DNA from: an uncultured Rikenellaceae bacterium
GTDB lineage: Bacteria; Bacteroidota; Bacteroidia; Bacteroidales; Rikenellaceae
Direction of reading: 5' to 3'
NCBI GenBank assembly: GCA_964368765.1
Contig: CAYJCU010000002.1
Coordinates: 1,310 to 65,309 of the forward strand
Length of the DNA: 64,000 nucleotides
The number at the start of each line of letters is the position of its first letter. Within the stretch, counting starts at the first letter, position 1. Made by a program: the position numbers and the translations under genes. Below are positions 1-64,000 of this stretch, in pieces. Below the pieces are notes generated by a model that ran no database searches, was not told the origin of the DNA, and saw only the letters and a list, made by a program, of their open reading frames with translations.

Positions 1-2536
1 GGCGTGTTCTTGTGATGTACTTCTGCATTGCCTCTGATATTTCGCACCCGTAATCGCCCTGAAATGCTTTGTATATATATGTACTAGCTTTGTCTGGGTT
101 GTCAAAACTATTAGCGTCAAAAAGTTGTGTGCACTCCTCAATGCTCTTTCCTCTTTGAAGTGGGTGGATGCCCTCGCTACCACGACGATTAGAGAACTCA
201 TAGCCCAAAAATTGTTTCTCTTCGTTCTTCTCTCCACTCTTAACAATAACCACATTTTGATTATATGTAATTATGAAGTAGATTATTTTCTCTCTCTCTA
301 TTTCGATAATTGAAGATATTAACTTCTCTTCTGTCTTAACTTTTAACCTCTTCTTATACTCTACAAATATCTCGTGTGCCTGCACCGCTTCATTAGGTTT
401 TCCCTGCAATAAAGTAACATAATCAGCATACGAAAGCCCCTCCCATACGTGAGCGACATATTTTTCTGCTGGGGTCTCGATACCGTTTATTGTAACATCA
501 CTCAACGATTTTAGATAGTTTTCTACAGAGGTGCCTATGTTACGAGCAAAGAAGTTATTTCTTCTACGTAAGAATAAAACAACTGTATTAGTACCCGTTG
601 CCATAAAGGTATTACTTCCAAGTTCAGTGATAGCGACTATATCAAAATAGTTCAATATCATCTCTCTTGCACGACTGTAAATACCCGTGTTGCTCAGAAT
701 AGAACTCGGTAATATTACACCAACAACGCCTCCATCTTTTAGAAGTTGTTTTGTGCGCTCCATAAATAGACACTCTATCTCAGAGCTATTATCTGTGAGA
801 TGCTTGTATAGTTCGAAATCTCTCTCGGTGTAGTAATCTCGTGTAGTTTGCTTAAATGACGATACCGAATAAGGTGGGTTACTTAGTACTATATCAAACT
901 GTTGATTATCCTTAACATCATCGTTTGACTTTGACAATTTACCTTTGTACTCTTTGTTTGAGAAATTAGATAGACCATCGCTCAATATTACATTAGCCAA
1001 ACCATCGCCGTGGAGATAACAGCCAACTTTACCAACCTTTACAAGGCGGTAGTCTTTTTCAATTCCATAAACATAATCAGTTGCCCAATCAAAGTGATCT
1101 TCTTGCCAATTGCGTATTTTTTTTGCCGTTGTAGGAAGATAATTCTTAATATTTGCCTTATCCACAATGCTTTGAACCTCGTGCATATACTCTGTAATGA
1201 AGTGACCGCTACCCGCAGCGTAATCAATCATATAGGGTAGAATATCACCATCTTTTTGTCTTAATTTATCCTCAACAATTTTATCAAGCGGTAGACTCTT
1301 GATGATAAACTGAGCAATAGGCACAGGTGTAAAAAACTGACCCGACTCTTGTTTAAGTCCAGTAGTTAATAACAACTCAAAGAAATCTGATAAATATTGT
1401 TGGCGTTTATTATATCTAATTCTGTAACCTTGCAACAGCTCAACAACCTCTTTCACAACCTTAGCATTCTCTAAGAATGACTGATGATCATAAACCTCTT
1501 TAATTGCAAACTCGTTATTTTTCTCTAATCGAAGTTTATTTACCTCTTTTAGAAGATATTGTCTCGCCTCCTCAGGGAGTCCTGCACATTGATTATCAAA
1601 ATCTGCTTTATTAAAATCACTAACAGTGCGCTCCAAAAATTTTTGCATACCTTTGCTATACAAGTCATTCAGGCGCAATTGAAAATCTACGTGATTATCA
1701 ACACCCTCTTTCCATTGAAAAGCGAGTTCTTCGCCCTCTTCTGTTGTTGTCTCGTCATAGACCTTACACAGAAACAGAGTGAAAATTTTATTAAAGGCAT
1801 TGCCTTTGTCTGAAACAACATTGTGACGAAGTATCTCTAAAAAACGATTAAAAATAAAGCTCGATTTCTCAGATGTAATATCCTCTAACTGCTCTAAGGT
1901 AAGAGCTTGACTTTTAAAATTATATGGAGTTGTCCACGTGTCAAAAATACCATTATCTTTGGTTAGTTTATTCCACTTCTCAAAAATATCTTTAACATCG
2001 CCACTGCGATATTCATCTTCAATTTTTATGATTTCATTTCTATATATTACCTTTGAGCTTTTTATCTCTGAAGCATAAAGCATTATCACATCAGCCTTGC
2101 AACCTGATAGTTGGAAGTATGTAAATAACTGTCCACCATCTTTGCACGTCTTGTTTAGCTCTTTGTCGAACTCCTTACCATAGGTTTTACACTCTATAAG
2201 CATATACGGAGTGCCATCTTCTCTATTAACGAGAATATCTAAACGCCCCGACGTGCCGTGACCAGATGGCCACGTCTTTTCAAGAATAATATTTTGAGGC
2301 TTATAACCTTTTTTAAGTAACCTATCTACACACTCAAGCACCACAAAATTTTCTGCTTGTGAGAAATTTTGTGTTGTCTTACTTTCAGCTACTATCTCGT
2401 TATAATTTATCTCCTCCTTCTTAAAATCAACATCAATATAATACCCTCTATGTTGTTGGTATAATTTAGTATATATGTCTGTTGTGCCATCCTTAGGAGT
2501 AAATCCAAGTGCTGATATATGTTTTCTATAATCCAT
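1..2536 (-). CDS. Fused PD-(D/E)xK nuclease-like domain + gamma-class N6-adenine DNA methyltransferase (type IIG / type I-like R-M enzyme); 3' end lies beyond the window
   Basis: Own translation: ATG at 2536-2534 (MDYRKHISALGFTPKDG...). The frame was spot-checked in four segments (2536-2461, 2278-2161, 1240-1141, 880-869 and 61-2) and was open and in phase in each, implying >=845 aa; this explains its absence from the complete-ORF track. Nuclease-type motif GRLDILV..YMLIECK (nt 2239-2186), motif I IDYAAGSGHF (1228-1199), motif IV NPPY (880-869). Confidence 0.7.
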   Translation of the reverse strand, partial: MDYRKHISALGFTPKDGTTDIYTKLYQQHRGYYIDVDFKKEEINYNEIVAESKTTQNFSQAENFVVLECVDRLLKKGYKPQNIILEKTWPSGHGTSGRLDILVNREDGTPYMLIECKTYGKEFDKELNKTCKDGGQLFTYFQLSGCKADVIMLYASEIKSSKVIYRNEIIKIEDEYRSGDVKDIFEKWNKLTKDNGIFDTWTTPYNFKSQALTLEQLEDITSEKSSFIFNRFLEILRHNVVSDKGNAFNKIFTLFLCKVYDETTTEEGEELAFQWKEGVDNHVDFQLRLNDLYSKGMQKFLERTVSDFNKADFDNQCAGLPEEARQYLLKEVNKLRLEKNNEFAIKEVYDHQSFLENAKVVKEVVELLQGYRIRYNKRQQYLSDFFELLLTTGLKQESGQFFTPVPIAQFIIKSLPLDKIVEDKLRQKDGDILPYMIDYAAGSGHFITEYMHEVQSIVDKANIKNYLPTTAKKIRNWQEDHFDWATDYVYGIEKDYRLVKVGKVGCYLHGDGLANVILSDGLSNFSNKEYKGKLSKSNDDVKDNQQFDIVLSNPPYSVSSFKQTTRDYYTERDFELYKHLTDNSSEIECLFMERTKQLLKDGGVVGVILPSSILSNTGIYSRAREMILNYFDIVAITELGSNTFMATGTNTVVLFLRRRNNFFARNIGTSVENYLKSLSDVTINGIETPAEKYVAHVWEGLSYADYVTLLQGKPNEAVQAHEIFVEYKKRLKVKTEEKLISSIIEIEREKIIYFIITYNQNVVIVKSGEKNEEKQFLGYEFSNRRGSEGIHPLQRGKSIEECTQLFDANSFDNPDKASTYIYKAFQGDYGCEISEAMQKYITRTR

Positions 2537-2664
2537 AAAATAAATAATTCGCTACAAAGATATAAAAACTTATCAAATCTTATATTATGTAGTATACAAA
2601 TAATTCAAATTATTTTACCTCGTTTTATATTTAACGACTTCACAATATAAAATATTTTATATGT

Positions 2665-2708
2665 AAAAGAGGATAACATCAAATTTTATTTTGATGTTAT
2701 CCTCTTTT
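2665..2708. terminator. Perfect 19-bp-stem hairpin flanked by A/T runs; terminator downstream of the thioredoxin-like gene
   Basis: aaaagaggataacatcaaa / tttgatgttatcctctttt inverted repeat, 15 nt downstream of the stop at 2723. Confidence 0.6.
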
Positions 2709-2722
2709 ACTAAAAAGTGATA

Positions 2723-4015
2723 TTATTGCAATAACGATAACTCCTCTATCTTTCTCTTTATAGCATACTGTATTCTTGCGCCATCCATGCCTCCCTCTAA
2801 CTGCATAGACTCCATATAGGCTTGGTTATAATACTTCTTAGCCTCATCATATAGTTTTCTGTCTCGTGTAGAGTCTCCCAATAACACTAAGATATTAATA
2901 CGCTCAAAAACCGGTAAATCGCCATTAAGAGCTGTTATTAACCACTCACTAGCCTGCTCATGATCTTTCTTAACCATCTTCTTACTCATTGAGTAGTACA
3001 TATTTTGTGCTGACTGAGCATAGAAAATAGGATTTATCTCATCTCCAGCTTTTGCAATATATGACTTGATGGTTTTTACATATTTCTTAACATCTTGAAG
3101 ATGAAAAATCTGATACTCAGCATCGTAGATATATTTCTTAACCTCATAAGGGGTTAATTTTGTCTTGATAGTTGCATCATACACACTCTTCATATCGCCA
3201 TTGATTCTGTCTAGCTCTTTAAGATAGTTTAAATCGCCATTACGAGCCATATTACTCACTATATCATCATGATACTCCATTACATAATATGCAGGAGGTG
3301 TTCCCATCTTTTCGATATATTTATCAATGTTTTTATTGATAAACTCAACTATCTTATCATCTTTAGCTGCTGGGGCATGACAATCAAGAATAATTTTATA
3401 ATCATCCTCATTTATCAAATCCTCTCCCATCTTTAACTCAATATAATCTGCAAAAAGTTTCTCTACACGTATTATCCACTTCTCTAACTCCATCTCTTTA
3501 AGCGATTGGATAAAACCACGTGCATCAACCAACATTTTCTGCATTATTACCAAATCTTTAGGGTTTTTCTTATATATATCCCACATCTCATCGAAGGTCT
3601 TCTCATCGCCCGTAGCTATCTTAGCTGTCGATAAAAAACCCTTAACATCTTTCATACCCACAATTTTTTGCACCAATTCGCCATCCTTATCAAGAAATAG
3701 CAGTGTAGGTAGAGCAGTAACCTTATACTTTTTAATCAATTTTTTGTTGCTCTCATTGTCGTGGTCGAGCTTAATATTAACAAAATTTTTGTTCATATAA
3801 TTGCCCACCTCAGCAACTGAGAAGACATCTTTCTCTAATATCTTACAAGGCATACACCAATCGGCATACACATCTATAAATACGAGCTTATCGCTTTTAG
3901 CAGCCTCAACAAGTGCCTCATCTAGTGTCTTACCACTGAATATAATGGCCTGCCCGTAACTGTACGATATAGTAAGAAATATAGCTGCTATTAATATGCT
4001 TATTCTCTTAATCAT
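2723..4015 (-). CDS. Secreted thioredoxin-fold protein (WCMPC active site) with a long helical/TPR-like C-terminal region
   Basis: 430-aa ORF with a signal peptide; VFIDVYADWCMPCK CxxC motif; last gene of the SusC/SusD operon. Confidence 0.65.
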   Translation of the reverse strand: MIKRISILIAAIFLTISYSYGQAIIFSGKTLDEALVEAAKSDKLVFIDVYADWCMPCKILEKDVFSVAEVGNYMNKNFVNIKLDHDNESNKKLIKKYKVTALPTLLFLDKDGELVQKIVGMKDVKGFLSTAKIATGDEKTFDEMWDIYKKNPKDLVIMQKMLVDARGFIQSLKEMELEKWIIRVEKLFADYIELKMGEDLINEDDYKIILDCHAPAAKDDKIVEFINKNIDKYIEKMGTPPAYYVMEYHDDIVSNMARNGDLNYLKELDRINGDMKSVYDATIKTKLTPYEVKKYIYDAEYQIFHLQDVKKYVKTIKSYIAKAGDEINPIFYAQSAQNMYYSMSKKMVKKDHEQASEWLITALNGDLPVFERINILVLLGDSTRDRKLYDEAKKYYNQAYMESMQLEGGMDGARIQYAIKRKIEELSLLQ

Positions 4016-4097
4016 AACTTTATTGTTTTTAGTTGATAATTGTTTGGTTAATATTTCCAGCTATAATCTGGAAATATTAACCAATTTTAAGAGTATA

Positions 4098-4520
4098 CTA
4101 ATTTATAATAAATTTATATACATCCTCAAGAGTATGTGAGTAACTCTCGTTCTCTATCTTAATAGTAACGATATACTCACCTTTAGGCGACTTAAATTCA
4201 AAAGGAATCGACATAACACCAGCTCCCCTTATTGTTAATTCGTTTCTAAATATCTCAGCATCGCCCCCATTAGTTGCCTTAACATCAACTATTGAGTAGT
4301 GCAACTGCTGTGTGCCCAAAACACCCTGTATTACAGATGTTGTCCAAGGTGCTTTATTCTCAATACGGATAAAATCATCATCCGGATCAAGAACACTCTT
4401 AACAAGCATCGTATCAGGAGTATATTCGCCTGTTTCAGCATTAAGGAAACCCACTTTATGCTCTGAGCAAGAGGCTAAGAAGGCAAATAATGCCACCATT
4501 ATTACTATATATTTTTTCAT
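4098..4520 (-). CDS. Small lipoprotein of unknown function (PUL-associated)
   Basis: 140-aa ORF with lipobox LASCS; sits in the operon between the fasciclin-like and thioredoxin-like genes. Confidence 0.5.
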   Translation of the reverse strand: MKKYIVIMVALFAFLASCSEHKVGFLNAETGEYTPDTMLVKSVLDPDDDFIRIENKAPWTTSVIQGVLGTQQLHYSIVDVKATNGGDAEIFRNELTIRGAGVMSIPFEFKSPKGEYIVTIKIENESYSHTLEDVYKFIIN

Positions 4521-4653
4521 ACGTAAATATTTATAAATTATTTATTTTCATACCTTTAGAAGTGTCTGATTACCCAAAATTGGATTTATGTGCGTTATAG
4601 GGTTGATATGACCTGCATAAATTCAATCCTCAGGTTAAACGACACTCTATTTA

Positions 4654-5316
4654 TTATAAATTTCCGAATGTGAAGTCGTACTGCATAGAGTGAACAACAC
4701 CATTACTACACTTATTATCAAGAGAGGCTAATGTAGCTGTTGATAGCGAGTTAAATGATAGAATCCCCACAATAGATGGTCCTATATCAGGAATACCCTC
4801 ATAAGGGCCTCTATATGTATATGCCCAAAACTGTGATTTAGTAGGGTCGTTTACATCTTTGACAGTCTCACCAGTGAAGATTATACCACCCTCTCCTGCC
4901 TCTCCGAAGTTAGGCGAGCGTACTCCATCAGGTATATCTTCTCTCATATATAATCCATCAACAACGTGCGACATAATAAGCTCTTTACACACCTCAGGAT
5001 CTACTAAACTAACATCTACTACACCATCTGTTACATAACCTCTATCAAGCAGATAGCGACGTATAGAGTGGCTTGTAGGGCCAAAAAATGTTATCTTAGT
5101 GTAGTTTGCATCTGTACCCTTAAACACATCGGCAACACCTGCTCTGTCAATAACCTGAACTGTCAAATCCCAGTTATAGTCGTCTGCCTGAAGATACTCA
5201 TACATATTACCACTAAACTCATAGTTAGGGTCGATAGTACCTGTATCAATTATATTATATTTTGTGCATGCCCCCACAATTAGTAGTGGCAGTAACATTA
5301 ACAATAATTTTTTCAT
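4654..5316 (-). CDS. Fasciclin (FAS1)-like lipoprotein
   Basis: 220-aa ORF with lipobox VGACT. H1-like ITFFGPTSHSIRRYL and H2-like NGVVHSMQYDF resemble FAS1 motifs. Confidence 0.5.
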   Translation of the reverse strand: MKKLLLMLLPLLIVGACTKYNIIDTGTIDPNYEFSGNMYEYLQADDYNWDLTVQVIDRAGVADVFKGTDANYTKITFFGPTSHSIRRYLLDRGYVTDGVVDVSLVDPEVCKELIMSHVVDGLYMREDIPDGVRSPNFGEAGEGGIIFTGETVKDVNDPTKSQFWAYTYRGPYEGIPDIGPSIVGILSFNSLSTATLASLDNKCSNGVVHSMQYDFTFGNL

Positions 5317-5348
5317 AATTATATTTTTAATTTTCTAAATTACAACTA

Positions 5349-6896
5349 TTACATATATCTTAACCAATATACATTTTGGCGCATAATACCATTATTTTGG
5401 AATGCTTTAGTACCCACCGGAGAGAATAGTGCTCCGTCAAGAATATCTTGTTGTGATAGGCTTTGGTGTAACCCTTTAAGCTCCTCTTTAATGTAGTTAT
5501 TACGTATTATGTCAATGTATCTGTGCCCCTCAAAAATAAGCTCTTTCTCTCTCTCTTTAAAGATAGCTAGTTTTAAATCAGGCTCTGCAACAGCGTCATA
5601 CAGCTCTGCATTAGCTCTACTACGTATCATATCAAGATCATCAATAGCAAGCTCTGAACTACCCACCTTATTATAACACTCTGCACGAAGAAGGATAATA
5701 TCAGCTAAACGCCATACCACTGCATGAGACTCAAAAGTACCAAATGATGGTAAACCTTGCCAGTCTGGAACTATCTGAGACTTACGTAATTTATTTGGAT
5801 AAGCATAACCACCTGTTGTTAAATCTTCACTAGGATCAGCATATTTTTCGAACTCAAAGAAGTAGCTATTTAATCTCTCATCGCCATCAGCATAAATCTC
5901 TCTCACAGTTTCGTGCTTGATAAGCATACCAGCACTATATTTCTGATCACCTGGTTGCGAGCCATAACGTGATGGGAAGTAAGAGTAATCAGCTAATGGT
6001 GATTTAGTTGATACATAATCTTTTAAGAAATCTGTTGCAATCTCAAAAATAACCTCTTTACCTGTTATCTCTCCTGATAAACACATAGAACAAACATCAT
6101 CTACATTATCCATCAAGCCATAAGAGCTACTCACTTCGCCAGTAATTAGTTCTCCACACCATGTAATAGCACTCTGATAATCTTTCTTAGAATCCTCACC
6201 AGCTATGTTATATAGGTCGATAATAGAGCCTCTCCACGCATAGGCATGAGCCAAAAGAGCTGCACTGTTACCCTTATTACCAAACTGCTTAGATGTTAAT
6301 GCGGTACCAGCTGAGTTTTTTACATTCTCATAAGTTGGTAGATCTGCATAGGCTAAAAGAGCACATCTAATAGCCTCATCAATAACCTCAATTATCGAAG
6401 ATTTAGCATAAGCCTCTTTATGTGTACTGTTAAGTGTAATAACAGCATCTCCCCATATCTGCGATAATAATAGATAGGCATAAGCCTTAGCAAAATTAGC
6501 TTGAGCAACATAGAAAGTTCTGCGGCTTTCACTAATATCTACTACCCTATCAGCATTATCAATAATAAGGTTAGCATTATAGATAACCTTATATTGATTA
6601 GTCCATTGGTTATTTATTGCATTCTGAACAATCTCACTAGGCACCATATTTTGGATATTACGATAGAAACCGTATGTAAAATCATCTGCTATTGTACCTC
6701 TTAAAATTGATTGTGCTGTGTTGGTATAAGCAAAACCTGGTAAATAGTAGTTCATCTCTGTCATTACCGCCTCTAAATCTTTTTCGCTCTGGTAGAAGTT
6801 TGTAAATGTAACCGCATTTTGAGGCACATAATCAAGTGAACAACTACTAGCAAAAAGCGAAGCGAGAGCAATGATATATATTTTTATTTGTTTCAT
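5349..6896 (-). CDS. SusD/RagB-family outer-membrane nutrient-binding lipoprotein
   Basis: 515-aa ORF with lipobox ASSCS, directly downstream of SusC; typical SusD-like helical sequence. Confidence 0.85.
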   Translation of the reverse strand: MKQIKIYIIALASLFASSCSLDYVPQNAVTFTNFYQSEKDLEAVMTEMNYYLPGFAYTNTAQSILRGTIADDFTYGFYRNIQNMVPSEIVQNAINNQWTNQYKVIYNANLIIDNADRVVDISESRRTFYVAQANFAKAYAYLLLSQIWGDAVITLNSTHKEAYAKSSIIEVIDEAIRCALLAYADLPTYENVKNSAGTALTSKQFGNKGNSAALLAHAYAWRGSIIDLYNIAGEDSKKDYQSAITWCGELITGEVSSSYGLMDNVDDVCSMCLSGEITGKEVIFEIATDFLKDYVSTKSPLADYSYFPSRYGSQPGDQKYSAGMLIKHETVREIYADGDERLNSYFFEFEKYADPSEDLTTGGYAYPNKLRKSQIVPDWQGLPSFGTFESHAVVWRLADIILLRAECYNKVGSSELAIDDLDMIRSRANAELYDAVAEPDLKLAIFKEREKELIFEGHRYIDIIRNNYIKEELKGLHQSLSQQDILDGALFSPVGTKAFQNNGIMRQNVYWLRYM

Positions 6897-6939
6897 AACT
6901 ATATATTTTAATATTTGAATTAACTATCTTATATTGGTA

Positions 6940-9900
6940 TTAAAAATTAACCGATAATCCCAATGTAAGCTTCCTTGCTAATGGATAGTTTGAGAATGTG
7001 TCTATACCTGTTCTTGGATCAACAACCTCTGGATCTAAACCTGAGTAGTTAGTAAGAAGGAATAGATTCTCTGCCGAAGCAAATATACGTGCTGACTGAA
7101 TCTTTAAATTCTCTTTAACCCACTCTTGAGGTAGGTTATAACCTAGAGTAAGTTGCTTAAGTCTAACATAGTGTACATTCTCAATAGCTGTATCATAACT
7201 CTGATCAAACTGTCCTAAAGAGCCAGCTGTTGCAAGAGCAGGATATACATCAACATCTCCCTCTTTCTCCCAGAATTTTAGCTCACGAGAATCAACAAAC
7301 TGAGTTGTGTATCTTCCTTGGAACTTAAGAGTAGTTATTGAGTATTGATTAATCATCATACGGCCTAATGAGAAGCTAAATAGAGCATTAAGGTCGAAAT
7401 TACCCCATTTAAGCTCGTTAGCCCAACCACCATGTGCCATAGGAAGTGGTGATCCTGCATAATATTGATCTTCTGAATCAATAATACCATCCATATTAAA
7501 ATCGGCTAGCTGACGCATACCGGCAGTGTAAGGATTACCCATATTGTTAATAGATAGAAGTTTCTCATTACCAAAAGAGTCATAATATTTTGGTATATCA
7601 TTTTGATTTTGGATAATACCCTCATCTTTATACACATATAACGTGTTGATAGGACGACCAATAACTAATAATCTCTCATTTGCTGATATATCCATACCAG
7701 TATAAGATTTCTCAAAACGGTTCTGGTTAGCTGCAAGCGTAAGTTTTGTTCTCCATGTAACAGGACCTTTAGTTATTATATCTGCAATAACCTGCAATTC
7801 CCATCCTCTGTTTGATAACTCAAGTGCATTATCAAGAACCTCATCATGTCCATAAACATCTCCAGGAAGGCTAATTTCCCAAAGTAGTGATGTAGAGTAT
7901 TTGTAGTAGTAATCAAATATAACCTCTACCCTACTATTAAGCATTCTTAAATCTATACCAATATTGTATTGATCTGTCTCTTCCCATTTAAGATCCTCAT
8001 TAAGTATAGAGCCCGATGTAAATGCTGTACTACCTAAAAACGAGTTACCAGTAAGCATAACACCATGCGCAAGATATGGGTCATCAAACGTATTACCCGA
8101 TTTACCCCATGATAGGCGTACCTTAGCAAAATCAATATAGTATAGGTTACGCATAAACTCCTCATCAGAGAATACCCAACCCACAGCAAGCGATGGGAAT
8201 GTAGCCCATTTGTTATTAACTCCAAATACCGTTGAACCATCACGACGTAGTGTGGCCTCAAATAGATATTTCTCTTTGTAGTTATAAGATAATCTACCAA
8301 AAAAACTTAACATAGCCTCTTCTTTAAAATCAGAGTAGTATCTCTGCATTGATGTTAATGTTCCGTAATAGTCGTAAATTGTTGGGAAATCCTCTCCAAC
8401 ATAATATATCAAATCATTAGGAGCACCTAAACCACTACCACCTATATACTCGCTAGACGAGCGTAGGAATGAGTGACCTAATAGAAACTCGAAACTATGA
8501 TTATTAAAATTCTTGAAATATGTCAATAGATTATCGTTAGATAATATTGTGTGCGACGCCTGCTGTCCTTTAGACATAGCTAAACCATAGTAAGGATCAA
8601 GTGTTGATGGTGTAAAGGCATTTGTCTTAGATTGTGTATAATCAACATATAGTGACGATGTTAATAGTAAGTTATCTGTAATCTTATATTTACCATTAAT
8701 AGCACCTCTAAAACGCATACTTATATTCTTCTCAACCGTTGTGTTAAGCAGCTTAAGTGCATTATCTAATATCTCACCTGCACCCGGAAGAAGTGTTAGG
8801 TTTGATTTAGGATCTACCGTTAAACCCTCAATAGGAGAGGCTGACGTGAATGATGTATTTGCTGCTCCGCTACTTCTATCTGTATAGGCAGCATATAGAT
8901 TCATTCCTAACGTGAAATTCTTAGATGGTGTAACCTCTAGATTAGATATTGCATTGATACGTTGGAAATTACTACCAAGCATAATACCCTCTTCATCATA
9001 GAAACCAGCACCCATCATATATTTAAATAGATCTGTACCACCCGACGCTTGAATATTGGCATTGGTAACCTTACCTGTTTGGAACATATAATCCCACCAG
9101 TTAGTAGAGTTATTATAGAAATTACTTAAACTATCCTGAAGCGGAAGATAACCTGTACCCATACCTGAGTAACCATCTTGCCAGAAAAAGTCGTAAGAAC
9201 CCCAGTTATAGTAAGCATCCTCGTATGAATTAGTATATCTATACCCACCTGTATTCATATCATAAAGTGGAGCTACTTGGTTACGTGCTAACTCAGTTAT
9301 TATATTACGCTCTGCAACACCACCTAACTGCGTAGGAGTAGCAGGAAGCACCGAGAATGACTGCGATACATTTGCTGAAAACCTACTTGTTCCCGCCTTA
9401 CCTTTCTTAGTAGTGATAAGAATAACACCATTACCTGCACGTGAACCATAGATAGCAGCCGAAGCAGCATCCTTAAGAACCTCAACCGATTCGATAGTTG
9501 ATGGATCAATCTCAGCAAGTGTGTTAGTACCAGTTACCGGAGAGGTAAACGAGTTTACAGGCACACCATCAATAACATAAAGAGGCCCCTTATTTGCAGT
9601 ACCCTCAAAAAGAGAGTTATAACCTCTAATATCTACACGTGAACCACCGCCACCTGGAGAACCTGATATATTATTAACCTCAACACCAGCCATTTGTCCT
9701 TGTAATAGGTTCTCAAGACTAGCTGTTGGAACCTCTTCTAAATCTTTTGATTTAACAGATGAGATAGAACCCAACACATTACGTTTCTTCTGTACACCAT
9801 AGGCAACAACCGTAACATCGTCCATAGATACCTCATCAGTCTTTAGCACTATTTCAAAATTCTCTATCTCTTTTGTCACTCTAAATGATTGTGCTATATA

Positions 9901-10473
9901 ACCAGTGAAAGAGCACTCGATAACTGTTCCTACAACCACATTTAAGATAAAATCACCATTAGAGTCGGTAATAGCACCATCATTGCTATTTTTAATAAGA
10001 ACAGTAGCACCGATAATAGGCTCTCTATCTTGATCTAACACTCTACCCTTAATAGTTATCTTCTCCTCTTTATTAGCAGTTGGTTGTTGTTGCTCTACTA
10101 TATCAACTATTAATATACGGTCATTCTCTATTTTATACTCATAATTAGTTTGAGAAAATAATTTAACTAACGCACTCTCAACAGATGTATCTGTTACCTT
10201 TAAATTATATCTCTTTGATTTATCAACATCTATATTTTCAGCAAAACCAAACTCTATATTGGTTTGATTATAGATAATTGTTAGTATCTCCTCTAAGCTC
10301 TCATTCTCAACATTTACCGTTACAGTTTTCTGCTTGATTAACATGTTAATATCCACACTACTATTTATTGCATACACAGGATTAAAGCCTGTTATTGATA
10401 ATACAACAAAAAGTATAATCGATATTTTAGTTAAGAATAAGGATGATATTTTGTTTTGTATAATATTATTCAT
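6940..10473 (-). CDS. SusC/RagA-family TonB-dependent transporter with N-terminal STN (signalling) extension
   Basis: 1177 aa. STN-like N-terminus (TVNVENESLEEILTIIYNQTNIEF), carboxypeptidase-regulatory-like domain, plug motif DVTVVAYGVQKK, C-terminal beta-barrel ending in F. Confidence 0.9.
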   Translation of the reverse strand: MNNIIQNKISSLFLTKISIILFVVLSITGFNPVYAINSSVDINMLIKQKTVTVNVENESLEEILTIIYNQTNIEFGFAENIDVDKSKRYNLKVTDTSVESALVKLFSQTNYEYKIENDRILIVDIVEQQQPTANKEEKITIKGRVLDQDREPIIGATVLIKNSNDGAITDSNGDFILNVVVGTVIECSFTGYIAQSFRVTKEIENFEIVLKTDEVSMDDVTVVAYGVQKKRNVLGSISSVKSKDLEEVPTASLENLLQGQMAGVEVNNISGSPGGGGSRVDIRGYNSLFEGTANKGPLYVIDGVPVNSFTSPVTGTNTLAEIDPSTIESVEVLKDAASAAIYGSRAGNGVILITTKKGKAGTSRFSANVSQSFSVLPATPTQLGGVAERNIITELARNQVAPLYDMNTGGYRYTNSYEDAYYNWGSYDFFWQDGYSGMGTGYLPLQDSLSNFYNNSTNWWDYMFQTGKVTNANIQASGGTDLFKYMMGAGFYDEEGIMLGSNFQRINAISNLEVTPSKNFTLGMNLYAAYTDRSSGAANTSFTSASPIEGLTVDPKSNLTLLPGAGEILDNALKLLNTTVEKNISMRFRGAINGKYKITDNLLLTSSLYVDYTQSKTNAFTPSTLDPYYGLAMSKGQQASHTILSNDNLLTYFKNFNNHSFEFLLGHSFLRSSSEYIGGSGLGAPNDLIYYVGEDFPTIYDYYGTLTSMQRYYSDFKEEAMLSFFGRLSYNYKEKYLFEATLRRDGSTVFGVNNKWATFPSLAVGWVFSDEEFMRNLYYIDFAKVRLSWGKSGNTFDDPYLAHGVMLTGNSFLGSTAFTSGSILNEDLKWEETDQYNIGIDLRMLNSRVEVIFDYYYKYSTSLLWEISLPGDVYGHDEVLDNALELSNRGWELQVIADIITKGPVTWRTKLTLAANQNRFEKSYTGMDISANERLLVIGRPINTLYVYKDEGIIQNQNDIPKYYDSFGNEKLLSINNMGNPYTAGMRQLADFNMDGIIDSEDQYYAGSPLPMAHGGWANELKWGNFDLNALFSFSLGRMMINQYSITTLKFQGRYTTQFVDSRELKFWEKEGDVDVYPALATAGSLGQFDQSYDTAIENVHYVRLKQLTLGYNLPQEWVKENLKIQSARIFASAENLFLLTNYSGLDPEVVDPRTGIDTFSNYPLARKLTLGLSVNF

Positions 10474-10638
10474 AATTTTGCATAGATTTATTGTTTAGGC
10501 TCTATAAGCCTTAATAATTAGTTACTGTTTTTTATTAGTTGTTATTTGCAAGTCTACCAAACTATTTATCATTTAACATAAACTATAAAAAACTTTTGAG
10601 GAGGGTTATTTACCTTGTAGATACCCTCTTCTTCTTCT

Positions 10639-11799
10639 CTACTTTTTCCTAGTTACTCTATACTCATTGGCCTTTGTTTTGTAAAATTGAACACTATATA
10701 AACTCTCAAAAAATTCTATAAATGACTCTATTGGTTTCTCTTTATTTGCAAAAATATTAATATTCAAATCTTTTAAACCACTATCTACAATAATCTCAAC
10801 ACCGTACCAACGTGATAGTTGAGTTACTATATTATCAAAAGATTGATTCTTAAAATTAAATACACTGGATTTCCAACCTATATAATCGTTAATATCAACA
10901 TTTTTAACCTCATACTCTCCTAAATCGGTTATCTCTATCATCTCAGATGGTTTTAACATAATCTCGTCACTATTACCATCAATAGTAACACCTACACTAC
11001 CCTCTATCAACACACTTCTATATATGCTATTAGGATAACTATCTACATTAAACTGAGTACCATACACTCTAACCTCTTCATATTTTGTCTTAACAATAAA
11101 TGGTCTGCTTGATTTTTTTACATCGAAAAATGCCTCTCCCTCAAGCTCTACTACCCTATTTTTAGTGTTAGCAAAGTTTTCAGCATACTTAATAGTACTA
11201 TTAGCATTAATAGTGACAGTAGAACCATCGGGTAGTAATACTGTATGGTTCTTCATAGCAGGTACCTTTACTATATTTTTACCACTACCATTATTTGGTT
11301 TTTCACTTTTTTGTTTTTTTACATCCTCAATATCACTAATAACATTATCATCTAGCTCTATCTTATCACCTAATGATGTGATAAGAAGTGTTGAAGTAAT
11401 ATCTTGCTCTACCTCAGCAACCATCTCTTGGTTATCACTCTCATCAACCTTAGGGGTTAATATAAAGAACGAAACAGCAATCAATATTGCCACTATTGAG
11501 GTGATGGTTATATATAGTTTATTAGGTGCTGATTTTAATTTACGACTATTTAAATCTTTAGATAATTTATGTAAACTTCTCTCATACTTACTATCTATAT
11601 CCGATAAATCCAAAAATCGCTGCTCGCATATCGACTTATCAGTAAGCCTATCAATTACATCTGAAATTAACTCTTCATTCTGCTTAATATACTCAATAAT
11701 ATCCTCGCCGTTTGACTCATACTCTTTAAGGTTTGAGGTAAAATCAACCGCCTCTCTATTTTTTATATACTCCTCTCTCTCTCTACCCTGATGCCTCAT
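10639..11799 (-). CDS. FecR-family anti-sigma factor / transmembrane sensor
   Basis: 386 aa with a central TM segment and a FecR-like periplasmic domain; located between the ECF sigma gene and SusC. Confidence 0.8.
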   Translation of the reverse strand: MRHQGREREEYIKNREAVDFTSNLKEYESNGEDIIEYIKQNEELISDVIDRLTDKSICEQRFLDLSDIDSKYERSLHKLSKDLNSRKLKSAPNKLYITITSIVAILIAVSFFILTPKVDESDNQEMVAEVEQDITSTLLITSLGDKIELDDNVISDIEDVKKQKSEKPNNGSGKNIVKVPAMKNHTVLLPDGSTVTINANSTIKYAENFANTKNRVVELEGEAFFDVKKSSRPFIVKTKYEEVRVYGTQFNVDSYPNSIYRSVLIEGSVGVTIDGNSDEIMLKPSEMIEITDLGEYEVKNVDINDYIGWKSSVFNFKNQSFDNIVTQLSRWYGVEIIVDSGLKDLNINIFANKEKPIESFIEFFESLYSVQFYKTKANEYRVTRKK

Positions 11800-11884
11800 A
11801 ATATAAACTATTGTTTAATATAATATACAAGATAACTGTAGAAATCTACCAAAAAAAAAAGAGATAAATTTATAATTTACCTCT

Positions 11885-12475
11885 TTAGATATTGAAAATA
11901 TTAATAAAATTACTGAGTGTCAGCATTTTATCTTTTGTTAATTTATTTTGCAAAATTTTTAATGCCTCGTTCTTACTATTATAAACTGTTTGGATAGGTT
12001 TATCTAGTTTTTGAGAAATTTCAGCTGAAGAGTACCCCTCAAGAAATAGTTTTAAAATAGTTGCATATTTTTCAGGTAGCAAACCTAGTGAATAATCAAC
12101 AAGAGAGAATAACTCACTATCAATAATATCTATACTGCTATTATCTATAAGTGATAATGTTTTTGAATATTTATCAGCAACCCTCTCTCTTTCAATATAG
12201 TTAAGGAAGCCATTTTTTATTGATAAATAGATATAGGATTTTAGACCCTTTAGAGAGTTAAACTGTTTTTTAGACTCCCATAAGTTAACAAACACATCAT
12301 GCACTATATCTTCGCACTCAATATCAATATCACGATACAAAGAGTTAGCATAGAGTTTTAGTTCTCTATGCATTAATGTGTAAACCTCAGTAAAAGCTGC
12401 TACTTTTTTATTGTTAAACCCATTAATTAACCGATCTTGGCGGATAGCATCCTTATTTAGTTCTTTGTAACTCAT
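11885..12475 (-). CDS. ECF-type RNA polymerase sigma-70 family factor
   Basis: 196 aa. Region 2 (DIVHDVFVNLWE) and region 4 HTH (YSSAEISQKLDKPIQTVYNSKNEALK). Confidence 0.8.
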   Translation of the reverse strand: MSYKELNKDAIRQDRLINGFNNKKVAAFTEVYTLMHRELKLYANSLYRDIDIECEDIVHDVFVNLWESKKQFNSLKGLKSYIYLSIKNGFLNYIERERVADKYSKTLSLIDNSSIDIIDSELFSLVDYSLGLLPEKYATILKLFLEGYSSAEISQKLDKPIQTVYNSKNEALKILQNKLTKDKMLTLSNFINIFNI

Positions 12476-12599
12476 ATAACTATTTGTATAACATAAACGC
12501 TATAAATATAGTGTTTAGTGCAAATTTATGTAAAATTATTATAACTTCCTAATAATTTTATATAAAAAATATTTTTTTACTATGAGCTACATTAACAAG

Positions 12600-14699
12600 T
12601 TATTTGCTTTTTATTTTATCTATTAATGAGTTTACTGATGGTTCTTGCCCTCTAAATTTAATATACAACTCCATAGCATCTTCAGTGCCACCTTTAGATA
12701 AGATACACTCTCTAAATCTGTTAGCTGTCTCTCTATCAAAAATATTTCCGCTCTCTTTATACTCCTTAAAACCATCTATATCCAACATCTCAGACCACTT
12801 ATAGCCATAATATGCACAAGCATATCCACCGTCAAATATATGGCTAAATGAGGTTAAAGTTGAAACACCAGAGACATCAACACCTACTTGCATATTTTTA
12901 ATAACCTCTCTCTCAAACGCCTCAACACCACCAGTTATTGGCTCTGTGATAGAGTGTATCGCTAAATCAATAGCCGCTAAGTTTAACTGTCTAATTGATT
13001 TATATGCAAGAAGAAAACGTTTAGATTTTATCATACTATTAATAAGCTCTTTAGGCATCTTTACGCCCGTCTCATAATGCTCTGCCCATAACTCATAAAA
13101 CTCAGGCTCATACGCCCAATTCTCCATTATCTGTGCTGGTAACTCAACAAAATCACGTGCAACAGATGTGCCGCTAAGAGACATATATCTACCCTCTGCA
13201 AAAATGCCATGCATAGCGTGCCCCATCTCATGTAGTAGTGTAGATAGATCCATAAAGCTAAGTAGGGCGGGTTTACCCTCTTCTGGTTTCATTATATTGG
13301 CCGAAACAGAGATAATAGGGCGAACCTCATCCCCCTCTCTATTTTGGTGTGCATCACGGTAACTACTCATCCAACCACCTGGGTTTTTACCTTTACGTGT
13401 AAATAGGTCAAGATAAAGTAGAGCTATATGTTTATCCCCCTCTTTAACCTCATAAATCACTAAATCATCACTATATTTTGGCAGCGATTTTTTTGGTATA
13501 AAAGATATACCATAAAGTTTTTCAATAAGTTTAAACACACCATCAAGCACACTATTAAACTCAAAATATGGTTTTAACATATTATCATTAAAACTAAATA
13601 GAGATGCCTTATATTTATCTGAATAATATATCCAGTCCCACGGTTTTAAATCATGCGTTAATCCATATTTCTCTTTTGCAAAACTATTAACAGCTTCATA
13701 CTCAGCCTCTGCTAAGGGAACACTCTCTTTAGATAGATTATTTAAAAAAGAGCTCACTCTCTCTACACTTCCAACCATCCTATCCTCAAGAATATACTCT
13801 GCATAAGAGTTATATCCCATTAATTGAGCAAGCTCTAGACGTAAATTTGCTATCTGTTTTACATATTCGCTATTATCCCACTTATCATTATATGCTAAAC
13901 CATAGTAACCTCTCCATATCTTCTCTTTCAGTTCACTATTTGATGAAAATTTTAAGAAGGGGCCAAAACATGAAAACTTAAGGGTAAAAACCCAACCATC
14001 TAAACCTCTCATCTTAGCCTCACGAGTGGCTATACCTATCATAAAAGGGGGTAAATCGGCTATTTTTGAATGATCGGTTACGTGTAAAATAAAATTATCA
14101 TTAGAGCTACGCACATTACTACTAAATTTAGATGATAGAGCTGATATTTCTCCACTTATCTCTCTAAATCTCATCTGCTCATCATCTGAAAGTAGTGCAC
14201 CTCTTTTAATAAATGATTTATAATATTTTGTTAAAAGAGCCAACTCTTCAGTCGATAATTTAAGCCTATCACGCTTTTTATAGATTGTTTGAACCCTCTT
14301 AAATAGCTCTGGATTGAGATATAAATCATTACTATATTTTGATAGTTTAGATGATATTTCACTCTCTATTTTTACCATCTCACTACCACCATTCACACCA
14401 TAAAGATTATAAAATATCTTCATTATATCATACATCCTTATTGTAGATAGTTCTAACGCCTCAATAGTATTACTAAAGGTGGCTTTTTTACGGTTAGAAT
14501 ATATCTCCTCTAATTCGCTATTTGCCTCTTTTAATGCAATATTAAATGCCTCAATAAAGTATTCTGGCTCTATTTTGTTAAGTTCAGGAGCTAGAAAACT
14601 ATTTTCTGGCTGCATTAATAGTGGGTTACTAATCTGTGCATGCAAATCTATTATATTTACTAATGTAAATATAACTACCAATAGAAGAGATTTTTTCAT
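12600..14699 (-). CDS. dcp: M3-family peptidyl-dipeptidase / oligopeptidase
   Basis: 699 aa with a signal peptide; zinc motif LLHEMGHAMHG; M3-like length and layout. Confidence 0.8.
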   Translation of the reverse strand: MKKSLLLVVIFTLVNIIDLHAQISNPLLMQPENSFLAPELNKIEPEYFIEAFNIALKEANSELEEIYSNRKKATFSNTIEALELSTIRMYDIMKIFYNLYGVNGGSEMVKIESEISSKLSKYSNDLYLNPELFKRVQTIYKKRDRLKLSTEELALLTKYYKSFIKRGALLSDDEQMRFREISGEISALSSKFSSNVRSSNDNFILHVTDHSKIADLPPFMIGIATREAKMRGLDGWVFTLKFSCFGPFLKFSSNSELKEKIWRGYYGLAYNDKWDNSEYVKQIANLRLELAQLMGYNSYAEYILEDRMVGSVERVSSFLNNLSKESVPLAEAEYEAVNSFAKEKYGLTHDLKPWDWIYYSDKYKASLFSFNDNMLKPYFEFNSVLDGVFKLIEKLYGISFIPKKSLPKYSDDLVIYEVKEGDKHIALLYLDLFTRKGKNPGGWMSSYRDAHQNREGDEVRPIISVSANIMKPEEGKPALLSFMDLSTLLHEMGHAMHGIFAEGRYMSLSGTSVARDFVELPAQIMENWAYEPEFYELWAEHYETGVKMPKELINSMIKSKRFLLAYKSIRQLNLAAIDLAIHSITEPITGGVEAFEREVIKNMQVGVDVSGVSTLTSFSHIFDGGYACAYYGYKWSEMLDIDGFKEYKESGNIFDRETANRFRECILSKGGTEDAMELYIKFRGQEPSVNSLIDKIKSK

Positions 14700-14703
14700 A
14701 TTA

Positions 14704-15255
14704 CTATTTATTTTTTAATGCTGATTGTTTATATAAATCACACTGTGAATTATCTATACAAATTGATGATTGATAGAATTTTTTTAGTAACTCTCTTTGT
14801 TTATCATCACACATTTCTGATAAATTGGTGTAGTATTGATAACTCAATAATTTTATATCTTTATGCAACCTAATAATAGTGTCATAAACCTCTTGCTGCT
14901 CATCACGGTTAATACCATCAATAATATATTTACCTAATTTCATATTAGCATTAGCTATCTCAATAGATAACTCTCTCTTCTCTAATAGATAGTTACTACT
15001 AATATCTTTTAAATCCTCTATCTGCTCAGGAGTAAGCTGAAGATAGTGTGTAAAAAAATGGTTAGCAAAATCTATCTCGCTAGATTCAGGTACTTTGCGG
15101 ATAGAATTAAGCACCACTTCACTATCATCTTGTTTATTAAACATAATAATAATAGATACATTTATAGCTATCAATACTACAAGTATCAACACAAGATATT
15201 TTATAAGGGTATTTGCTTTCATATATTTATTTTGTTTTAAACTATTATAATTCAA
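14704..15255 (-). CDS. Spy/CpxP-like periplasmic protein (LTPEQ motif), membrane-anchored
   Basis: 183 aa with an N-terminal TM segment and LQLTPEQIEDLKDIS. Third gene of the sigma operon. The start could instead be M12 (15222). Confidence 0.45.
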   Translation of the reverse strand: MNYNSLKQNKYMKANTLIKYLVLILVVLIAINVSIIIMFNKQDDSEVVLNSIRKVPESSEIDFANHFFTHYLQLTPEQIEDLKDISSNYLLEKRELSIEIANANMKLGKYIIDGINRDEQQEVYDTIIRLHKDIKLLSYQYYTNLSEMCDDKQRELLKKFYQSSICIDNSQCDLYKQSALKNK

Positions 15256-15556
15256 AATATAATGTCTCTACATAGGTGTCATCACTAAAAAATGAGTAAA
15301 TCACCTCTTTACGTTTATCCTCTCTCTCTTTTATATTATCACTAATAACAATACCCACATACACAGTAGTAGCTAAAAGAGCTAAACAACAAAAATTAAG
15401 TATTAATTTTTGTCTATAACTCTCTCTCTCTCTCTTCTGAAATACTAATGCACTGATACCCCCCATAACCTTAGTCTTTAGATAAGGATTAACTATATAA
15501 CTCTTCTCCGTCTCTATTATGGTATCTATATATTTTTCAACACTATCTATATTCAT
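15245..15556 (-). CDS. Small single-pass membrane protein, putative anti-sigma factor
   Basis: 103 aa with one TM segment. Its start lies 2 nt downstream of the ECF sigma stop. The call rests on position only. Confidence 0.35.
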   Translation of the reverse strand: MNIDSVEKYIDTIIETEKSYIVNPYLKTKVMGGISALVFQKRERESYRQKLILNFCCLALLATTVYVGIVISDNIKEREDKRKEVIYSFFSDDTYVETLYFEL

Positions 15557-15558
15557 AA

Positions 15559-16137
15559 TTATAATAACTCTTTAATATTTATTTTTCTATTTATATAATT
15601 TCTTAAACCCTGCTTAGAACGTTGATATAGTTGTTCAACAGCACCTTCACTCATATCCATAATTTCAGTTATCACCTTCTGAGATAAATTATCATATTTC
15701 TTTAATATAAAAACCTTACGTTGATTCTCTGGTAAAGATTGTAACGCCTCAGTAATAAACATCTCAGTCTGCTTATTAATAACTATCCTATCTGGTAGCT
15801 CATTTAACACCTTTAAACTATTAATTATTTTAGTATTATCTATATTATCAGTCACCTTACTACTACTATCTCTCTTTTTAAGATGTTGTAGAGATGTATT
15901 AAGTGCTATCCTATATATCCACGTATATAAAGAAGCCCCACGCTTAAACTTCTTTAGTGAGGTGAAAATATTAATAAATACCTCTTGTGTTGCATCCTCA
16001 GCATCTAGCTGGTTATGTAAAACGCCCACACATATTGTATAAACACGCTGCTCATACTCCTCCACAATTAAAGAAAATAGTTCACTATCTCCCTCTAGTA
16101 TTCTATCAATTATCCTCTCTTCTCTCTCTAATCTCAT
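15559..16137 (-). CDS. ECF-type RNA polymerase sigma factor
   Basis: 192 aa. Region 2 (EDATQEVFINIF) and region 4 HTH (LSQKVITEIMDMSEGAVEQLYQRSK). Confidence 0.8.
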   Translation of the reverse strand: MRLEREERIIDRILEGDSELFSLIVEEYEQRVYTICVGVLHNQLDAEDATQEVFINIFTSLKKFKRGASLYTWIYRIALNTSLQHLKKRDSSSKVTDNIDNTKIINSLKVLNELPDRIVINKQTEMFITEALQSLPENQRKVFILKKYDNLSQKVITEIMDMSEGAVEQLYQRSKQGLRNYINRKINIKELL

Positions 16138-16688
16138 TAATTATGTTATTTATATAATTAGATAATATTTATCTAATTTTCCTACGTTATATAAACAATA
16201 AAAGATCTACTTTAAATAATTATAAGTAGACCTTTTATTGTTTATAACTATGTTTATAACACTGTTCATAACTATGTCAGTCATGTTTAATATGTGTTCA
16301 AAAAATATTCATAACTTTTTTGATAAATATTTGCATTCAGCTAAAATATTATTACGTATAAAAGATTTTATCTTCTCAAAAAATATTCATTATTATTTAT
16401 AAACTAATTATGAAACTTATGTTCATATCTTTTAAACATATATAACTAATTATAAATTAATATATTAACTATATATTTTTATAGTTATAAACAATTTGAC
16501 ACTGTTATTATTAGTTATTAATTATATATATATAAAGAATAAAATAATAGATAATAATAACAGCATGATAATAATGTTTACTAAAAAAACACTCTTCAAC
16601 ATCTGCGTTGCAGATTCTTGTTTGCCGTCGCTGCCGCTTAGTGGGGGTTCTATACCTTTGTGTGGTATATTGTATTTTTTTTCTTTAT

Positions 16689-17030
16689 TTAAATCACTCT
16701 ACTCTTAGTAAAACCCTCTTTTTTTAGAATATCAATAATCTTTTCACGGAAATCACCCTGAATAATAATCTCATCATCTTTAACACTTCCACCCACGCCG
16801 CATTTACTCTTTAGAAGTTTACCTAAATCTTTTAAATCGTCTATATTTCCCACGAAATTAGATACAATAGTAACCTGCTTACCTTTGCGCTGTTTCCTGT
16901 CTAAAAAGACCCTTAAATTCTGTTTACTCTTATCTATACTATCTATATTAGCCTCCTCTTTTTCTGAAGAGTACTCAAAATCATTATTAGTAGAAAAAAC
17001 TACACCTAATCTATCTTTCCAGTCGTTCAT
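16689..17030 (-). CDS. SUI1/YciH-family translation initiation factor
   Basis: 113 aa with a SUI1-like C-terminal half (KGKQVTIVSNF..KCGVGGSVKDDEIIIQGDFREKI). Confidence 0.8.
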   Translation of the reverse strand: MNDWKDRLGVVFSTNNDFEYSSEKEEANIDSIDKSKQNLRVFLDRKQRKGKQVTIVSNFVGNIDDLKDLGKLLKSKCGVGGSVKDDEIIIQGDFREKIIDILKKEGFTKSRVI

Positions 17031-17033
17031 GCT

Positions 17034-17357
17034 CTATTTTAATTTTTCGTTATTTTTATGTCGTAAAATATCACGACTACTCTTTTTCTCTATATTTTTA
17101 ATAATAGCATCCTCAAGATCTACACCTGTTTGGTTAGCAATAGCACCCACAACCCATAATATATCTGCAAGTTCATCTGCAATATCACTCTTCTCGTCAT
17201 CTTTAAAAGATTGGTCGCCATAGGTTCTTGCCATCACACGTGCCAGCTCTCCCACCTCTTCAGTTAGTATAGCCATATTTGTTAATTCGCTAAAATATCT
17301 CACTCCAACAGTTTTAATCCATTGGTCTATTATGTTTTGAAACTCTTTTATCTCCAT
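17034..17357 (-). CDS. MazG-like nucleotide pyrophosphohydrolase domain protein
   Basis: 107 aa. EEVGELARV and DELADILWVV motifs are typical of the MazG fold. Confidence 0.7.
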   Translation of the reverse strand: MEIKEFQNIIDQWIKTVGVRYFSELTNMAILTEEVGELARVMARTYGDQSFKDDEKSDIADELADILWVVGAIANQTGVDLEDAIIKNIEKKSSRDILRHKNNEKLK

Positions 17358-17358
17358 G

Positions 17359-17817
17359 CTATCTATTTTTAGAATCTATCCATATTGTTACAGGTCCTTC
17401 ATTGGTTAGGTTGATACTCATTTCGTTTCCAAACTTACCAGTAGCCACTTTGTTAATACCATCAATAGAGTTTGCTTTTTCTATAAATTTTTCATAAAGA
17501 GGAGTAGCTATTTCGGGTCTAGCAGCTTTTATGTATGAGGGTCTATTCCCTTTTTTTGTATCTGCCATAAGTGTAAATTGGCTAACAACAAGTATATCTC
17601 CGTTTATATCTATAATAGAGCGATTCATAACCCCATTTTCATCATCAAAAATACGGAGATTAGATATTTTATTTATGAGATAGTCTATATCTGTATTATC
17701 GTCATCAGGTGCTATACCGAGGAGTATTGTTAATCCGAAATTAATTTCAGAAAAAAGTTCTGAGTTTATGGTAAGAGTGGTTCGAGAAGTGCGTTGAATT
17801 AAAGCTCTCATTATCAA
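17359..17817 (-). CDS. dtd: D-aminoacyl-tRNA deacylase
   Basis: MRALIQRT..., SQFTLMADTKKGNRPSY and NEGPVTIWIDS motifs. The start may be M3. Confidence 0.9.
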   Translation of the reverse strand: MIMRALIQRTSRTTLTINSELFSEINFGLTILLGIAPDDDNTDIDYLINKISNLRIFDDENGVMNRSIIDINGDILVVSQFTLMADTKKGNRPSYIKAARPEIATPLYEKFIEKANSIDGINKVATGKFGNEMSINLTNEGPVTIWIDSKNR

Positions 17818-17866
17818 TAAGTTTTTATATAGTGATAAAAAAATGTTAAAAATAAGTAATAAAATA

Positions 17867-17898
17867 TTTGTAAAGTTAGTAATAAATATCTATATTTG
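17867..17898 (+). promoter_or_regulatory. Candidate Bacteroides-type promoter (-33 TTTG / -7 TAnnTTTG) for the tRNA
   Basis: TTTG (17867-70), a 20-nt spacer, then TATATTTG (17891-98), about 60 nt upstream of the tRNA. Confidence 0.45.
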
Positions 17899-17960
17899 CA
17901 ACTGCAAAGTTGAAATATGAACTTTGTGTATAGATAAGAGGATATTAAAATAATAATATC

Positions 17961-18035
17961 GGGCCCATAGCTCAGTTGGTTAGTAGCACCTGACTCATAA
18001 TCAGGGGGTCGCAGGTTCAAGCCCTGCTGGGCCCA
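17961..18035 (+). tRNA. tRNA with CAT anticodon (elongator Met, or Ile2 if lysidine-modified); CCA not encoded
   Basis: Cloverleaf read by eye: acceptor GGGCCCA/TGGGCCC, anticodon arm CCTGA-CTCATAA-TCAGG, T arm GCAGG-TTCAAGC-CCTGC, discriminator A. G1-C72 pairs, so it is not an initiator. The acceptor C4/C5 pattern resembles E. coli tRNA-Ile2. Confidence 0.9.
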
Positions 18036-18036
18036 C
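17992..18036 (+). repeat. attL: 45-bp direct repeat (3' half of the tRNA plus 1 nt), identical to 37095..37139
   Basis: gactcataatcagggggtcgcaggttcaagccctgctgggcccac occurs identically at both positions. Confidence 0.85.
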
Positions 18037-18048
18037 TTAAAGAGAATC

Positions 18049-18082
18049 AAGCACTTACGGAATTATCCGCAAGTGCTTTTTT
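18049..18082 (+). terminator. Hairpin plus T-run terminator after the tRNA, on the element-derived side
   Basis: aagcacttacgg-aattat-ccgcaagtgctt followed by tttt. It mimics the hairpin after attR (37146..37182). Confidence 0.55.
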
Positions 18083-18090
18083 CATACCCT

Positions 18091-18111
18091 GTACACACAA
18101 TTTGCACACAA
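18091..18111 (+). repeat. 21-bp repeat gtacacacaatttgcacacaa (candidate integrase arm-type site), left end
   Basis: Identical to 36950..36970. A related inverted half-site tgtgtgtaaa lies at 18138-18147. Confidence 0.5.
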
Positions 18112-18124
18112 CTCAATAAAAAAA

Positions 18125-18164
18125 GTAACACAACTAATGTGTGTAAACAGCATAGTTGTGTTAC
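18125..18164 (-). terminator. Hairpin terminator downstream of the cargo operon
   Basis: gtaacacaacta / tagttgtgttac 12-bp stem flanked by A6 and T6 runs, 28 nt after the stop at 18192. Confidence 0.6.
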
Positions 18165-18191
18165 TTTTTTAAATTTCGTTTTATATTAAGC

Positions 18192-19745
18192 CTAGAAGAA
18201 GACAATATCTGATAGTGCAATATCGTAAGTTGAACCTGTATCAGAACCCTGATCAACCAAAGAGATTCTTACATATCTTGCTTTGGATACTTCAGTAAGA
18301 TTAATTATTGTTATTTCACCATTTGTAGTACCAAGTGTATTTTGATTATCGTATGTACCCTTCTTCCAAGTTACATAATCATCAGAGAATGAGAATTCAA
18401 TATGTCTTGGTCTTGAAGGTGTCCCATCTCTTGCATCTGCAGCATCTGTAAATGTTTCTTGAACTACTTTAATACCAGATAAATCCGTAATATTTTGAAA
18501 ATCAATCTCAAAAAGATAATCACGTACAAATGCTTCTGCTGATGGATTCCAAATAGTTGTTACATCATTATCAAATAGGTACTCTGTCTTGCCTCTTGTA
18601 CCTAGTAAAGTTTCATCTTGTGAGCACTCTATCTCCCAACTGTCATCCCTCATTATTGGTGCAATGGCCGCAGGAGTAGGGTTCCCATGAGAAACCATCC
18701 CCCTAGGGGTACTATATGGAAAATAATGTTTATTATACCTCTCTACTGTAACTCCCTTTAAATTTATTAATTGTTCAATAACAAATTTACTCTTAGCCTC
18801 ATCTTCTAAAACACTTATACCTGAAGTTGAATATGTATATTCTGATAATGTAGGTTCGTACATATACCTTTCTTTAGCTAAATTAACATTTGTCAAATTT
18901 GGCATATATAACAAATCTTCAAATGATGCAACATTGTAATCATATCCAAACTCTGTCAAGGAGCTAAGAAAATCTGCATTTGGCTCATCTACTCCATATT
19001 TTGTCTTTATTATACTTCTTATGTCAGATGATAGCTTGATATCTTTATTTAATATAAAGTCCCTAAATAGTATTAAGTCATCACAACCAACCACTTTGCC
19101 TATTCTCTCAACATATGCCAGATCTGTATGGTGCACGCTTTCTGGTATTACATAATATTTATATTTTGAGACAAAATCTTTATCAATTGTCATCTCAATT
19201 TTTTCACCATCTTTGGTAACATAGTGCAGTGCTGCACTACTTATGTTGTCATTCCAACTTGCCATAAACAGTACCAGTTTTGTATCACCAGTAATGTCTT
19301 GTATGTAATAATGATTAGATACAACAGAAGAGAAAGAACGAATAGATTCATGATCATAAGTATATGGGCGAGCCCACATATCTTCATTAAGTGATCTAAA
19401 CATATTCTTATCAACACCACAGACTGAAACCTTGTATGTTCCATCAACTAATGCTTCACCATTTAAAGTAGTAATATTATATAATTCAGTACCTCTAGGT
19501 AAGAAGGTACTATCAATTTTATCTCCTAATTCCCATTTTACAAGAACCTGATCGATAAGTGGATCTACAGAATTTTCCCATGTAACAACCAATCTCTCCC
19601 AGCCTGGATTCACATCAACATTTTTACATTTAGCTAGGTACCTAGTTATTCCAGCGGCACCAAATTCGCTATATGTATCCTCCAAACTCTCACAACTAAT
19701 AGATAAGAGAAGGAATAATAATAATAAATATTTATTTTGTTTCAT
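18192..19745 (-). CDS. Surface lipoprotein with C-terminal F5/8 type C (discoidin)-like domain
   Basis: 517 aa with lipobox LSISCES. The C-terminus (EYLFDNDVTTIWNPS...YVRISLVDQG...ALSDIVFF) resembles discoidin domains. Confidence 0.55.
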   Translation of the reverse strand: MKQNKYLLLLFLLLSISCESLEDTYSEFGAAGITRYLAKCKNVDVNPGWERLVVTWENSVDPLIDQVLVKWELGDKIDSTFLPRGTELYNITTLNGEALVDGTYKVSVCGVDKNMFRSLNEDMWARPYTYDHESIRSFSSVVSNHYYIQDITGDTKLVLFMASWNDNISSAALHYVTKDGEKIEMTIDKDFVSKYKYYVIPESVHHTDLAYVERIGKVVGCDDLILFRDFILNKDIKLSSDIRSIIKTKYGVDEPNADFLSSLTEFGYDYNVASFEDLLYMPNLTNVNLAKERYMYEPTLSEYTYSTSGISVLEDEAKSKFVIEQLINLKGVTVERYNKHYFPYSTPRGMVSHGNPTPAAIAPIMRDDSWEIECSQDETLLGTRGKTEYLFDNDVTTIWNPSAEAFVRDYLFEIDFQNITDLSGIKVVQETFTDAADARDGTPSRPRHIEFSFSDDYVTWKKGTYDNQNTLGTTNGEITIINLTEVSKARYVRISLVDQGSDTGSTYDIALSDIVFF

Positions 19746-19809
19746 AATATTATTTTTTATTTATGTCTTGTCATAACACTTATATTATATAAGTATAGTT
19801 AAATTACCT

Positions 19810-21168
19810 CTATTTATTAGTATACACTTCTAACTCATGAAGTGAGATATAAGAATAAGTGTTTTGCATATATTCACTTGCTCCACTACCTGTATACCTT
19901 AGATTCCTATAAGTATCATGTACAATTAATTTTAAATATCTATACTCACTAATTGGTAGAGGGAAGTCCACCTGTAACACTCCCGGATCTGCACTATCTA
20001 ACTCTTCATTAGTCTTATATACACCATTTTGAAGCAAATTACCTGAAGCCTCTTTACACCAACGGTCTGCATGAATTGTCATAGGGTCATCCTCTATTTT
20101 TATTATCTCTACCCACGAGCTTTCATCATCCATATTATTAGATGCATATATAGTAAAGCTTGCTGGTAATTTATTTTCATATGCACCCCTCCATACAGAA
20201 CCGTAGACAGACGATGATCCAAACAGTGATGGAGCTGGTGGCCAATATCTAAATTTAATAATTGCGTAGATGTTGATACCTGATATAATAGACTCCTTGC
20301 CTAAATCAAGAATAAATGGTTTTTCGTATGCGTTTGGCCCAGCTAAGAATGTTGAATATATTCCATCTTTACCCATACCTCCATCAATAACTTCATAGCC
20401 TTTTGTGTCGCCATCAAATAGATATTTTACCCCTAGTTGATAATCTTCATCTTCAACAGACAATCCGTGTGGATCTATAAATTTAATATTCTCTGATGGC
20501 AATTTTACCTTTTCGTAGGCTTCAATATTTTCATACACTACCCTATCAACAATATATCCTCTCAAATCCTCAGTACGGATTACAACTGTATTTGATTTAA
20601 TATCTTCGGCAGTAGGGAAAATTATAGGCATATCAGCACCATCAAATATTACACTTCGTAATGGAATAGTATCTATTTGATTCGTTTCGGGACTGATGCC
20701 TACATAATATATATGAGCAATACCTTTCGCATGTTCAGATAACGCACTATAGTCTACCGTAAAACCTGACCAAGCTGGTCGTACTACCGTTTTCTTTAAA
20801 AATTCAACAGGCCCAGAATCTAACGTCTCAAATGAAACCATTGTAGCACTAGACTCTATCTTATCACGGTTCATAAGAGACACTTCTGCTTCTGCCTTTT
20901 GAGCATAATCAAAACCAAGTAGTTCAATAGTATTGTCGGCATACGATCCTGTACGTTCTATAAGTTTCCCACGAGGATCAGTATATCTTACCTTAATATA
21001 TAAGACCTCGCTATTTGATGGAAGGTTATATTTCATAATTGCACCTCCTGCAATAGGGGTAAACTCCAACTCTTCAGATGACATATTAATATCAAATATA
21101 GCATCATCTTCAGTCTCACAACCTACGAGTAGTAATAGTGCAAATACAATATAAAATATTCGTTTCAT
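19810..21168 (-). CDS. Surface lipoprotein with C-terminal discoidin-like domain
   Basis: 452 aa with lipobox LLVGCET. KYLFDGDTKGYE...ISLHELEVYTNK is typical of F5/8 type C-like ends. Confidence 0.5.
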   Translation of the reverse strand: MKRIFYIVFALLLLVGCETEDDAIFDINMSSEELEFTPIAGGAIMKYNLPSNSEVLYIKVRYTDPRGKLIERTGSYADNTIELLGFDYAQKAEAEVSLMNRDKIESSATMVSFETLDSGPVEFLKKTVVRPAWSGFTVDYSALSEHAKGIAHIYYVGISPETNQIDTIPLRSVIFDGADMPIIFPTAEDIKSNTVVIRTEDLRGYIVDRVVYENIEAYEKVKLPSENIKFIDPHGLSVEDEDYQLGVKYLFDGDTKGYEVIDGGMGKDGIYSTFLAGPNAYEKPFILDLGKESIISGINIYAIIKFRYWPPAPSLFGSSSVYGSVWRGAYENKLPASFTIYASNNMDDESSWVEIIKIEDDPMTIHADRWCKEASGNLLQNGVYKTNEELDSADPGVLQVDFPLPISEYRYLKLIVHDTYRNLRYTGSGASEYMQNTYSYISLHELEVYTNK

Positions 21169-21206
21169 AATATTTATAATTTATAGTTTATAATTAAATT
21201 TGAGAA

Positions 21207-23150
21207 TTACCAACCTAAATTCTGAGTAACTCCCGATATCATCACCTCTTCAGCCCTTATCGGGAAAAGATAATCTCTAGGCGATGTAAATTTTCTATCC
21301 TTCCATACCTCTAGTGGTCCTTCAAAATTGTTATAGAATCCAGCTTCAGTATTTGAGAAGGTATTCCATCCTCTAAGTGATTGATTAAGCTCTGTTTCAG
21401 CTGTTAGCCAACGACGAACATTGTAGAAACGTTTACCCTCAAATGCAAATTCATTATTCCACTCGTCGTGAATGATTTCTCTCATCCCTTCAATTGTATT
21501 TGGTTTATCAGCATCATTAGAATATGTAGACCACGATGTTCTAACATCAGGAATGCCAGCTCTCTTTCTAACTATATCAATTGCGTCATACACTTTTTCG
21601 GTAGGTCCTTCGTACTCATTCCATGCCTCAGCTTGCATTAAATAAAGTTCTGCTAATCTAAATATTATAAATGGATAGTCCTTTGAACCAGCATCTTCTA
21701 TATCTTTAAATGACAATAATGGGTCTAATCCTTTCTTTAAAATATATCCCGATAAATTTTGTGGCAATGAGGTATTTAGTACATCGTTCATAACACCTAC
21801 CGCCTCATCTTGACGAGCTTTTACTAATAAATTATTTACATCCCCTGCTCCCTGTTGCCAATATAGGCGATCTGCAGCGATATTGGCATAAAAACGTGGT
21901 TCTCTAGCTAAGTGTAGTTTCAAAACATCGGTTCCTGAAGGCACTACCTTTGTGTATTGAGTACTAGATTCTGTCCCCATTTGATATCGATTAGTATAAT
22001 CCCAATTTATGTCACTTTCAATTGGTAAGCCATTAACAGTATAGTATCGCTCTACAACATTTAAACTAGGGAATATTTGACCATCAGAATGAGGTGTAAA
22101 TACCGGACTAGTGTATGGCACAACTGGAAGTGTGCGAAAAGTATACCTATAAGCTGGTGAATTCGGTCTCATAGCATATATTGATTCTACATTATCTAAT
22201 AATCCTCTGTCCATAACTGACTCTTGAATATTTGTTATATGGTTAAGAAGATCTGTTACTTTACCTCTTGAGTCATTATATAAACGAACGCCACCAAGCG
22301 TAGCATATTCTATTGCTTGATCAATAGCTTCAGCTGCCACTTTCCACTTCTCTTTATCATACTCTTGTGGGAATAAAAGCTCGCCATTCTTATTTTTTAT
22401 CTCCCTATATGCAGAATTTCCATTAAATATTGGTGATGCAGCATATAGTAGTGCGTAAGCTTTAACTACCGCTACTGATGATTTATTATGAAATACTTTA
22501 CGTGAGGTATCTTTCAAGTCTATATTTGGCAGAACTTCAATCGCCTCATCACAAAGTGTTACGATAGCCTTAACACACTCATCTATTGAACTACGAGGTA
22601 ACTGCATATCTGAAATATCACTATTTACTGCTATGTTTTCATCAATTATAATGAATGGTCCGTAAGTCTTTAAAAATTCCAAATATATATGTGCTTTTAG
22701 TGCCTTAATTTCTGCTATCCACAGCTCTTTTTCACTATCTTGCATATTATATACTTGGTCTATTTTTTCGATAAATATATTAATATATCTTAACGATTCA
22801 AACAGTCCATCATTTTTCCAAATATTACCATAAGGTTCTTGTGACATTTGAAGTCCGTCACCAATAAATAAACCACACCACTTACCTGTCGTTGTAGCCA
22901 TTCGAAGTAGACGCGCATAATCTCCAGCAACAAATTCATCCGCCCCTACAAATGATGGAGAGTGAATTACACTAGTAAACTGATTTACTGCGAGGGCATA
23001 ACAAGTCTTTAACCATGTATCAACATCCTCTCTTTTTTCAAAGACGGTCTCTATGGTCTCAACATCATCTTCTGGCACTATATCAAGGTAATTACACCCT
23101 GAAACGAATATTGCCATAATAGCAACAAAAATATATCTTAAATGTTTCAT
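21207..23150 (-). CDS. SusD/RagB-family lipoprotein
   Basis: 647 aa with lipobox FVSGCNYLDIVPEDD (a typical SusD N-terminus), directly downstream of SusC. Confidence 0.85.
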   Translation of the reverse strand: MKHLRYIFVAIMAIFVSGCNYLDIVPEDDVETIETVFEKREDVDTWLKTCYALAVNQFTSVIHSPSFVGADEFVAGDYARLLRMATTTGKWCGLFIGDGLQMSQEPYGNIWKNDGLFESLRYINIFIEKIDQVYNMQDSEKELWIAEIKALKAHIYLEFLKTYGPFIIIDENIAVNSDISDMQLPRSSIDECVKAIVTLCDEAIEVLPNIDLKDTSRKVFHNKSSVAVVKAYALLYAASPIFNGNSAYREIKNKNGELLFPQEYDKEKWKVAAEAIDQAIEYATLGGVRLYNDSRGKVTDLLNHITNIQESVMDRGLLDNVESIYAMRPNSPAYRYTFRTLPVVPYTSPVFTPHSDGQIFPSLNVVERYYTVNGLPIESDINWDYTNRYQMGTESSTQYTKVVPSGTDVLKLHLAREPRFYANIAADRLYWQQGAGDVNNLLVKARQDEAVGVMNDVLNTSLPQNLSGYILKKGLDPLLSFKDIEDAGSKDYPFIIFRLAELYLMQAEAWNEYEGPTEKVYDAIDIVRKRAGIPDVRTSWSTYSNDADKPNTIEGMREIIHDEWNNEFAFEGKRFYNVRRWLTAETELNQSLRGWNTFSNTEAGFYNNFEGPLEVWKDRKFTSPRDYLFPIRAEEVMISGVTQNLGW

Positions 23151-23170
23151 ATTATTCTGAATTTTAATTG

Positions 23171-26100
23171 TTAGAAACTAAATGTTAAACCTAAAGCATA
23201 TGTCTTTTGAATTGGGTAGTTAAAACCATTTTCACCTAATTCAACATCCCATATATCAAAATCAGTAAATAAGAATGGATTGTTTGCCCTAACAAATACC
23301 TTCGCATTCTGTATTCTCCATCTCTGTAGCAGTGGCTTTGGTAGTTTATATGCCAACTCTAGTGATGTAACACGTATAAAAGAGCATGAACGCATAAAAT
23401 ACGTACTCTTACGAACCTCTGAATTATCTTCATTATACCAATCCTCTTGTATGTTGTGGTCGATTATATTTTGCTGTGATAATCTAGGCCAAAATGGCAT
23501 ATTTGTCATATTATCTTCACTCCAATGATCTTCATAAATTGCTGTAAGCATAGCATTATCATTAGAAAAAGGAGAGATAGTAGATGGGTTAATAAAAAAT
23601 GTACGTCTACCCGATCCCTGTAAAGCAAAACTAAATTCAAATTGTTTGTAATTAATAAAACCGTTAAGTCCATATATAAGAGCTGGAACTTCAGGGTAAC
23701 CTATATAAGTTGCATCTTCAACATCAATAACTCCATCATTATTTAGGTCACGATACCTAATATCACCCGGCATAACATCTCCACCTTGTATTGGGGAATT
23801 TTCTATCTCTTCCCAATCAGCAAAAAGTCCATCGGCAATATATCCAATTTGTTGAGATATCTCTTGACCCACCTTTTTTTGATAATCAGGTTTGTCTGTA
23901 GCCTCTTCAATTTCAAGATATTCACTTTGTGCGTATGATAGTGTGCCATTAAGAATAACCCAAAAATCGCTATTGAATTGTTTTTGAAACTTAGCTGTTA
24001 AATCAACTCCTCTTGTTCGTCCTTTACCAATATTATCTAGTGGAGCGGTTGGAACACCCATTGATTGAGGTATCACAACTCTATTAGATATAATATTGTG
24101 ACGCACCTCTTCAAAAGCATCTATGTTAAGATCAAATAATCCATCTAGAAATGACATCTCAAGACCTAAATTTGCTTTCTCGGCCACCTCCCATTGTATT
24201 TCGGGGTTCGAATATGATAATACTCGATATGCATCTAGTGGTGCCATAAATCCAGTAGGGTCTGCATACGACCTATATGTGGTTAATTCCGGTAGATATA
24301 TGTATCGCTGACCTGATGAACCAGTGTATATTCCATCATTTCCTACCATACCATATGATGCTCTAAATTTTAACAGGGATATAACGTTAGAAATAGACTC
24401 CATCCATTTCTCATCTGAAACTACCCATGCTATACCTCCTGCAGGGAAGATACCAAAACGATTCTCTTTAGGAAAGCGTTCTGATCCATTATATCCAAAA
24501 CTAGCCTCAAAAAAGTATCGATCCTTATAGCCATAAGTACCACGAGCCGAAAAAATCATATTTCTGCCCGGTATTCCATTAAGAACAGATTTGATTGGGG
24601 TATATGTATGCTCTTGCATTTGTGCAACTGCGGTAAATGATGTCTGATGATCACCCCATGCTGCTGAATGGTAGGCTCGCAGTTCATAAGCCAGACGAGT
24701 ATCGGTATTACTAACAGTTCCTTGTGAATCAACAGAAAGTGTACGTTTAGCAGTCGCCGCATTTAAAGGGGTAAGACTAAACTTACCCGTAGTAAAGTCG
24801 TAATTATCATCAGTTAAACTATACAAATAAGGGGCGGTCTTATACACTGTTGCATAATAACCTGACTGCACAAGTGATACACTTGCCCTTACCTCTAATC
24901 CTTTGACTACCGAACTTAAATTATGAATGTATTCAGCCTTATTAATAGTAGAATATCGTGTTCTGTCAGTATAACCAGACTGAACATCTTTATAAGGATT
25001 TCTTGAGTAGGTATCCAAGCTACCAAAACGAAGATGTGGCCAGTTATAAGTATCATCAGCAGGATACATCACAGCAAAATCAACAGGAGATGCACAAAAT
25101 GCTAATCCGTAAGCATCATACACATCGGTAGCTGGGCCGTGTTGTTTATCAAGTGAAGCCGATGAGTTAATTAATAATTGGATGCCAGAGTTTAATTGTA
25201 TGTTTAGATTTGTTCTATAAGTTATTTGATTATTTTTAATATTAATATCAAAATCATTTAACTTATCTGTCTTCAGCATTCCGTTATCTTGATTATAATT
25301 CACCGAAGCATAGTATTGCACTAGCTTTGAACCACCACGGATAGTTACACCAGCACGGTGATTAATGCTTTGATTTTTAAACATCATTCCATACCAGTCG
25401 TTTTGTGGATAGAGAAAATCTGGATATTTACCAGAAGCTGTTCTCTCAATCCTCTCTTGCGTATATCTTGGTTGAGCAGTAAGAGAACGACCTACAATGG
25501 CTTGATTAAATTGATTCATATAGGTCAATGGATCAACAATATCAATTTCTTTAGTTGGTTGCGAGGTAACTATTTCATATCTCGCAGTTGCGTACACACT
25601 ACCCTCAACACCCTTTTTTGTTGTAACCAGAATAACTCCATTAGCACCACGTGCACCATACATTGCAGCAGCAGAGGCATCTTTCATTACTGAGAAAGTC
25701 TCTATATCCTCTGGTGCAATACGAGATAGATCTAACTTTGAAGTCTCAACACCATCAAGTAGTATAAGAGGATCTTTATTTGCACCAGTCTGGAACGATG
25801 TAATACCACGAATATAGAATTGTGTATTCATTTCACCTTCCGTTAAAGCTCCTGGCATACCACCTGTCTGCCAACCGATTATTCCAGCAATTCTACCAGC
25901 AAATGATGATGTTAGATCGCTAGACGAACTCTTTAAATCCATTGGTTTTACCGTTGTGATAGCCGAAACTACACTCTCTTTCTTTTGTGTTCCGAAAGCA
26001 ACAACCGTAACATCTCCAACCTCTTGTACTTCCATACTTAGAGATGCTAAAATATTTGTTGTCTCTTTGCGTATCCTTACATTTTGTGGTTTGTAACCCA

Positions 26101-26659
26101 TACACGAAATCTCTATCGTGTTACCATTCTGAACATTGATAATAAAATTTCCATCTGCCTCGGTGATAGCTCCTTGACCGGTCTCTTTAATCAAGATCAT
26201 AGCTCCTGCAATGGGTTTCTTATCACTATCCACGACCTTACCTGTAATAGTACGAACCTTTGTATCCTCTTGGGGGGTGTTGTTTTTATCTTCAACAATA
26301 ACAATATTATTATCAAATGTTTCGTAAGTACAACCACTATCTTTTAGTAGCTCTTTAAGAAACTCTTCAACACTCATATCTGTTACCTTTATACTCCTCT
26401 TAGGTAGTTTATTTGACAGCTCTTCAGTAATAATAAAATTGATATTAGTCTGTTTATTAAGCTCTAGAAGTATCTCTTTGATTGACATGTTTTTAACATC
26501 AATAGTTACTTTTTTTTCAGTAATTTGTTCTATTAATGATTGATTTTCATTGTTATAAGACTCAGCATAAGCGGTGACACTACAACAATATAGCATTAAC
26601 ACGCAAAATATTTTCAAATATTTCGTTGCTAAAATTCGTTTTTTAAATATAAATTTCAT
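23171..26659 (-). CDS. SusC/RagA-family TonB-dependent transporter with N-terminal STN extension
   Basis: 1162 aa. STN-like KVTIDVKNMSIKEILLELNKQTNINF, plug DVTVVAFGTQKK, terminal LGLTFSF. Confidence 0.9.
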   Translation of the reverse strand: MKFIFKKRILATKYLKIFCVLMLYCCSVTAYAESYNNENQSLIEQITEKKVTIDVKNMSIKEILLELNKQTNINFIITEELSNKLPKRSIKVTDMSVEEFLKELLKDSGCTYETFDNNIVIVEDKNNTPQEDTKVRTITGKVVDSDKKPIAGAMILIKETGQGAITEADGNFIINVQNGNTIEISCMGYKPQNVRIRKETTNILASLSMEVQEVGDVTVVAFGTQKKESVVSAITTVKPMDLKSSSSDLTSSFAGRIAGIIGWQTGGMPGALTEGEMNTQFYIRGITSFQTGANKDPLILLDGVETSKLDLSRIAPEDIETFSVMKDASAAAMYGARGANGVILVTTKKGVEGSVYATARYEIVTSQPTKEIDIVDPLTYMNQFNQAIVGRSLTAQPRYTQERIERTASGKYPDFLYPQNDWYGMMFKNQSINHRAGVTIRGGSKLVQYYASVNYNQDNGMLKTDKLNDFDINIKNNQITYRTNLNIQLNSGIQLLINSSASLDKQHGPATDVYDAYGLAFCASPVDFAVMYPADDTYNWPHLRFGSLDTYSRNPYKDVQSGYTDRTRYSTINKAEYIHNLSSVVKGLEVRASVSLVQSGYYATVYKTAPYLYSLTDDNYDFTTGKFSLTPLNAATAKRTLSVDSQGTVSNTDTRLAYELRAYHSAAWGDHQTSFTAVAQMQEHTYTPIKSVLNGIPGRNMIFSARGTYGYKDRYFFEASFGYNGSERFPKENRFGIFPAGGIAWVVSDEKWMESISNVISLLKFRASYGMVGNDGIYTGSSGQRYIYLPELTTYRSYADPTGFMAPLDAYRVLSYSNPEIQWEVAEKANLGLEMSFLDGLFDLNIDAFEEVRHNIISNRVVIPQSMGVPTAPLDNIGKGRTRGVDLTAKFQKQFNSDFWVILNGTLSYAQSEYLEIEEATDKPDYQKKVGQEISQQIGYIADGLFADWEEIENSPIQGGDVMPGDIRYRDLNNDGVIDVEDATYIGYPEVPALIYGLNGFINYKQFEFSFALQGSGRRTFFINPSTISPFSNDNAMLTAIYEDHWSEDNMTNMPFWPRLSQQNIIDHNIQEDWYNEDNSEVRKSTYFMRSCSFIRVTSLELAYKLPKPLLQRWRIQNAKVFVRANNPFLFTDFDIWDVELGENGFNYPIQKTYALGLTFSF

Positions 26660-26776
26660 AATTTTGTATTTATAGATTTTATATTACAGCTAATCTATTG
26701 CAAATTAGTAGCTGTGATACTAATTTTACTGAACTGGTTTCATTCGCAGTGGAACCAGTTTTATATTTTTTATAGT

Positions 26777-27961
26777 CTATTCTGCCTTATATCTACCTCC
26801 TTTCTCCTTTATAAATTTAACCCCTGTTGAGAGCTCTATCATCTTTAGTACAGACTCTAACTCTGTGCTTTTATCAAATGCTATTGTTGCTGAGATACTC
26901 TTCACACTGTCGCTCTGTAACTCTATATCTACACCATACCATCTATCCACACACTCTAATATATAACCAATATTTTGATTGTTAAATATAAATGTATCAC
27001 CCATCCAACTAATATAGTTTTGTGGGTTCACCTGCTCTGTTTTAGCCTCTTGTCTCTCTATATCTACCACGCATAAATCGTTTGGCTTAATAACAACTGC
27101 CTGTTGCCCACCATTATACTCAACCTCTACCGAACCCTCAACAAGACAGGTAGATACACTATGATTATTTGCATTAATATTAAACTTTGTACCCAGAACA
27201 TTAATACTTATATTCTCTACATCAACAATAAAAGGTTTTGTCGATTTTACAACATCAAAATAACCCTCTCCCTTTAGCTTAACCCTACGCTCCGAGCCAA
27301 TAAATTTTGTAGGAAACTCTAACTCACTATCTGCATTAAGATATACTGTTGTACCATCATCAAGTGTTAAAGTTGTTGTATATTTTGTTGGAACTATAAT
27401 TTTGTTAGTAGAGATAACTTCCTCTTTTGCCACCGCTACACTGCTCATACTAACTAATTCAGTTGTCGAAATCTTAGTTGCACCATCCTCACTCTCGCTA
27501 TCAATGCTTATTATCTCGCTATTGCCAACAATAATTATTGGTTTATCAATTTTAACCTCGTTATTTGCAATAACCACCTCTTCTTGTGAAGTTACTGGTT
27601 GCGAATCGGGTCTATTATTATAAATCATAAAGCTAACGAAGATAACAGCAGCAACAACAGAGCTAACTATTGCTCTTATGCGTAGTTTAGTACGGCGTTT
27701 TGAAATTTCCTCAGATATAATAGCATTAAACTTCTCAATATCTCTAGTTTTATTTGTAGAATCCTCTAAGTCCTTGCTTTCTGCTAGTGTGCAGATAAAA
27801 TCTTTACTATTTGGGGTGCTCTCTAAAAAATCTTTTAGATTGGGGTAATCCTCTAATCTAGTGTTAAAGTTACTATCCTGCGCAACATTGAGCAGTTCAT
27901 CTGCCACCCTCATTCGTCGGTGCATTAACTCTATTTCTCTTTTGTCTATATGTTTTTTCAT
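26777..27961 (-). CDS. FecR-family anti-sigma factor
   Basis: 394 aa with a central TM segment (IVSSVVAAVIFVSFMIY) and a FecR-like C-terminal domain. Confidence 0.8.
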   Translation of the reverse strand: MKKHIDKREIELMHRRMRVADELLNVAQDSNFNTRLEDYPNLKDFLESTPNSKDFICTLAESKDLEDSTNKTRDIEKFNAIISEEISKRRTKLRIRAIVSSVVAAVIFVSFMIYNNRPDSQPVTSQEEVVIANNEVKIDKPIIIVGNSEIISIDSESEDGATKISTTELVSMSSVAVAKEEVISTNKIIVPTKYTTTLTLDDGTTVYLNADSELEFPTKFIGSERRVKLKGEGYFDVVKSTKPFIVDVENISINVLGTKFNINANNHSVSTCLVEGSVEVEYNGGQQAVVIKPNDLCVVDIERQEAKTEQVNPQNYISWMGDTFIFNNQNIGYILECVDRWYGVDIELQSDSVKSISATIAFDKSTELESVLKMIELSTGVKFIKEKGGRYKAE

Positions 27962-28073
27962 TTTTTCTCTCGTTTATAATTAGAACGAACGAGAGCACAA
28001 CAATCGGAAATAGCTAGTTAAAAAAATGTAATTATTTTTCTAACTAGCTATTAATTATTTGTATATCAAACTA

Positions 28074-28646
28074 TTAAATTTCGGTCAAGATATTGATAAT
28101 TGCAAGTGCCTTTATTGTATTGGCTCCATATTTCATTAACTCTATCGCTTTTCGCTTTCTATTAAAAACGCTCTTTTCTGTTATATTGAGCTTTTCGGCT
28201 ATCGACTTAACATCCCACCCCTCGATATGTAGCCTAATAACCTCAGAGTAGTTTTCGGGAAGTTTTGCTACCATCTCAGCAAATAGTGATTGGTACTCAC
28301 TCTCGATTGCTGCCATATAGTAATGATTATCGTTGGATAGAATATGGTTCTTATACTTATCTACATATTTTTGATGTGTAAGGTAATCTTTGAATCTATT
28401 TTTGATAGCAATATAGATATATGCTTTAAGGTATCTAGCATCATCAAATAGCAGCTCTTTAGAGTGCCAAATATGTAGCAGCACATCGTGTATAACATCG
28501 CAGGCTTCAACCTCTGTTTCACGATATAATTTAGCTGTATATGAATGAATTTCATTATACACGATAGAGTAGACCTCGCTAAACGCAGAAGGCTCTCTCT
28601 TGTTGAATCGTCTATATAATGTTACCTCATCCATAAAAACTACCAC
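28074..28646 (-). CDS. ECF-type sigma factor
   Basis: 190 aa with region 2 DVIHDVLLHIWH and region 4 HTH VKSIAEKLNITEKSVFNRKRKA. The start may be M5 (28634). Confidence 0.8.
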   Translation of the reverse strand: MVVFMDEVTLYRRFNKREPSAFSEVYSIVYNEIHSYTAKLYRETEVEACDVIHDVLLHIWHSKELLFDDARYLKAYIYIAIKNRFKDYLTHQKYVDKYKNHILSNDNHYYMAAIESEYQSLFAEMVAKLPENYSEVIRLHIEGWDVKSIAEKLNITEKSVFNRKRKAIELMKYGANTIKALAIINILTEI

Positions 28647-28659
28647 TCATATTTAGTTG

Positions 28660-28690
28660 CAAATATACAAAATATAAGTTACAGAACAAA
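28660..28690 (-). promoter_or_regulatory. Canonical Bacteroides promoter (-33 TTTG, 19-nt spacer, -7 TATATTTG) upstream of the cargo sigma gene
   Basis: Minus strand reads TTTGttctgtaacttatattttgTATATTTG, ending 14 nt upstream of ATG 28646. Confidence 0.5.
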
Positions 28691-28703
28691 ATTTCCAAAA
28701 AAA

Positions 28704-29270
28704 TTATCTGTTTTTCAACCCATCAATCTCCTTATTAAGCTTTTCAGCCTCTATAAGCTTGCGCCTAGCGTGCTCTTCGACTATTGCTTTTTGGCGGATG
28801 GTCTCCTCGTACTCCTTTATTGTTTGCCATATCTCCCTAATCCTCTTATTGTCTCGGTTGAGTTCAAAGAGATTTTCTAGCTCTGTTATTGTTTTGGGGG
28901 TCGCCTCGCCTTTCATCTTTATGTATCTATATTTAATATCGTTATCCCTTTGGTCGTAGTTTGGCTCTGTGTCAATGAAATATTTTGTTGCCAGACCAAT
29001 TATTGTCAAAAATGAGAATAGTATGTAACATAGTATGCTCTTTGACTCTATCGATACACTAAATTTGCTCTGCTTGATGATGGGCTTTCGTACTGCATCT
29101 ATCACTTCGCCTGTCTTGTCAACGGCAGTTTGTAGCTGCTCTGTTAATGCTTCCACCCTTGCGTGGTCTATTGTTGGCTGTTGTGGCTGAGGAGCCGACA
29201 ACCCCCTTTCGATTTTTATTAGTGATTTTTCTTGCTTTTTTAGCATCTCAATAATTGCTTGTGTCTCCAT
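28704..29270 (-). CDS. Membrane-anchored coiled-coil protein of unknown function, last gene of the mobilization operon
   Basis: I place the start at METQAIIEM (cat at 29268-29270), because the longer ORF (to 29375) overlaps the relaxase 3' end. One TM segment (ILCYILFSFLTIIGL). Confidence 0.45.
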   Translation of the reverse strand: METQAIIEMLKKQEKSLIKIERGLSAPQPQQPTIDHARVEALTEQLQTAVDKTGEVIDAVRKPIIKQSKFSVSIESKSILCYILFSFLTIIGLATKYFIDTEPNYDQRDNDIKYRYIKMKGEATPKTITELENLFELNRDNKRIREIWQTIKEYEETIRQKAIVEEHARRKLIEAEKLNKEIDGLKNR

Positions 29271-29283
29271 TTTTTTAAAAAAT

Positions 29284-30180
29284 TTAAAATTTAATACCTC
29301 GTTTTTTCTTTTTCTGCATACGCCTTCTGAAGCTATCCTCTTCAGGGTCATCACCCTGTGGTTGTGGTAGGTCAAACACTCCTAAGCCGCCACTAAATGA
29401 TGGGGCGTTTACATGTTCCTCCGCTCTACTTTTTACATGTTCCTCCGCTAATGAGTTTTGCCTCAGTTGATAATCAATTTTCGAGAAACTAAACTGTTTA
29501 TCTACCTTAGAGCCGTTGAATGTCAAGTTGTCTTTTGTGAACTTCACCCCTTGAATTTGGTCGGTAGAGCCGTTATACTTAAACTCAACAGATATGCCCT
29601 CGCCTTTTAGCTTTTGTTGTAACTCTTCCCACGATTTAGTGGTACGAATATGTTTTGATAGTGCATCATATATCTCATATCTTATCTTCTCGCTACCTCT
29701 TAACCTGTGCCGTTTAACGTTATCTTTTCCCTCTGCGATATATAGGTTATGTTTACGTGTTAACTCATGGGTAACCTTAATATTTCTGATACGTTCGTTG
29801 CGGTCGCTTATACGATTGCCATCAAAATCAACCCTGTTTAGTATTAGATGTAGGTGTGGGTGCTCCCTATCAGTGTGGCGTACCATAAGGCATTGCGTGT
29901 TGTCGTACCCCATCTTTTGCATATACTCTTTGGCGATCTCTATCATCTTTTTGTCGGTTAATTTATCTCTGTCTTCGGCAGAGAAGTTAAGGGAGATATG
30001 CGCAACTGGTTTCGTTATTGGATTCAGGCGTGCTTGCCTCTCGAAGCCGTGCGCCATCTCTTGATTTGTTCCATTTCTAATACCTCGCACCACTAAGATG
30101 CGTGCCTCATCACGATTGAGCAGATAATTTATTGCTCCTGCAAACGATGCTCCTTGCACTATCTTAGCCATCATACTCAA
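29284..30180 (-). CDS. MobA/VirD2-family relaxase (mobilization nuclease)
   Basis: 298 aa with histidine-triad motif HTDREHPHLHLILNRV. Overlaps the MobC-like gene end; the start may be M4. Confidence 0.8.
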   Translation of the reverse strand: MSMMAKIVQGASFAGAINYLLNRDEARILVVRGIRNGTNQEMAHGFERQARLNPITKPVAHISLNFSAEDRDKLTDKKMIEIAKEYMQKMGYDNTQCLMVRHTDREHPHLHLILNRVDFDGNRISDRNERIRNIKVTHELTRKHNLYIAEGKDNVKRHRLRGSEKIRYEIYDALSKHIRTTKSWEELQQKLKGEGISVEFKYNGSTDQIQGVKFTKDNLTFNGSKVDKQFSFSKIDYQLRQNSLAEEHVKSRAEEHVNAPSFSGGLGVFDLPQPQGDDPEEDSFRRRMQKKKKRGIKF

Positions 30181-30526
30181 TCTGTTTTATGGTGTTATCA
30201 ATATCTTTTATTAGTGGCTTTAGCTCTCCATCTATCGCAAAATATCCTGCTTGGTGTGCCCGTTTTGTTAGCTGATTGAGGTTATTTAGTGCGGTGGTTA
30301 GGAGTATAATCACTCTGTTATGGTTCTTCCCAAACCGCTCTTTTACCACTGAGCTATTTAGTGCCGAGCGTATATATTCGCTCATCTTCATACCTGCCTG
30401 TTGTGCTTTTGCCTTGGTGGTGTAGTACTCGTTTGTGTTGAGTCGCACCCTCACAAAATAGTCTCTCACATCGGCTATTGGTTTCTTAGGTCGCCCATTA
30501 TTATTTCTGTTCCTTATCTCTTTCAT
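30164..30526 (-). CDS. MobC-type relaxosome accessory protein
   Basis: 120 aa, basic N-terminus, LTTALNNLNQLTKRAHQ is typical of the MobC family; immediately upstream of the relaxase. Confidence 0.65.
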   Translation of the reverse strand: MKEIRNRNNNGRPKKPIADVRDYFVRVRLNTNEYYTTKAKAQQAGMKMSEYIRSALNSSVVKERFGKNHNRVIILLTTALNNLNQLTKRAHQAGYFAIDGELKPLIKDIDNTIKQIEYDG

Positions 30527-30565
30527 TATTGTTATTATTTTTTATACTATGACCATCGGGATTGT

Positions 30566-30618
30566 GCGAGTTTACGCCTGCAAGGCACTGTTAATGTCCC
30601 ACATTAACACATACTCGC
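30566..30618. other. Candidate oriT: nested inverted repeats upstream of mobC
   Basis: GCGAGT(30566-71)...TGTTAATGT(30589-97) CCC ACATTAACA(30601-09)...ACTCGC(30613-18), in the 118-bp gap between the primase and mobC genes. Confidence 0.4.
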
Positions 30619-30644
30619 TTAATAAAATCTCGAAATATTGATAG

Positions 30645-31487
30645 TTATAACCTAAATCTACGTTTTGGTTGTTGTTTTGAACTCATAAGATAGTCATTAA
30701 GGTCTTTATGATTCCGATAAAAATGCGATTGGTCTACCACCTCGCACCCCAACTGCGAGACCTGCGCTAGTGCTCTTTTTCCTGCCTCGTCATTATCGAA
30801 AAAGCAGTGTAGCGTTGTGTGTCTCTTCAAAAAATCTGATGCCTTAGAGATATTTACAACCGAGTTCATAACAGCTATGTTTATTGATGGCTCTGGTGTT
30901 TTCTTTAGTGATAGATAAGAGAGCATATCCATAAACCCCTCGAACACCATACACTCCGAAGAATTTTTGTCAATGGTGGTTATACTTTTGGGGCTTGTGC
31001 CTCCTTTGAAATATTGGTTTCTTAGTTCCCATCCTCCGCTATCACATCTAAAGCCAATAGCGAAATAGTTTCTTCCTACATTTGTGAAATACACCTCACT
31101 ACAATATCGCTTTGCTATATCTGGGTTGATACCTCTTGAACGGATATAGTTTATTAGTTGTGGCGAGGTTAGTGACTTAACACTGTTCACTGTGATTACT
31201 GGCTCTGCTGAGGTTGATGACTCATTACGGTGAGATAAAAAAGAGTTGTTCTCGATCTTAGCGAATGCTTCGGCGGTGGTGCAATGCTCCAACTTCATAA
31301 CAAGGTCGATGATAGAACCTCCCTCGCCACTCCCGAAGTCGTACCATAGGTTTTTCACATAGTCCACCTTGAAACTAGGGGTATTCTCTGTTCGTAGTGG
31401 CGATAGATACATACCATATCCACTGCGCTCATAGTTTGACATTATTCCTTGTTGCGAAAGGAACTCTTTAATGCTAATATTTTTCAT
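30645..31487 (-). CDS. Toprim-domain DNA primase-like protein (PrmN-like)
   Basis: 280 aa. Degenerate zinc-finger-like N-terminus and Toprim motifs MVFEGFMDMLS and FFDNDEAGKRA. Confidence 0.7.
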   Translation of the reverse strand: MKNISIKEFLSQQGIMSNYERSGYGMYLSPLRTENTPSFKVDYVKNLWYDFGSGEGGSIIDLVMKLEHCTTAEAFAKIENNSFLSHRNESSTSAEPVITVNSVKSLTSPQLINYIRSRGINPDIAKRYCSEVYFTNVGRNYFAIGFRCDSGGWELRNQYFKGGTSPKSITTIDKNSSECMVFEGFMDMLSYLSLKKTPEPSINIAVMNSVVNISKASDFLKRHTTLHCFFDNDEAGKRALAQVSQLGCEVVDQSHFYRNHKDLNDYLMSSKQQPKRRFRL

Positions 31488-31511
31488 TTTATTCGTTTAT
31501 TAAATTATACT

Positions 31512-31683
31512 TACTACATACTACAATATCACAATGAAATAAAAATCAACTGATTATATGTAGTAACTATATCATATTATAGTAGTAATGTAGTAGGTGC
31601 GTAGTAGCCTATTTTAGGCATAGGCACAGCAGGCTAATCTTTTTTATTTCATTGGATTAGCTATTAATTGTAGTGATGTAGTA
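31512..31683. repeat. Cluster of about 8 (A)TGTAGTAR boxes (2 inverted, about 6 direct)
   Basis: TACTAC at 31512 and 31519. GTAGTA at 31560, 31582, 31590, 31601 and 31678, with variant GTAGTG at 31670. Also a hairpin gcctat-tttaggc-ataggc. Confidence 0.5.
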
Positions 31684-31691
31684 GGGTTATT

Positions 31692-32849
31692 TTATATATT
31701 TATCTTCTCGACAAGCCAACCATATATTGGGGTCTGGTTTACACGCTTTGATATGCGTTCGAAGCCTGCTTTACGTAGTGCCTCGCCCATACGTTTTTTA
31801 GATATGGATAATGCGGTGTACTCCTTTGCGTGATTAATTATCTGCACAGTAGTCATAAAGTTATCTCTACTAATAGATTTAACAAATAGCTGTAGTAGCA
31901 TCTCATATTCAACTGTCTGTACTTGAAAAGCACTATTTTGTATATGAAGTTCATTAATCTCACTATCATTAAACCAATACCGATAACCATCTCTATACAA
32001 TTTCATTACCTCAGAATACACATAATTCATATCAATCTCCTTAGCTTTCGCAATATCAATAGAAATAACTTCAAAAGGTAAAAACCTGCGTGAACCTGTT
32101 GGATCAGTCAAAAAATCATTACCATTCACGGATGCCATAAAGCTAGCGATATGCGGATAATCTTCTATATATACATCATAAGGTCGACGATATTTAACTA
32201 ATGGAGTGGTTATTAAATTTTTCAATTCATTTTCGTCACGCTTATTTAGTGCCTTTAGTTGGTCGTCAATATTGATAAATAAACACTCTGCGATAAGTGT
32301 TAGTATATCTTTATTCTGAGGATCTATTTTCCCTGTAAAGAGATAGCTTTTTAATGGTTTGGGACAGAGATTGTCTAGCCACGTTGTTTTAAATTTTCCT
32401 TGTTCACCTGTAAGTACTAAACAGATATGATTTTGGCAACCGCTATCATTTAGTGCGTTAGCAATAACCCCAACCAGCCATTTTGTTAGATACCCTACCC
32501 ATTTCTCATTATTGCTAACTGTTACGGTATTAGCAAGCTTCTCAATATTAATACATCCCTCAATAGGTGGGAGTGAATTGAAATACTCTCTGATTGGATC
32601 TACACGCTGTGAGAAATCACTCTCTAATATTGTGCGAATATTATCAGCGGAGGTGCTTATACCCATTGAGCTGTCCAGTTCTCTGCGCAGAGAGTTTAAA
32701 TCAAATTTTGTTATAGGTCTAAACGGAGTATTCTCTTTGGTTTGCATTTCAGTTCTGCACTTTATTGTATTGAACCTAAAAGAGTAGTGCTCTCGTAAAA
32801 ATTGCTCAATCTGCTCATTTTTAGACTGTTTCGTTATTCCACTATCCAT
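31692..32849 (-). CDS. VirE/VapE-family P-loop protein (primase-helicase associated)
   Basis: 385 aa. Walker A-like LVLTGEQGKFKTTWL and a Walker B-like block LFINIDD. Confidence 0.65.
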   Translation of the reverse strand: MDSGITKQSKNEQIEQFLREHYSFRFNTIKCRTEMQTKENTPFRPITKFDLNSLRRELDSSMGISTSADNIRTILESDFSQRVDPIREYFNSLPPIEGCINIEKLANTVTVSNNEKWVGYLTKWLVGVIANALNDSGCQNHICLVLTGEQGKFKTTWLDNLCPKPLKSYLFTGKIDPQNKDILTLIAECLFINIDDQLKALNKRDENELKNLITTPLVKYRRPYDVYIEDYPHIASFMASVNGNDFLTDPTGSRRFLPFEVISIDIAKAKEIDMNYVYSEVMKLYRDGYRYWFNDSEINELHIQNSAFQVQTVEYEMLLQLFVKSISRDNFMTTVQIINHAKEYTALSISKKRMGEALRKAGFERISKRVNQTPIYGWLVEKINI

Positions 32850-32855
32850 ATCTTA

Positions 32856-33233
32856 CTATCTCTTACGTTGTGCCGATTGTACTACACACTTAATAGCTTC
32901 ACTCGCATCACCTACCACTACACATCTACTAGCAACCCAATTAAGTATCTCTTTTCGTGAAAACACCAACTTGTGTCCATATTTCTTGTGAGGTATTTCG
33001 CCTTTCGAGGTTAATTTATACAATTTAGCTCTTGATGTGGGAAAGCCGTGCTCCTCTAACAACTCGACAGTCTTGTCTAGTGTTATGGTGTCTGGCTCCA
33101 CCGCTTTATCATTTTTAGTTATTAATGATGATACAGCATCTTGAACTATTGCCTTCAATTCTTCAGGTGTTGTTACGATAATATTAGAACTCATTTTAAA
33201 ATCAATTATTCGTTTGTAAATAGCTGTCGTCAC
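32856..33233 (-). CDS. Excisionase-family helix-turn-helix DNA-binding protein
   Basis: The C-terminal LYKLTSKGEIPHKKYGHKLVFSRKEILNWV is typical of the excisionase/HTH_17 type. The likely true start is M14 (33194). Confidence 0.6.
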   Translation of the reverse strand: MTTAIYKRIIDFKMSSNIIVTTPEELKAIVQDAVSSLITKNDKAVEPDTITLDKTVELLEEHGFPTSRAKLYKLTSKGEIPHKKYGHKLVFSRKEILNWVASRCVVVGDASEAIKCVVQSAQRKR

Positions 33234-33350
33234 AGCACATCATATATGATTTCGAATGCAAAGGTAAATAGATATTTATTACTATTAAAATCAAGAATAG
33301 CTGGACATTGTGATTTTGCAAAGGTTCAGAGACCCTATTGTACTCGAACC

Positions 33351-33404
33351 TAACGTTTCAAATAGGGAGGGTAATGTTTCAAAATTGTGAGGTAACGTTT
33401 CAAA
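33351..33404. repeat. Three TAAYGTTTCAAA boxes phased at exactly 21 bp (candidate operator or iteron)
   Basis: Cores at 33351-62, 33372-83 and 33393-404 in a 390-bp ORF-poor gap upstream of the xis-like operon. Confidence 0.55.
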
Positions 33405-33624
33405 ATGCGACATCAATGTTGCATCGCTCTATTTTACAGAGTATGCTTTTAATAAAAACTAACTTAAATTTGCCTTATGTACAGTTATTAAATTTTTTTG
33501 ATACGTTTCTAAGGCTATTTCTCCTATTTTAGTCACTATTTAGTCACAATATATTTGTAATTAACTGATTTTATGAAAAATAAAAACGTTACAGCTTTCA
33601 AGCTGTAACGTTAAGTACTATATC

Positions 33625-34086
33625 TTATTGATTATTTTTCTTGTTTCTTTCTTCTAAATAATATTTTAAATCTTTTAGTATTAGTTCAGGATCTAGTATA
33701 GGAACCATTGTAACATTATCTGGCAGCTCGCCAAATCCAACATAAGAGAAACTAATAAAATCCTCATCAATCCATTTGTCGAGTGTCGTGCGAGAGATGC
33801 CCAGCATCTTTGTTAACTGGGTCTTAGTCACATACTTTTGCTCTGTTACGCCATCAATATATTTAAACCCACTTATCGAGTCATAATTAATCCTAAGATA
33901 GCGTTCAAGACGCTCAATAATAATCTCAGGATCTTTGATTGCTGGTGTTATCTTACCCTTAGCACGTATCTCTATTGTGGCCAGATCGAAATTCTCGAAT
34001 ATTGGATCATCTCTTAGTAACTTAATAATAGAATCGTACTCCTGTAGCTGCGTTAGCTCTACCTTTAACTCTTTTCTTCGTGCCAT
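33625..34086 (-). CDS. Small HTH protein of unknown function, coupled to the upstream Schlafen-like ATPase gene
   Basis: 153 aa with HTH TKTQLTKMLGISRTTLDKWI. Its ATG is 4 nt after the stop of the 514-aa gene. Confidence 0.5.
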   Translation of the reverse strand: MARRKELKVELTQLQEYDSIIKLLRDDPIFENFDLATIEIRAKGKITPAIKDPEIIIERLERYLRINYDSISGFKYIDGVTEQKYVTKTQLTKMLGISRTTLDKWIDEDFISFSYVGFGELPDNVTMVPILDPELILKDLKYYLEERNKKNNQ

Positions 34087-34090
34087 AACA

Positions 34091-35635
34091 TTAATGGTTT
34101 TTTAGTGCTTTTCCCTTTTCTGTTAAACGATATTTTTGGTTCACACTTCTTGGTTTTTCGGGTATAGTCCGTTCTATATATCCTACCTCTATTGCAGGAT
34201 TGACATAATCGGACATAAAATATTTTCTGTCTGAGATGTTTAACAATATCTGTAATTCATCTCGTCTCATCTCTCCATTTACTACATTAACCAGTTTTTT
34301 TATACTCTCTAAGACATGGGGGGTAACATGGGGGGTAACATGGGGGGTGACTTGAGGAGGTAGCTCTTCGTCTATTACAAAAGCAGGATGACACGGTATC
34401 TCAACAACAAAATATGTTCTGTATTCATCCGTCTCATACCTAGCTTCTGGCGAACCATTGCCCTTTAACTCACTCCCGATTGTTGGAATACCTGTTCCAC
34501 GTCCCTCTGTTAACTCTAGCTCTTTTAAGAAATCCCCTAATCGTCTATTCCTATATCTGCGAGTTATCATTCGCCCTCTTTCTACGTCACTAAGTTTAAT
34601 AGATCTATCTGCTCCGCCATAACTAACTATTGTTATGCCTGTTGGCTCGATGACAATCTCCACTGGCTCTCTGTCTTGGTAATTACGGTGATACATAGCA
34701 TTTACCACAGCCTCTTCAAGTGCTTGATATGGATAGTTGTAGTATGTTATTGCCTCTGATTGATAAGAGACTTTTTCTATTTTCTTTTTTATTACATTTG
34801 TGCGAAGGTAGCTCATGACATTTGTAATAATATGGTGCACAGCCCCTTTAATAGGAGGATTCTCGATAAAATTTGAAGGATCTTGCATCTTACCTCTTGG
34901 GAAATGAACTATATCCACTTGGGTATATGGGAAAAACTTCTCTGGCTTATCCGAGAACATCATTAATGCAACATTTTTTGGAAACATATTCTCAGGTGGA
35001 CCAGCAAGCAGATCCATCTGTATGAGTATATCCTTTATATTTGCACCCTCGATGTTGTCAGCTAATTTACTATTCACCTTAATCAAGAAATCACGTAGCA
35101 ATAGAGATGAAATATCATTAACCGATGCGTTTTGATTAATTCTATCATCAAATGGTATTTGATTGCACAGTGTTAATAACTCTTGCTCGTTCTCACCCTC
35201 AGCAACAATACTAGAGGTGTTGTATCTAATGTAATATTTATGATTCTTATGCCTTGCCGTAATATCTTCGGGAACTTTATAGGGTCTATGTGATCCACCT
35301 GGTACCCATATAACAATAACTTTCCTGTTGTCGACATCCTCAATTGATACCTTTGGAAAATATACGGGTGAAATAAGATTATTAAACCCTAGCATCTCTC
35401 GCTGTATCTTATCAATCTGCGAAATATCTACACCAATAACTGGACGTTGAGCTGTGCCATTCACCTCCTTAACACCTACAATTATATATCCGCCACCAAT
35501 ATTATCAAAATCATTGGCAAACGCACAGATAGAACGATATATTGATGCTGGGTTCCATCCTTTTTTATACTCTATTCTATTGCTCTCAATTATATTATTG
35601 CTAAGCAGACTATTTATATTTATTGGTAAAGCCAT
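34091..35635 (-). CDS. AlbA_2 (Schlafen-like) domain + HATPase_c_4-like domain + C-terminal wHTH protein (family often mislabelled RecG-like)
   Basis: 514 aa. N-terminus ESNRIEYKKGWNP..ICAFANDFDNIGGGYIIVGV, middle EAVVNAMYHRNY...RNRRLGDFLKELELTEGRGTGIPTI, and a (VTPH)3 linker. Confidence 0.65.
   Translation of the reverse strand: MALPININSLLSNNIIESNRIEYKKGWNPASIYRSICAFANDFDNIGGGYIIVGVKEVNGTAQRPVIGVDISQIDKIQREMLGFNNLISPVYFPKVSIEDVDNRKVIVIWVPGGSHRPYKVPEDITARHKNHKYYIRYNTSSIVAEGENEQELLTLCNQIPFDDRINQNASVNDISSLLLRDFLIKVNSKLADNIEGANIKDILIQMDLLAGPPENMFPKNVALMMFSDKPEKFFPYTQVDIVHFPRGKMQDPSNFIENPPIKGAVHHIITNVMSYLRTNVIKKKIEKVSYQSEAITYYNYPYQALEEAVVNAMYHRNYQDREPVEIVIEPTGITIVSYGGADRSIKLSDVERGRMITRRYRNRRLGDFLKELELTEGRGTGIPTIGSELKGNGSPEARYETDEYRTYFVVEIPCHPAFVIDEELPPQVTPHVTPHVTPHVLESIKKLVNVVNGEMRRDELQILLNISDRKYFMSDYVNPAIEVGYIERTIPEKPRSVNQKYRLTEKGKALKNH
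34315..34350. repeat. 3 x 12-bp in-frame tandem repeat (catggggggtaa) encoding VTPHVTPHVTPH
   Basis: Read directly at 34315-26, 34327-38 and 34339-50 (the last unit has one substitution). Confidence 0.8.
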
Positions 35636-35691
35636 ATAGTGTTATTTTTTGCAAATGTAATAATAGTTTTCGATACATAATGTATAGTAAC

Positions 35692-36915
35692 CTAAAATTG
35701 TGTCAATAATGAGGCATTCTTCTCTCTTTCCTCTTTCTCAAAACTAGCTAAATACGCCTCTGTCGTCTTTAGGTCGTTGTGTCCTAAGCTCTCTGAGATA
35801 TATGCAATATTGGCCCCACTCCTCTTTAAAACTGTTGCGTAACTGTGTCGTGCAGTGTATGTGCTTATTCCATCAATACCTATCGCCTCACCGATTTGCT
35901 TCATTCGTTTATTAATACGCTTTGTTAAATCTTTAGTTAAATTCTTGCGTTTTTCAGCATCTTCATTTCCTGTGATATAAGGAAAAATATAGTCGTTAGG
36001 TTTTTTTGTTGGAGTACCCCAACGCTCAATTATCCTCTTGACCTCTGGAGTTACAATTGCACGAATCTCTTTACGTGTTTTGGTTGTTAACTCTGTTTTT
36101 TGCCTTATGAAACATATCTCGCCATCGACAATATTCTTATATTGTAGTTTTACTAAATCTGCCACATTTATTCCATTACATAGATACATAAAAAACCAAA
36201 GGTCTCGATAACGCTCGGTAGTTTCATTCCCATCATCATAACGTACAATCTGCCCTATCTGCTCAAGTGTTAAGGCTTTTTTCTTCGCCTCACCAGTTTG
36301 GATAACATATCTGTCTTTACCAAATGGGTAGGCAGACTCTTTTATTAATCCTGCTTTCCTTGCCTCGTTCATCATAGCACGAATACCACGCATATGCATT
36401 CCCACTGTTGTATAATTTTTATCTTGAAGCATAAATCGCTCATAACGTCTTAGCCACTCAACAGTCACATCTGCGAATGCTATACGGTCACCAGCAAAAG
36501 TAACAAGACCTTTCAGCACTCCATCATAATAGAGCATTGTTCCTATGCGCTCATCTTTACGCAGCATCTCGATTTTTGCCTTAAGCGCAGAGTTAAGCGT
36601 ATCGCCAGTTGCCTTACCTAGTCGCAGATTGAGAGCATCGAATGTAAATTCGGTCTTCTCTGCCAATGCAATAACATTGTTCTTTACAATAGTGAAGCTA
36701 TTCTCGACACTCTCCCTAATTGCAGTAAGATTTTTTACCCTTGTTGTTTTTAGTTTCTCCCACTCTTCAGGATTAAGTTCCTTGCCTGTGGAGTAATATT
36801 TTCGTTCACGCTTATACGTAACACGTATCTTTATGGGGTAGCTCCCTTTTATTGTTTTTCTTCGGTCATCAAGCATTGATGCAACCGTAATACCATCCTT
36901 TGAATAACTAAACAT
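35692..36915 (-). CDS. Tyrosine site-specific integrase (Bacteroides arm-binding type)
   Basis: I place the start at MFSYSKDGITV (cat at 36913-15). Arm-binding-like N-terminus (PIKIRVTYKRERKYYSTG). Catalytic-region motifs ARHSYATVLKRSG and LGHNDLKTTEAYL. Confidence 0.85.
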   Translation of the reverse strand: MFSYSKDGITVASMLDDRRKTIKGSYPIKIRVTYKRERKYYSTGKELNPEEWEKLKTTRVKNLTAIRESVENSFTIVKNNVIALAEKTEFTFDALNLRLGKATGDTLNSALKAKIEMLRKDERIGTMLYYDGVLKGLVTFAGDRIAFADVTVEWLRRYERFMLQDKNYTTVGMHMRGIRAMMNEARKAGLIKESAYPFGKDRYVIQTGEAKKKALTLEQIGQIVRYDDGNETTERYRDLWFFMYLCNGINVADLVKLQYKNIVDGEICFIRQKTELTTKTRKEIRAIVTPEVKRIIERWGTPTKKPNDYIFPYITGNEDAEKRKNLTKDLTKRINKRMKQIGEAIGIDGISTYTARHSYATVLKRSGANIAYISESLGHNDLKTTEAYLASFEKEEREKNASLLTQF

Positions 36916-36930
36916 AATCTCAAAATACTC

Positions 36931-36970
36931 TGTGTGCAAATATTTAATCGTACACACAATTTGCACACAA
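36931..36970. repeat. Arm-type site pair at the right end: tgtgtgcaaat (inverted) and gtacacacaatttgcacacaa (direct)
   Basis: 36950-36970 is identical to 18091-18111. 36931-41 is the inverted complement of the atttgcacaca core. Confidence 0.5.
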
Positions 36971-37094
36971 AACTAATAAAACTATATCAATAAAACAAAT
37001 ATATTATTCTCAATAATAATGTTAAATAACTGATTATTAGTATTATTAAGATATGAAAATAATTTAAAGAAAATAGATAAAAATTAAAAGGTTA

Positions 37095-37139
37095 CGACTC
37101 ATAATCAGGGGGTCGCAGGTTCAAGCCCTGCTGGGCCCA
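37095..37139 (+). repeat. attR: 45-bp copy of the tRNA 3' half, with no tRNA 5' half upstream
   Basis: Identical to 17992..18036 and preceded by the AT-rich sequence aaaattaaaaggttac. Confidence 0.85.
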
Positions 37140-37145
37140 CAGAAA

Positions 37146-37182
37146 AAGCACTTACGGATATTTTAGTAAGTGCTTTTTTTTG
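37146..37182 (+). terminator. Probable native tRNA terminator, displaced by the insertion
   Basis: aagcacttac / gtaagtgctt 10-bp stem followed by T8. Confidence 0.55.
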
Positions 37183-37607
37183 TCATTCGTTTTATGTAGC
37201 TGAAGGGCAATGTGAACAAAAATAGGATCAATGCAAAAAGTATGTGGAGCGTATGAGGGCTTTTCCAAAAATCACTTCATCTTCGGTACCTTTTCCTCAC
37301 TATAAATCCTCACGTACTTTAAGTACGCTTCGGTGTTATAGTGCGTGAAACGCACCAAAGCTAAAGCAATTTAGAAAAAAAGCGGACATTAAACTAGTAA
37401 TTTGGAATTAGGTTATTTGTTTAACCCCACTAGAAATTTTCATTGAGCCCAAAAACAGAGTTTATTAACTAGAAATTTTTGCATAAAAGAGGGTGACTAG
37501 AAAAGCAAATCGCTGCTTTTTAGTCACCCTCCAATTCTTAGGTATTACAAACCATTTTAGCTTTAAAGATAGACTAAATGGTTTGCGGCTACCTCCTATC
37601 TAAATTA

Positions 37608-38645
37608 TTAAATATTGATATCTAATCCACCAGTACCCCAAGTGCTTGTTGTAGCCTCGCCAAATACGATTGCATCAAGTGATATAGATACAGGATAAGT
37701 GTAGATAGTTGAAGCTGAGAAACCACCCGTTGGCATTAACTCTCCCGATGTAAACGTTTGTTCAATTGGGTTTGAACCATCTGTCTCAGCAATTGTGTAT
37801 GTAATAGTTACAGTTATGCCCTTCTCCTGAGGAATAACCATGATAGGTACCATAGGAGCAAGTGTCTTTGCATCTGTGCTGTTAAGTACATTTGTAGCAG
37901 TAGTAGCTTTAGGATTGATTGTGAATGTCTCCTCAGCCTGCTTTATATTTGTTCCTACTGTCCACGAACCTGTGTTTTGCGCTGTATTACTAAATTCGTA
38001 CACAGCATCTGCATAGAAATCGTCTGCATAGTTTATAACTACTGATTTAACCTCAATCTCTGCACCCGCTGAGTAATCTTCAGCAGTCTTAAATGTAAAG
38101 TTAATCTGCGAAAGAAGGTGGTTGAATTGGAAATTAACAGTAGATACAGGATCACCTCCCTTTGCTCTATTAAGTACAGATGCAGCCATCAAGTCTAGCT
38201 GAGTAGTTGATGATTCAGGGTTTGTGTAATTAAAAGTTACTTTATTACCCGAAGTTATAATTTCAGGAACATTGCCTAGTGTATTTGACGCGATAGTATT
38301 GGCAAAGAAAGAAAGTTTATCAGTCGCTACATTTGGCCAAAATCTTAGTGGAGCATACTCCCAAGTTGTGTTAGTTGCTGTTGATGTTACTACAAGTTCA
38401 TCCATACTCATATATATATTTGGACTAGTTGCATCCGCCAAATCATCGCCCGCTGTATAAAGCACATCAACTTTGAATTTGTCACCTGTATTAAATCCAG
38501 TCTCTGACTCTGCTTTAGTACTTTGCTCTAGATAAGTACCAAAATTCATTGCATTGCTCTCCGTCATATTCGGAGTAATTTCGTTCTTCGAGCAAGAACT
38601 CAAAGCGATAGCTAGAGTAGCTATCATAATCATTGATTTTTTCAT
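37608..38645 (-). CDS. Fimbrillin-family (Mfa-like) lipoprotein
   Basis: 345 aa with lipobox LSSCSK. DLMAASV...VNFQFNHLLSQINFTFK is typical of Bacteroidales fimbrillin-like proteins. Confidence 0.6.
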   Translation of the reverse strand: MKKSMIMIATLAIALSSCSKNEITPNMTESNAMNFGTYLEQSTKAESETGFNTGDKFKVDVLYTAGDDLADATSPNIYMSMDELVVTSTATNTTWEYAPLRFWPNVATDKLSFFANTIASNTLGNVPEIITSGNKVTFNYTNPESSTTQLDLMAASVLNRAKGGDPVSTVNFQFNHLLSQINFTFKTAEDYSAGAEIEVKSVVINYADDFYADAVYEFSNTAQNTGSWTVGTNIKQAEETFTINPKATTATNVLNSTDAKTLAPMVPIMVIPQEKGITVTITYTIAETDGSNPIEQTFTSGELMPTGGFSASTIYTYPVSISLDAIVFGEATTSTWGTGGLDINI

Positions 38646-38691
38646 TCTCTTTTTGTTTAAATAGTTTATAAAATTGTTAATTATTTTTTAT

Positions 38692-39744
38692 TTATCCTAT
38701 TGGTATAGGTATTTCAACTTCATCCTCCCAATCGTTAATCTCTGCATCAAAGCCACTTCCCGAACCATCTTCTGGCTCTACGTCAGGTAGTAGCGGAGGC
38801 TCAGGACCTGCTGGGTCGAAACCAAGTGTTATGGTTAAGTCTACATCGCCGGCGCTATTCTCTGTAACCATTGAGCCATCAAGTGGTAAATCAAATTTTT
38901 TCACTGTCTTATTATCAACAAGTAATACCTCTAAATTAAGAAGCCCTTTCCAATATTCATAACCACTAGTGCTATTGTTGGGGTCGCTTAACAGTCCAAA
39001 AGTGGTGTAGTTAAAATATAGTTCTCCTTCACCGTAACTACCCTCTTTACTCCAACTCTCAAGTATATAGGTTACATCGGTACTGTTGTTTACCATCTCA
39101 TTAATCCAGTACCCCTCAGCCATACCGCTAATAGTGGCACGTGCGCTTCGTAAATTGTGTATACCTATAACCTTAATCTTTACATTAATCGTCTTATTTA
39201 CAAGTTGTGGCGTAACGGCTATTGTTGTAGTGCCCTCAGTGAGTGTAGTTCCTCTACTCCTTGCAGCTTTACTCTTAGTAACCATCTCGGCTGTAACCTC
39301 AAAATCACGATATATAGCCGTTGCAATCTTCTCAGGCTGTAAAACAACCAACTCATTATCTGCTTTGGTGTACCACCCTTTTGTCTCATCTGATAAAGAG
39401 TATATCTCTATTGTTGAGAGTTTCTCAATACCCCTAAACCCAATAGTAGAGAACTCTGTCTCACTACGGTTGAAGACCAAAACATCATATTTACCCTCTA
39501 CGATGGGTACACTAAAGCCATCAACACTATTACTCCTAAATTGCAATGGTGCACCACCCTCCTTAGGGTAGAACCATGCACTTACCCCCAAAGGCTTTTC
39601 AGCCCCAGTGAGAGATTGCGACCAATCAGGTTCTATAACTATATCACTATATGGATAGTAGTCATACGTAAGAGAACGACGCTGGCACGAAGATATTATT
39701 GTAATAAGTAAAAATATACCTATCATATAAAGTATATTTCTCAT
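38692..39744 (-). CDS. DUF5119-like lipoprotein (type V pilus operon accessory)
   Basis: 350 aa with lipobox ISSCQRRSLTYDYYPYSDIVIEPDW. A 4-nt overlap with the upstream gene suggests translational coupling. Confidence 0.5.
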   Translation of the reverse strand: MRNILYMIGIFLLITIISSCQRRSLTYDYYPYSDIVIEPDWSQSLTGAEKPLGVSAWFYPKEGGAPLQFRSNSVDGFSVPIVEGKYDVLVFNRSETEFSTIGFRGIEKLSTIEIYSLSDETKGWYTKADNELVVLQPEKIATAIYRDFEVTAEMVTKSKAARSRGTTLTEGTTTIAVTPQLVNKTINVKIKVIGIHNLRSARATISGMAEGYWINEMVNNSTDVTYILESWSKEGSYGEGELYFNYTTFGLLSDPNNSTSGYEYWKGLLNLEVLLVDNKTVKKFDLPLDGSMVTENSAGDVDLTITLGFDPAGPEPPLLPDVEPEDGSGSGFDAEINDWEDEVEIPIPIG

Positions 39745-41036
39745 CGCACACCTCCTCTCTTTTTACGATTGTGATTGAGCATTAAAACGAGTGACACCTC
39801 TAATTTTGTGGGGCCAATCCAGCTATAATTTCCATCATATTGCCATACAAGAAATTTATTATCCTCTTTGCCCTCATAATAGCGATACTCTGTCTTTAGA
39901 TAACCCAATCCTATATTGTACTCCATGCGAAGATTACCCCTCTTATTTATCGTATGAGCATAACCAGCACTCAATCCCGCAGCTATAAAAAATTCTCCTT
40001 GATAGCCATTGTTTTTGTATTGTAAGTCATAATAACCTCCGCCGGCATACACCCCTCCAAACCAACCTGTGAGGAGAGGTAGTTTCTCTCTCTCTCCCAA
40101 CCAATAGCGTCCCTCTATTGTTCCTGCCTGAATTTGTAGTGCATTACCATTATTTTTTGTCACCCACCAAGGAAATATCCACTCCCCCGCTAAACTCCAT
40201 CGATTGCCAATAGGAACTTCAATCTCTATATTAGGGATAAGTACAATATCATAAAGCAGATTTGTTTTTACTGCAAACAGTGGAGCATTTTCATACTCCT
40301 CTTGTTGGATTATCTGTTGATTAAGATTTTGTTCAGGTAATTCATCACTCTTCTCTATGGGCAAAACTGATTGCGCCTCAATAATGAGCGGTAAGGTATC
40401 TCTTTTAGAGTAGATAGTTATAATACTGCTACCTCGAAGTTGTGGAAAGAAATATTCTGACATATACCTATATGGCTCGCCCCCCTTAAAATCCATAAGT
40501 CGTTTATTCCTACTATCTACTAGTGTTCGGTATTTGTCGTTTGGATTAACCAGTTGCCAAGTCTCTTCGGGCGTAGAATCTATGATATTAATAACATCTA
40601 AACGGTGCGTCATATTAGATTTTTGTACCATATCACGTAATTTATCCCACGCTATGCCAATACTACGCACCTCTATAATACTATCAGGTAGGGCAAAGTG
40701 TAGTTGTAAATATCTTACAACCGCATCACTTCTACGCTGTGATAGCTTCTCATTAAATAGCTTACTACCCTCGGGAGAGGTGTAGCACTCAACAATTATT
40801 CTCTCTATATTTGAGAGAGAATCTCCACGCAGTTCATCTATTGTCATTCGCAGGTCTGATAAAACCCTATTGTTATCTGCAAAGTTATCTATTATCCTAT
40901 CTCCTGTAAGTTCATACAGTATCTCAGATCTCTTCTCGTGCCTCTGTCCATAAACGTGCGAACAAAATAGTGTGAATACTATTATGTATATATAAATCTT
41001 CATATTATACTCTTTTGCACTATCCTTTCTATGCAA
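39741..41036 (-). CDS. OmpA-like N-terminal region fused to a DUF3575-like outer-membrane beta-barrel
   Basis: N-terminus VECYTSPEGSKLFNEKLSQRRSDAVVRYL (OmpA-type). C-terminus LFAVKTNLLYDIVLIPNIEIEVPIGNRWSL...RMEYNIGLGY (DUF3575-type). The likely start is M12 (41003). Confidence 0.55.
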   Translation of the reverse strand: MHRKDSAKEYNMKIYIYIIVFTLFCSHVYGQRHEKRSEILYELTGDRIIDNFADNNRVLSDLRMTIDELRGDSLSNIERIIVECYTSPEGSKLFNEKLSQRRSDAVVRYLQLHFALPDSIIEVRSIGIAWDKLRDMVQKSNMTHRLDVINIIDSTPEETWQLVNPNDKYRTLVDSRNKRLMDFKGGEPYRYMSEYFFPQLRGSSIITIYSKRDTLPLIIEAQSVLPIEKSDELPEQNLNQQIIQQEEYENAPLFAVKTNLLYDIVLIPNIEIEVPIGNRWSLAGEWIFPWWVTKNNGNALQIQAGTIEGRYWLGEREKLPLLTGWFGGVYAGGGYYDLQYKNNGYQGEFFIAAGLSAGYAHTINKRGNLRMEYNIGLGYLKTEYRYYEGKEDNKFLVWQYDGNYSWIGPTKLEVSLVLMLNHNRKKRGGVR

Positions 41037-41105
41037 GTATTGCTATAATATCATCGAAAAGAGCGAATTTCTGCTCACTAAACAATCTTTTCGATGTAAA
41101 ATACC

Positions 41106-41158
41106 ATCTACTACGCCACAAAGGTAGTGATTTTTAGTTTTATAAACTACATTTATAA
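41106..41158 (-). promoter_or_regulatory. Conserved ~53-bp upstream block shared with 51609..51661; contains a -7-like TACCTTTG
   Basis: ATCTAyTwCGCCACAAAnnnnnTGATTTTTAGTTwTATAA. The minus-strand TAnnTTTG box is at 41126-41119. Confidence 0.45.
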
Positions 41159-41228
41159 TTTTTTTTCAGGGTTAATTAACCCTATTTATAAGCCCACTAC
41201 ATAGAGCAGTGCTAGGCTTATGTTTGTT

Positions 41229-43847
41229 TTACTCTTGGATGGGGCGGACTGCAAAACCAACACTTCTACCATCCGAATTCGCATGAAAGCTTGAACTATC
41301 AAATACAAAACGATAAGCAAAAGTACTACTTGCTGGCGTTGCAACCCAATACAAACCAAGAGTAGTTGCCCCAATTAGAGCTGCGCTAGTCTGGGCTCGA
41401 TAACCGTTAGCCGTATAATATACTGAGTTATTTTGCGTGTAAACTCGACCAATTCTATCATTTGAGTTCACCCAAGGCAAACTTGAATGCGTAAACGTGT
41501 ACACCCCATTAATTGGAACTCGCCAACCAACAGGCGAGGGATCAAAAATAGACTTCTGCCGACCACTCAAATTATTTGTATTAGCAACAGTCGCTTTTGG
41601 GTCGCCCCATAAATAGGTATTGCCACCAAAATCACTAAAACCTTGATTAATAGCAAAAATCAGTGGGTTGTTTGTAGCATCTTCCATACCTCTAATAGCT
41701 CTATCGTTTATGGTTGGATCGAACTTAGTATTGTCAGTGCTCTTTTTTCCTGTATTTCCAGCAAATGGTTCTTTGCGCCCAAATTGATAAACTATATATC
41801 CCTTATCGTAATTTGAGCTGCCTTGGCCAGCGAAACCAGCTGAGATTCCTCCTAGGTTTCTATCCATAATAAGTTTATCTTTATAGATACCACTACTCCA
41901 AATAGTACCGTTATAGCTATGAATTTTACCACCAATGGTGGATACAGTCTCATTTACGGTTGTTCTGTTTGGGTTTTCAAAAGAAGTGGTTTTATATGGA
42001 TTATAATCTGTCACCCACAAATGCCACGACCAAACGATGTCCGAGCCTTTTTTGACTGCCACTAATATATTGCCCATATCACTATAAGCTTTAGGGATAG
42101 TAACTTTTATTGCCGATTTGCCCACAGGAGATAGAGCCTTTTCTATCTCTACACCACTCTCTAATGGATTGTTTGTTTGGTCGTACCACAAAGGCTCAAC
42201 ACTAAACTCGCCCAAAGCTCCATCAATAATGGTATAGGCGGCATTATTAGCGTAGCCATTATTCCCCCAAAATTCGTTAATGCGGTCGGTTATGGGGATA
42301 TAGAAGATAGTTTCAGCACCTGAGTCTGGGACGATGATATAACTATTCGCCACACGCAAGCCCGTAACACCTCCGTAGCCATCTGGTAAGCCTGTTAGCT
42401 GCTCAACAATCGTCTTATCGGTGTAATCCGTCACAACACATTTATCGACTGTTAGTTTTATGGTTTGCGTTAGCTCGCCAAGCTTAATTATAATATCTCC
42501 TTCAGTAAAATTTTCATCGAGGATTATAGTATACTCCTGCTCGGTTGTTATGGTTTTCCAATTATCTGCAAGTGGCGTTTCTGTAGAAAAACTCGCCCCA
42601 TCTGGTAGTGTTACATCGCCGCTGAGTTTGTGTAGTATCCCACCTCCATCACCGTCGCCCAAAGTAAAGGCTATTTCTACGCTATACGTGCCATCAGTAT
42701 TGCGCACGAATGTATCGTCATTCCACGATGTAAGTATTTCGATTTTAGGATTTGCGTGTAGCATATGGCTCTCGTAACCAAGACCCTTCGCCCAATACTT
42801 ATCCTTGCTCGCACCTATGTAATACTGCCCATTATCTACGATATGAGTTGAGTTATCGTCGTAGGTGATGTTATAGTCAATGTTGCTATGAGGTGCAGCT
42901 ATTGCCTCATCCTCTGTTGCGTAGCCGTCCGATGTTAGACTGATGATATTTATAAAATAGCGGTAGTCACGTTGTATATCGTAGATTTTTCCTGTTCCTG
43001 ATGGGTGTTGTATCAGAATTTTGTAGTATCTAAACACCCCCTCGCTCGCCTCAATCTTTAGCATTATTGAAATGGCGTCATCTTTACTCCATAGATCACT
43101 TGTGGCATTTGGATAGAGATATAAGCCTTGCACCGATTTAGTATCTGTACCTGTTGGTGCTACTGCGTGGGTTTTGGTGATTTTAGTTGTGCTTAGAGGT
43201 AATGCAGGTGCATTCATAGCATACACATTTAATAGCTTGGGGTACTCATCTGTACCTGTTGGCAGAGTTACATCCACACGCACATAATCGAACTCAAACT
43301 CTAATTTTTGTCCGCTTACTGTTAAGGCATCAATTTTTGAGAGCGATAAGGTATTACTACTCTTTGGCAGTAGCCCTGTATCGTTACTCTTTAATATGTT
43401 ATTCTCTGTTGTATAGGTTGTGTATATATTTGCTAAATCGCCTATTACTAGGGTTTTATTATCTATTTTTGTTAGAATATCAGCTGGAATATCCACATTA
43501 GCCACACCCTTAACTGTAACCGCTGAGTTAGTTGCCTCTAATATTGCAAAGTAACCCTCAGTATCTTTCTGGAGCGTAACAATTTGTTGTAAAGTCTTTT
43601 TCTCGGTAGTATTGTAGAACACAAAGACAAAACATTTGTCATCAAAGAGCTTTTTTTCACGTTCGTTAGCATCGAAAGTCCCTGAGCGAGTCTCTATCTC
43701 CTCAGAGTAGTACCTATCCAACATCTCAACCCCTATGCGCAGCTGCCCTTCGGTTTCAATACCATCAAACGGCTCTTTACTGCACCCCACAAGTGTGAGG
43801 AGCAGTGTGAGCAGTATATATATATGTTTGTTCATTTTCATAATCAT
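41229..43847 (-). CDS. Giant pilin-like lipoprotein: FimA-type prepilin N-terminus + central conserved module + FISUMP-like C-terminal domain
   Basis: 872 aa with lipobox LVGCSKE. IETRSG resembles an Arg maturation site. VANSYIIVP...WSWHLWVTDYNPY, IMDRNLGG, YQFGRKEPF, DPSPVGWRVP, and the end GFAVRPIQE. Confidence 0.6.
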   Translation of the reverse strand: MIMKMNKHIYILLTLLLTLVGCSKEPFDGIETEGQLRIGVEMLDRYYSEEIETRSGTFDANEREKKLFDDKCFVFVFYNTTEKKTLQQIVTLQKDTEGYFAILEATNSAVTVKGVANVDIPADILTKIDNKTLVIGDLANIYTTYTTENNILKSNDTGLLPKSSNTLSLSKIDALTVSGQKLEFEFDYVRVDVTLPTGTDEYPKLLNVYAMNAPALPLSTTKITKTHAVAPTGTDTKSVQGLYLYPNATSDLWSKDDAISIMLKIEASEGVFRYYKILIQHPSGTGKIYDIQRDYRYFINIISLTSDGYATEDEAIAAPHSNIDYNITYDDNSTHIVDNGQYYIGASKDKYWAKGLGYESHMLHANPKIEILTSWNDDTFVRNTDGTYSVEIAFTLGDGDGGGILHKLSGDVTLPDGASFSTETPLADNWKTITTEQEYTIILDENFTEGDIIIKLGELTQTIKLTVDKCVVTDYTDKTIVEQLTGLPDGYGGVTGLRVANSYIIVPDSGAETIFYIPITDRINEFWGNNGYANNAAYTIIDGALGEFSVEPLWYDQTNNPLESGVEIEKALSPVGKSAIKVTIPKAYSDMGNILVAVKKGSDIVWSWHLWVTDYNPYKTTSFENPNRTTVNETVSTIGGKIHSYNGTIWSSGIYKDKLIMDRNLGGISAGFAGQGSSNYDKGYIVYQFGRKEPFAGNTGKKSTDNTKFDPTINDRAIRGMEDATNNPLIFAINQGFSDFGGNTYLWGDPKATVANTNNLSGRQKSIFDPSPVGWRVPINGVYTFTHSSLPWVNSNDRIGRVYTQNNSVYYTANGYRAQTSAALIGATTLGLYWVATPASSTFAYRFVFDSSSFHANSDGRSVGFAVRPIQE

Positions 43848-43853
43848 TTGATA

Positions 43854-46667
43854 TTACTCTTGGATAGGGCGGACAGGGAAACCATATGTACGTGTAATTA
43901 CTCGATTTGGGTCCATTAAACCATTGTTAAAGGCTAAGCGGCGCCCTTCACTGCTAGAGTTTGGCGATGAACTCCAGTTGCTACCTTCAGCATTTATCCA
44001 ACCTAATGATGCATTTTCCCTTTCAAGATAACCAGAAGCTGGGTAGTAAACAAATTCGTTATAGAGTCGTCCATAGCTATACTGTGTAGTGGATAAATTG
44101 CTCCAAGGAGAATTGCTAGTTGCAAATAATTCCCACGTGCCTTGAATAGGAAGCCTAAATCCTACAGGTGATGGATCAAAAATAGATTTACCTATACTAT
44201 ACCCATCTATTGGCACATTTTTATCATTCCATAAGATAGTAGTAAGTTGCGCATTAGTTTCGTTACACCAATTTATAGTGGTAGTATTAGTAATAAATAC
44301 ATTAGGATTATTTACTACATCAGCAAAACTTTTTTGGCCATTCTCTGTGGCAAGACCTGCTTTTCGAGGGAATGGATCTTTTCGTCCAAATTGAAAAAAA
44401 ATCGCACCTTTTCCCGAAGTAGTACCTCCATACCCAGCGAAATTTGCACTCAATCCCCCAAGGTTTCTATCCATAATGAACTTGTCGGCATAAATACCGC
44501 TACTCCATATTGTACCGCTATATGAATGAAGTGCATTACCATCACCGGCCATACGTTGATTTTGGTCGAGTTTGTTGCGCTCAGGGTAAGCCGCAGCAGA
44601 ATTTGAATTTTCTTTGAGAGTAACAAAATATGGATTATAGTCCGTTACCCACAAGTGCCACGACCAAATAATTTCTGTGCCGTACTTAACATTTACAGCT
44701 ATATTTTGATGTTTAAAACTAGGCGGAAGAGTAACTTTTATTGCATTTTTGCCTGCTGGAGAATATGCTTTTTGTACCACTAAATCATCAATATCAGCTC
44801 CATCGTACCACGACAACTCGACTGAATAGTTAGTATTATTAGTCCAATTGGTAGTGAGTAGATCAGAGTAAATGTCAGTAGCACTTGTTCCTGCATAATC
44901 TGCACTTCTCCAAAACTCGTTTATCCTCTCCCCAACTGGTATATAGTAGGCTGTTGGAGTAGTTTCCATGGGAGCTAATATATATGAATTTGCTACACGC
45001 ACTTGCCCTGCTGGCACACCTCCGTAAGTATAGTCAAGATTAGTGAGTTCTTTTATAAATTCAATGTCAGTATAATCGGTATATATCTCGCCCTTTGCCA
45101 TGAATTTAACTTTATGGGTCAGCTCGCCTAATTTAATCTTTATATCGCTACTCACATATCCCTTAGTGACCTTTAAACGAAGTTTTTTAATGCCAAAGCT
45201 ATTGTCCCAGTTAGTTGAATTGTCATAATAACCTGCCGCATCATCGTACGCTACACCATCTGGCAAGACTATCTCTTTTGTCAAGTCACTCACAGAGATT
45301 GAAGAACCTTCACCTGCGTTGTAGGAAAAAACCAAATCCACACCCAAGGTACCATCAGCGTTTATTGTCCAACTCTCATCACTCTTGTGCGTAAACTCGA
45401 TAATTTGCGGGTCAGTATACATCATATTACTTTGTGATTTTCCTTCGGCGATAAGTTCTGCTTTCCCTGAGCCTATATAATACTGCCCATTAGTGACATA
45501 CGAAGTTGATATACCATCTATATTAATATCATAATGCACATTTGCTGGAGGGGCATCTGCCGCCTCTTCCCACGTTGCATAGCCTGCTGAATTTAGTGCG
45601 TGCACATTAACCAGATAACGGTTAGAGGTGTAGGTATCATAACTGTATTCTGATGCTGGATCTATCTTGTAGCGCAGAAGAATTTTGTAATATGTACCGT
45701 CAGCAGGCGAATCTTCGTCTCTTTGGGCACGTATAATTAGCTCTATCGCATCCTCTTCGGCTATTGGTGTTTGAGGTGCGGTTGCACCACTTGGTAATCG
45801 GTTGTTATAGTACATATACAAACCCTGCACATACTTAGTACTCTCATTAACAGAGCTAATACCCGTTGGCCATTTGCGTTCGTCTACTGTTTCGCCAAAG
45901 GCAGGTTGATTTGTGAGAGGTGTTACCTCGTGGCTCTTTACCTTTACACTCTCTGCACCTCTTGGAGGGAGTGTTGGCACATTGGTTGCGCTAAGACCCA
46001 AAATTTTCGGATACTCTGAACCCACAGGCATAACCACATCAACACGAGTGTATGAAAAACGTGTTCTTGCTTGTTCTAACTTAATAGTTGTGGTGTTGAG
46101 TGCTGTAAGTGTCATTGGTTCTGTGAATTTTGGCAATAATGCTCCATCTTGGTTCTTTAGAATAGGCGAATCACTGTCGGCACTGTATGGTATCTCAAGG
46201 GCATAGAACTTCTCACGAGTAATTGTATATTTATCGTTCACCTTAGCGGTAATTTTTACCACTGTCTCATCGTCAATATTAGAGAGACCATGTATCATTA
46301 CGGGTGCATCAACCTCCTCCAACACAGCGTAGTAGTGTGGATTGCCTGATGCATCAAAGTCACGGATAACTGGCTCATACTGCAATAACAGATCATCAGC
46401 TGGGGTGGCTGAGTGCGCAAACACGCAGACAAAGGCGTTAGATATTCCCATCTCACGAGTGGTTGCAATCATAGGATCGCCTGCACGTTCGCCACTTCGG
46501 GTTGTAACCTCTTGCGTCCCGAAATCTTGCGCCATATCTATCACAACCTTAACATAACCCTCTGGCACATCGCCTGAACCTACTGGTTCAAGTAACTCTT
46601 TTTGGCAACTCGCAAATGAGAGAGCCATCATCATACTCAAAAATATATATCTTATCTTTTTCATCAT
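43854..46667 (-). CDS. Giant pilin-like lipoprotein, paralog of 41229..43847, with a FISUMP-like C-terminus
   Basis: 937 aa with lipobox FASCQKE, VTTRSG, VANSYILAP...WSWHLWVTDYNPY, IMDRNLGG, FQFGRKDPF, DPSPVGFRLP, ending YGFPVRPIQE. Confidence 0.6.
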   Translation of the reverse strand: MMKKIRYIFLSMMMALSFASCQKELLEPVGSGDVPEGYVKVVIDMAQDFGTQEVTTRSGERAGDPMIATTREMGISNAFVCVFAHSATPADDLLLQYEPVIRDFDASGNPHYYAVLEEVDAPVMIHGLSNIDDETVVKITAKVNDKYTITREKFYALEIPYSADSDSPILKNQDGALLPKFTEPMTLTALNTTTIKLEQARTRFSYTRVDVVMPVGSEYPKILGLSATNVPTLPPRGAESVKVKSHEVTPLTNQPAFGETVDERKWPTGISSVNESTKYVQGLYMYYNNRLPSGATAPQTPIAEEDAIELIIRAQRDEDSPADGTYYKILLRYKIDPASEYSYDTYTSNRYLVNVHALNSAGYATWEEAADAPPANVHYDINIDGISTSYVTNGQYYIGSGKAELIAEGKSQSNMMYTDPQIIEFTHKSDESWTINADGTLGVDLVFSYNAGEGSSISVSDLTKEIVLPDGVAYDDAAGYYDNSTNWDNSFGIKKLRLKVTKGYVSSDIKIKLGELTHKVKFMAKGEIYTDYTDIEFIKELTNLDYTYGGVPAGQVRVANSYILAPMETTPTAYYIPVGERINEFWRSADYAGTSATDIYSDLLTTNWTNNTNYSVELSWYDGADIDDLVVQKAYSPAGKNAIKVTLPPSFKHQNIAVNVKYGTEIIWSWHLWVTDYNPYFVTLKENSNSAAAYPERNKLDQNQRMAGDGNALHSYSGTIWSSGIYADKFIMDRNLGGLSANFAGYGGTTSGKGAIFFQFGRKDPFPRKAGLATENGQKSFADVVNNPNVFITNTTTINWCNETNAQLTTILWNDKNVPIDGYSIGKSIFDPSPVGFRLPIQGTWELFATSNSPWSNLSTTQYSYGRLYNEFVYYPASGYLERENASLGWINAEGSNWSSSPNSSSEGRRLAFNNGLMDPNRVITRTYGFPVRPIQE

Positions 46668-46769
46668 TGTTTTGTTTTCTCGTTGCTATTACTAATCTAC
46701 TTCGTAGCTTTTTAACCCTCACGCTCGGCATAGCTCAAATAAATTTGCCTATGCCCTCGCTTAATCTGG

Positions 46770-49700
46770 TTATTCTTGGATTGAGCGGACTGAAAACCCA
46801 TAGGAACGGAGGCTACTGCTGGTTGGGTACACGATTGTGCCGGTGAGGATCAAGTATTGCCCATCGTTACTAGAGCCTGGCGCTGCACTCCAGTTGCACC
46901 CATAGCCGTTTCCATAGTCCAGACTGGCGTCGTTGGCGTCGAGCCTGCCCGGAGCAGGGAAATAAACAAAATTTTTATAAATACGCCCATAATCATATCC
47001 ATTAGGTATAGGACTTAAATAACGTGTCCAAAGAAAGGTGTAGTTCTGAGGGTTAGTTTGTTCATTATTTTGATTATTGCCAGTAAACGCTGCCCACGTA
47101 CCATTAACAGGAACTCTAAACCCTAAAGGCGATGGGTCGAAAATAGACTTTCCAGTGCTATATTCTGATCTTATTACCTTATAATCATTCCATAGACAAT
47201 TTGTTGATAGTGCATTAGATTCATTACTCCAATTGCTATTGCTAGTAATAAATTTATCAGGGTTAATTACTGCATCAACAAAACTCTTCTGCCCAGGAGT
47301 ACTAACGATAGAAAAGCTGTGAAATGGATCTTTACGCCCAAACTGGTAATAAAGTGCTCCTTTGCCGCTATGCCCTGCATAAGTTGCTGAAATTGCCCCA
47401 ACGTTCCTGTCCATGATCAACTTATCTTCATAGATGCCGCCTTCTTTCCAAATAGTAAGTGCACCAACATTAACGGCATCATCATAACTATGCAGATCGC
47501 CACCAACAACTCCTACAGCCTGATTTAAGTCGGTTCGCTCTGGAGCTGCTGTGTAAGCTGTATTTCTGTATGGATTATATTTAGTTGCCCAACAGTGAAT
47601 AGACCATATAATAGTGCCACCTTTTTTGATGTTAATTACATAGTTCTGCTCCTCAAACCCTTTCGGCTGAACGACAAGGATTGCATTCTGTGCAGATACA
47701 TTGTTGGTTGCAGGTGAGTAGTTCTTTGCCACCTGAAGATCTGCAATATCAGGGTACACAACACCATCGTTCGTGCCATCATACCATGATAACTCAACTG
47801 AGTAGTCGTTATCATAGACCCACGACTCATCAGTGATGGTGTATAGCTCAGGGTCTGCCACTCCTGAATATTCACGCCAAAACTCATTCACTCTATCCTT
47901 TATCGGGATATAGAAGATAGTGGCATAGTCGGTATGAGGTGCTGTGATATAGCTATTTGCTACACGCAGACCATCTATCCCTCCATGAGTGGTAGAAAGT
48001 CCTGTCAGGTCACGCACAAACTCTTGGTTAGTGTAGTCTGTAATAACTGCACCGTCAAGCACTGTAAAGCTAAGGAGTTGTTTGTTAGCTGTGCCAATCT
48101 GGAGCGTTGCTGTACCCACCATCTCACTAGAGATTCTCAGGCGCAAACGCTTTTCGCCAAAAGATTTGTTCCAATCCTCTTTAGTGTTATATATCTTATC
48201 TGGTGTGCTAGTAGCATTGATAATCTCAATACCATCAGGAAGAATTAGTGTTGGGTTTGCAGTGGCAATATCGCCCTGCCCCTCATTGACTTGGTAAATA
48301 TCAAAATTGAAATCTACCTCATAACCTTCTGTGCTTTTTGTCCATGTAGGGTCGTTTGTGAAAGCCTCAGTAGGCATGTCGTAATCGGCAAAATACATGT
48401 GGCTCTTGGTTGAATATCTAGCATAGTAATAGTCTCTCTTTTCTATTGCTATACCAAAATCTAAATCTTGTTCGATAATCTCAAATCCTCCAATCTTAAT
48501 AGTCATATTTCTCTTAACTATCTGTGCCGTCTCGCCCTCACCATCACGCAGTGTCATCGTAACGGTTATCTCATCACGATCATTTGATCCAATATTACTC
48601 TCAGTATAGATTATCGTGCTATTTTCTTCACTCTTTGCAACATCACCAGTAGCTGCTGAAACAGATATATCTGTAAGTGGTACATTTGTCTCAAAAGGTA
48701 TGATAAATGTACGTTTTGTAGTGGAAGCACCATTTGCCTCACTCCATCCGTAGTGTCTTTTACCATCGGTGAGAGTGAAATATGCCTCAGAGGCCGAAAC
48801 GCTTGTTTGTGTATCTTCCCAATCCTCTAAAATAGCATCTGCCTCCCATGGAGAAGAACCTGAACTAGGGTTGAATTTAAGGTTATATGTGATACTCTTT
48901 CCTGCCTCCCATTTATTCTGTGGTAGGGTTATCTCATACTCTTTTAAAATACCATCTGGAACCGCCACCGTGTGATGAACATAAGATATTCTTAATGTTC
49001 TAGGTGTGTCAAAACTCTGAGGTATCATAAACAGAGCATTTTCGCCCGCTATGATATTTATCTTCTTTGTTGTTGGTGAATCATACGCAATAAAATCATT
49101 TTCTAGGTATGTAAGATCAGTTTCGCTATACACTGGGTTCGCATCCGACACGCCAGTTAAATTCCAATCAATATAGTCTGCACTAGATGTTGTACCCCCA
49201 GTAACAGTTTCAATAGTGGTCTCGGCCTTTTCAAAACTAAACTTACCACTCTGCTTAATACCATTGATAGCTATACCTGCAATACGAAATTTTTCTCCCG
49301 TAGGTAGATCAATACCCGTAGCTAGTTGAGCAGTGAACATAACCTTAGAGAGAGCATGCTTAAAAAAGAGCCCTACTGAACGTTTTGAAGGTTCGTTAGC
49401 TGCAAAATTATCTAGCTGATTGATAGTTATAGCATAGGTCAAATCTTTATGATCAACCATCTTCTCAGGAACAGTATATGTGAATGTAGGTAGCCCTGCA
49501 CTCTCTGCTGAAGATGGTGTATAGTCGTAGAGAGAGACATCATAGGGAGCAAAAGCCACAAAGGTGTGTTTATTACCCTGCGACCAATATTTATCAACGG
49601 TTGCTGTACCAGATACAGGGCTCGCCTCTACCTCCCAATCATAATATTCATCTCCACTACTATTACGAGACACTTTTGCCCAAAACATGTGATTGGGTAG

Positions 49701-49910
49701 TGATGTGTTTTCGTCATAATTTGCTGCGCCTGTCTGATAGCAGAGCATAGTCATATCATCTATATTGCTTGTAGTAACTACCGCCCCTTTTGTTGTAAAG
49801 CTAATTTTATTGCCATCCTCTTGCTGTAATTCTTCTCCCAAAATATCATCATTCTGGCAACTCAAAAGCGTTAGGCAAGCTGTAAGCATAGTTAAAAATA
49901 CTCTTTTCAT
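46770..49910 (-). CDS. Giant lipoprotein: fimbrillin (Mfa-like) N-domain + the same central and FISUMP-like C-terminal module
   Basis: 1046 aa with lipobox LLSCQND. Fimbrillin-like KDLTYAI...FFKHALSKVMFTAQL. VANSYITAP...WSIHCWATKYNPY, IMDRNVGA, YQFGRKDPF, ending YGFSVRSIQE. Confidence 0.6.
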   Translation of the reverse strand: MKRVFLTMLTACLTLLSCQNDDILGEELQQEDGNKISFTTKGAVVTTSNIDDMTMLCYQTGAANYDENTSLPNHMFWAKVSRNSSGDEYYDWEVEASPVSGTATVDKYWSQGNKHTFVAFAPYDVSLYDYTPSSAESAGLPTFTYTVPEKMVDHKDLTYAITINQLDNFAANEPSKRSVGLFFKHALSKVMFTAQLATGIDLPTGEKFRIAGIAINGIKQSGKFSFEKAETTIETVTGGTTSSADYIDWNLTGVSDANPVYSETDLTYLENDFIAYDSPTTKKINIIAGENALFMIPQSFDTPRTLRISYVHHTVAVPDGILKEYEITLPQNKWEAGKSITYNLKFNPSSGSSPWEADAILEDWEDTQTSVSASEAYFTLTDGKRHYGWSEANGASTTKRTFIIPFETNVPLTDISVSAATGDVAKSEENSTIIYTESNIGSNDRDEITVTMTLRDGEGETAQIVKRNMTIKIGGFEIIEQDLDFGIAIEKRDYYYARYSTKSHMYFADYDMPTEAFTNDPTWTKSTEGYEVDFNFDIYQVNEGQGDIATANPTLILPDGIEIINATSTPDKIYNTKEDWNKSFGEKRLRLRISSEMVGTATLQIGTANKQLLSFTVLDGAVITDYTNQEFVRDLTGLSTTHGGIDGLRVANSYITAPHTDYATIFYIPIKDRVNEFWREYSGVADPELYTITDESWVYDNDYSVELSWYDGTNDGVVYPDIADLQVAKNYSPATNNVSAQNAILVVQPKGFEEQNYVINIKKGGTIIWSIHCWATKYNPYRNTAYTAAPERTDLNQAVGVVGGDLHSYDDAVNVGALTIWKEGGIYEDKLIMDRNVGAISATYAGHSGKGALYYQFGRKDPFHSFSIVSTPGQKSFVDAVINPDKFITSNSNWSNESNALSTNCLWNDYKVIRSEYSTGKSIFDPSPLGFRVPVNGTWAAFTGNNQNNEQTNPQNYTFLWTRYLSPIPNGYDYGRIYKNFVYFPAPGRLDANDASLDYGNGYGCNWSAAPGSSNDGQYLILTGTIVYPTSSSLRSYGFSVRSIQE

Positions 49911-49926
49911 ATCTCTAATTACTTTT

Positions 49927-51450
49927 TTATTCTACATCAATAATTCCATCATAGATACCGTCACCTGTGACATTCTCCCACTCTTCAACCTCTACATCAA
50001 ACTTAATAATTAGATCCTCTACATCTAAAATCTCGTCATCCCACGGCTCAACAGTTACGGTAAACTCTATAATCATATCTTTTTTCTCTATATCTACGTA
50101 TAACGTGCGAGTAACAGTGCCAAAGGTAAGTGTTATCTTTATTCTATCGGTTAATATCTCTGTGATATTGTCTCGTGTATAGAATATCATCGACTTATCT
50201 GTATTAAGGACAAGTTCTCCATCTGTAGTAGCTGCTACCTTCTCTACCGCAATAGCTGTTGTAGGCAAATTAGTCTCATACTCTATCCCAATTGTCAGTC
50301 TTTCGGTGTCTGTTGTGTGATCCACCCAGTTATATGCTCGTGTGTTACCTGTTAGGTTGAAATACATTTCATCAAGCTCTAGCTCTATTTCTTTGTCATT
50401 CCATTTCTCATCTGATACAGCATCAAGGCGGATATAGTAGTTATCCTCTAAATCAATAGTAAATTGATAAACCATGCGCCTGCCCTTCAAAAGCTCGTGT
50501 TTTGGGGCTTTTATCTCTCTAGAAAAAGTTAATGTCTCACCCAAAGAGTTTATCACACTGTAATTGATAGTTACAATAATATCTTCATTCTCTAACTCCT
50601 GAGGAATAAGCATCATTGTTCCTGCATCGGTAATAAGCTCAGTATAGGTTGTTTTGTTGAGGGTTAGATTTTGTTTAAGCTGATCTGTGCCGCCTATTGT
50701 GTAGGTTTTTGATGTGTTCGTTGCATTAACTAAGTCCCACTCAAAACCATCTACTGTATATCTTCCTAAGCAACTGTTTACTCCATTTATCACATAGCTA
50801 ATCCCTGTTACCTGCACATTGGTAACACTCTCTTTGGGGCCGTCTACCTTAGCTGAGAATTTAATTTGGGTTAGTTGATGGTCGTATTGCAGAGATACAA
50901 CACCATCTGTCAATAGTGATTTATGTAATAGGCCCGTAGTAGTGGTTAAAAAATCTATCTGCTTATTCACCTCTGCATCTGGTGTGAATGCAATGGTTGG
51001 GTACCCCTTATCATCAATTTCACTTAATTCTATGCCATTATCACCCCTATTTATACTATGTGGAAAGTAACTGAAAAATTTTATTCTGTCTTCGGTGGCA
51101 TTAGGCCAGTATTTTGGTGGATTATAGTTCCATATATCCTCGCCCGTGTCGGTATCGAGTGTTACCGCTTGATTGTACATAAAACTAGGTGCTTCATTTT
51201 CAGGAACCCACACGCCGTTATAAAGAAAAAAAGCAAATACACCTATTGAGTTGCCATCTTCAAAGCCATTGGTGACAATATTACTACCCTTTGTTACGGC
51301 TCCTTCCCAGTTATCTTCGGAGATAAAACTAATAGCATTCTCGCTCGCTACATAAGAGTCGTCGGGCGAGTGCTGGCTATCTCCTTTTGAGCAAGCCGCC
51401 GCAAATAATGCTAATATTACTATCCATATTTTCATAATCTTCTTTTTCAT
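49927..51450 (-). CDS. Fimbrillin-family (Mfa-like) lipoprotein, first gene of the cluster
   Basis: 507 aa with lipobox AAACSKG. IDFLTTTTG...QYDHQLTQIKFSAKV fimbrillin-like block. Confidence 0.55.
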   Translation of the reverse strand: MKKKIMKIWIVILALFAAACSKGDSQHSPDDSYVASENAISFISEDNWEGAVTKGSNIVTNGFEDGNSIGVFAFFLYNGVWVPENEAPSFMYNQAVTLDTDTGEDIWNYNPPKYWPNATEDRIKFFSYFPHSINRGDNGIELSEIDDKGYPTIAFTPDAEVNKQIDFLTTTTGLLHKSLLTDGVVSLQYDHQLTQIKFSAKVDGPKESVTNVQVTGISYVINGVNSCLGRYTVDGFEWDLVNATNTSKTYTIGGTDQLKQNLTLNKTTYTELITDAGTMMLIPQELENEDIIVTINYSVINSLGETLTFSREIKAPKHELLKGRRMVYQFTIDLEDNYYIRLDAVSDEKWNDKEIELELDEMYFNLTGNTRAYNWVDHTTDTERLTIGIEYETNLPTTAIAVEKVAATTDGELVLNTDKSMIFYTRDNITEILTDRIKITLTFGTVTRTLYVDIEKKDMIIEFTVTVEPWDDEILDVEDLIIKFDVEVEEWENVTGDGIYDGIIDVE

Positions 51451-51608
51451 CTTTTTTTGTGTTGCTCATTCCACACAACAACAGTGCATGCAACAGTATA
51501 TTTCTTAGAATATTTTCTACATACTCTCAATACAAATCGCACATATATAACTGTACATTGTCGATTTTATTATATCTTATAATATTACTATTTTGCAATC
51601 TCTAAGTT

Positions 51609-51661
51609 ATCTATTTCGCCACAAAATTAATGATTTTTAGTTATATAATTGATATTTTTAT
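51609..51661 (-). promoter_or_regulatory. Second copy of the conserved upstream block; contains a -7-like TAATTTTG
   Basis: Same block as 41106..41158. The minus-strand TAnnTTTG box is at 51629-51622, about 170 nt upstream of ATG 51450. Confidence 0.45.
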
Positions 51662-51760
51662 TTAAAAATCACCTTTTATAGCTTCTCTTTTTGTCTATAT
51701 TAGTGATTTGCAATTGATTATTAAGTTTTAGGTCTTAACTTTCCCGAACTTCTTTATTTT

Positions 51761-52020
51761 GGATCAAGTTGAAATTCTTGTTGGTGGTGGATAAAAAGAT
51801 AACGATTCTAACGAATCGTGCGTCCACCGTGGAGAAATTATCACTCCGCTTCTCTACGTAATAATTTCTCTTTTAGGCGGTGGTGGACGCCGTGCCGTGC
51901 ACAGAAAAACAATTTCGCCTCATGCCGGCTGGGCACTCTTCCAGAGCGGTAGTTTTAGCCGAAATAAAGAGAGCGGTAAAATTTGATTTTGTTAGACCAC
52001 CCTAAAATTCAACTTGAGCC
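51761..52020. mobile_element. 260-bp MITE-like non-autonomous element (terminal inverted repeats, 8-bp flanking duplication, structured GC-rich interior)
   Basis: Left TIR ggatcaagttgaaatt (51761-) against right TIR ggctcaagttgaattt (reverse complement of 52020-), 14/16 matching and 18/25 when extended. tttatttt lies immediately outside both ends (51753-60 and 52021-28). Internal hairpins at 51802-19 and 51820-90. Confidence 0.55.
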
Positions 52021-52184
52021 TTTATTTTTTAGTTTACTATATATATATGTACAAATGAATGAAGGTGGCTAACAAATTTTCATTTGTTTTGCCACCTTCG
52101 GTGCCTAATAAATGTAGTAGTGAATGGTAAAGTTGTGGTTTTCACTTATTAGGCAACAAATCTCTACCTTTACCAAATATATTA

Positions 52185-53135
52185 TTAACTCAATTCAAGC
52201 ATTCTTATTATTGATTTACGTGCTTTTTCTATCAATTCAGTAGGTAATTCAACAATATTCTTGTTATAGTATAACGAATTATACACACTTTTTAGTGTTG
52301 TCATCTTCATATATCTGCAATAATCTTCATTATTTTCGCATGTTATCACTGCAGGTATAAACTCTTTGTTTGGTGATTGCTTACGCATTTGATGAAGGAT
52401 ACCCTTCTCAGTAGCTATAATAAATCTGTTATCCTCATTGTTCATCGTGTAGCTAAGCAGGTGCGATGTAGAACCAACAACATCTGCTAATTGTAATACA
52501 TCCTCGCCGCACTCAGGATGAGCTAACAATTTTACACCAGGATATTTTGCCAGCTGAGTCTTAATCTCACTCGCTTTATAGTCGTGATGGAAATGACATG
52601 CCCCATCCCATAAAATCATATCCTCTCGCCCTGATTCTCTCTTAACGTATGCACCTAAGTTCTTGTCTGGACCAAATATTATTTTTTTATCTTTTGGTAC
52701 AGAGTTTACTATCTTAATAGCATTACTTGAAGTACAAACTATATCGGTCAGTGCCTTAACTTCTGCAGTTGTATTTACGTATGATATAACAACGGCATCA
52801 GGGTGCTGCTCTGTGAATGCTTTAAATTTACTAGCCTCGCATGAATCAGCCAATGAACATCCCGCCTCTATCTCTGGAAGTAACACCAACTTTTCAGGAG
52901 AAAGTATCTTGGCTGTCTCTGCCATGAAATGCACCCCCGCAAATAGTATTACATCTGCTGTTGTCGTTGCAGCAATCTCGGATAGTGCTAAGCTGTCCCC
53001 TAAAAAATCTGCTACATCCTGAACTTCATCATTTGCGTAGTAGTGTGCTAGTATTATTGCATGACGCTCCTCTTTTAGCCTCTTAATCTCATTAATAAGA
53101 TCGTTCTTTGAAAGTTTCTCATTTTCCATATACAA
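52185..53135 (-). CDS. nadA: Quinolinate synthase
   Basis: 316 aa. ILAHYYANDEVQDVADFLGDSLALS and overall NadA-like sequence. Confidence 0.85.
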   Translation of the reverse strand: MYMENEKLSKNDLINEIKRLKEERHAIILAHYYANDEVQDVADFLGDSLALSEIAATTTADVILFAGVHFMAETAKILSPEKLVLLPEIEAGCSLADSCEASKFKAFTEQHPDAVVISYVNTTAEVKALTDIVCTSSNAIKIVNSVPKDKKIIFGPDKNLGAYVKRESGREDMILWDGACHFHHDYKASEIKTQLAKYPGVKLLAHPECGEDVLQLADVVGSTSHLLSYTMNNEDNRFIIATEKGILHQMRKQSPNKEFIPAVITCENNEDYCRYMKMTTLKSVYNSLYYNKNIVELPTELIEKARKSIIRMLELS

Positions 53136-53444
53136 AGTTATAAAAATTTTCTTTAATAACGAAATATATGATAAATAATTTTATGAGGTTATAACTTTTT
53201 TTTATTTTCGATATTATTTCTCTATCCAGTACAATATTTTTATTCGTTTTTTAGTTTTCTAGAAAATTATTTGTCAGAGATGTGGAAAGATTAAAATTTA
53301 GTTGCTATGTTATTGTGTGTGGCTACATAATTGATGTTTTATAGTATATTATATTTATTAGCTTTAACTATATTTAATACATTTTTTTATTTGAAATGCT
53401 GATTAATAGTTAAATAGCTTTAATAATCTAAAGATTTACTTTAT

Positions 53445-53987
53445 ATGAATTTTCTTGAATTGCTTATACTCGCATTCACATTAGGTATAGATGGATTTAT
53501 TTCACTACTTGTTTTGAGTAGTGTTTGTAAATATTCTGAAAAAAAATATTTTTATGTGATATTTTCGGTTGCTTTTTTTCACTTTGTGATGACGCTGGTA
53601 GGAGCCATTGTATCTAAAGCCTTGGTTGATTATATTAGTGAGTATGCGCATTATCTTTCAGCTGCGGTTTTCTCTTTCATAGGTATTAAGATGATGAAAG
53701 AGGCATTTGTTAATGATTCTCCATCATTCAAATTCTCATTCTCTGGAGTAATTCTGTTTAGTTATCTTTTATCGGTTGATGCGCTAGCTACTGGATTTTC
53801 GTTAGCTCTCTTAGGTGAAAATAGAGCTATATACTCTGCTCTTATTATTGCAGTAGGGGCACTAGTAATGTCGTATGCTGGGCATTTACTCGGGAAGAAA
53901 TGTTCCACGTGGAACACAAAATGGACACATATGATAGCTGGTCTGATAATGCTGATACTAGGAATACGGATAATATTTGGGAATTAG
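53445..53987 (+). CDS. mntP: Manganese efflux pump MntP-family membrane protein
   Basis: 180 aa, about 6 TM segments with an internal repeat; LGIDGF and SVDALATGFS motifs resemble MntP. Confidence 0.6.
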   Translation: MNFLELLILAFTLGIDGFISLLVLSSVCKYSEKKYFYVIFSVAFFHFVMTLVGAIVSKALVDYISEYAHYLSAAVFSFIGIKMMKEAFVNDSPSFKFSFSGVILFSYLLSVDALATGFSLALLGENRAIYSALIIAVGALVMSYAGHLLGKKCSTWNTKWTHMIAGLIMLILGIRIIFGN

Positions 53988-53992
53988 TTTTT

Positions 53993-54072
53993 AAACATTT
54001 TCGCCTTATGCCGGCGAGGCACTCTTCCAGAGCGGTTGATTTTGACGAAACAGAGTGATAAAATTTATCATA
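53993..54072. repeat. Solo copy of an ~80-nt module also present inside the MITE-like element (51905..51990)
   Basis: aaacattttcgccttatgccggcgaggcactcttccagagcggttgattttgacgaaa against aaacaatttcgcctcatgccggctgggcactcttccagagcggtagttttagccgaaa. Confidence 0.6.
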
Positions 54073-54075
54073 AAA

Positions 54076-54105
54076 CAAAGGGTTGCGATTTGTCGCAACC
54101 CTTTG
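54076..54105. terminator. Bidirectional hairpin terminator between convergent mntP and mnmG
   Basis: caaagggttgcga-tttg-tcgcaaccctttg, a 13-bp stem. Confidence 0.6.
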
Positions 54106-54107
54106 TT

Positions 54108-55979
54108 TTATCGGCCGAAATATACCAACAGCACATTAATATCAGCAGGGGAAACACCCGATATTCTAGATGCCTGACCTATCGTCTTAGGCGCAATCTT
54201 AGTTAGTTTCTGCCTTGCCTCTATAGATAGTGAGGTAAGAGAATTGAAATCGAAATTATCTGATATTTTGATACCCTCTAACCTAACAATCTTATCCGCT
54301 AACTCACGCTCTCTAGTGATATAACCTCCATATTTAAGTAATATATCTACACGCTCTATCTCATCATCAGTGATACCTCGCTCATTAACAATATCACCCA
54401 AATCTTTTAGTGCGCCAACTAATCCTAGAAGAGGTACTCCGTTACGTATAGCTATATCATATAGCTTGCGTTTCTGGGTTATCTTAGATTGATTTATACC
54501 CTCAAGATAGGGATTAATCTCATCCATAGACACGCTATAATCCTTGATATATTGCTGCAAGAAAATGATATTATCCTCTCGTCTAGCCATCTCTTTATAT
54601 CGCTCCTCACTAGCCAAACCTATCTCATAACCCTTTCTTGTTAATCTTATATCTGCATTATCTTGACGTAGTAGTATCCTATACTCTGCCCTGCTAGTGA
54701 ACATACGATATGGTTCATCTACACCCTTTGTAACTAAATCATCTATCAAAACACCTATATAAGCCTCATCACGAGATAGAATAATTTCAGGCTTGTTATT
54801 TAGTTTCTGGTGCGCATTGATAGCCGCCATTAGACCCTGAGCTGCCGCCTCCTCGTAACCCGTAGTTCCGTTAATCTGTCCTGCAAAATATAGGCTCTTA
54901 ACTGCCTTGGTCTCTAAGGTGTGGTGTAGCTGCGTAGGTGGGAAATAGTCATACTCTATCGCATAACCTGGTCTATATGCCTCAACACTCTCCATACCTT
55001 TTATCATACGTAATGCAGAAATCTGTACCTCCCACGGTAAAGACGACGAGAAACCATTAATATAGTACTCATTTGTATTATCTCCCTCAGGCTCTAAGAA
55101 TAACTGGTGCTCGTTTTTCTCCTCGAATATCTTTAGTTTATCCTCAATACTTGGGCAGTATCTAGGACCTCTTCCTGCTATGATACCATTGAAAAGTGGC
55201 GACTCATGGAACCCCTCTCTCAACCTATCATGCACCTCTTTAGTAGTATAAACTAGATAGCATGGTAACTGCTCAGTGACAGGTTTAATATCATCAAGAT
55301 ATGAAAATTTACGTGGTTCGTTATCTCCGTATTGTGGCAACATAACACTAAAATCTATTGTTCTAGCATCTAACCTAACAGGTGTTCCTGTCTTCATTCT
55401 ATCCACTTCAAAACCTCTTTCGGCAAGTTGTTTGCTAATACCGTGTGAGCTGCGATCACCCATTCTACCACCCTCTCCTTGGCGTAGGCCAATATGGATA
55501 ACACCACCCAAGAAAGTGCCGTTAGTGAGAATAACTGCCCCGGCCTCGAACTCTATGCCATACTCTGTCCTTACACCGCACACTCTATCGCCATCAAAAA
55601 GCAGCTCAACAACATTATCCTGCCATAGGTATAGATTATCGCACCTCTCAAGAGTCTCACGCCATAGGGCAGAGAATCTGAATTTATCACACTGCGCCCT
55701 TGGGCTCCACATAGCAGGCCCTTTAGACAGATTAAGCATTCTGAACTGTATGGTTGATTTATCTGTAATAACACCCATCTGCCCACCTAAAGCATCTATC
55801 TCACGCACTATCTGACCCTTTGCCACACCCCCAACAGCCGGGTTACACGACATGGCACCAAACTTAGTCATATCTATTGTTATAAGAAGTGTTTTAGAAC
55901 CCATCTTAGCGGCCGCATGTGCAGCTTCGCATCCAGCGTGCCCACCCCCTATAACTATTATATCATATTTAGCTCTCAT
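54108..55979 (-). CDS. mnmG: tRNA uridine 5-carboxymethylaminomethyl modification enzyme MnmG (GidA)
   Basis: I place the start at MRAKYDIIVIGGGHAGCEAA (cat at 55977-79), not the longer ORF to 56030. GidA-like throughout. Confidence 0.9.
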   Translation of the reverse strand: MRAKYDIIVIGGGHAGCEAAHAAAKMGSKTLLITIDMTKFGAMSCNPAVGGVAKGQIVREIDALGGQMGVITDKSTIQFRMLNLSKGPAMWSPRAQCDKFRFSALWRETLERCDNLYLWQDNVVELLFDGDRVCGVRTEYGIEFEAGAVILTNGTFLGGVIHIGLRQGEGGRMGDRSSHGISKQLAERGFEVDRMKTGTPVRLDARTIDFSVMLPQYGDNEPRKFSYLDDIKPVTEQLPCYLVYTTKEVHDRLREGFHESPLFNGIIAGRGPRYCPSIEDKLKIFEEKNEHQLFLEPEGDNTNEYYINGFSSSLPWEVQISALRMIKGMESVEAYRPGYAIEYDYFPPTQLHHTLETKAVKSLYFAGQINGTTGYEEAAAQGLMAAINAHQKLNNKPEIILSRDEAYIGVLIDDLVTKGVDEPYRMFTSRAEYRILLRQDNADIRLTRKGYEIGLASEERYKEMARREDNIIFLQQYIKDYSVSMDEINPYLEGINQSKITQKRKLYDIAIRNGVPLLGLVGALKDLGDIVNERGITDDEIERVDILLKYGGYITRERELADKIVRLEGIKISDNFDFNSLTSLSIEARQKLTKIAPKTIGQASRISGVSPADINVLLVYFGR

Positions 55980-56403
55980 ATCTCTGTAAATAATAATTCT
56001 CTTTTGAACGCATCTCATTACGCTCTTCATCTGTGCTATCTTTATACCCTAATAGATGAAGAACACCATGTATTATCACCCTCTTCAACTCCTCTTTAAA
56101 CTCTACCGAATAGTCGTTAGCATTCTTCGAAACTGTATCAATACTTATAAATAAATCCCCTGCTATTACACCTTCTTCAGGTATCTCATCAGAGTAGTCA
56201 AAAGTAATAATATCGGTGAAGTAGTCGTGCTGAAGATACTCTCTATTCATATTTAATATGTAGTTATCTGAACAGAATATAACAGAAATATCCTCACTAC
56301 TCTGCCCCTCTTCGTTAATTGTTCTCTCTATCCAATCAATAACTTTTGATGGGTTGTCTAGTGTGAAATCTATATCTTCACTATAAAAATTTATCTCTAC
56401 CAT
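55969..56403 (-). CDS. ybeY: rRNA maturation endoribonuclease YbeY
   Basis: 144 aa with zinc motif HGVLHLLGYKD. Confidence 0.85.
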   Translation of the reverse strand: MVEINFYSEDIDFTLDNPSKVIDWIERTINEEGQSSEDISVIFCSDNYILNMNREYLQHDYFTDIITFDYSDEIPEEGVIAGDLFISIDTVSKNANDYSVEFKEELKRVIIHGVLHLLGYKDSTDEERNEMRSKENYYLQRYES

Positions 56404-56431
56404 AATTGTAATGTTCCACGTGGAACTATTT

Positions 56432-57640
56432 TTATTTTGTTAGCCATAACTCAGGATTTAGGTTTGTTGTTCCCTTCCATAGTTCAAAGTGCAGTATCTG
56501 CGTTGAGCTATTAATGGTGCCTAGAACCTCTCCTATTTTTACCTCGTCTCCTACCTCTACATCCACTTTAGTAAGACCTGAATAGGTTGTATAATACTCT
56601 CCGTGGCGTATCATTACAGAGTTATTTAATCCCTGAAAAAAGAACACTTTAGTTACTACCCCGTTGAATACCGCCTTAACCTGAGAGTTACGAGATACTT
56701 GATAGTTGAGACCTTTGTTCTCTACAACAAGATTTTTCTGTACTGGATGCGGATGTTTACCAAAACGCTCTACTATAACACCCTTATCGGTAGGGGCAGG
56801 TAGTTTACTCTTAAATTTTGCAAACTCTTTACTCTCGGCAACGTGCAAATTACGTTTTGCCTCGCTCGCCTTACGTAGACGTTCAGCCTCTTTTCTTGCC
56901 TCCTCCGCAACTATCTTCTTTATATTATCTTGCATTTTACGTATATCAGATTGACTCTTTTTTATCTGTGCAGATAGTGAGTTTTTATCCTTACGTATAT
57001 TAGCAAGTGCTCTGTTATAGTTGTTATTCTCTCTGTTTAGGGCGTTCACCTCGCTCTGTGTTGATTGAGTGATTTTATCTAGCTGAGAGCGTTTAGATGA
57101 AAGCGAATCTGTTTCAATAGATATTTGGTTAGCCTTAATATCTAACTGCTGTGACAATTCGAAACGCATATTACTATACTTTTTTATATAGTATATACGC
57201 ATCTGTAAATCGTTAAAATCGGTAGCAGAGAAGAGAAAAAGAAGAGTGTTACTAAACAGATAATTTTTATATGCTAGTACCATCATATCTGAGTACTCAT
57301 CCCTTAAATCAGCCTGCTCTCCCTCTAGTTTTGTGATATTAGATTTATTTGTATTAATCTGCTTAGAGATAATAGAGCTTTGACTCTTTAGTTTTGAAAC
57401 AATAGATTTTCTACTCTCTATCTGCGAACGCAGTAGCGAAATCTGCTGCAAATTAGCCTTCTCCTCACTACCCTTCTCTGATAAAAGTTTCTCAGCACGC
57501 TCTATACTGTTGCGTAATTTAACAATATCGGCCTCAAGAGACTTAATAGATTGGGCATTAACAGTGCCATATATTGCAGAAGTGGCTACCACTAAAAAGA
57601 GGTAGCACACAATCTTCGTTATCTTAAACCTAACGCCCAT
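56432..57640 (-). CDS. Coiled-coil M23/LytM-domain murein hydrolase activator (EnvC-like)
   Basis: 402 aa with a signal peptide, long coiled coil, and a C-terminal LytM-like block (VMIRHGEYYTTYSGL...LHFELW). Confidence 0.7.
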   Translation of the reverse strand: MGVRFKITKIVCYLFLVVATSAIYGTVNAQSIKSLEADIVKLRNSIERAEKLLSEKGSEEKANLQQISLLRSQIESRKSIVSKLKSQSSIISKQINTNKSNITKLEGEQADLRDEYSDMMVLAYKNYLFSNTLLFLFSATDFNDLQMRIYYIKKYSNMRFELSQQLDIKANQISIETDSLSSKRSQLDKITQSTQSEVNALNRENNNYNRALANIRKDKNSLSAQIKKSQSDIRKMQDNIKKIVAEEARKEAERLRKASEAKRNLHVAESKEFAKFKSKLPAPTDKGVIVERFGKHPHPVQKNLVVENKGLNYQVSRNSQVKAVFNGVVTKVFFFQGLNNSVMIRHGEYYTTYSGLTKVDVEVGDEVKIGEVLGTINSSTQILHFELWKGTTNLNPELWLTK

Positions 57641-57649
57641 AATAATATA

Positions 57650-58675
57650 TTAGCATGATTCAAACTGTTGTAAGAAGCGTATATCATTCTCAAAATAAAG
57701 TCTTAAATCTTTAACCTTATATTTAAGCATGGTAATACGTTCAATACCCATACCAAATGCATAACCGTTATACTCTTTGCTATCTATACCGCAAGCCTCT
57801 AACACATTTGGATCAACCATACCGCAACCCATAATCTCTAACCAGCCTGTATATTTACACACATTACAGCCCTTACCTCCGCATAGGTTACACGACACAT
57901 CAACCTCAGCTGAAGGCTCAGTAAATGGGAAGTAAGATGGACGCATACGTATCTCACTACCGCTACCAAACATCTCTTTAGCAAAGTACAGGAGTGTCTG
58001 TTTCATATCTGCAAAAGATACTCCTTTATCTATATATAAACCCTCTACCTGATGGAAAATACAGTGTGCACGATATGAGATAGCCTCATTACGGAATACT
58101 CTACCAGGGCAGATAACTCTAATAGGTGGTTTCTGGCTCTCCATAGTGCGCACCTGTATAGAACTTGTGTGTGTGCGAAGAAGAATATCAGGCATCTTCT
58201 CAATGAAGAATGTATCTTGCATATCACGTGCTGGGTGCTCTGGTGGGAAATTAAGAGCTGAGAATACATGCCAATCATCCTCTATCTCAGGCCCCGTAGC
58301 CGTAGTAAAACCCAGACGCTTAAATATTTCATCTATCTCATTTTTAACTAGTGATATAGGATGACGTGTGCCGATATTATCATTAGAACCCGAGGCTGTC
58401 ATATCCATTGTTGAGCCAGAGGTATCTTCAACACTATCAAGCATCTCTTTAAGATTGTTGATAACTTCTAAAGCAGTGGTTTTCAGCTTGTTAATAGGTT
58501 GTCCAAACTCTCGTTTAGCATCTGGAGCTAGTTGTTTAAACTCATCGAAAAGAGCTGTTATAGCACCTTTCTTACCTAGCATCTTAATTCTAAACTGCTC
58601 TATCTCGTCAAACGTATTTGGTTTAAACGACTCTATTTCAGTTAGTAACGCTTCAATTTTACTCTTCATTTCCAT
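57650..58675 (-). CDS. pheS: Phenylalanine--tRNA ligase alpha subunit
   Basis: 341 aa. FPPEHPARDMQDTFF and class II motifs (GFAFGMGIERITMLKY). Confidence 0.9.
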   Translation of the reverse strand: MEMKSKIEALLTEIESFKPNTFDEIEQFRIKMLGKKGAITALFDEFKQLAPDAKREFGQPINKLKTTALEVINNLKEMLDSVEDTSGSTMDMTASGSNDNIGTRHPISLVKNEIDEIFKRLGFTTATGPEIEDDWHVFSALNFPPEHPARDMQDTFFIEKMPDILLRTHTSSIQVRTMESQKPPIRVICPGRVFRNEAISYRAHCIFHQVEGLYIDKGVSFADMKQTLLYFAKEMFGSGSEIRMRPSYFPFTEPSAEVDVSCNLCGGKGCNVCKYTGWLEIMGCGMVDPNVLEACGIDSKEYNGYAFGMGIERITMLKYKVKDLRLYFENDIRFLQQFESC

Positions 58676-59426
58676 AAATTTTATCTATTTTATTATCTCT
58701 CATCAATTCAATCTCAACTCTCTCTATCACTGCCTCGTTATGTGGCAGAGGTATAGATGCCTTATCAACCTCAAGAGCAGCGATTCTCTTAACCACATCC
58801 ATCCCCTTAACAACATACCCAAAAACAGTATATTTACCATCTAGGTGAGGAGCTCCACCTCCTATTGCACGATAACGCTCTACCAATTCAGGTGTGATAG
58901 TGCCATCCTCTAGCGACCTTTTGATATAACCCTCCATTCTCTCTGTTATAGGAGCATGCACTATATAGAACTGTGTAGGGCTAGAACTCTTTTCGGGGTT
59001 CATATCTCTTGCTGCACCCACCGCTCCGTTGAAGTGGTGTATAGTATCAACAATTTCAGCGGTCACTACCCTACTCTCCTCCTCTGTGTTATATCTTGCA
59101 CGAGCCTCCTCACTTCTATCTCTTGTAAGCGAATCTCCAGCCTGAATAACAAAATCTTTCACCACTCTATGAAATAAAAGATTTGAGTAGAAGCCACTAT
59201 CAGCCACCGCTACAAAGTTATCACGGTGTAGAGGTGTTTCGTTAAGCAGTTTAAAATGAATCTCACCATAATTGGTAACTATTTTAGCTACATAAGATGC
59301 CCCTTTACCTAATTTATTTTGATAATTATTACCAAAAATAAAAAAAGAAATAGTTAAAGTTGATAATATTATCAAAATTATTCCTATTTTTGTACGCATA
59401 GTAGTTAATAATGGTTTATAAATCAT
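58659..59426 (-). CDS. Cyclophilin-type peptidyl-prolyl cis-trans isomerase, membrane-anchored or secreted
   Basis: 255 aa with FHRVVKDFVIQAGD and an N-terminal TM or signal segment. Confidence 0.8.
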   Translation of the reverse strand: MIYKPLLTTMRTKIGIILIILSTLTISFFIFGNNYQNKLGKGASYVAKIVTNYGEIHFKLLNETPLHRDNFVAVADSGFYSNLLFHRVVKDFVIQAGDSLTRDRSEEARARYNTEEESRVVTAEIVDTIHHFNGAVGAARDMNPEKSSSPTQFYIVHAPITERMEGYIKRSLEDGTITPELVERYRAIGGGAPHLDGKYTVFGYVVKGMDVVKRIAALEVDKASIPLPHNEAVIERVEIELMRDNKIDKIYGNEE

Positions 59427-59483
59427 TTATTGGTGCAAAGTTAAAAAAAAATTGTGAAAAAAGCTACATTCTAATTATAAAAA

Positions 59484-61901
59484 GTGAGGCTCAGGGCGGC
59501 GGTTATGCGTAAATTATTATTTCTAGTAATTTTTATTCTCTCTTTGACTAGTGTAAATGGTCAAAGTGTTGGCTTGGTGCTTAGTGGTGGTGGTGCTAAA
59601 GGGTTGTACCATATAGGTGTAATTAAAGCACTTGAAGAGAGTAATATTCCTATCGATTATGTCGCAGGAACATCAATCGGTGCAATAGTAGCTGGTTTCT
59701 ATGCCGCAGGCTACTCTGCCGATGAGATGATAGAGATTGTTACAGAGAATGATGTCTCTCAATGGGTATCTAACAAACTAGATGATAAATATATATACTA
59801 CTATACACAAGACGAGGTTAAACCTACACTTTTTTCGGCTAGGATTAATTTAAGAGGTATCTTTAGAGATAGTAGTGATATTGTATCAACCGATATAGGG
59901 GGTATCACCTCGCCTACGGCTACCGCATTTGTTGATGTAACACTTCCTAGTCTTATACCTGCAACACAATTTGATATAGAGCTGTTGGGGCTCTTCTCTA
60001 AAGCCAATAGCGTTATTAAGGGTAATTTTGATAATCTCTTTGTGCCTTTTGGTTGTGCAGCGGCTGATATTGTTGAGAAGAGGGTTCACTTCTTGCGTAG
60101 TGGCGATTTCTCAGAGGCTATACGTGCCTCTATGGCTATTCCTATTGTATTTAGTCCTGTTATTAAAGATAGTGTGGTGCTTGTTGATGGTGGTGTATAT
60201 AATAACTTTCCATGGCGAGAGATGAGAGAGAGTTTCAACCCTGATTTTATTATTGGTGCTAGATGTGTTGATGCTGCTGGGGTTACTAATCTAAATATAG
60301 CAGGTCAGCTAGAGCTTCTGATAATGCGAGAGACCAATTATGATATGCCATCAGATATGGGTATCGTTATAGGAAGAGGTATTGATGTGGGAACACTTGA
60401 TTTCTCAGATCCTATGCCTACTATTATGAGTGGTTTTTTCGACACTATGAAACAGATAGAAGAGATAAAGGCAAGAGTGCCACGTGAGGTGACCGAGGCA
60501 GAGGTTGCTCGCAAGCGTATAGCTTTTCGCTCTAAGCAGCCTGTTTTATACTTCTCAGGAGAGAGTGTGGAGAGGCTAAATATCATACGTAGCGATAATA
60601 CAGATGGCTCAAAGAGCGATACCTTGACAGTTAATACAGCCATAAGAATAAATAACGAGACAGAGAATAGTGGTACCCCTACGAGATATAGCTACACCTT
60701 TGAGGGTATGAAGCAGGTCTACTATCGCACTGTTATAGATAGAGATATGATACCCACCTTTCCACGTGCTAAGTATAACCCTGTTACGGGTCTTTATGAT
60801 TTAGATGTTAAGATGACAGCTGTTCCAGAATTCAGGATAAATGGGGGGCTTAATATCTCATCATCCACTATCAATCAGGTTTTTCTTGGTTTGGCATATC
60901 AAGATAATAGGGCTGTGCGTGGTAACTATTCGTTAGATGGCTATCTAGGTTCATTCTACAATTCGGCACAGTTTCGTGCTCGACACACATTCTACAATAA
61001 TCTACTACCCTTCTATCTTGAAAACACAATAACATATAACTATTTAGATTATGCTAAGGCTAATAATCAATCCTTTGCCTTTAATTATCAGTCAGACGAG
61101 GGGAACTACTTCTCTAATGAGTTATATTTGAGTTCGTCTTTAGGTTTCAAAATACGCAAGAACGGAAAGGGTGTAATACGTGTTGCTTTGGGGCGTGATG
61201 TGATAAAATTCTCAGATAAGATAATAACTAACGATGTTGTGTATAATGACAGAGCACAACTCTATTATGCAAATATAGGTGCAGTGCTAGACGAGAATAC
61301 ACTCAACTATCAAGCTTATGCCACAAGTGGTAGAAAAATGAGCCTTTCAGGATCGTTCACAATGGCAAATGCGAAGATAACAGAGCCCGCAAAAATAGAT
61401 TTTCCAGAGCGTGATATTTTTACTTCGCAAACACAATGGTTTGGTGTGTCGTATAGTTTAGAGCACTATATAAAACTATCAAAGAGATTCTCTTTAGGCT
61501 ACCTTGTATCTGGAGTATATACCAATATACCCCATTTAGGAGATAACTATGTTAATCGCGCTTATGCTCCACATTTTGCACCTACGGAGTTCTCTAAAAC
61601 GCTATTTTTGTCTGAGTATCAAGATGATTCGTTTTTGGGGGTTGGCGTTATGCCTATACTAGAGTTTTCTGATAAGGTATATATAAAAGGGGGATTATAT
61701 ATGTATAAACCCGATATATTTGAATACAATAAACTAGCTGATAATTTAAAATTTTTATCAGTTGCCGCCATGGTCTACCAATCGCCGTTGGGGCCTATAT
61801 CACTATCGTATAATGGCTTTAGTGATTCGTCGGCTAAGAATGATTATTTTATATTTAGTTTTGGGTATATGTTGTTTAATAAGAGAGGTGTGATATATTA
61901 G
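59484..61901 (+). CDS. Patatin-like phospholipase with a C-terminal outer-membrane beta-barrel-like region
   Basis: 805 aa. GLVLSGGGAKGLYHIGV (oxyanion hole) and GTSIGA (GxSxG). The start is probably M8 (59505). Confidence 0.75.
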   Translation: MRLRAAVMRKLLFLVIFILSLTSVNGQSVGLVLSGGGAKGLYHIGVIKALEESNIPIDYVAGTSIGAIVAGFYAAGYSADEMIEIVTENDVSQWVSNKLDDKYIYYYTQDEVKPTLFSARINLRGIFRDSSDIVSTDIGGITSPTATAFVDVTLPSLIPATQFDIELLGLFSKANSVIKGNFDNLFVPFGCAAADIVEKRVHFLRSGDFSEAIRASMAIPIVFSPVIKDSVVLVDGGVYNNFPWREMRESFNPDFIIGARCVDAAGVTNLNIAGQLELLIMRETNYDMPSDMGIVIGRGIDVGTLDFSDPMPTIMSGFFDTMKQIEEIKARVPREVTEAEVARKRIAFRSKQPVLYFSGESVERLNIIRSDNTDGSKSDTLTVNTAIRINNETENSGTPTRYSYTFEGMKQVYYRTVIDRDMIPTFPRAKYNPVTGLYDLDVKMTAVPEFRINGGLNISSSTINQVFLGLAYQDNRAVRGNYSLDGYLGSFYNSAQFRARHTFYNNLLPFYLENTITYNYLDYAKANNQSFAFNYQSDEGNYFSNELYLSSSLGFKIRKNGKGVIRVALGRDVIKFSDKIITNDVVYNDRAQLYYANIGAVLDENTLNYQAYATSGRKMSLSGSFTMANAKITEPAKIDFPERDIFTSQTQWFGVSYSLEHYIKLSKRFSLGYLVSGVYTNIPHLGDNYVNRAYAPHFAPTEFSKTLFLSEYQDDSFLGVGVMPILEFSDKVYIKGGLYMYKPDIFEYNKLADNLKFLSVAAMVYQSPLGPISLSYNGFSDSSAKNDYFIFSFGYMLFNKRGVIY

Positions 61902-61937
61902 CGTTAATATAAACACTGTTAATTTATAAAAAATATT

Positions 61938-62717
61938 TTGAGTAAGTGTATGAGACAGAGAATTTTAATAGCAAATGATGATGGTATAAACGCAAAAGGA
62001 TTGAGAGCCTTGATAGAGGCAGCCTCGCACTTTGGCGATATAGTGGTGGTTGCCCCAGAGACAGGAATGTCGGGCATGTCGCACGCCATAACAATGAGTA
62101 CACCCATATATCTTCGTACAGTGAGAGAGAGCGAAACTATACGTGTCTACGCTTGCCACGGCACCCCTGCCGACTGTATTAAGGTGGCGGTTGATTATCT
62201 TATGGAAGAGCCACCCACACTTATATTGTCTGGCATAAACCACGGCTCTAACTCTAATATATGCTCTATCTATTCGGGTACAATAGGGGCAGCTATGGAG
62301 GGCTCTATGTATAACATACCATCAATAGGTTTCTCGTTAGAGTCGCACTCAGCTAAGGCCGATTTTACGGCAGCCACTAAGATAGCTCGTAAAATTATAG
62401 AGACAACACTTAATAATGTTAAAGAGGGAGAGTATCTGTGCCTTAATGTAAATATCCCCAATGTGCCCTATGAAGAGGTAAAGGGTATTGTTACCTGCCC
62501 ACAAGCTATGGGGGTATGGAAAGAGAATTTTGTTAAGAATACCAACCCACGTGGTATGGACTATTTCTGGCTTACTGGTGATTTTTATCCATATAACCCT
62601 GAGGATAAAAATGTTGATGTGCACCACCTAGCTAATAACTATGTAACGGTAGTGCCTCTTCAACCCGATATGACAAACCATAAACAGCTTGAAGAGCTTA
62701 AAAATTGGGGTTTTTAG
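61938..62717 (+). CDS. surE: 5'/3'-nucleotidase SurE
   Basis: ILIANDDGINAKGLRAL N-terminal motif. 259 aa; the start may be 61950. Confidence 0.85.
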   Translation: MSKCMRQRILIANDDGINAKGLRALIEAASHFGDIVVVAPETGMSGMSHAITMSTPIYLRTVRESETIRVYACHGTPADCIKVAVDYLMEEPPTLILSGINHGSNSNICSIYSGTIGAAMEGSMYNIPSIGFSLESHSAKADFTAATKIARKIIETTLNNVKEGEYLCLNVNIPNVPYEEVKGIVTCPQAMGVWKENFVKNTNPRGMDYFWLTGDFYPYNPEDKNVDVHHLANNYVTVVPLQPDMTNHKQLEELKNWGF

Positions 62718-63664
62718 GTATGTATAGCTGGGGAGATAACAGACGTTTTAATAGCTATTCAGGTTATTTTAAACGTAAGGTAGGAGAGAGATTACAAAAG
62801 GTTACTATCGACGCTGGTTTTACCTGTCCTAATCGTGATGGGGTGCTAAGCGAAGGTGGTTGCAGTTTCTGTAATAATCGTGCTTTTAACCCCTCATACT
62901 GCACAGCTGAGAAGAGCATAACACAACAGATAAATGAGGGTATTGAGTTTCATGCGCACCGCTACGGTAAGACATCTCGTTTTTTAGCATATTTTCAGGC
63001 ATTTTCTAATACCTATAAACCACTAGAAGAGCTAAAAGAGATATATAGCGAAGCACTATCTCACCCGCTTATAGCAGGCATAGTGATAGGAACTCGCCCC
63101 GATTGTGTTGATAGCGATAAACTAGACTATTTTGCCACACTAACAAAAGAGCACTATGTGATAATAGAGTATGGCATTGAGTCGTGTTATAACACTACCC
63201 TAGCCCGTGTTAATCGTGGTCACACTTTTGAGCAGGCTGTATGGGCAATTAACGAGACACATAAAAGGGGTATTAACTGCGGAGCCCATTTTATTTTGGG
63301 GTTACCAGGTGAGAGCCGTGAGATGATGCTCTCAGGGGTTGATTTAATCAACGAGCTACCTTTAGATACGGTTAAATTTCATCAACTGCAAATATTTAAA
63401 GATAGTGCTATGGAGCTTGAATATAACGAGCACCCTGAAGAGTTTGATTTCTTTGGTCGTGAAGAGTATATAGATTTTTTTATAGAGATACTAACACGCC
63501 TGCGCCCTGATATTGTTGTTGAGAGGTTTGCTGGAGAGTCACCACCCCGTTTTCATGCGGGGCCAGTGTGGGGCTTAACACGCAATAACGAGATGCTGGT
63601 ACTACTTGAAAAACGATTGGCCGAATTAGATACATACCAAGGTAAAGAATACATTAAAAAATAA
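62705..63664 (+). CDS. Radical SAM protein, TIGR01212-like family
   Basis: DAGFTCPNRDG...GGCSFCN cluster motif. 319 aa; the start may be M6 (62720). Confidence 0.75.
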   Translation: MGFLGMYSWGDNRRFNSYSGYFKRKVGERLQKVTIDAGFTCPNRDGVLSEGGCSFCNNRAFNPSYCTAEKSITQQINEGIEFHAHRYGKTSRFLAYFQAFSNTYKPLEELKEIYSEALSHPLIAGIVIGTRPDCVDSDKLDYFATLTKEHYVIIEYGIESCYNTTLARVNRGHTFEQAVWAINETHKRGINCGAHFILGLPGESREMMLSGVDLINELPLDTVKFHQLQIFKDSAMELEYNEHPEEFDFFGREEYIDFFIEILTRLRPDIVVERFAGESPPRFHAGPVWGLTRNNEMLVLLEKRLAELDTYQGKEYIKK

Positions 63665-63669
63665 AAAAT

Positions 63670-64000
63670 ATGAAGAGAATTATTATTTTTGCTGCCATGA
63701 TGATGACAGCACAAGTAACACTAGCCCAAAAAGGCGAAGTTACAAATGACGAGCTTAATATTATTCGTAAATCCTATTCAGAGGATACCCAAACGAAGGC
63801 TTTAAGAAATGCTATCCGCTCAAATAAGAGCCTTAAAGAGCTATCTCTCAATGCAGATGTAGCACATAGTGTTGATCATAACTTTAAATATAAGGTTAAT
63901 TATAACAATACAATAACAAATCAATATCAGAGTGGTAGATGCTGGATGTTTACATCAATGAATGTATTTCGCCCTACTGTGGTTGAGAAATTTAATCTTG
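63670..64000 (+). CDS. pepC: Aminopeptidase C (papain-family C1 cysteine peptidase), 5' part only; runs off the window
   Basis: Own translation from ATG 63670: MKRIIIFAAMMMTAQVTLAQ...NQYQSGRCWMFTSMNVFRP (active-site Cys context). Not on the ORF track because no stop lies in the window. Confidence 0.7.
   Translation, partial: MKRIIIFAAMMMTAQVTLAQKGEVTNDELNIIRKSYSEDTQTKALRNAIRSNKSLKELSLNADVAHSVDHNFKYKVNYNNTITNQYQSGRCWMFTSMNVFRPTVVEKFNL

Follow-up and report, generated by a model that had tools for sequence, protein, structure and literature searches.

A probable integrative mobilizable element in a tRNA(CAT) gene of a Bacteroidota genome, with a SusC/SusD cassette as cargo

Positions 17992-37140 of the window, the 64,000-nt stretch of an AT-rich Bacteroidota genome analyzed here, probably constitute one integrative mobilizable element (IME) that carries a SusC/SusD cassette as cargo. 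The element measures 19,104 bp with one core copy counted. We consider it likely to belong to a Bacteroidales IME family and to have integrated by recombination at a tRNA(CAT) gene, within the 3' part from the anticodon stem-loop onward. The structure itself is genuine and has clear boundaries; the element type, and the occurrence of uptake loci on mobile elements, are both already known.

ARAGORN finds one tRNA in the window, an intact tRNA-Met(CAT) gene at 17961-18036 on the plus strand, which is the integration target; its acceptor stem (C4-G69/C5-G68, with a G1-C72 pair) would presumably also fit tRNA-Ile2. The last 45 nt of this gene (17992-18036, plus strand), which extend from the anticodon stem-loop through the 3' end, form the attL core and are perfectly repeated at 37096-37140 (plus strand) as the attR core, a displaced 3' part of the tRNA that lacks a 5' half before it. 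The first-pass annotation had rightly described the second copy as perfect and free of a 5' half; its coordinates, 37095-37139, were 1 nt off, since position 17991 is T and 37095 is C. A 23-nt piece of the core occurs exactly twice in the window at ≤3 mismatches, and in none of 100 shuffles; therefore, no third, internal att copy is present in the window at this threshold. The element is thus bounded by direct repeats, a perfect 45-nt pair with 0 expected by chance, plus matched arm motifs, and the attR copy, which is unselected, is still identical to attL at 45 of 45 positions. Behind the rebuilt tRNA lies an element-borne terminating hairpin with a U-run (18049-18082, plus strand, dG -18.4 kcal/mol, z -5.9), and the native chromosomal tRNA terminator hairpin now stands behind attR (37146-37179, plus strand, dG -17.2 kcal/mol, z -6.1). 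The two terminators are 82% identical, and similar hairpins trail unoccupied tRNA(CAT) genes elsewhere. The tRNA stays intact because the element brings a tRNA 3' end and a terminator hairpin of its own.

Inside these repeats, the 21-nt motif GTACACACAATTTGCACACAA, which contains two CACACAA heptamers 11 bp apart, is present in only two copies in the window, identical and both on the plus strand; shuffles yield 0. One copy, the P' arm (18091-18111), falls between tRNA and last cargo gene, 55 nt inward from the tRNA-side repeat; the other, the P arm (36950-36970), precedes the integrase start codon by 35 nt. GTACACACAATTTGCACACAA is a candidate binding site for the arm-binding domain of the integrase. 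The same motif occupies the same two positions in three related elements (L008, L009, and the circular record L047), and it precedes the integrase gene in nearly every locus of the integrase family. When the ends are joined in silico, the motifs of the reconstituted attP lie 245 bp apart, start to start, in the window element, compared with 242 bp in L008, 238 bp in L009, and 256 bp in L047. The window element thereby shows the att architecture of the integrase family, a two-heptamer motif at both ends with ~240-255 bp between them in attP. Because the relatives share the arm-motif positions and the attP spacing, the uptake cassette is placed inside one att-bounded unit.

All 15 ORFs of at least 100 aa between the repeats lie on the minus strand, in agreement with the single-strand gene order of the first-pass annotation, whose domain labels also match Pfam and NCBIfam. 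At one end of the element is a site-specific recombinase gene, a tyrosine integrase with Arm-DNA-bind_5, SAM-like, and catalytic domains (35692-36915; PF00589, PF13102, PF17293) located 180 nt from the attR core; its start was set at ATG 36915, which agrees with the 407-aa database protein P0001. It is followed by a SLFN/AlbA_2 protein with HATPase_c_4 and Fic-like_C domains in Pfam (34091-35635), homologues of which, at 54-55% identity, sit behind the integrase gene in Parabacteroides and Tannerellaceae loci, and by a 153-aa protein with a weak HTH match (33625-34086) that is kept beside the integrase or SLFN gene in relatives. Next comes an HTH_17 protein with an excisionase-type DNA-binding domain (32856-33233), a candidate Xis or regulator. 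Ahead of the HTH_17-VirE-primase-mob genes, a 391-bp gap holds three TAACGTTTCA-containing repeats with 21-bp spacing (33351-33423), a fourth copy at 33503, and a nearby 13-nt palindrome (33585-33612); these are presumed operator or iteron sites. Pfam identifies the next two products as a VapE/VirE-like protein, which also matches DUF5906 (31692-32849), and a CHC2 zinc-finger/Toprim primase (30645-31487). Upstream of the mob genes is a candidate oriT region (30527-30644), assigned by position only, in which a perfect 9-nt inverted repeat is found at 30589-30609.

The mobilization module consists of a NikA/MobC-like relaxosome accessory protein (30164-30526; Pfam/NCBIfam, E 3e-12) and a PF03432 relaxase (29284-30180; E 3e-34) whose N-terminus resembles Bacteroides MobB. 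After the relaxase comes the last backbone gene (28704-29375, likely start ATG 29270), which has no Pfam or NCBIfam match; its homologues come after the relaxase gene in L010, L046, and L047. It is one conserved backbone gene beyond those the earlier reading had listed. All nine backbone ORFs are intact. A Pfam/NCBIfam scan of the 15 ORFs gave no match to Tra, VirB, or T4CP/T4SS families, as expected from the earlier statement that the element lacks tra genes.

Six minus-strand genes in 10.5 kb form the cargo, which fills the space from the last backbone gene to the P' arm. An ECF sigma factor with Sigma70_r2 and r4_2 domains (28074-28646; ORF start GTG 28646, first ATG 28634) is followed by a FecR-type anti-sigma factor with FecR and FecR_C domains (26777-27961) and by a SusC/RagA TonB-dependent transporter (23171-26659; TIGR04056, 816 bits) with an N-terminal STN signalling domain (residues 73-123), CarboxypepD, and Plug; the sigma factor, the anti-sigma factor, and the STN domain on SusC constitute the linked regulator of a polysaccharide utilization locus (PUL), of the trans-envelope type. 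A SusD/RagB-family lipoprotein (21207-23150; PF07980, E 3e-44) completes the adjacent susC-like/susD-like pair of a PUL, with 20 nt between the genes. Two further lipoproteins close the operon. Both had been called discoidin proteins; the label fits the distal one (18192-19745), a presumed surface binding protein with DUF4998 and a significant F5/8 type C (discoidin) match, while the other (19810-21168) has DUF4959 and a weak, sub-threshold DUF5000 in Pfam. Beyond these four accessory domains, the six cargo proteins contain none, and none of them matches a glycoside hydrolase, polysaccharide lyase, or carbohydrate esterase family; the cassette is therefore an uptake and sensing module and not a full degradative PUL. 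A terminator hairpin (18125-18172, minus strand, dG -22.7 kcal/mol, z -6.8) closes the cargo operon. At its other end, the junction of backbone and cargo (28647-28703, minus strand) holds TTTG ... TATATTTG, which, read by eye, agrees with the Bacteroidota TTTG/TAnnTTTG promoter consensus and may be the promoter of the cassette. The gap of 57 bp previously given for this junction holds from the GTG start of the sigma gene and becomes 69 bp from the first ATG.

GC3 is 0.22-0.29 for the cargo and steps up to 0.42-0.46 for the mob and primase genes, which indicates a mosaic origin. The cargo values are near those of the left-flank host genes, so composition gives the cassette no foreign mark. Two chromosomal cassettes, L030 from a human-gut metagenome and L031 from a Marinifilaceae MAG (GCA_051656645.1), match the window cassette in all six genes and their domains; L030 also has the same gene order and strand, whereas the sigma gene of L031 is on the opposite strand. 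Their SusD proteins are 55% (L030) and 52% (L031) identical to that of the window cassette. Both are directly flanked by housekeeping genes (methylmalonyl-CoA mutase, CbiM/CbiQ, aminotransferase), and no integrase, mob gene, or tRNA lies <10 kb away. Elsewhere, then, the cassette is a discrete six-gene unit in ordinary chromosomal contexts.

The backbone order of the family is integrase, an optional SLFN gene, HTH, HTH_17, VirE/AAA, primase, MobC/NikA, relaxase, and a small ORF, and it was found again in L010, L012-L014, L017, L046, and L047. The elements L008 (ENA ERZ28619698 scaffold_461; 10.8 kb, integrase 74% identical, tRNA-Met target), L009 (Tidjanibacter MAG DBFWXZ010000027.1; 9.9 kb, 67%, tRNA-Asn target), and L047 (PLSDB OY726037.1; a circular record of 9.2 kb, 50%, also nested within NZ_OY725959.1, L046) have in common with the window element the order integrase, HTH, HTH_17, VirE/AAA, primase, Mob, and small ORF. 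L008 and L009 likewise use a tRNA 3' target and bring their own terminator hairpin. L009 has a degenerate arm-like motif just past its attR. In contrast to the window element, L008 encodes a Mob_Pre relaxase instead of PF03432, and L047 has a very short core and a target other than a tRNA. At 9-11 kb, compared with 19.1 kb, the three elements are shorter, and their small cargo, either Wzy_C with unknowns or MunI restriction-modification, takes the same post-mob slot as the window cassette; none has SusC/SusD. Relatives fill the slot after the relaxase with small defence or Wzy cargo: HEPN/DUF4852, SIR2_2/YpsA, or KAP NTPase at one chromosomal site in Alistipes, and Wzy_C or MunI restriction-modification in others; cfxA cargo lies near a nested relative. 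The window cassette is absent behind the mob genes of every related element examined. This variable small cargo at the same position of the backbone supports the 19 kb as a single unit. Together with the arm motifs, the shared geometry, and the lack of an internal att, it bears out structurally the earlier proposal that the whole 19 kb is one unit.

The NBU elements of Bacteroides offer a further comparison. NBU1 and NBU2, reportedly mobilizable insertion elements, are likewise small integrase-plus-mob elements without transfer genes that use a tyrosine integrase to enter a tRNA 3' end. Their transfer relies on conjugative elements; they measure 10-12 kb, carry no cargo or a resistance gene, target tRNA-Leu and tRNA-Ser through cores of ~13-14 bp, and need only a single Mob protein for mobilization. 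The window element also has a tyrosine integrase at a tRNA 3' end, but its target is tRNA(CAT), its core is 45 nt, its Mob module has two genes (the NikA/MobC-like gene and the PF03432 relaxase gene with the MobB-like N-terminus), and, besides a VirE/primase module, it carries 10.5 kb of cargo. The label "NBU-type" of the first-pass annotation thus holds only by analogy, since the 45-nt core and two-protein Mob module depart from it.

Three other readings of the locus were weighed. The most serious accepts the structure as described but regards the element as a fixed genomic island that has lost excision and mobilization, in which case the cassette would effectively be a chromosomal locus. Its proteins are seen only once among roughly 15 billion, and every protein tested is a singleton on one 67-kb contig, with no second copy of the element anywhere; neither an empty site (attB) nor a circular junction (attP) was found in any collection searched; and the window shows no helper conjugative element. 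In metagenomes, the att-specific pattern had 0 matches, and matches to the core sequence alone were confined to tRNA genes that are intact and unoccupied and stand in unrelated contexts; viral contigs yielded nothing of the element. The host is without a close relative, which is why no empty site is recoverable; the nearest homologue of its Dtd is only 67% identical. The intact backbone, the unselected yet unchanged attR core, the identity of both 21-nt arm motifs, and the existence of a related element as a circular record (L047) argue against decay, and we regard a fixed island as rather doubtful.

A composite origin by accretion appears less probable still, indeed unlikely: an island bearing the cassette and an independent IME of ~8.4 kb would have inserted successively at the same tRNA, and a later deletion would have taken the first integrase gene and the middle att site, so that the cassette was never acquired as cargo by a circulating element. 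Such a history would fit the GC3 difference between cargo and mob genes, the size of only 9-11 kb of the delimited relatives, and the arm-like motif beside attR of L009, which hints at serial insertion at one tRNA. However, neither the core (searched with 23 nt at ≤3 mismatches) nor the arm motif has a third copy, the cargo half holds no integrase remnant, and the junction is clean, 57 bp with a promoter-like motif. Even under accretion, the element, with its single integrase and one pair of matching att halves, would still act as one 19-kb unit. Finally, the assembly may have fused DNA of two organisms present in the sample where they share the tRNA 3' sequence, so that element and flanks would derive from different genomes. 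The sequence comes from an apparently single 67-kb NCBI contig without close relatives, and the identical 44-nt tRNA part is present in several unrelated metagenome organisms; yet a chimera needs two independent joins at a repeat of just 45 nt, the att architecture on both sides is exactly that of the related elements, and the codon-usage distances of the element genes overlap the host range, making this explanation highly improbable.

For the preferred reading, a single IME with the cassette as cargo, we propose that the integrase, probably with the HTH_17 protein, would cut out the 19.1 kb as a circle, and that the relaxase and the NikA-like protein would nick an oriT ahead of the mob genes. 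The transfer pore would come from a conjugative element resident in the same cell, and the primase and VirE-like proteins may aid re-establishment of the DNA in the recipient. There, a ligand on SusC would signal through STN to FecR, releasing the ECF sigma factor and inducing the operon, and the recipient would gain a new surface binding and import capability.

The first-pass annotation called such cargo unusual, which overstates the case: 47 SusC+SusD loci on gut mobile elements were already reported in ImmeDB (PMC6907783), and the porphyran PUL of Bacteroides plebeius resides on an integrative conjugative element (ICE) (PMC5849685). These mobile PULs likewise present a SusC/SusD uptake locus as cargo of an integrase-bearing element. 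The well-studied ones, however, are CAZyme-rich PULs on large, self-transmissible ICEs, whereas the window element is a small non-conjugative IME with a CAZyme-less SusCD cassette under ECF-sigma/anti-sigma control. Carried on an integrase-bearing element, a SusC/SusD locus would make a nutrient-acquisition trait horizontally transferable.

The window holds a single tRNA gene, a tRNA(CAT) placed by ARAGORN at 17961-18036 on the + strand, whose last 45 nt (17992-18036) recur as a perfect second copy at 37096-37140 with no tRNA 5' half preceding it. The first-pass annotation had recognized both the perfect recurrence and the missing 5' half, but its coordinates for the second copy, 37095-37139, were off by 1 nt. 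Allowing ≤3 mismatches, a 23-nt piece of this core has exactly two matches in the window versus 0 in 100 shuffles, which shows that the core repeat is not a chance match and that no third copy lies inside the element. ARAGORN assigns the tRNA to Met; its G1-C72 pair excludes an initiator tRNA, and it also contains C4-G69 and C5-G68, known as TilS determinants in E. coli tRNA-Ile2.

Every ORF between the core copies lies on the minus strand, as originally described, and Pfam and NCBIfam bear out the initial gene labels apart from discoidin, which is significant in the last cargo protein only. From the attR side, the backbone (28704-36915) encodes a tyrosine integrase with an arm-DNA-binding domain; a protein with SLFN/AlbA_2, HATPase_c_4 and Fic-like_C matches (Pfam/NCBIfam); a weak-HTH protein of 153 aa; an HTH_17 protein; a VapE/VirE-like protein; a CHC2/Toprim primase; a NikA/MobC-like protein; a PF03432 relaxase; and a conserved small ORF of no family, which the initial list lacked. 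The six cargo genes (18192-28646) follow in tenth to fifteenth place: ECF sigma, FecR, SusC with an STN domain, SusD, a DUF4959 lipoprotein with a weak DUF5000 match, and a DUF4998 lipoprotein with the significant F5/8 type C (discoidin) match. Searches of the element's genes with Pfam and NCBIfam found no transfer (T4SS) genes, in agreement with the original claim. Structurally, the element (17992-37140) is an integrative mobilizable element (IME).

The 3' part of the relaxase gene contains a perfect 18-nt repeat, TTTACATGTTCCTCCGCT, whose two copies start 24 nt from each other (29408-29449) and which appears in the protein as a duplicated AEEHV peptide. Upstream of the HTH_17-VirE-primase-mob genes lies a 391-bp gap that holds TAACGTTTCA-containing repeats 21 bp apart at 33351-33423, a further copy at 33503-33512, and a perfect 13-nt palindrome, AACGTTACAGCTT/AAGCTGTAACGTT, at 33585-33612; these look like candidate operator or iteron sites.

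A 21-nt motif, GTACACACAATTTGCACACAA, has just two occurrences in the window, 18091-18111 and 36950-36970, where chance would give none. Both copies lie within the element in direct orientation, the first separating the tRNA from the last cargo gene and the second 35 nt upstream of the integrase start codon. Each tRNA copy is followed by a hairpin plus U-run (18049-18082 and 37146-37179; 82% mutual identity), both of them far more stably folded than shuffled sequence; the attR-side hairpin was seen by folding and missed by the sigma-70/terminator scanner.

Related elements show that this arm-motif/core layout defines the integrase family. A 10.8-kb element on an ENA scaffold (ERZ28619698 scaffold_461; integrase 74% identical) sits in a tRNA-Met gene, with the tRNA 3' part and terminator duplicated beside the integrase gene and a homologous motif at both ends; its target CAT tRNA differs in sequence from that of the window. 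A 9.9-kb element in a Tidjanibacter MAG (DBFWXZ010000027.1; integrase 67% identical) targets tRNA-Asn with the same layout and the identical motif. Just past its attR terminator (~2880-2900) lies a degenerate arm-like motif, GCATACACGATTCGCATACGG, perhaps left over from a previous insertion at that tRNA-Asn gene. Nearly all fetched family loci have the arm motif 30-140 bp upstream of the integrase gene. The family also includes a 9.17-kb IME deposited as a circular "plasmid", OY726037.1 (PLSDB; 9,171 bp), with matching gene order and integrase and relaxase 50% and 41% identical, in which both motif copies flank the circle junction. This unit is nested at 99.99% identity within NZ_OY725959.1 (3874-13035), a 15.7-kb circular record carrying the cfxA beta-lactamase gene; ~12 nt at the circle junction are missing from the integrated copy and resemble a coupling sequence. 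When element ends are joined in silico, the motif starts stand 245 bp apart in the window's attP versus 242 bp and 238 bp in the tRNA-Met and Tidjanibacter elements, and in the actual circle they stand 256 bp apart. This shared layout and spacing indicate that 18037-18111 and 36950-37095 each represent half of a single attP, and that the whole interval, SusC/SusD cassette included, is one att-bounded unit of 19,104 bp. The proposal that the entire 19 kb is a single unit thus stands, since matched attP halves enclose the cassette. The scenario put forward as its refutation, in which ~28.7-37.1 kb alone is mobile, is answered by the same finding, because an arm site between tRNA and cassette would have no reason to exist.

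The cassette begins 57 bp past the last backbone gene, as first reported, and this gap holds TTTG ... TATATTTG, which, read by eye, fits the Bacteroidota promoter consensus; by folding, a strong hairpin at 18125-18172 closes the cassette. The closest SusD relatives are merely 52-55% identical. Two of them, in a human-gut metagenome and a Marinifilaceae MAG (GCA_051656645.1), lie in cassettes of identical six-gene composition with housekeeping genes directly alongside and no integrase or mob gene within 10 kb. Their gene content argues that the six-gene cassette is a discrete, widespread module, which in the window occupies the cargo slot of an IME. None of the 29 related loci searched (21 from the genome scan, 8 from contig look-up) has the cassette behind its mob genes; among related integrase loci, only integrase-SusC/SusD pairs were found, in Rikenella. 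The slot in Alistipes backbone relatives carries HEPN/DUF4852, SIR2_2/YpsA or KAP NTPase genes, all at one chromosomal site; in others it carries Wzy_C plus unknown genes or a MunI restriction-modification pair, and cfxA adjoins the nested relative in NZ_OY725959.1. The cassette proteins include no CAZyme, which makes this a module for sensing, binding and import, not a degradative PUL.

The Alistipes site, seen in Alistipes and human-gut metagenomes (L002-L007, L040-L043), holds one IME backbone (integrase, Bro-N, relaxase) with at least three different cargo sets after the relaxase, and adjoins a fimbrial operon (DUF3575, DUF3868, Fimbrillin_C, Mfa2). The window's element likewise abuts a fimbrial operon (DUF3575, DUF5119, Mfa-like; 37608-41036).

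The comparison of element and flanks proposed in the first-pass annotation did not separate them by GC content or tetranucleotide correlation, nor did codon-usage distance. The sole compositional signal is a GC3 step within the element: SusC, SusD and the two lipoprotein genes fall at 0.22-0.24, FecR at 0.29 and ECF sigma at 0.36, the integrase, SLFN and VirE genes at 0.30-0.33, and the mob and primase genes at 0.42-0.46, with host genes in the flanks at 0.25-0.41. These internal differences mark the element as a mosaic; a foreign origin of the cassette is neither proved nor disproved by composition. A second, chromosomal FecR/SusC(STN)/SusD locus lies in the left flank (5349-11799 and 2723-4015), with a gene for a thioredoxin-like protein close by; an ECF sigma gene stands apart at 15559-16137. 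The cargo is not a duplicate of this locus, the two SusC proteins being 25% identical.

The suggested search for empty sites and att junctions returned none from JGI metagenomes, IMG/VR, or relatives of the core and of Dtd, the host protein beside the tRNA. A degenerate pattern for attB, attP, attL and attR gave 0 matches in JGI metagenomes, and IMG/VR scanned with the integrase and with the core gave no match. Exact-protein contig look-ups with the window's SusD, VirE and integrase returned no record, and all of the window proteins tested proved to be singletons, known from one 67-kb contig; Dtd has no relative >67% identical, so that no empty site is recoverable. One candidate locus, from a distant relative (L048; Dtd 65% identical), was rejected as an empty site, its MnmG-PRTase-UvrC-dtd-MazG array having no tRNA. 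That array lies inside 5 kb (1550-6800); in the window (17034-56030 compared), a distance of 36 kb separates MnmG (54108-56030) from dtd (17359-17817), with NadA, a 14-kb fimbrial gene cluster including three large proteins without a Pfam match (41229-49910), the IME and the tRNA between them. A search with the 44-nt core found 8 contigs, all with intact, unoccupied tRNA(CAT) genes from unrelated organisms lacking flank synteny. Each gene is followed by a similar hairpin, which makes them possible targets, not evidence of movement. On two metagenome contigs (L034, ~60-145; L037, ~10640-10678), an unoccupied tRNA(CAT) and terminator precede a degenerate second tRNA-like copy, which may have arisen by tandem duplication or been left as a scar when an element integrated and later excised.

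Integrase homologues 56-58% identical to the window's lie directly upstream of a SusC/SusD pair in Rikenella (MAGs and R. microfusus DSM 15922), in one locus between housekeeping genes, TrkA and an aminotransferase (L015, 9995-16882), and in two others at ~10001-16800 (L016, L018), where integrase, SusC match and upstream arm motif only were checked. The arm motif stands upstream of the integrase in 2 of the 3 loci; L015 lacks it at ≤3 mismatches. No mob genes, second arm motif or flanking repeat were found at these integrase-SusC/SusD loci, which could be decayed elements or domesticated recombinases. We consider a recurrent, functional link between this integrase family and SusC/SusD loci improbable. 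Such a link might take the form of a staged process, in which an IME would capture SusCD modules, deliver them to tRNA or other sites, and decay to integrase-SusCD islets.

From knowledge of the family, we infer how excision, circularization and mobilization would proceed and what the helper would be. The integrase would bind core and arm motifs and excise the element as a circle, probably with the HTH_17 protein as directionality factor; the NikA-like protein and relaxase would nick an oriT, probably within 30527-30644, and a co-resident conjugative element would supply the transfer pore. In the recipient, the primase and VirE-like proteins may aid establishment, and the integrase would recombine attP with the tRNA(CAT) 3' end, the element's own tRNA-end copy and terminator preserving tRNA function. 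The cassette would work by ECF-sigma/anti-sigma trans-envelope signalling through the SusC STN domain.

The label "NBU-type" holds for this way of working, which resembles that of NBU1 and NBU2, but not for their hallmarks of a short core and a single Mob protein, which the element lacks; it is NBU-like by analogy alone. That ICEs carry PULs is well known (PMC5849685), and a survey of gut mobile elements counted 47 SusC+SusD loci on such elements, with a median cargo of 11 genes per IME (PMC6907783). The literature searched contains no specific description of a tRNA-integrated IME with an ECF-regulated SusCD cassette. The element is well delimited, but SusC/SusD loci on mobile elements have been documented before and this instance was seen a single time, so that its importance is incremental. 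The conserved arm motif and attP geometry are practical criteria for delimiting this IME family among Bacteroidota genomes. Should the element be active, one 19-kb transfer would bring sensor, regulator, transporter and surface binding proteins together, giving a recipient an uptake set without a large conjugative element of its own and extending the routes of PUL spread, so far mostly ICEs, to small mobilizable elements. If the window's element and the Rikenella loci are stages of one process, which we consider improbable, Bacteroidota would regularly gain and fix new surface uptake systems by way of small, helper-dependent IMEs.

Follow-up and report, generated by a model that had tools for sequence, protein, structure and literature searches.

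In the published fim and mfa operons, one gene for the stalk and one for the anchor accompany three genes for accessory pilins (PMC13655056). Tip adhesins of Bacteroides that have been studied experimentally begin with a pilin domain, continue through a linker domain and end in a C-lectin head; one of them, BfrT, is cut at R43 (bioRxiv 10.1101/2024.11.15.621889). Type V pilins fused to C-lectin, DUF1566 or Fib_succ_major heads are on record (PMC5758913, bioRxiv 10.1101/2024.11.15.621889). In Legionella Lcl, the DUF1566 domain resembles C-type lectins and is able to bind sulphated glycosaminoglycans (PMC11162425).

Here, the window (the whole 64,000-nucleotide stretch analysed, from a Rikenellaceae-like gut bacterium) contains four consecutive lipoprotein genes, three of which encode giant proteins of 1046, 937 and 872 aa. 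The data suggest, with a probability of roughly 0.7, that the locus encodes components of a pilus of type V (Bacteroidales FimA/Mfa-type), with the three giants as accessory or tip adhesins. Most likely, they are alternative tips for such pili, and each bears a divergent lectin-like head of FISUMP type at its C-terminus.

Results

Organization of the cluster

The four genes follow one another in the order 507, 1046, 937 and 872 with gaps of 16, 102 and 6 nt (Table 1). Each product carries a lipobox: AAAC (C20) in the 507-aa protein, LLSC (C18) in the 1046-aa protein, FASC (C21) in the 937-aa protein and LVGC (C22) in the 872-aa protein. A TRSG site occupies residues 53-56 of the 872-aa protein (R54, 32 residues past the lipobox Cys) and residues 56-59 of the 937-aa protein (R57, 36 residues past). 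The 1046- and 507-aa proteins have no TRSG but a T-K-G site instead, at K41 and K53, respectively. Residues 5-872 of the 872-aa protein are identical to the public protein P0121.

Table 1. Features of the pilus-like locus, in window coordinates.
Feature	Coordinates	Strand	Content or evidence
507-aa lipoprotein gene	49927-51450	(-)	ORF; Mfa-like pilin with extra C-terminal domains; PF13149 Mfa_like_1 E=7e-20, residues 59-333
1046-aa lipoprotein gene	46770-49910	(-)	ORF; Mfa-like pilin N-domain ~1-350, middle domains ~360-640, C-module ~641-1046
937-aa lipoprotein gene	43854-46667	(-)	ORF; FimA/Mfa-type prepilin N-terminus, pilin region ~1-400, Ig-like middle domain, C-module ~546-937
872-aa lipoprotein gene	41229-43847	(-)	ORF; anchor strand 35-42, disordered TRSG loop, type V pilin fold ~60-340, Ig-like ~346-475, C-module ~491-872
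937-aa FISUMP-like head	43854-44489	(-)	residues 727-937 (IMDRNLG to stop codon)
Promoter-like block P1	51609-51663	(-)	upstream of 507-aa gene; contains TAATTTTG
Promoter-like block P2	41106-41160	(-)	between 872-aa gene and DUF3575 gene; contains TACCTTTG
431-aa protein, OmpA-like N-terminal part and DUF3575 C-terminal part	39741-41036	(-)	Pfam DUF3575 E=2.4e-30, OmpA E=2e-6
350-aa DUF5119 lipoprotein (Cys20), candidate anchor pilin	38692-39744	(-)	Pfam DUF5119 E=2.8e-36
345-aa Mfa-like pilin (Cys18, T-K-A at K43), candidate stalk pilin	37608-38645	(-)	Mfa_like_1 E=4.3e-19, whole model

By BLASTP, the 872- and 937-aa proteins are 34.5% identical over their full length (E=2e-155). Residues 497-1046 of the 1046-aa protein are 40% identical to the 937-aa protein (E=1e-108), and its residues 492-1046 are 35% identical to the 872-aa protein (E=6e-75). 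The paralogy indicated by these alignments is far above chance. The region common to the three giants spans ~530-590 aa and includes the Ig-like middle domain, a correction to the ~420 aa given by the sequence-only reading. Each giant contains every C-terminal motif quoted in that reading, except that the 937-aa protein departs slightly from one of them, with YYIPVGERINEFW where the motif calls for FYIP..DR. Its ORF lengths, gaps, lipoboxes and TRSG sites were reproduced, as was the identity of 36 of 40 nt between positions 41995-42034 and 44629-44668. This block encodes WSWHLWVTDYNPY. Because all four differences are synonymous third positions, the block points to purifying selection on a Trp-rich motif; gene conversion as its source was rejected on the same ground.

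Pilin domains and the putative cleavage site

The 1046-aa N-domain, scanned alone, matches PF13149 (54.8 bits, E=1.9e-14), and the 507-aa protein matches the same model; both had been called Mfa-like or fimbrillin-like from sequence, and the matches bear this out. The 507-aa protein is 23% identical to residues 107-454 of the 1046-aa protein (BLASTP) and is a candidate adaptor or stalk-like accessory pilin. FimA HMMs give no significant match on the window proteins, and residues 4-88 of the 937-aa protein match NCBIfam fim_Mfa1_fam weakly, at E=5e-5 and far under the family cutoff. HMM scans, proposed as a check by the sequence-only reading, thus recover Mfa_like_1 on the 1046- and 507-aa proteins, but neither TIGR02145 nor the FimA models are significant on the giants.

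Structure prediction, proposed as a check for the pilin fold, came out positive. The AlphaFold2 model of residues 1-500 of the 872-aa protein (pLDDT 85.4; residues 46-57 below 50) shows a predicted type V pilin fold over the first ~340 residues. Foldseek returns 40 PDB matches below 1e-3 for this N-terminus, among them Mfa3 (5nf4, E=1.2e-10), 3liu (E=2.7e-10) and the FimA1 prepilin (6jzk, E=1.7e-9). Matches at probability 1.00 comprise Mfa3, FimA, Mfa1, Mfa2 and ~20 Bacteroides pilin structures. In the model, the TRSG loop is predicted to be disordered and lies immediately past a β-strand. In an alignment of 78 relatives, the site column is T in 70, and 58 have R and 10 have K in the following column. 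The putative T-R cleavage position is strongly conserved across the family (R or K in 68/78 relatives).

The C-terminal module and head

The C-terminal architecture consists of the Ig-like domain followed by a second β-sandwich domain packed against the head. The head measures ~210-230 aa with insertions, and the adjoining N-terminal β-sandwich bears the WSWHLW motif. The AlphaFold2 model of residues 541-937 of the 937-aa protein is confident, with a pLDDT of 87.7 and a pTM of 0.90.

The tail had been likened to TIGR02145 from its motifs, and this resemblance holds through intermediates but not by direct matches. In HMM scans, the window proteins match neither TIGR02145 nor PF09603; FISUMP and DUF1566 HMMs give nothing significant, all curated cutoffs being missed, and the C-modules scanned alone yield zero Pfam matches even at E<=10. 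Intermediate homologues that align to the window proteins at BLASTP E=1e-16 to 1e-41 have a C-terminal stretch of ~115-170 aa that itself matches PF09603 or TIGR02145 (E=1e-8 to 1e-4); their TIGR02145 scores fall under the cutoff, whereas P0057 passes the Pfam cutoff. The sole significant BFVD fold match of the head is a phage FISUMP protein (Foldseek, E=1.9e-4, 3.8 Å over 123 columns). Given these homologues and this fold match, the FISUMP resemblance of the heads is real but remote. The cysteines regarded as a FISUMP hallmark are replaced in the window proteins (SP.GW for CP.GW, VRP/VRS for VRC). As no solved structure in the PDB matches the head, the term lectin-like reflects remote homology.

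Diversification of the heads

The 937-aa head segment was exchanged recently between lineages. Relative to the ortholog in a related locus, L001, dS is 0.034 in the head, 0.60 over codons 580-726 and saturated over codons 1-579; four-fold sites are 95-100% identical in the head and 17-45% elsewhere. The same head is just 44% identical to that of L002, and across three genomes different segments give incongruent relationships. Among the 872- and 1046-aa orthologs, divergence is greatest in the heads, where 50-residue windows share 22-54% identity in the former and as little as 23% in the latter. Tandem duplication had been proposed as the source of diversity. This holds only in part: the giants are indeed paralogues, but the Mfa-type and FimA-type forms are old ones (32-35% identical) that occur together in another related locus, L081, and recent diversification proceeds by recombination of segments.

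The neighbouring pilus-like unit and related loci

P1 and P2 form a 55-nt direct repeat (78% identical); L001 has a third copy, which precedes the orthologous first gene. TAATTTTG in P1 fits the Bacteroidetes -7 box TAnnTTTG. Both blocks are putative promoters, so that one promoter-like block type precedes the giants' unit and the DUF3575 unit alike. The giants and the anchor and stalk genes appear to form separate transcription units in this window.

The 431-aa DUF3575/OmpA protein is an outer-membrane protein of the kind that accompanies type V pilus operons. The 350-aa DUF5119 protein matches a Bacteroides pilin-fold adhesin (PDB 5cag; phmmer E=5.8e-8). It has a lipobox but no [TS][RK][AGST] site past it, in agreement with the rule that anchor pilins lack the cleavage site (PMC13655056).

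Across Bacteroidales genomes, the head family is encountered at least 466 times, often in tandem arrays, and many members are annotated 'fimbrillin family protein'. The L001 ortholog of the 507-aa protein is 59% identical, and full-length relatives of the 1046-aa protein are 44% (L001) and 32% (L081) identical. In L081, one same-strand operon, DUF3575 first, encodes DUF3575, DUF5119, Mfa-like pilin, 1034-aa and 958-aa proteins.

Discussion

The proposal that the giants are type V pilus tip or adhesin subunits with a lectin-like module, made from sequence before this analysis, is strengthened by the pilin fold, the Mfa_like_1 matches, the conserved T-R position and the candidate anchor and stalk neighbours; its FISUMP, duplication and novelty points are qualified.

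The giants could instead be stand-alone, monomeric surface lipoproteins that stay lipid-anchored and never enter a fibre, the pilin and Ig-like domains merely holding the FISUMP-like head clear of the membrane, like a stalk. Their unit lies apart from the anchor and stalk genes in this window, and in L001 the 1.1 kb between the four-gene cassette and the downstream contig end contains no DUF3575 unit. Within 8-kb flanks, a DUF3575 homologue is present in 12/80 related loci and none is recognisable in 68/80, many of them in tandem arrays. The pilin-related variable proteins BovT and BfiT of Bacteroides diversity-generating retroelements (DGRs) are moreover periplasmic and not pilus-borne (bioRxiv 10.1101/2024.11.15.621889). 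Even so, this arrangement is unlikely: the retention of T-R/K in a predicted disordered loop past the anchor strand is hard to explain without processing, the L081 operon joins both giant types with anchor and stalk genes, and the two window units share a promoter-like block.

Alternatively, the C-module might be a surface enzyme, for example glycan- or peptide-modifying, with its invariant polar residues as active site. Among 97 sequences, K223, K287 and D291 never vary, and conservation reaches >=90% at H131, N195, R222, D224 and R393; a head that matches no solved structure is not constrained in function by structural precedent. Yet there are zero matches to catalytic families in Pfam, NCBIfam and the PDB, the conserved motifs presumably match those of the FISUMP/DUF1566 structural core, and the variable, recombining parts suit a binding surface. 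In Lcl, conserved DUF1566 residues are mostly buried (PMC11162425), and catalysis is altogether very unlikely. Recognised DGR targets include FimA-type domains joined to Fib_succ_major or DUF1566 heads (PMC5758913, PMC11661182), and the giants might be DGR variable proteins as well. The 937-aa head has a dN/dS of 1.64 against its L001 ortholog (26.3 nonsynonymous and 4.7 synonymous differences), but the excess is not significant (Fisher p=0.28), and the differences are scattered across ~630 nt, not confined to one ~100-nt variable region. As the 64-kb window contains no template repeat copying the 3' end of a gene, and the scanned ORFs include no reverse transcriptase, a DGR origin is improbable in the extreme.

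Assembly as pilus tips would proceed as follows. At the level of sequence, signal peptide and lipobox mark the giants as lipoproteins, and they may be flipped to the cell surface, as the acidic residues just past the Cys suggest. The N-terminal anchor strand, predicted at 35-42 in the 872-aa protein, would keep each giant self-complemented until a surface Arg/Lys-specific protease cuts the loop, a step suggested by the conserved site: between R and S of T-R-S-G at R54 and R57, and between K and G of T-K-G in the 1046- and 507-aa proteins. Judging from domain order, this cut would open the groove for the C-terminal donor strand of the next subunit, and the giant chain, continuing past the pilin fold into further domains, would offer no free donor strand. 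The adjacent unit would supply the stalk (the 345-aa Mfa-like pilin, possibly with the 507-aa protein), the DUF5119 anchor and the DUF3575/OmpA protein. Each giant would then present an Ig-like spacer and a β-sandwich packed on a divergent FISUMP/DUF1566-superfamily head whose most likely role is to bind a glycan or a different surface ligand. With heads 35-40% identical to one another, the three giants could give the cell three binding specificities, and new ones may come about as lineages exchange head-coding segments by recombination, not through a DGR.

Comparison with known systems

In the ~680-aa 'fimbrillin family proteins' of Rikenellaceae MAGs, a type V pilin domain is joined to the C-module of the giants (30-36% identity across 95-100% of its length); these proteins are likewise frequent in tandem arrays. 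They consist of Mfa_like_1 plus the C-module without the additional middle domains of the window giants, and the 872- and 937-aa proteins differ further in having a FimA-type pilin domain in place of Mfa_like_1. To our knowledge, none of these ~680-aa proteins has been studied by experiment.

FISUMP/Fib_succ_major (TIGR02145, PF09603) and DUF1566/Lcl_C (PF07603) domains share with the heads the motif pattern IMDRNLG, YQFGRKDPF, DPSPxGWRxP and GFxVRPIQE. The lipoprotein context is also similar, and the Lcl-CTD is a carbohydrate-binding precedent (PMC11162425). The window heads differ in lying under every curated cutoff, in their insertions and in their packing on an N-terminal β-sandwich.

The top structural match of the 872-aa N-terminus is Mfa3 of Porphyromonas gingivalis. 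Mfa5, at ~1,200 aa, is a size precedent for the giants, although it carries a von Willebrand A domain and not a FISUMP-like head. FimC/D/E and Mfa3/4/5 resemble the giants in being encoded by three accessory pilin genes in a row beside stalk and anchor genes, and Mfa4 and Mfa5 are without donor strands, like the inferred state of the giants (PMC13655056, PMC8512630). Sequence similarity to these proteins is not detectable, and the gene order differs: in this window the giants come first, as a unit of their own.

Close described counterparts are BfrT of B. fragilis and BthT of B. thetaiotaomicron, which like the giants are lipoproteins with a type V pilin N-domain, a connecting domain and a C-terminal lectin-type head (bioRxiv 10.1101/2024.11.15.621889). 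Arg processing ~20-35 residues past the lipobox (here predicted from sequence) and adjoining anchor and stalk genes are further likenesses. The giants lack a DGR within the window, are larger, fuse an extra Ig-like domain plus β-sandwich to the head, bear a distinct FISUMP-like head subfamily and occur as three tandem paralogues. The earlier description of an uncharacterised architecture was overstated, given published fusions of pilins with lectin-like heads and the many genomic occurrences of the head family. The giants belong to a known adhesin class, as widespread, unstudied members and not as a new kind of system; they diversify by recombination, whereas BfrT and BthT do so by mutagenic retrohoming.

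Gene cluster and paralogy

Four consecutive ORFs on one strand encode a 507-aa protein followed by three giant lipoproteins of 1046, 937 and 872 aa. The sequence-only reading had described these ORFs with their coordinates, lengths and short gaps, and all of this holds; the gaps measure 16, 102 and 6 nt. Its lipoboxes are likewise present, a feature of the type V pilin superfamily: each of the four proteins has a hydrophobic leader ending in a lipobox cysteine, namely LVGC (C22, 872-aa), FASC (C21, 937-aa), LLSC (C18, 1046-aa) and AAAC (C20, 507-aa). The TRSG sites lie where it placed them, 32 residues past the lipobox cysteine in the 872-aa protein and 36 in the 937-aa protein, and each of its C-terminal motifs occurs in all three giants. 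The common C-terminal region, however, spans ~530-590 aa rather than the ~420 aa it had proposed.

The 872- and 937-aa proteins are 34.5% identical over their full length (E=2e-155). Residues 497-1046 of the 1046-aa protein are 40% identical to the 937-aa protein (E=1e-108), and residues 492-1046 are 35% identical to the 872-aa protein (E=6e-75). These alignments place the paralogy of the giants far above chance. The 1046-aa protein has the look of a fusion, with residues 107-454 similar to the 507-aa Mfa-like protein (23% identity, E=5e-15) and the final ~550 residues similar to the 937- and 872-aa proteins. This fused architecture is kept in a related MAG, L001 (GCA_964368585.1), and in an independent metagenomic contig, L081; the fusion is therefore old.

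Features of the pilus locus and its surroundings, in window coordinates
Feature	Position	Strand	Remark
507-aa ORF	49927-51450	minus	first of four consecutive ORFs
1046-aa ORF	46770-49910	minus	second of four consecutive ORFs
937-aa ORF	43854-46667	minus	third of four consecutive ORFs
872-aa ORF	41229-43847	minus	fourth of four consecutive ORFs
FISUMP-like head of 937-aa ORF	43854-44489	minus	codons 727-937; L001 8590-9228
DUF3575/OmpA outer-membrane protein	39741-41036	minus (giants' strand)	directly downstream of giants
DUF5119 anchor-like lipoprotein	38692-39744	minus (giants' strand)	downstream
345-aa Mfa-like pilin	37608-38645	minus (giants' strand)	downstream
Promoter-like block, before 507-aa gene	51609-51663		55 nt
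Promoter-like block, before DUF3575 gene	41106-41160		55 nt
Inverted repeat	51761-51785 / 51996-52020		
Structured intergenic element	51795-51972		upstream of pilus cluster
Repeated part of structured element	53993-54058		66 nt
640-aa gene	54108-56030		
Integrative mobilisable element	17961-37148		~19 kb
tRNA-Met	17961-18036		insertion site of element
tRNA-Met 3' end copies	17992-18044 and 37096-37148		53 nt, 94% identical
Tyrosine recombinase	35692-36966		integrase of element

The N-terminal halves are type V pilins

The N-terminal halves of the giants are type V pilins, as identified by HMM for the Mfa-type members and by model for the 872-aa protein. The 507-aa protein matches Mfa_like_1 (PF13149, E=7e-20, above cutoff). 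The N-domain of the 1046-aa protein reaches 54.8 bits against the same model, above cutoff, only when scanned alone, which agrees with the Mfa-like fimbrillin domain proposed for it. HMM scanning thus recovered Mfa_like_1 on the 1046- and 507-aa proteins but no FISUMP match on the giants. Whole giants returned nothing from Pfam and NCBIfam at E<=0.01, and the N-terminal region common to the FimA-type 872- and 937-aa proteins has no match in either library. As judged from these profile scans, HMMs detect only the Mfa-type members of the locus.

A word-indexed homologue search with the N-terminal 487 residues of the 872-aa protein found one relative only, the database protein P0001. Exhaustive profile searching with this region brought up 318 relatives. 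Roughly a dozen are full-length, with identities of 26-49%, and the search also returned the 872-aa protein itself (P0121, 100% identical). Residues 1-500, modelled by AlphaFold2 on a 78-sequence alignment, gave a pLDDT of 85.4. Foldseek places the first ~340 residues of this model with the type V pilins (probability 1.00, E=1e-10 to 1e-4). These include P. gingivalis Mfa3 (5nf4, E=1.2e-10), 3liu (E=2.7e-10) and the FimA1 prepilin (6jzk, E=1.7e-9), with 5nf3 and 5nfi also at probability 1.00, as well as FimA (4q98), Mfa1, Mfa2 and many Bacteroides 'putative cell adhesion proteins'. Structure prediction therefore assigns this region the type V pilin fold that had been proposed. The two β-sandwich domains of that fold are identified by model in the 872-aa protein and by Pfam in the 1046- and 507-aa proteins; the 937-aa protein probably shares it, given its full-length identity to the 872-aa protein.

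In the 872-aa model, a β-strand (residues 35-42) precedes a low-confidence, predicted disordered loop (46-57) carrying TRSG. R54 of this protein and R57 of the 937-aa protein lie within the motif. Across the 78 aligned family sequences, the T position holds T in 70, and the following residue is R in 58 and K in 10. A conserved Arg/Lys site thus sits in a loop after the N-terminal anchor strand, where proteolysis is predicted. The corresponding position in the locus's Mfa-type proteins (1046, 507 and 345 aa) reads T-K-[GA]. The strand-then-loop layout of the 872-aa protein is that of the anchor strand and cleavage loop known from FimA and Mfa1 (PMC13655056).

From the pilin fold (~residue 340) the chain runs through three more folded domains and ends within the head (GFxVRPIQE). 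Type V pilins of the tip or accessory class have no C-terminal donor strand and so can accept a strand but not donate one. In the giants no free C-terminal strand is apparent, as judged from domain order. Because of this apparent lack of a donor strand, the giants may occupy a distal position.

The C-terminal module and its FISUMP-like head

In the AlphaFold2 model of the 872-aa protein, the pilin fold is followed by an Ig-like β-sandwich (~residues 346-475). Beyond it lies the region here called the C-module, a second β-sandwich plus a FISUMP-like head. Modelled from residues 541-937 of the 937-aa protein, the C-module gave a pLDDT of 87.7 and a pTM of 0.90. Its first ~135 residues form the β-sandwich and two helices, ending in the WSWHLW strand; the rest is the head. 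The high pTM suggests that sandwich and head pack as one unit.

The giants' C-modules alone match nothing in Pfam even at E<=10. Single-sequence and 97-sequence profile searches of PDB sequences found no match to the C-module; one match, 4k4k, fell on the pilin part of homologues. Foldseek against the PDB gave nothing below E=1e-3, the weak Ig-like matches cover only the first ~135 residues, and there is no C-type lectin among the 50 PDB matches listed. The window proteins do not reach the curated cutoffs of the FISUMP HMMs (TIGR02145/PF09603) and have no match to DUF1566/Lcl_C (PF07603).

The FISUMP link of the head is nevertheless real, by way of intermediate homologues and a phage fold match. 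Homologues aligning to the window proteins (BLASTP E=1e-16 to 1e-41) match PF09603 or TIGR02145 at E=1e-8 to 1e-4 across their last ~115-170 residues. Their TIGR02145 scores, 24.6-35.0 bits, are all under the cutoff of 41.65. P0057 alone clears that of PF09603 (35.8 vs 33.9), and P0056 and P0060 show weak, sub-threshold scores against PF07603 (21.6-23.9 bits vs 34.9). JGI labels several homologues 'TIGR02145 family'. The single significant match in BFVD, a viral structure library, is the phage protein A0A6J5LVS1, annotated as 'Fibrobacter succinogenes major paralogous domain'. It aligns over 123 columns at an rmsd of 3.8 Å (E=1.9e-4, probability 1.00), and another FISUMP protein appears at rank 33.

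FISUMP is characterised by conserved cysteines suggesting extracellular disulfides (PMC5758913). These are absent from the window heads: the 872-aa protein has three cysteines in total (22, 72, 470), none in the head, and the 937-aa protein has one head cysteine (801). The canonical cysteine positions of the family motifs read SP.GW and VRP/VRS here. Given the sub-cutoff scores and absent cysteines, the head is therefore filed as a divergent sister of FISUMP/DUF1566 and not as a member of TIGR02145. The earlier description of the tail as FISUMP-like stands through the homologues and the phage fold, but not through a direct HMM match or the typical cysteines.

Precomputed annotation lists PF26707 on the C-module homologues P0060, P0062, P0067, P0085, P0089-P0091, P0104 and P0114. 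It is absent from the local Pfam scan of these homologues and may be a recent Pfam model covering part of the C-module.

Operon context

A 55-nt block with a TAnnTTTG box, the Bacteroidetes -7 consensus, precedes the 507-aa gene, the DUF3575 gene and the orthologous cluster in L001. This common promoter-like block suggests two co-regulated units. Within the downstream unit, the DUF5119 protein matches the pilin-fold structure 5cag and has a lipobox; no R/K cleavage site was found in it. In this it is like published anchor pilins, which have no cleavage site (PMC13655056).

The giants are encoded with anchor and stalk pilin genes, as neighbours in the window and in a single operon in L081. There, same-strand genes run in the order DUF3575, DUF5119, 376-aa Mfa-like pilin, 1034-aa and 958-aa protein. 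The 1034-aa protein is 32% identical to the 1046-aa protein over its full length, and the 958-aa protein is 35% identical to the 937-aa protein. This gene order is the strongest contextual evidence that the giants belong to a pilus. Since both giant types occur in the L081 operon, the Mfa- and FimA-type giants are an old co-occurring pair and not a recent duplication. The window layout also resembles the fim and mfa operons, in which three accessory pilin genes accompany those for the stalk and the anchor (PMC13655056).

Two nearby features were considered as phase-variation switches. The inverted repeat upstream of the cluster is an unlikely invertible promoter: complementarity between its arms is only 76%, and they do not enclose the conserved promoter-like block. 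The tyrosine recombinase is ruled out as a fimbrial invertase, being the integrase of a mobilisable element that ends before the pilus genes. This element is inserted at tRNA-Met, whose 3' end is duplicated. Besides the integrase it carries a Fic/AlbA_2 protein, a VapE-like primase, a Toprim protein, a MobA relaxase and an ECF sigma/FecR pair. As cargo it bears a SusC/SusD polysaccharide-utilisation locus that includes DUF4959 and DUF4998/F5_F8_type_C proteins.

The GC-rich structured intergenic element ends in a terminator-like hairpin; the folding energy of its 171 nt is -57.8 kcal/mol (z=-3.65), and an Rfam search matched no family. Part of it is repeated (83% identity) between a 180-aa membrane-protein gene and the 640-aa gene.

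Mosaic evolution of the giants

Comparison of the 937-aa gene with its L001 ortholog by the Nei-Gojobori method gave a saturated dS for codons 1-300, 2.8 for codons 301-579, 0.60 for codons 580-726 and 0.034 for the head. At four-fold sites, identity is 95-100% within the head, against 17-45% elsewhere. In L002, a third genome, the 937-type head is only 44% identical to the window's, and residues 346-592 of the 872-type protein have 68-84% amino acid identity to the window, versus 41-51% for L001. These incongruent segment relationships show that segments have recombined repeatedly, one head having been transferred very recently. Diversification by tandem duplication, as first claimed, fits the three paralogs in a row, but the Mfa-/FimA-type pair is old and the segments recombine.

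Other sources of this pattern were weighed. A 36/40-nt identical block between two paralogs, noted earlier and found as described, might have marked gene conversion. It encodes WSWHLWVTDYNPY, which is conserved at the codon level, and none of the four mismatches changes an amino acid. The block therefore bears the mark of purifying selection, and gene conversion is ruled out. Positive selection on the 937-aa head would accord with its 26.3 nonsynonymous versus 4.7 synonymous differences from L001, but the resulting dN/dS of 1.64 is not significant (p=0.28). A diversity-generating retroelement (DGR) would require a template repeat and a reverse transcriptase. Besides the paralogues themselves, the 64-kb window holds no copy of any gene's 3' end, and no reverse transcriptase domain occurs among the scanned ORFs, which covered all but a few of 150-390 aa. 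Since the head differences are spread across 630 nt and the window has no template repeat, a DGR is ruled out for the window.

In L001 (9234-11842), loss of one base outside a homopolymer breaks the 872-aa ortholog into ORFs of 240 and 613 aa, which makes it either a pseudogene or a MAG assembly error.

A further reading, less likely than not, is that the FISUMP-like heads are interchangeable binding cassettes that Rikenellaceae lineages exchange by homologous recombination, with the swaps falling at domain borders or close to them. Static, non-DGR type V pilus tips would then gain a recombination route to new specificities, and the heads would define a lectin family that lacks a solved structure and has its own β-sandwich partner domain.

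Distribution

The C-module has 196 matches in the clustered protein database, most of them ~680-aa Rikenellaceae 'fimbrillin family proteins' combining Mfa_like_1 with the C-module. Scanning one genome per species confirmed at least 466 occurrences across Bacteroidales, including Rikenellaceae, Odoribacteraceae, Alistipes, Dysgonomonas, Parabacteroides, Bacteroides, Tannerella, Prevotella, Muribaculaceae and Prolixibacteraceae. C-module genes commonly stand in tandem arrays of two to five, and other N-terminal partners include DUF4906/FimD-like tip-adhesin regions and BACON. One match lies on contig L079 (CAVERO010000096.1), which is labelled 'Candidatus Methanomethylophilaceae archaeon' and is probably a binning contaminant from a Bacteroidales genome.

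Relation to known type V adhesins

Type V pili serve Bacteroidales, a dominant gut bacterial group, as their principal adhesive fibres, and the ligands of their tips are known almost solely from Porphyromonas gingivalis. This locus and at least 466 related places in Bacteroidales genomes mark a large family of candidate tip adhesins, and no experimental structure exists for the head. Experimental handles on the family are a conserved cleavage site, defined domain boundaries and three directly comparable paralogues. The recent head swap between lineages suggests how non-DGR adhesins may keep pace with changing ligands.

The lipoprotein signal, pilin fold, conserved exposed cleavage loop, domain order and association with anchor and stalk genes are features of sequence or model. 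Following published type V biology, the giants would be exported to the surface, undergo proteolysis and accept a donor strand, and the head would bind ligand. In function and architecture the giants are most likely accessory or tip adhesins of type V pili that carry lectin-type heads. The sequence-only reading, which took them for type V tip adhesins with a lectin-like module, was largely right on sequence, models and context, although the FISUMP likeness is remote.

That reading overstated the case in calling the architecture uncharacterised, since the class of pilins with lectin-type heads has a bioinformatic (PMC5758913) and an experimental record (bioRxiv 10.1101/2024.11.15.621889). Particular to this locus is a head subfamily that is missed by current HMM cutoffs and lacks both the typical FISUMP cysteines and a solved structure. 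Also particular are the additional domains that bring the proteins to 870-1050 aa, three such genes consecutively, and the evidence for recombinational head exchange. The locus extends a known theme and does not overturn current understanding. As functional analogies, the heads compare with the DUF1566 domain of Lcl, which is C-type-lectin-like and binds glycosaminoglycans (PMC11162425), and the giants with BfrT and BthT, Bacteroides tip adhesins that bear lectin heads (bioRxiv 10.1101/2024.11.15.621889).
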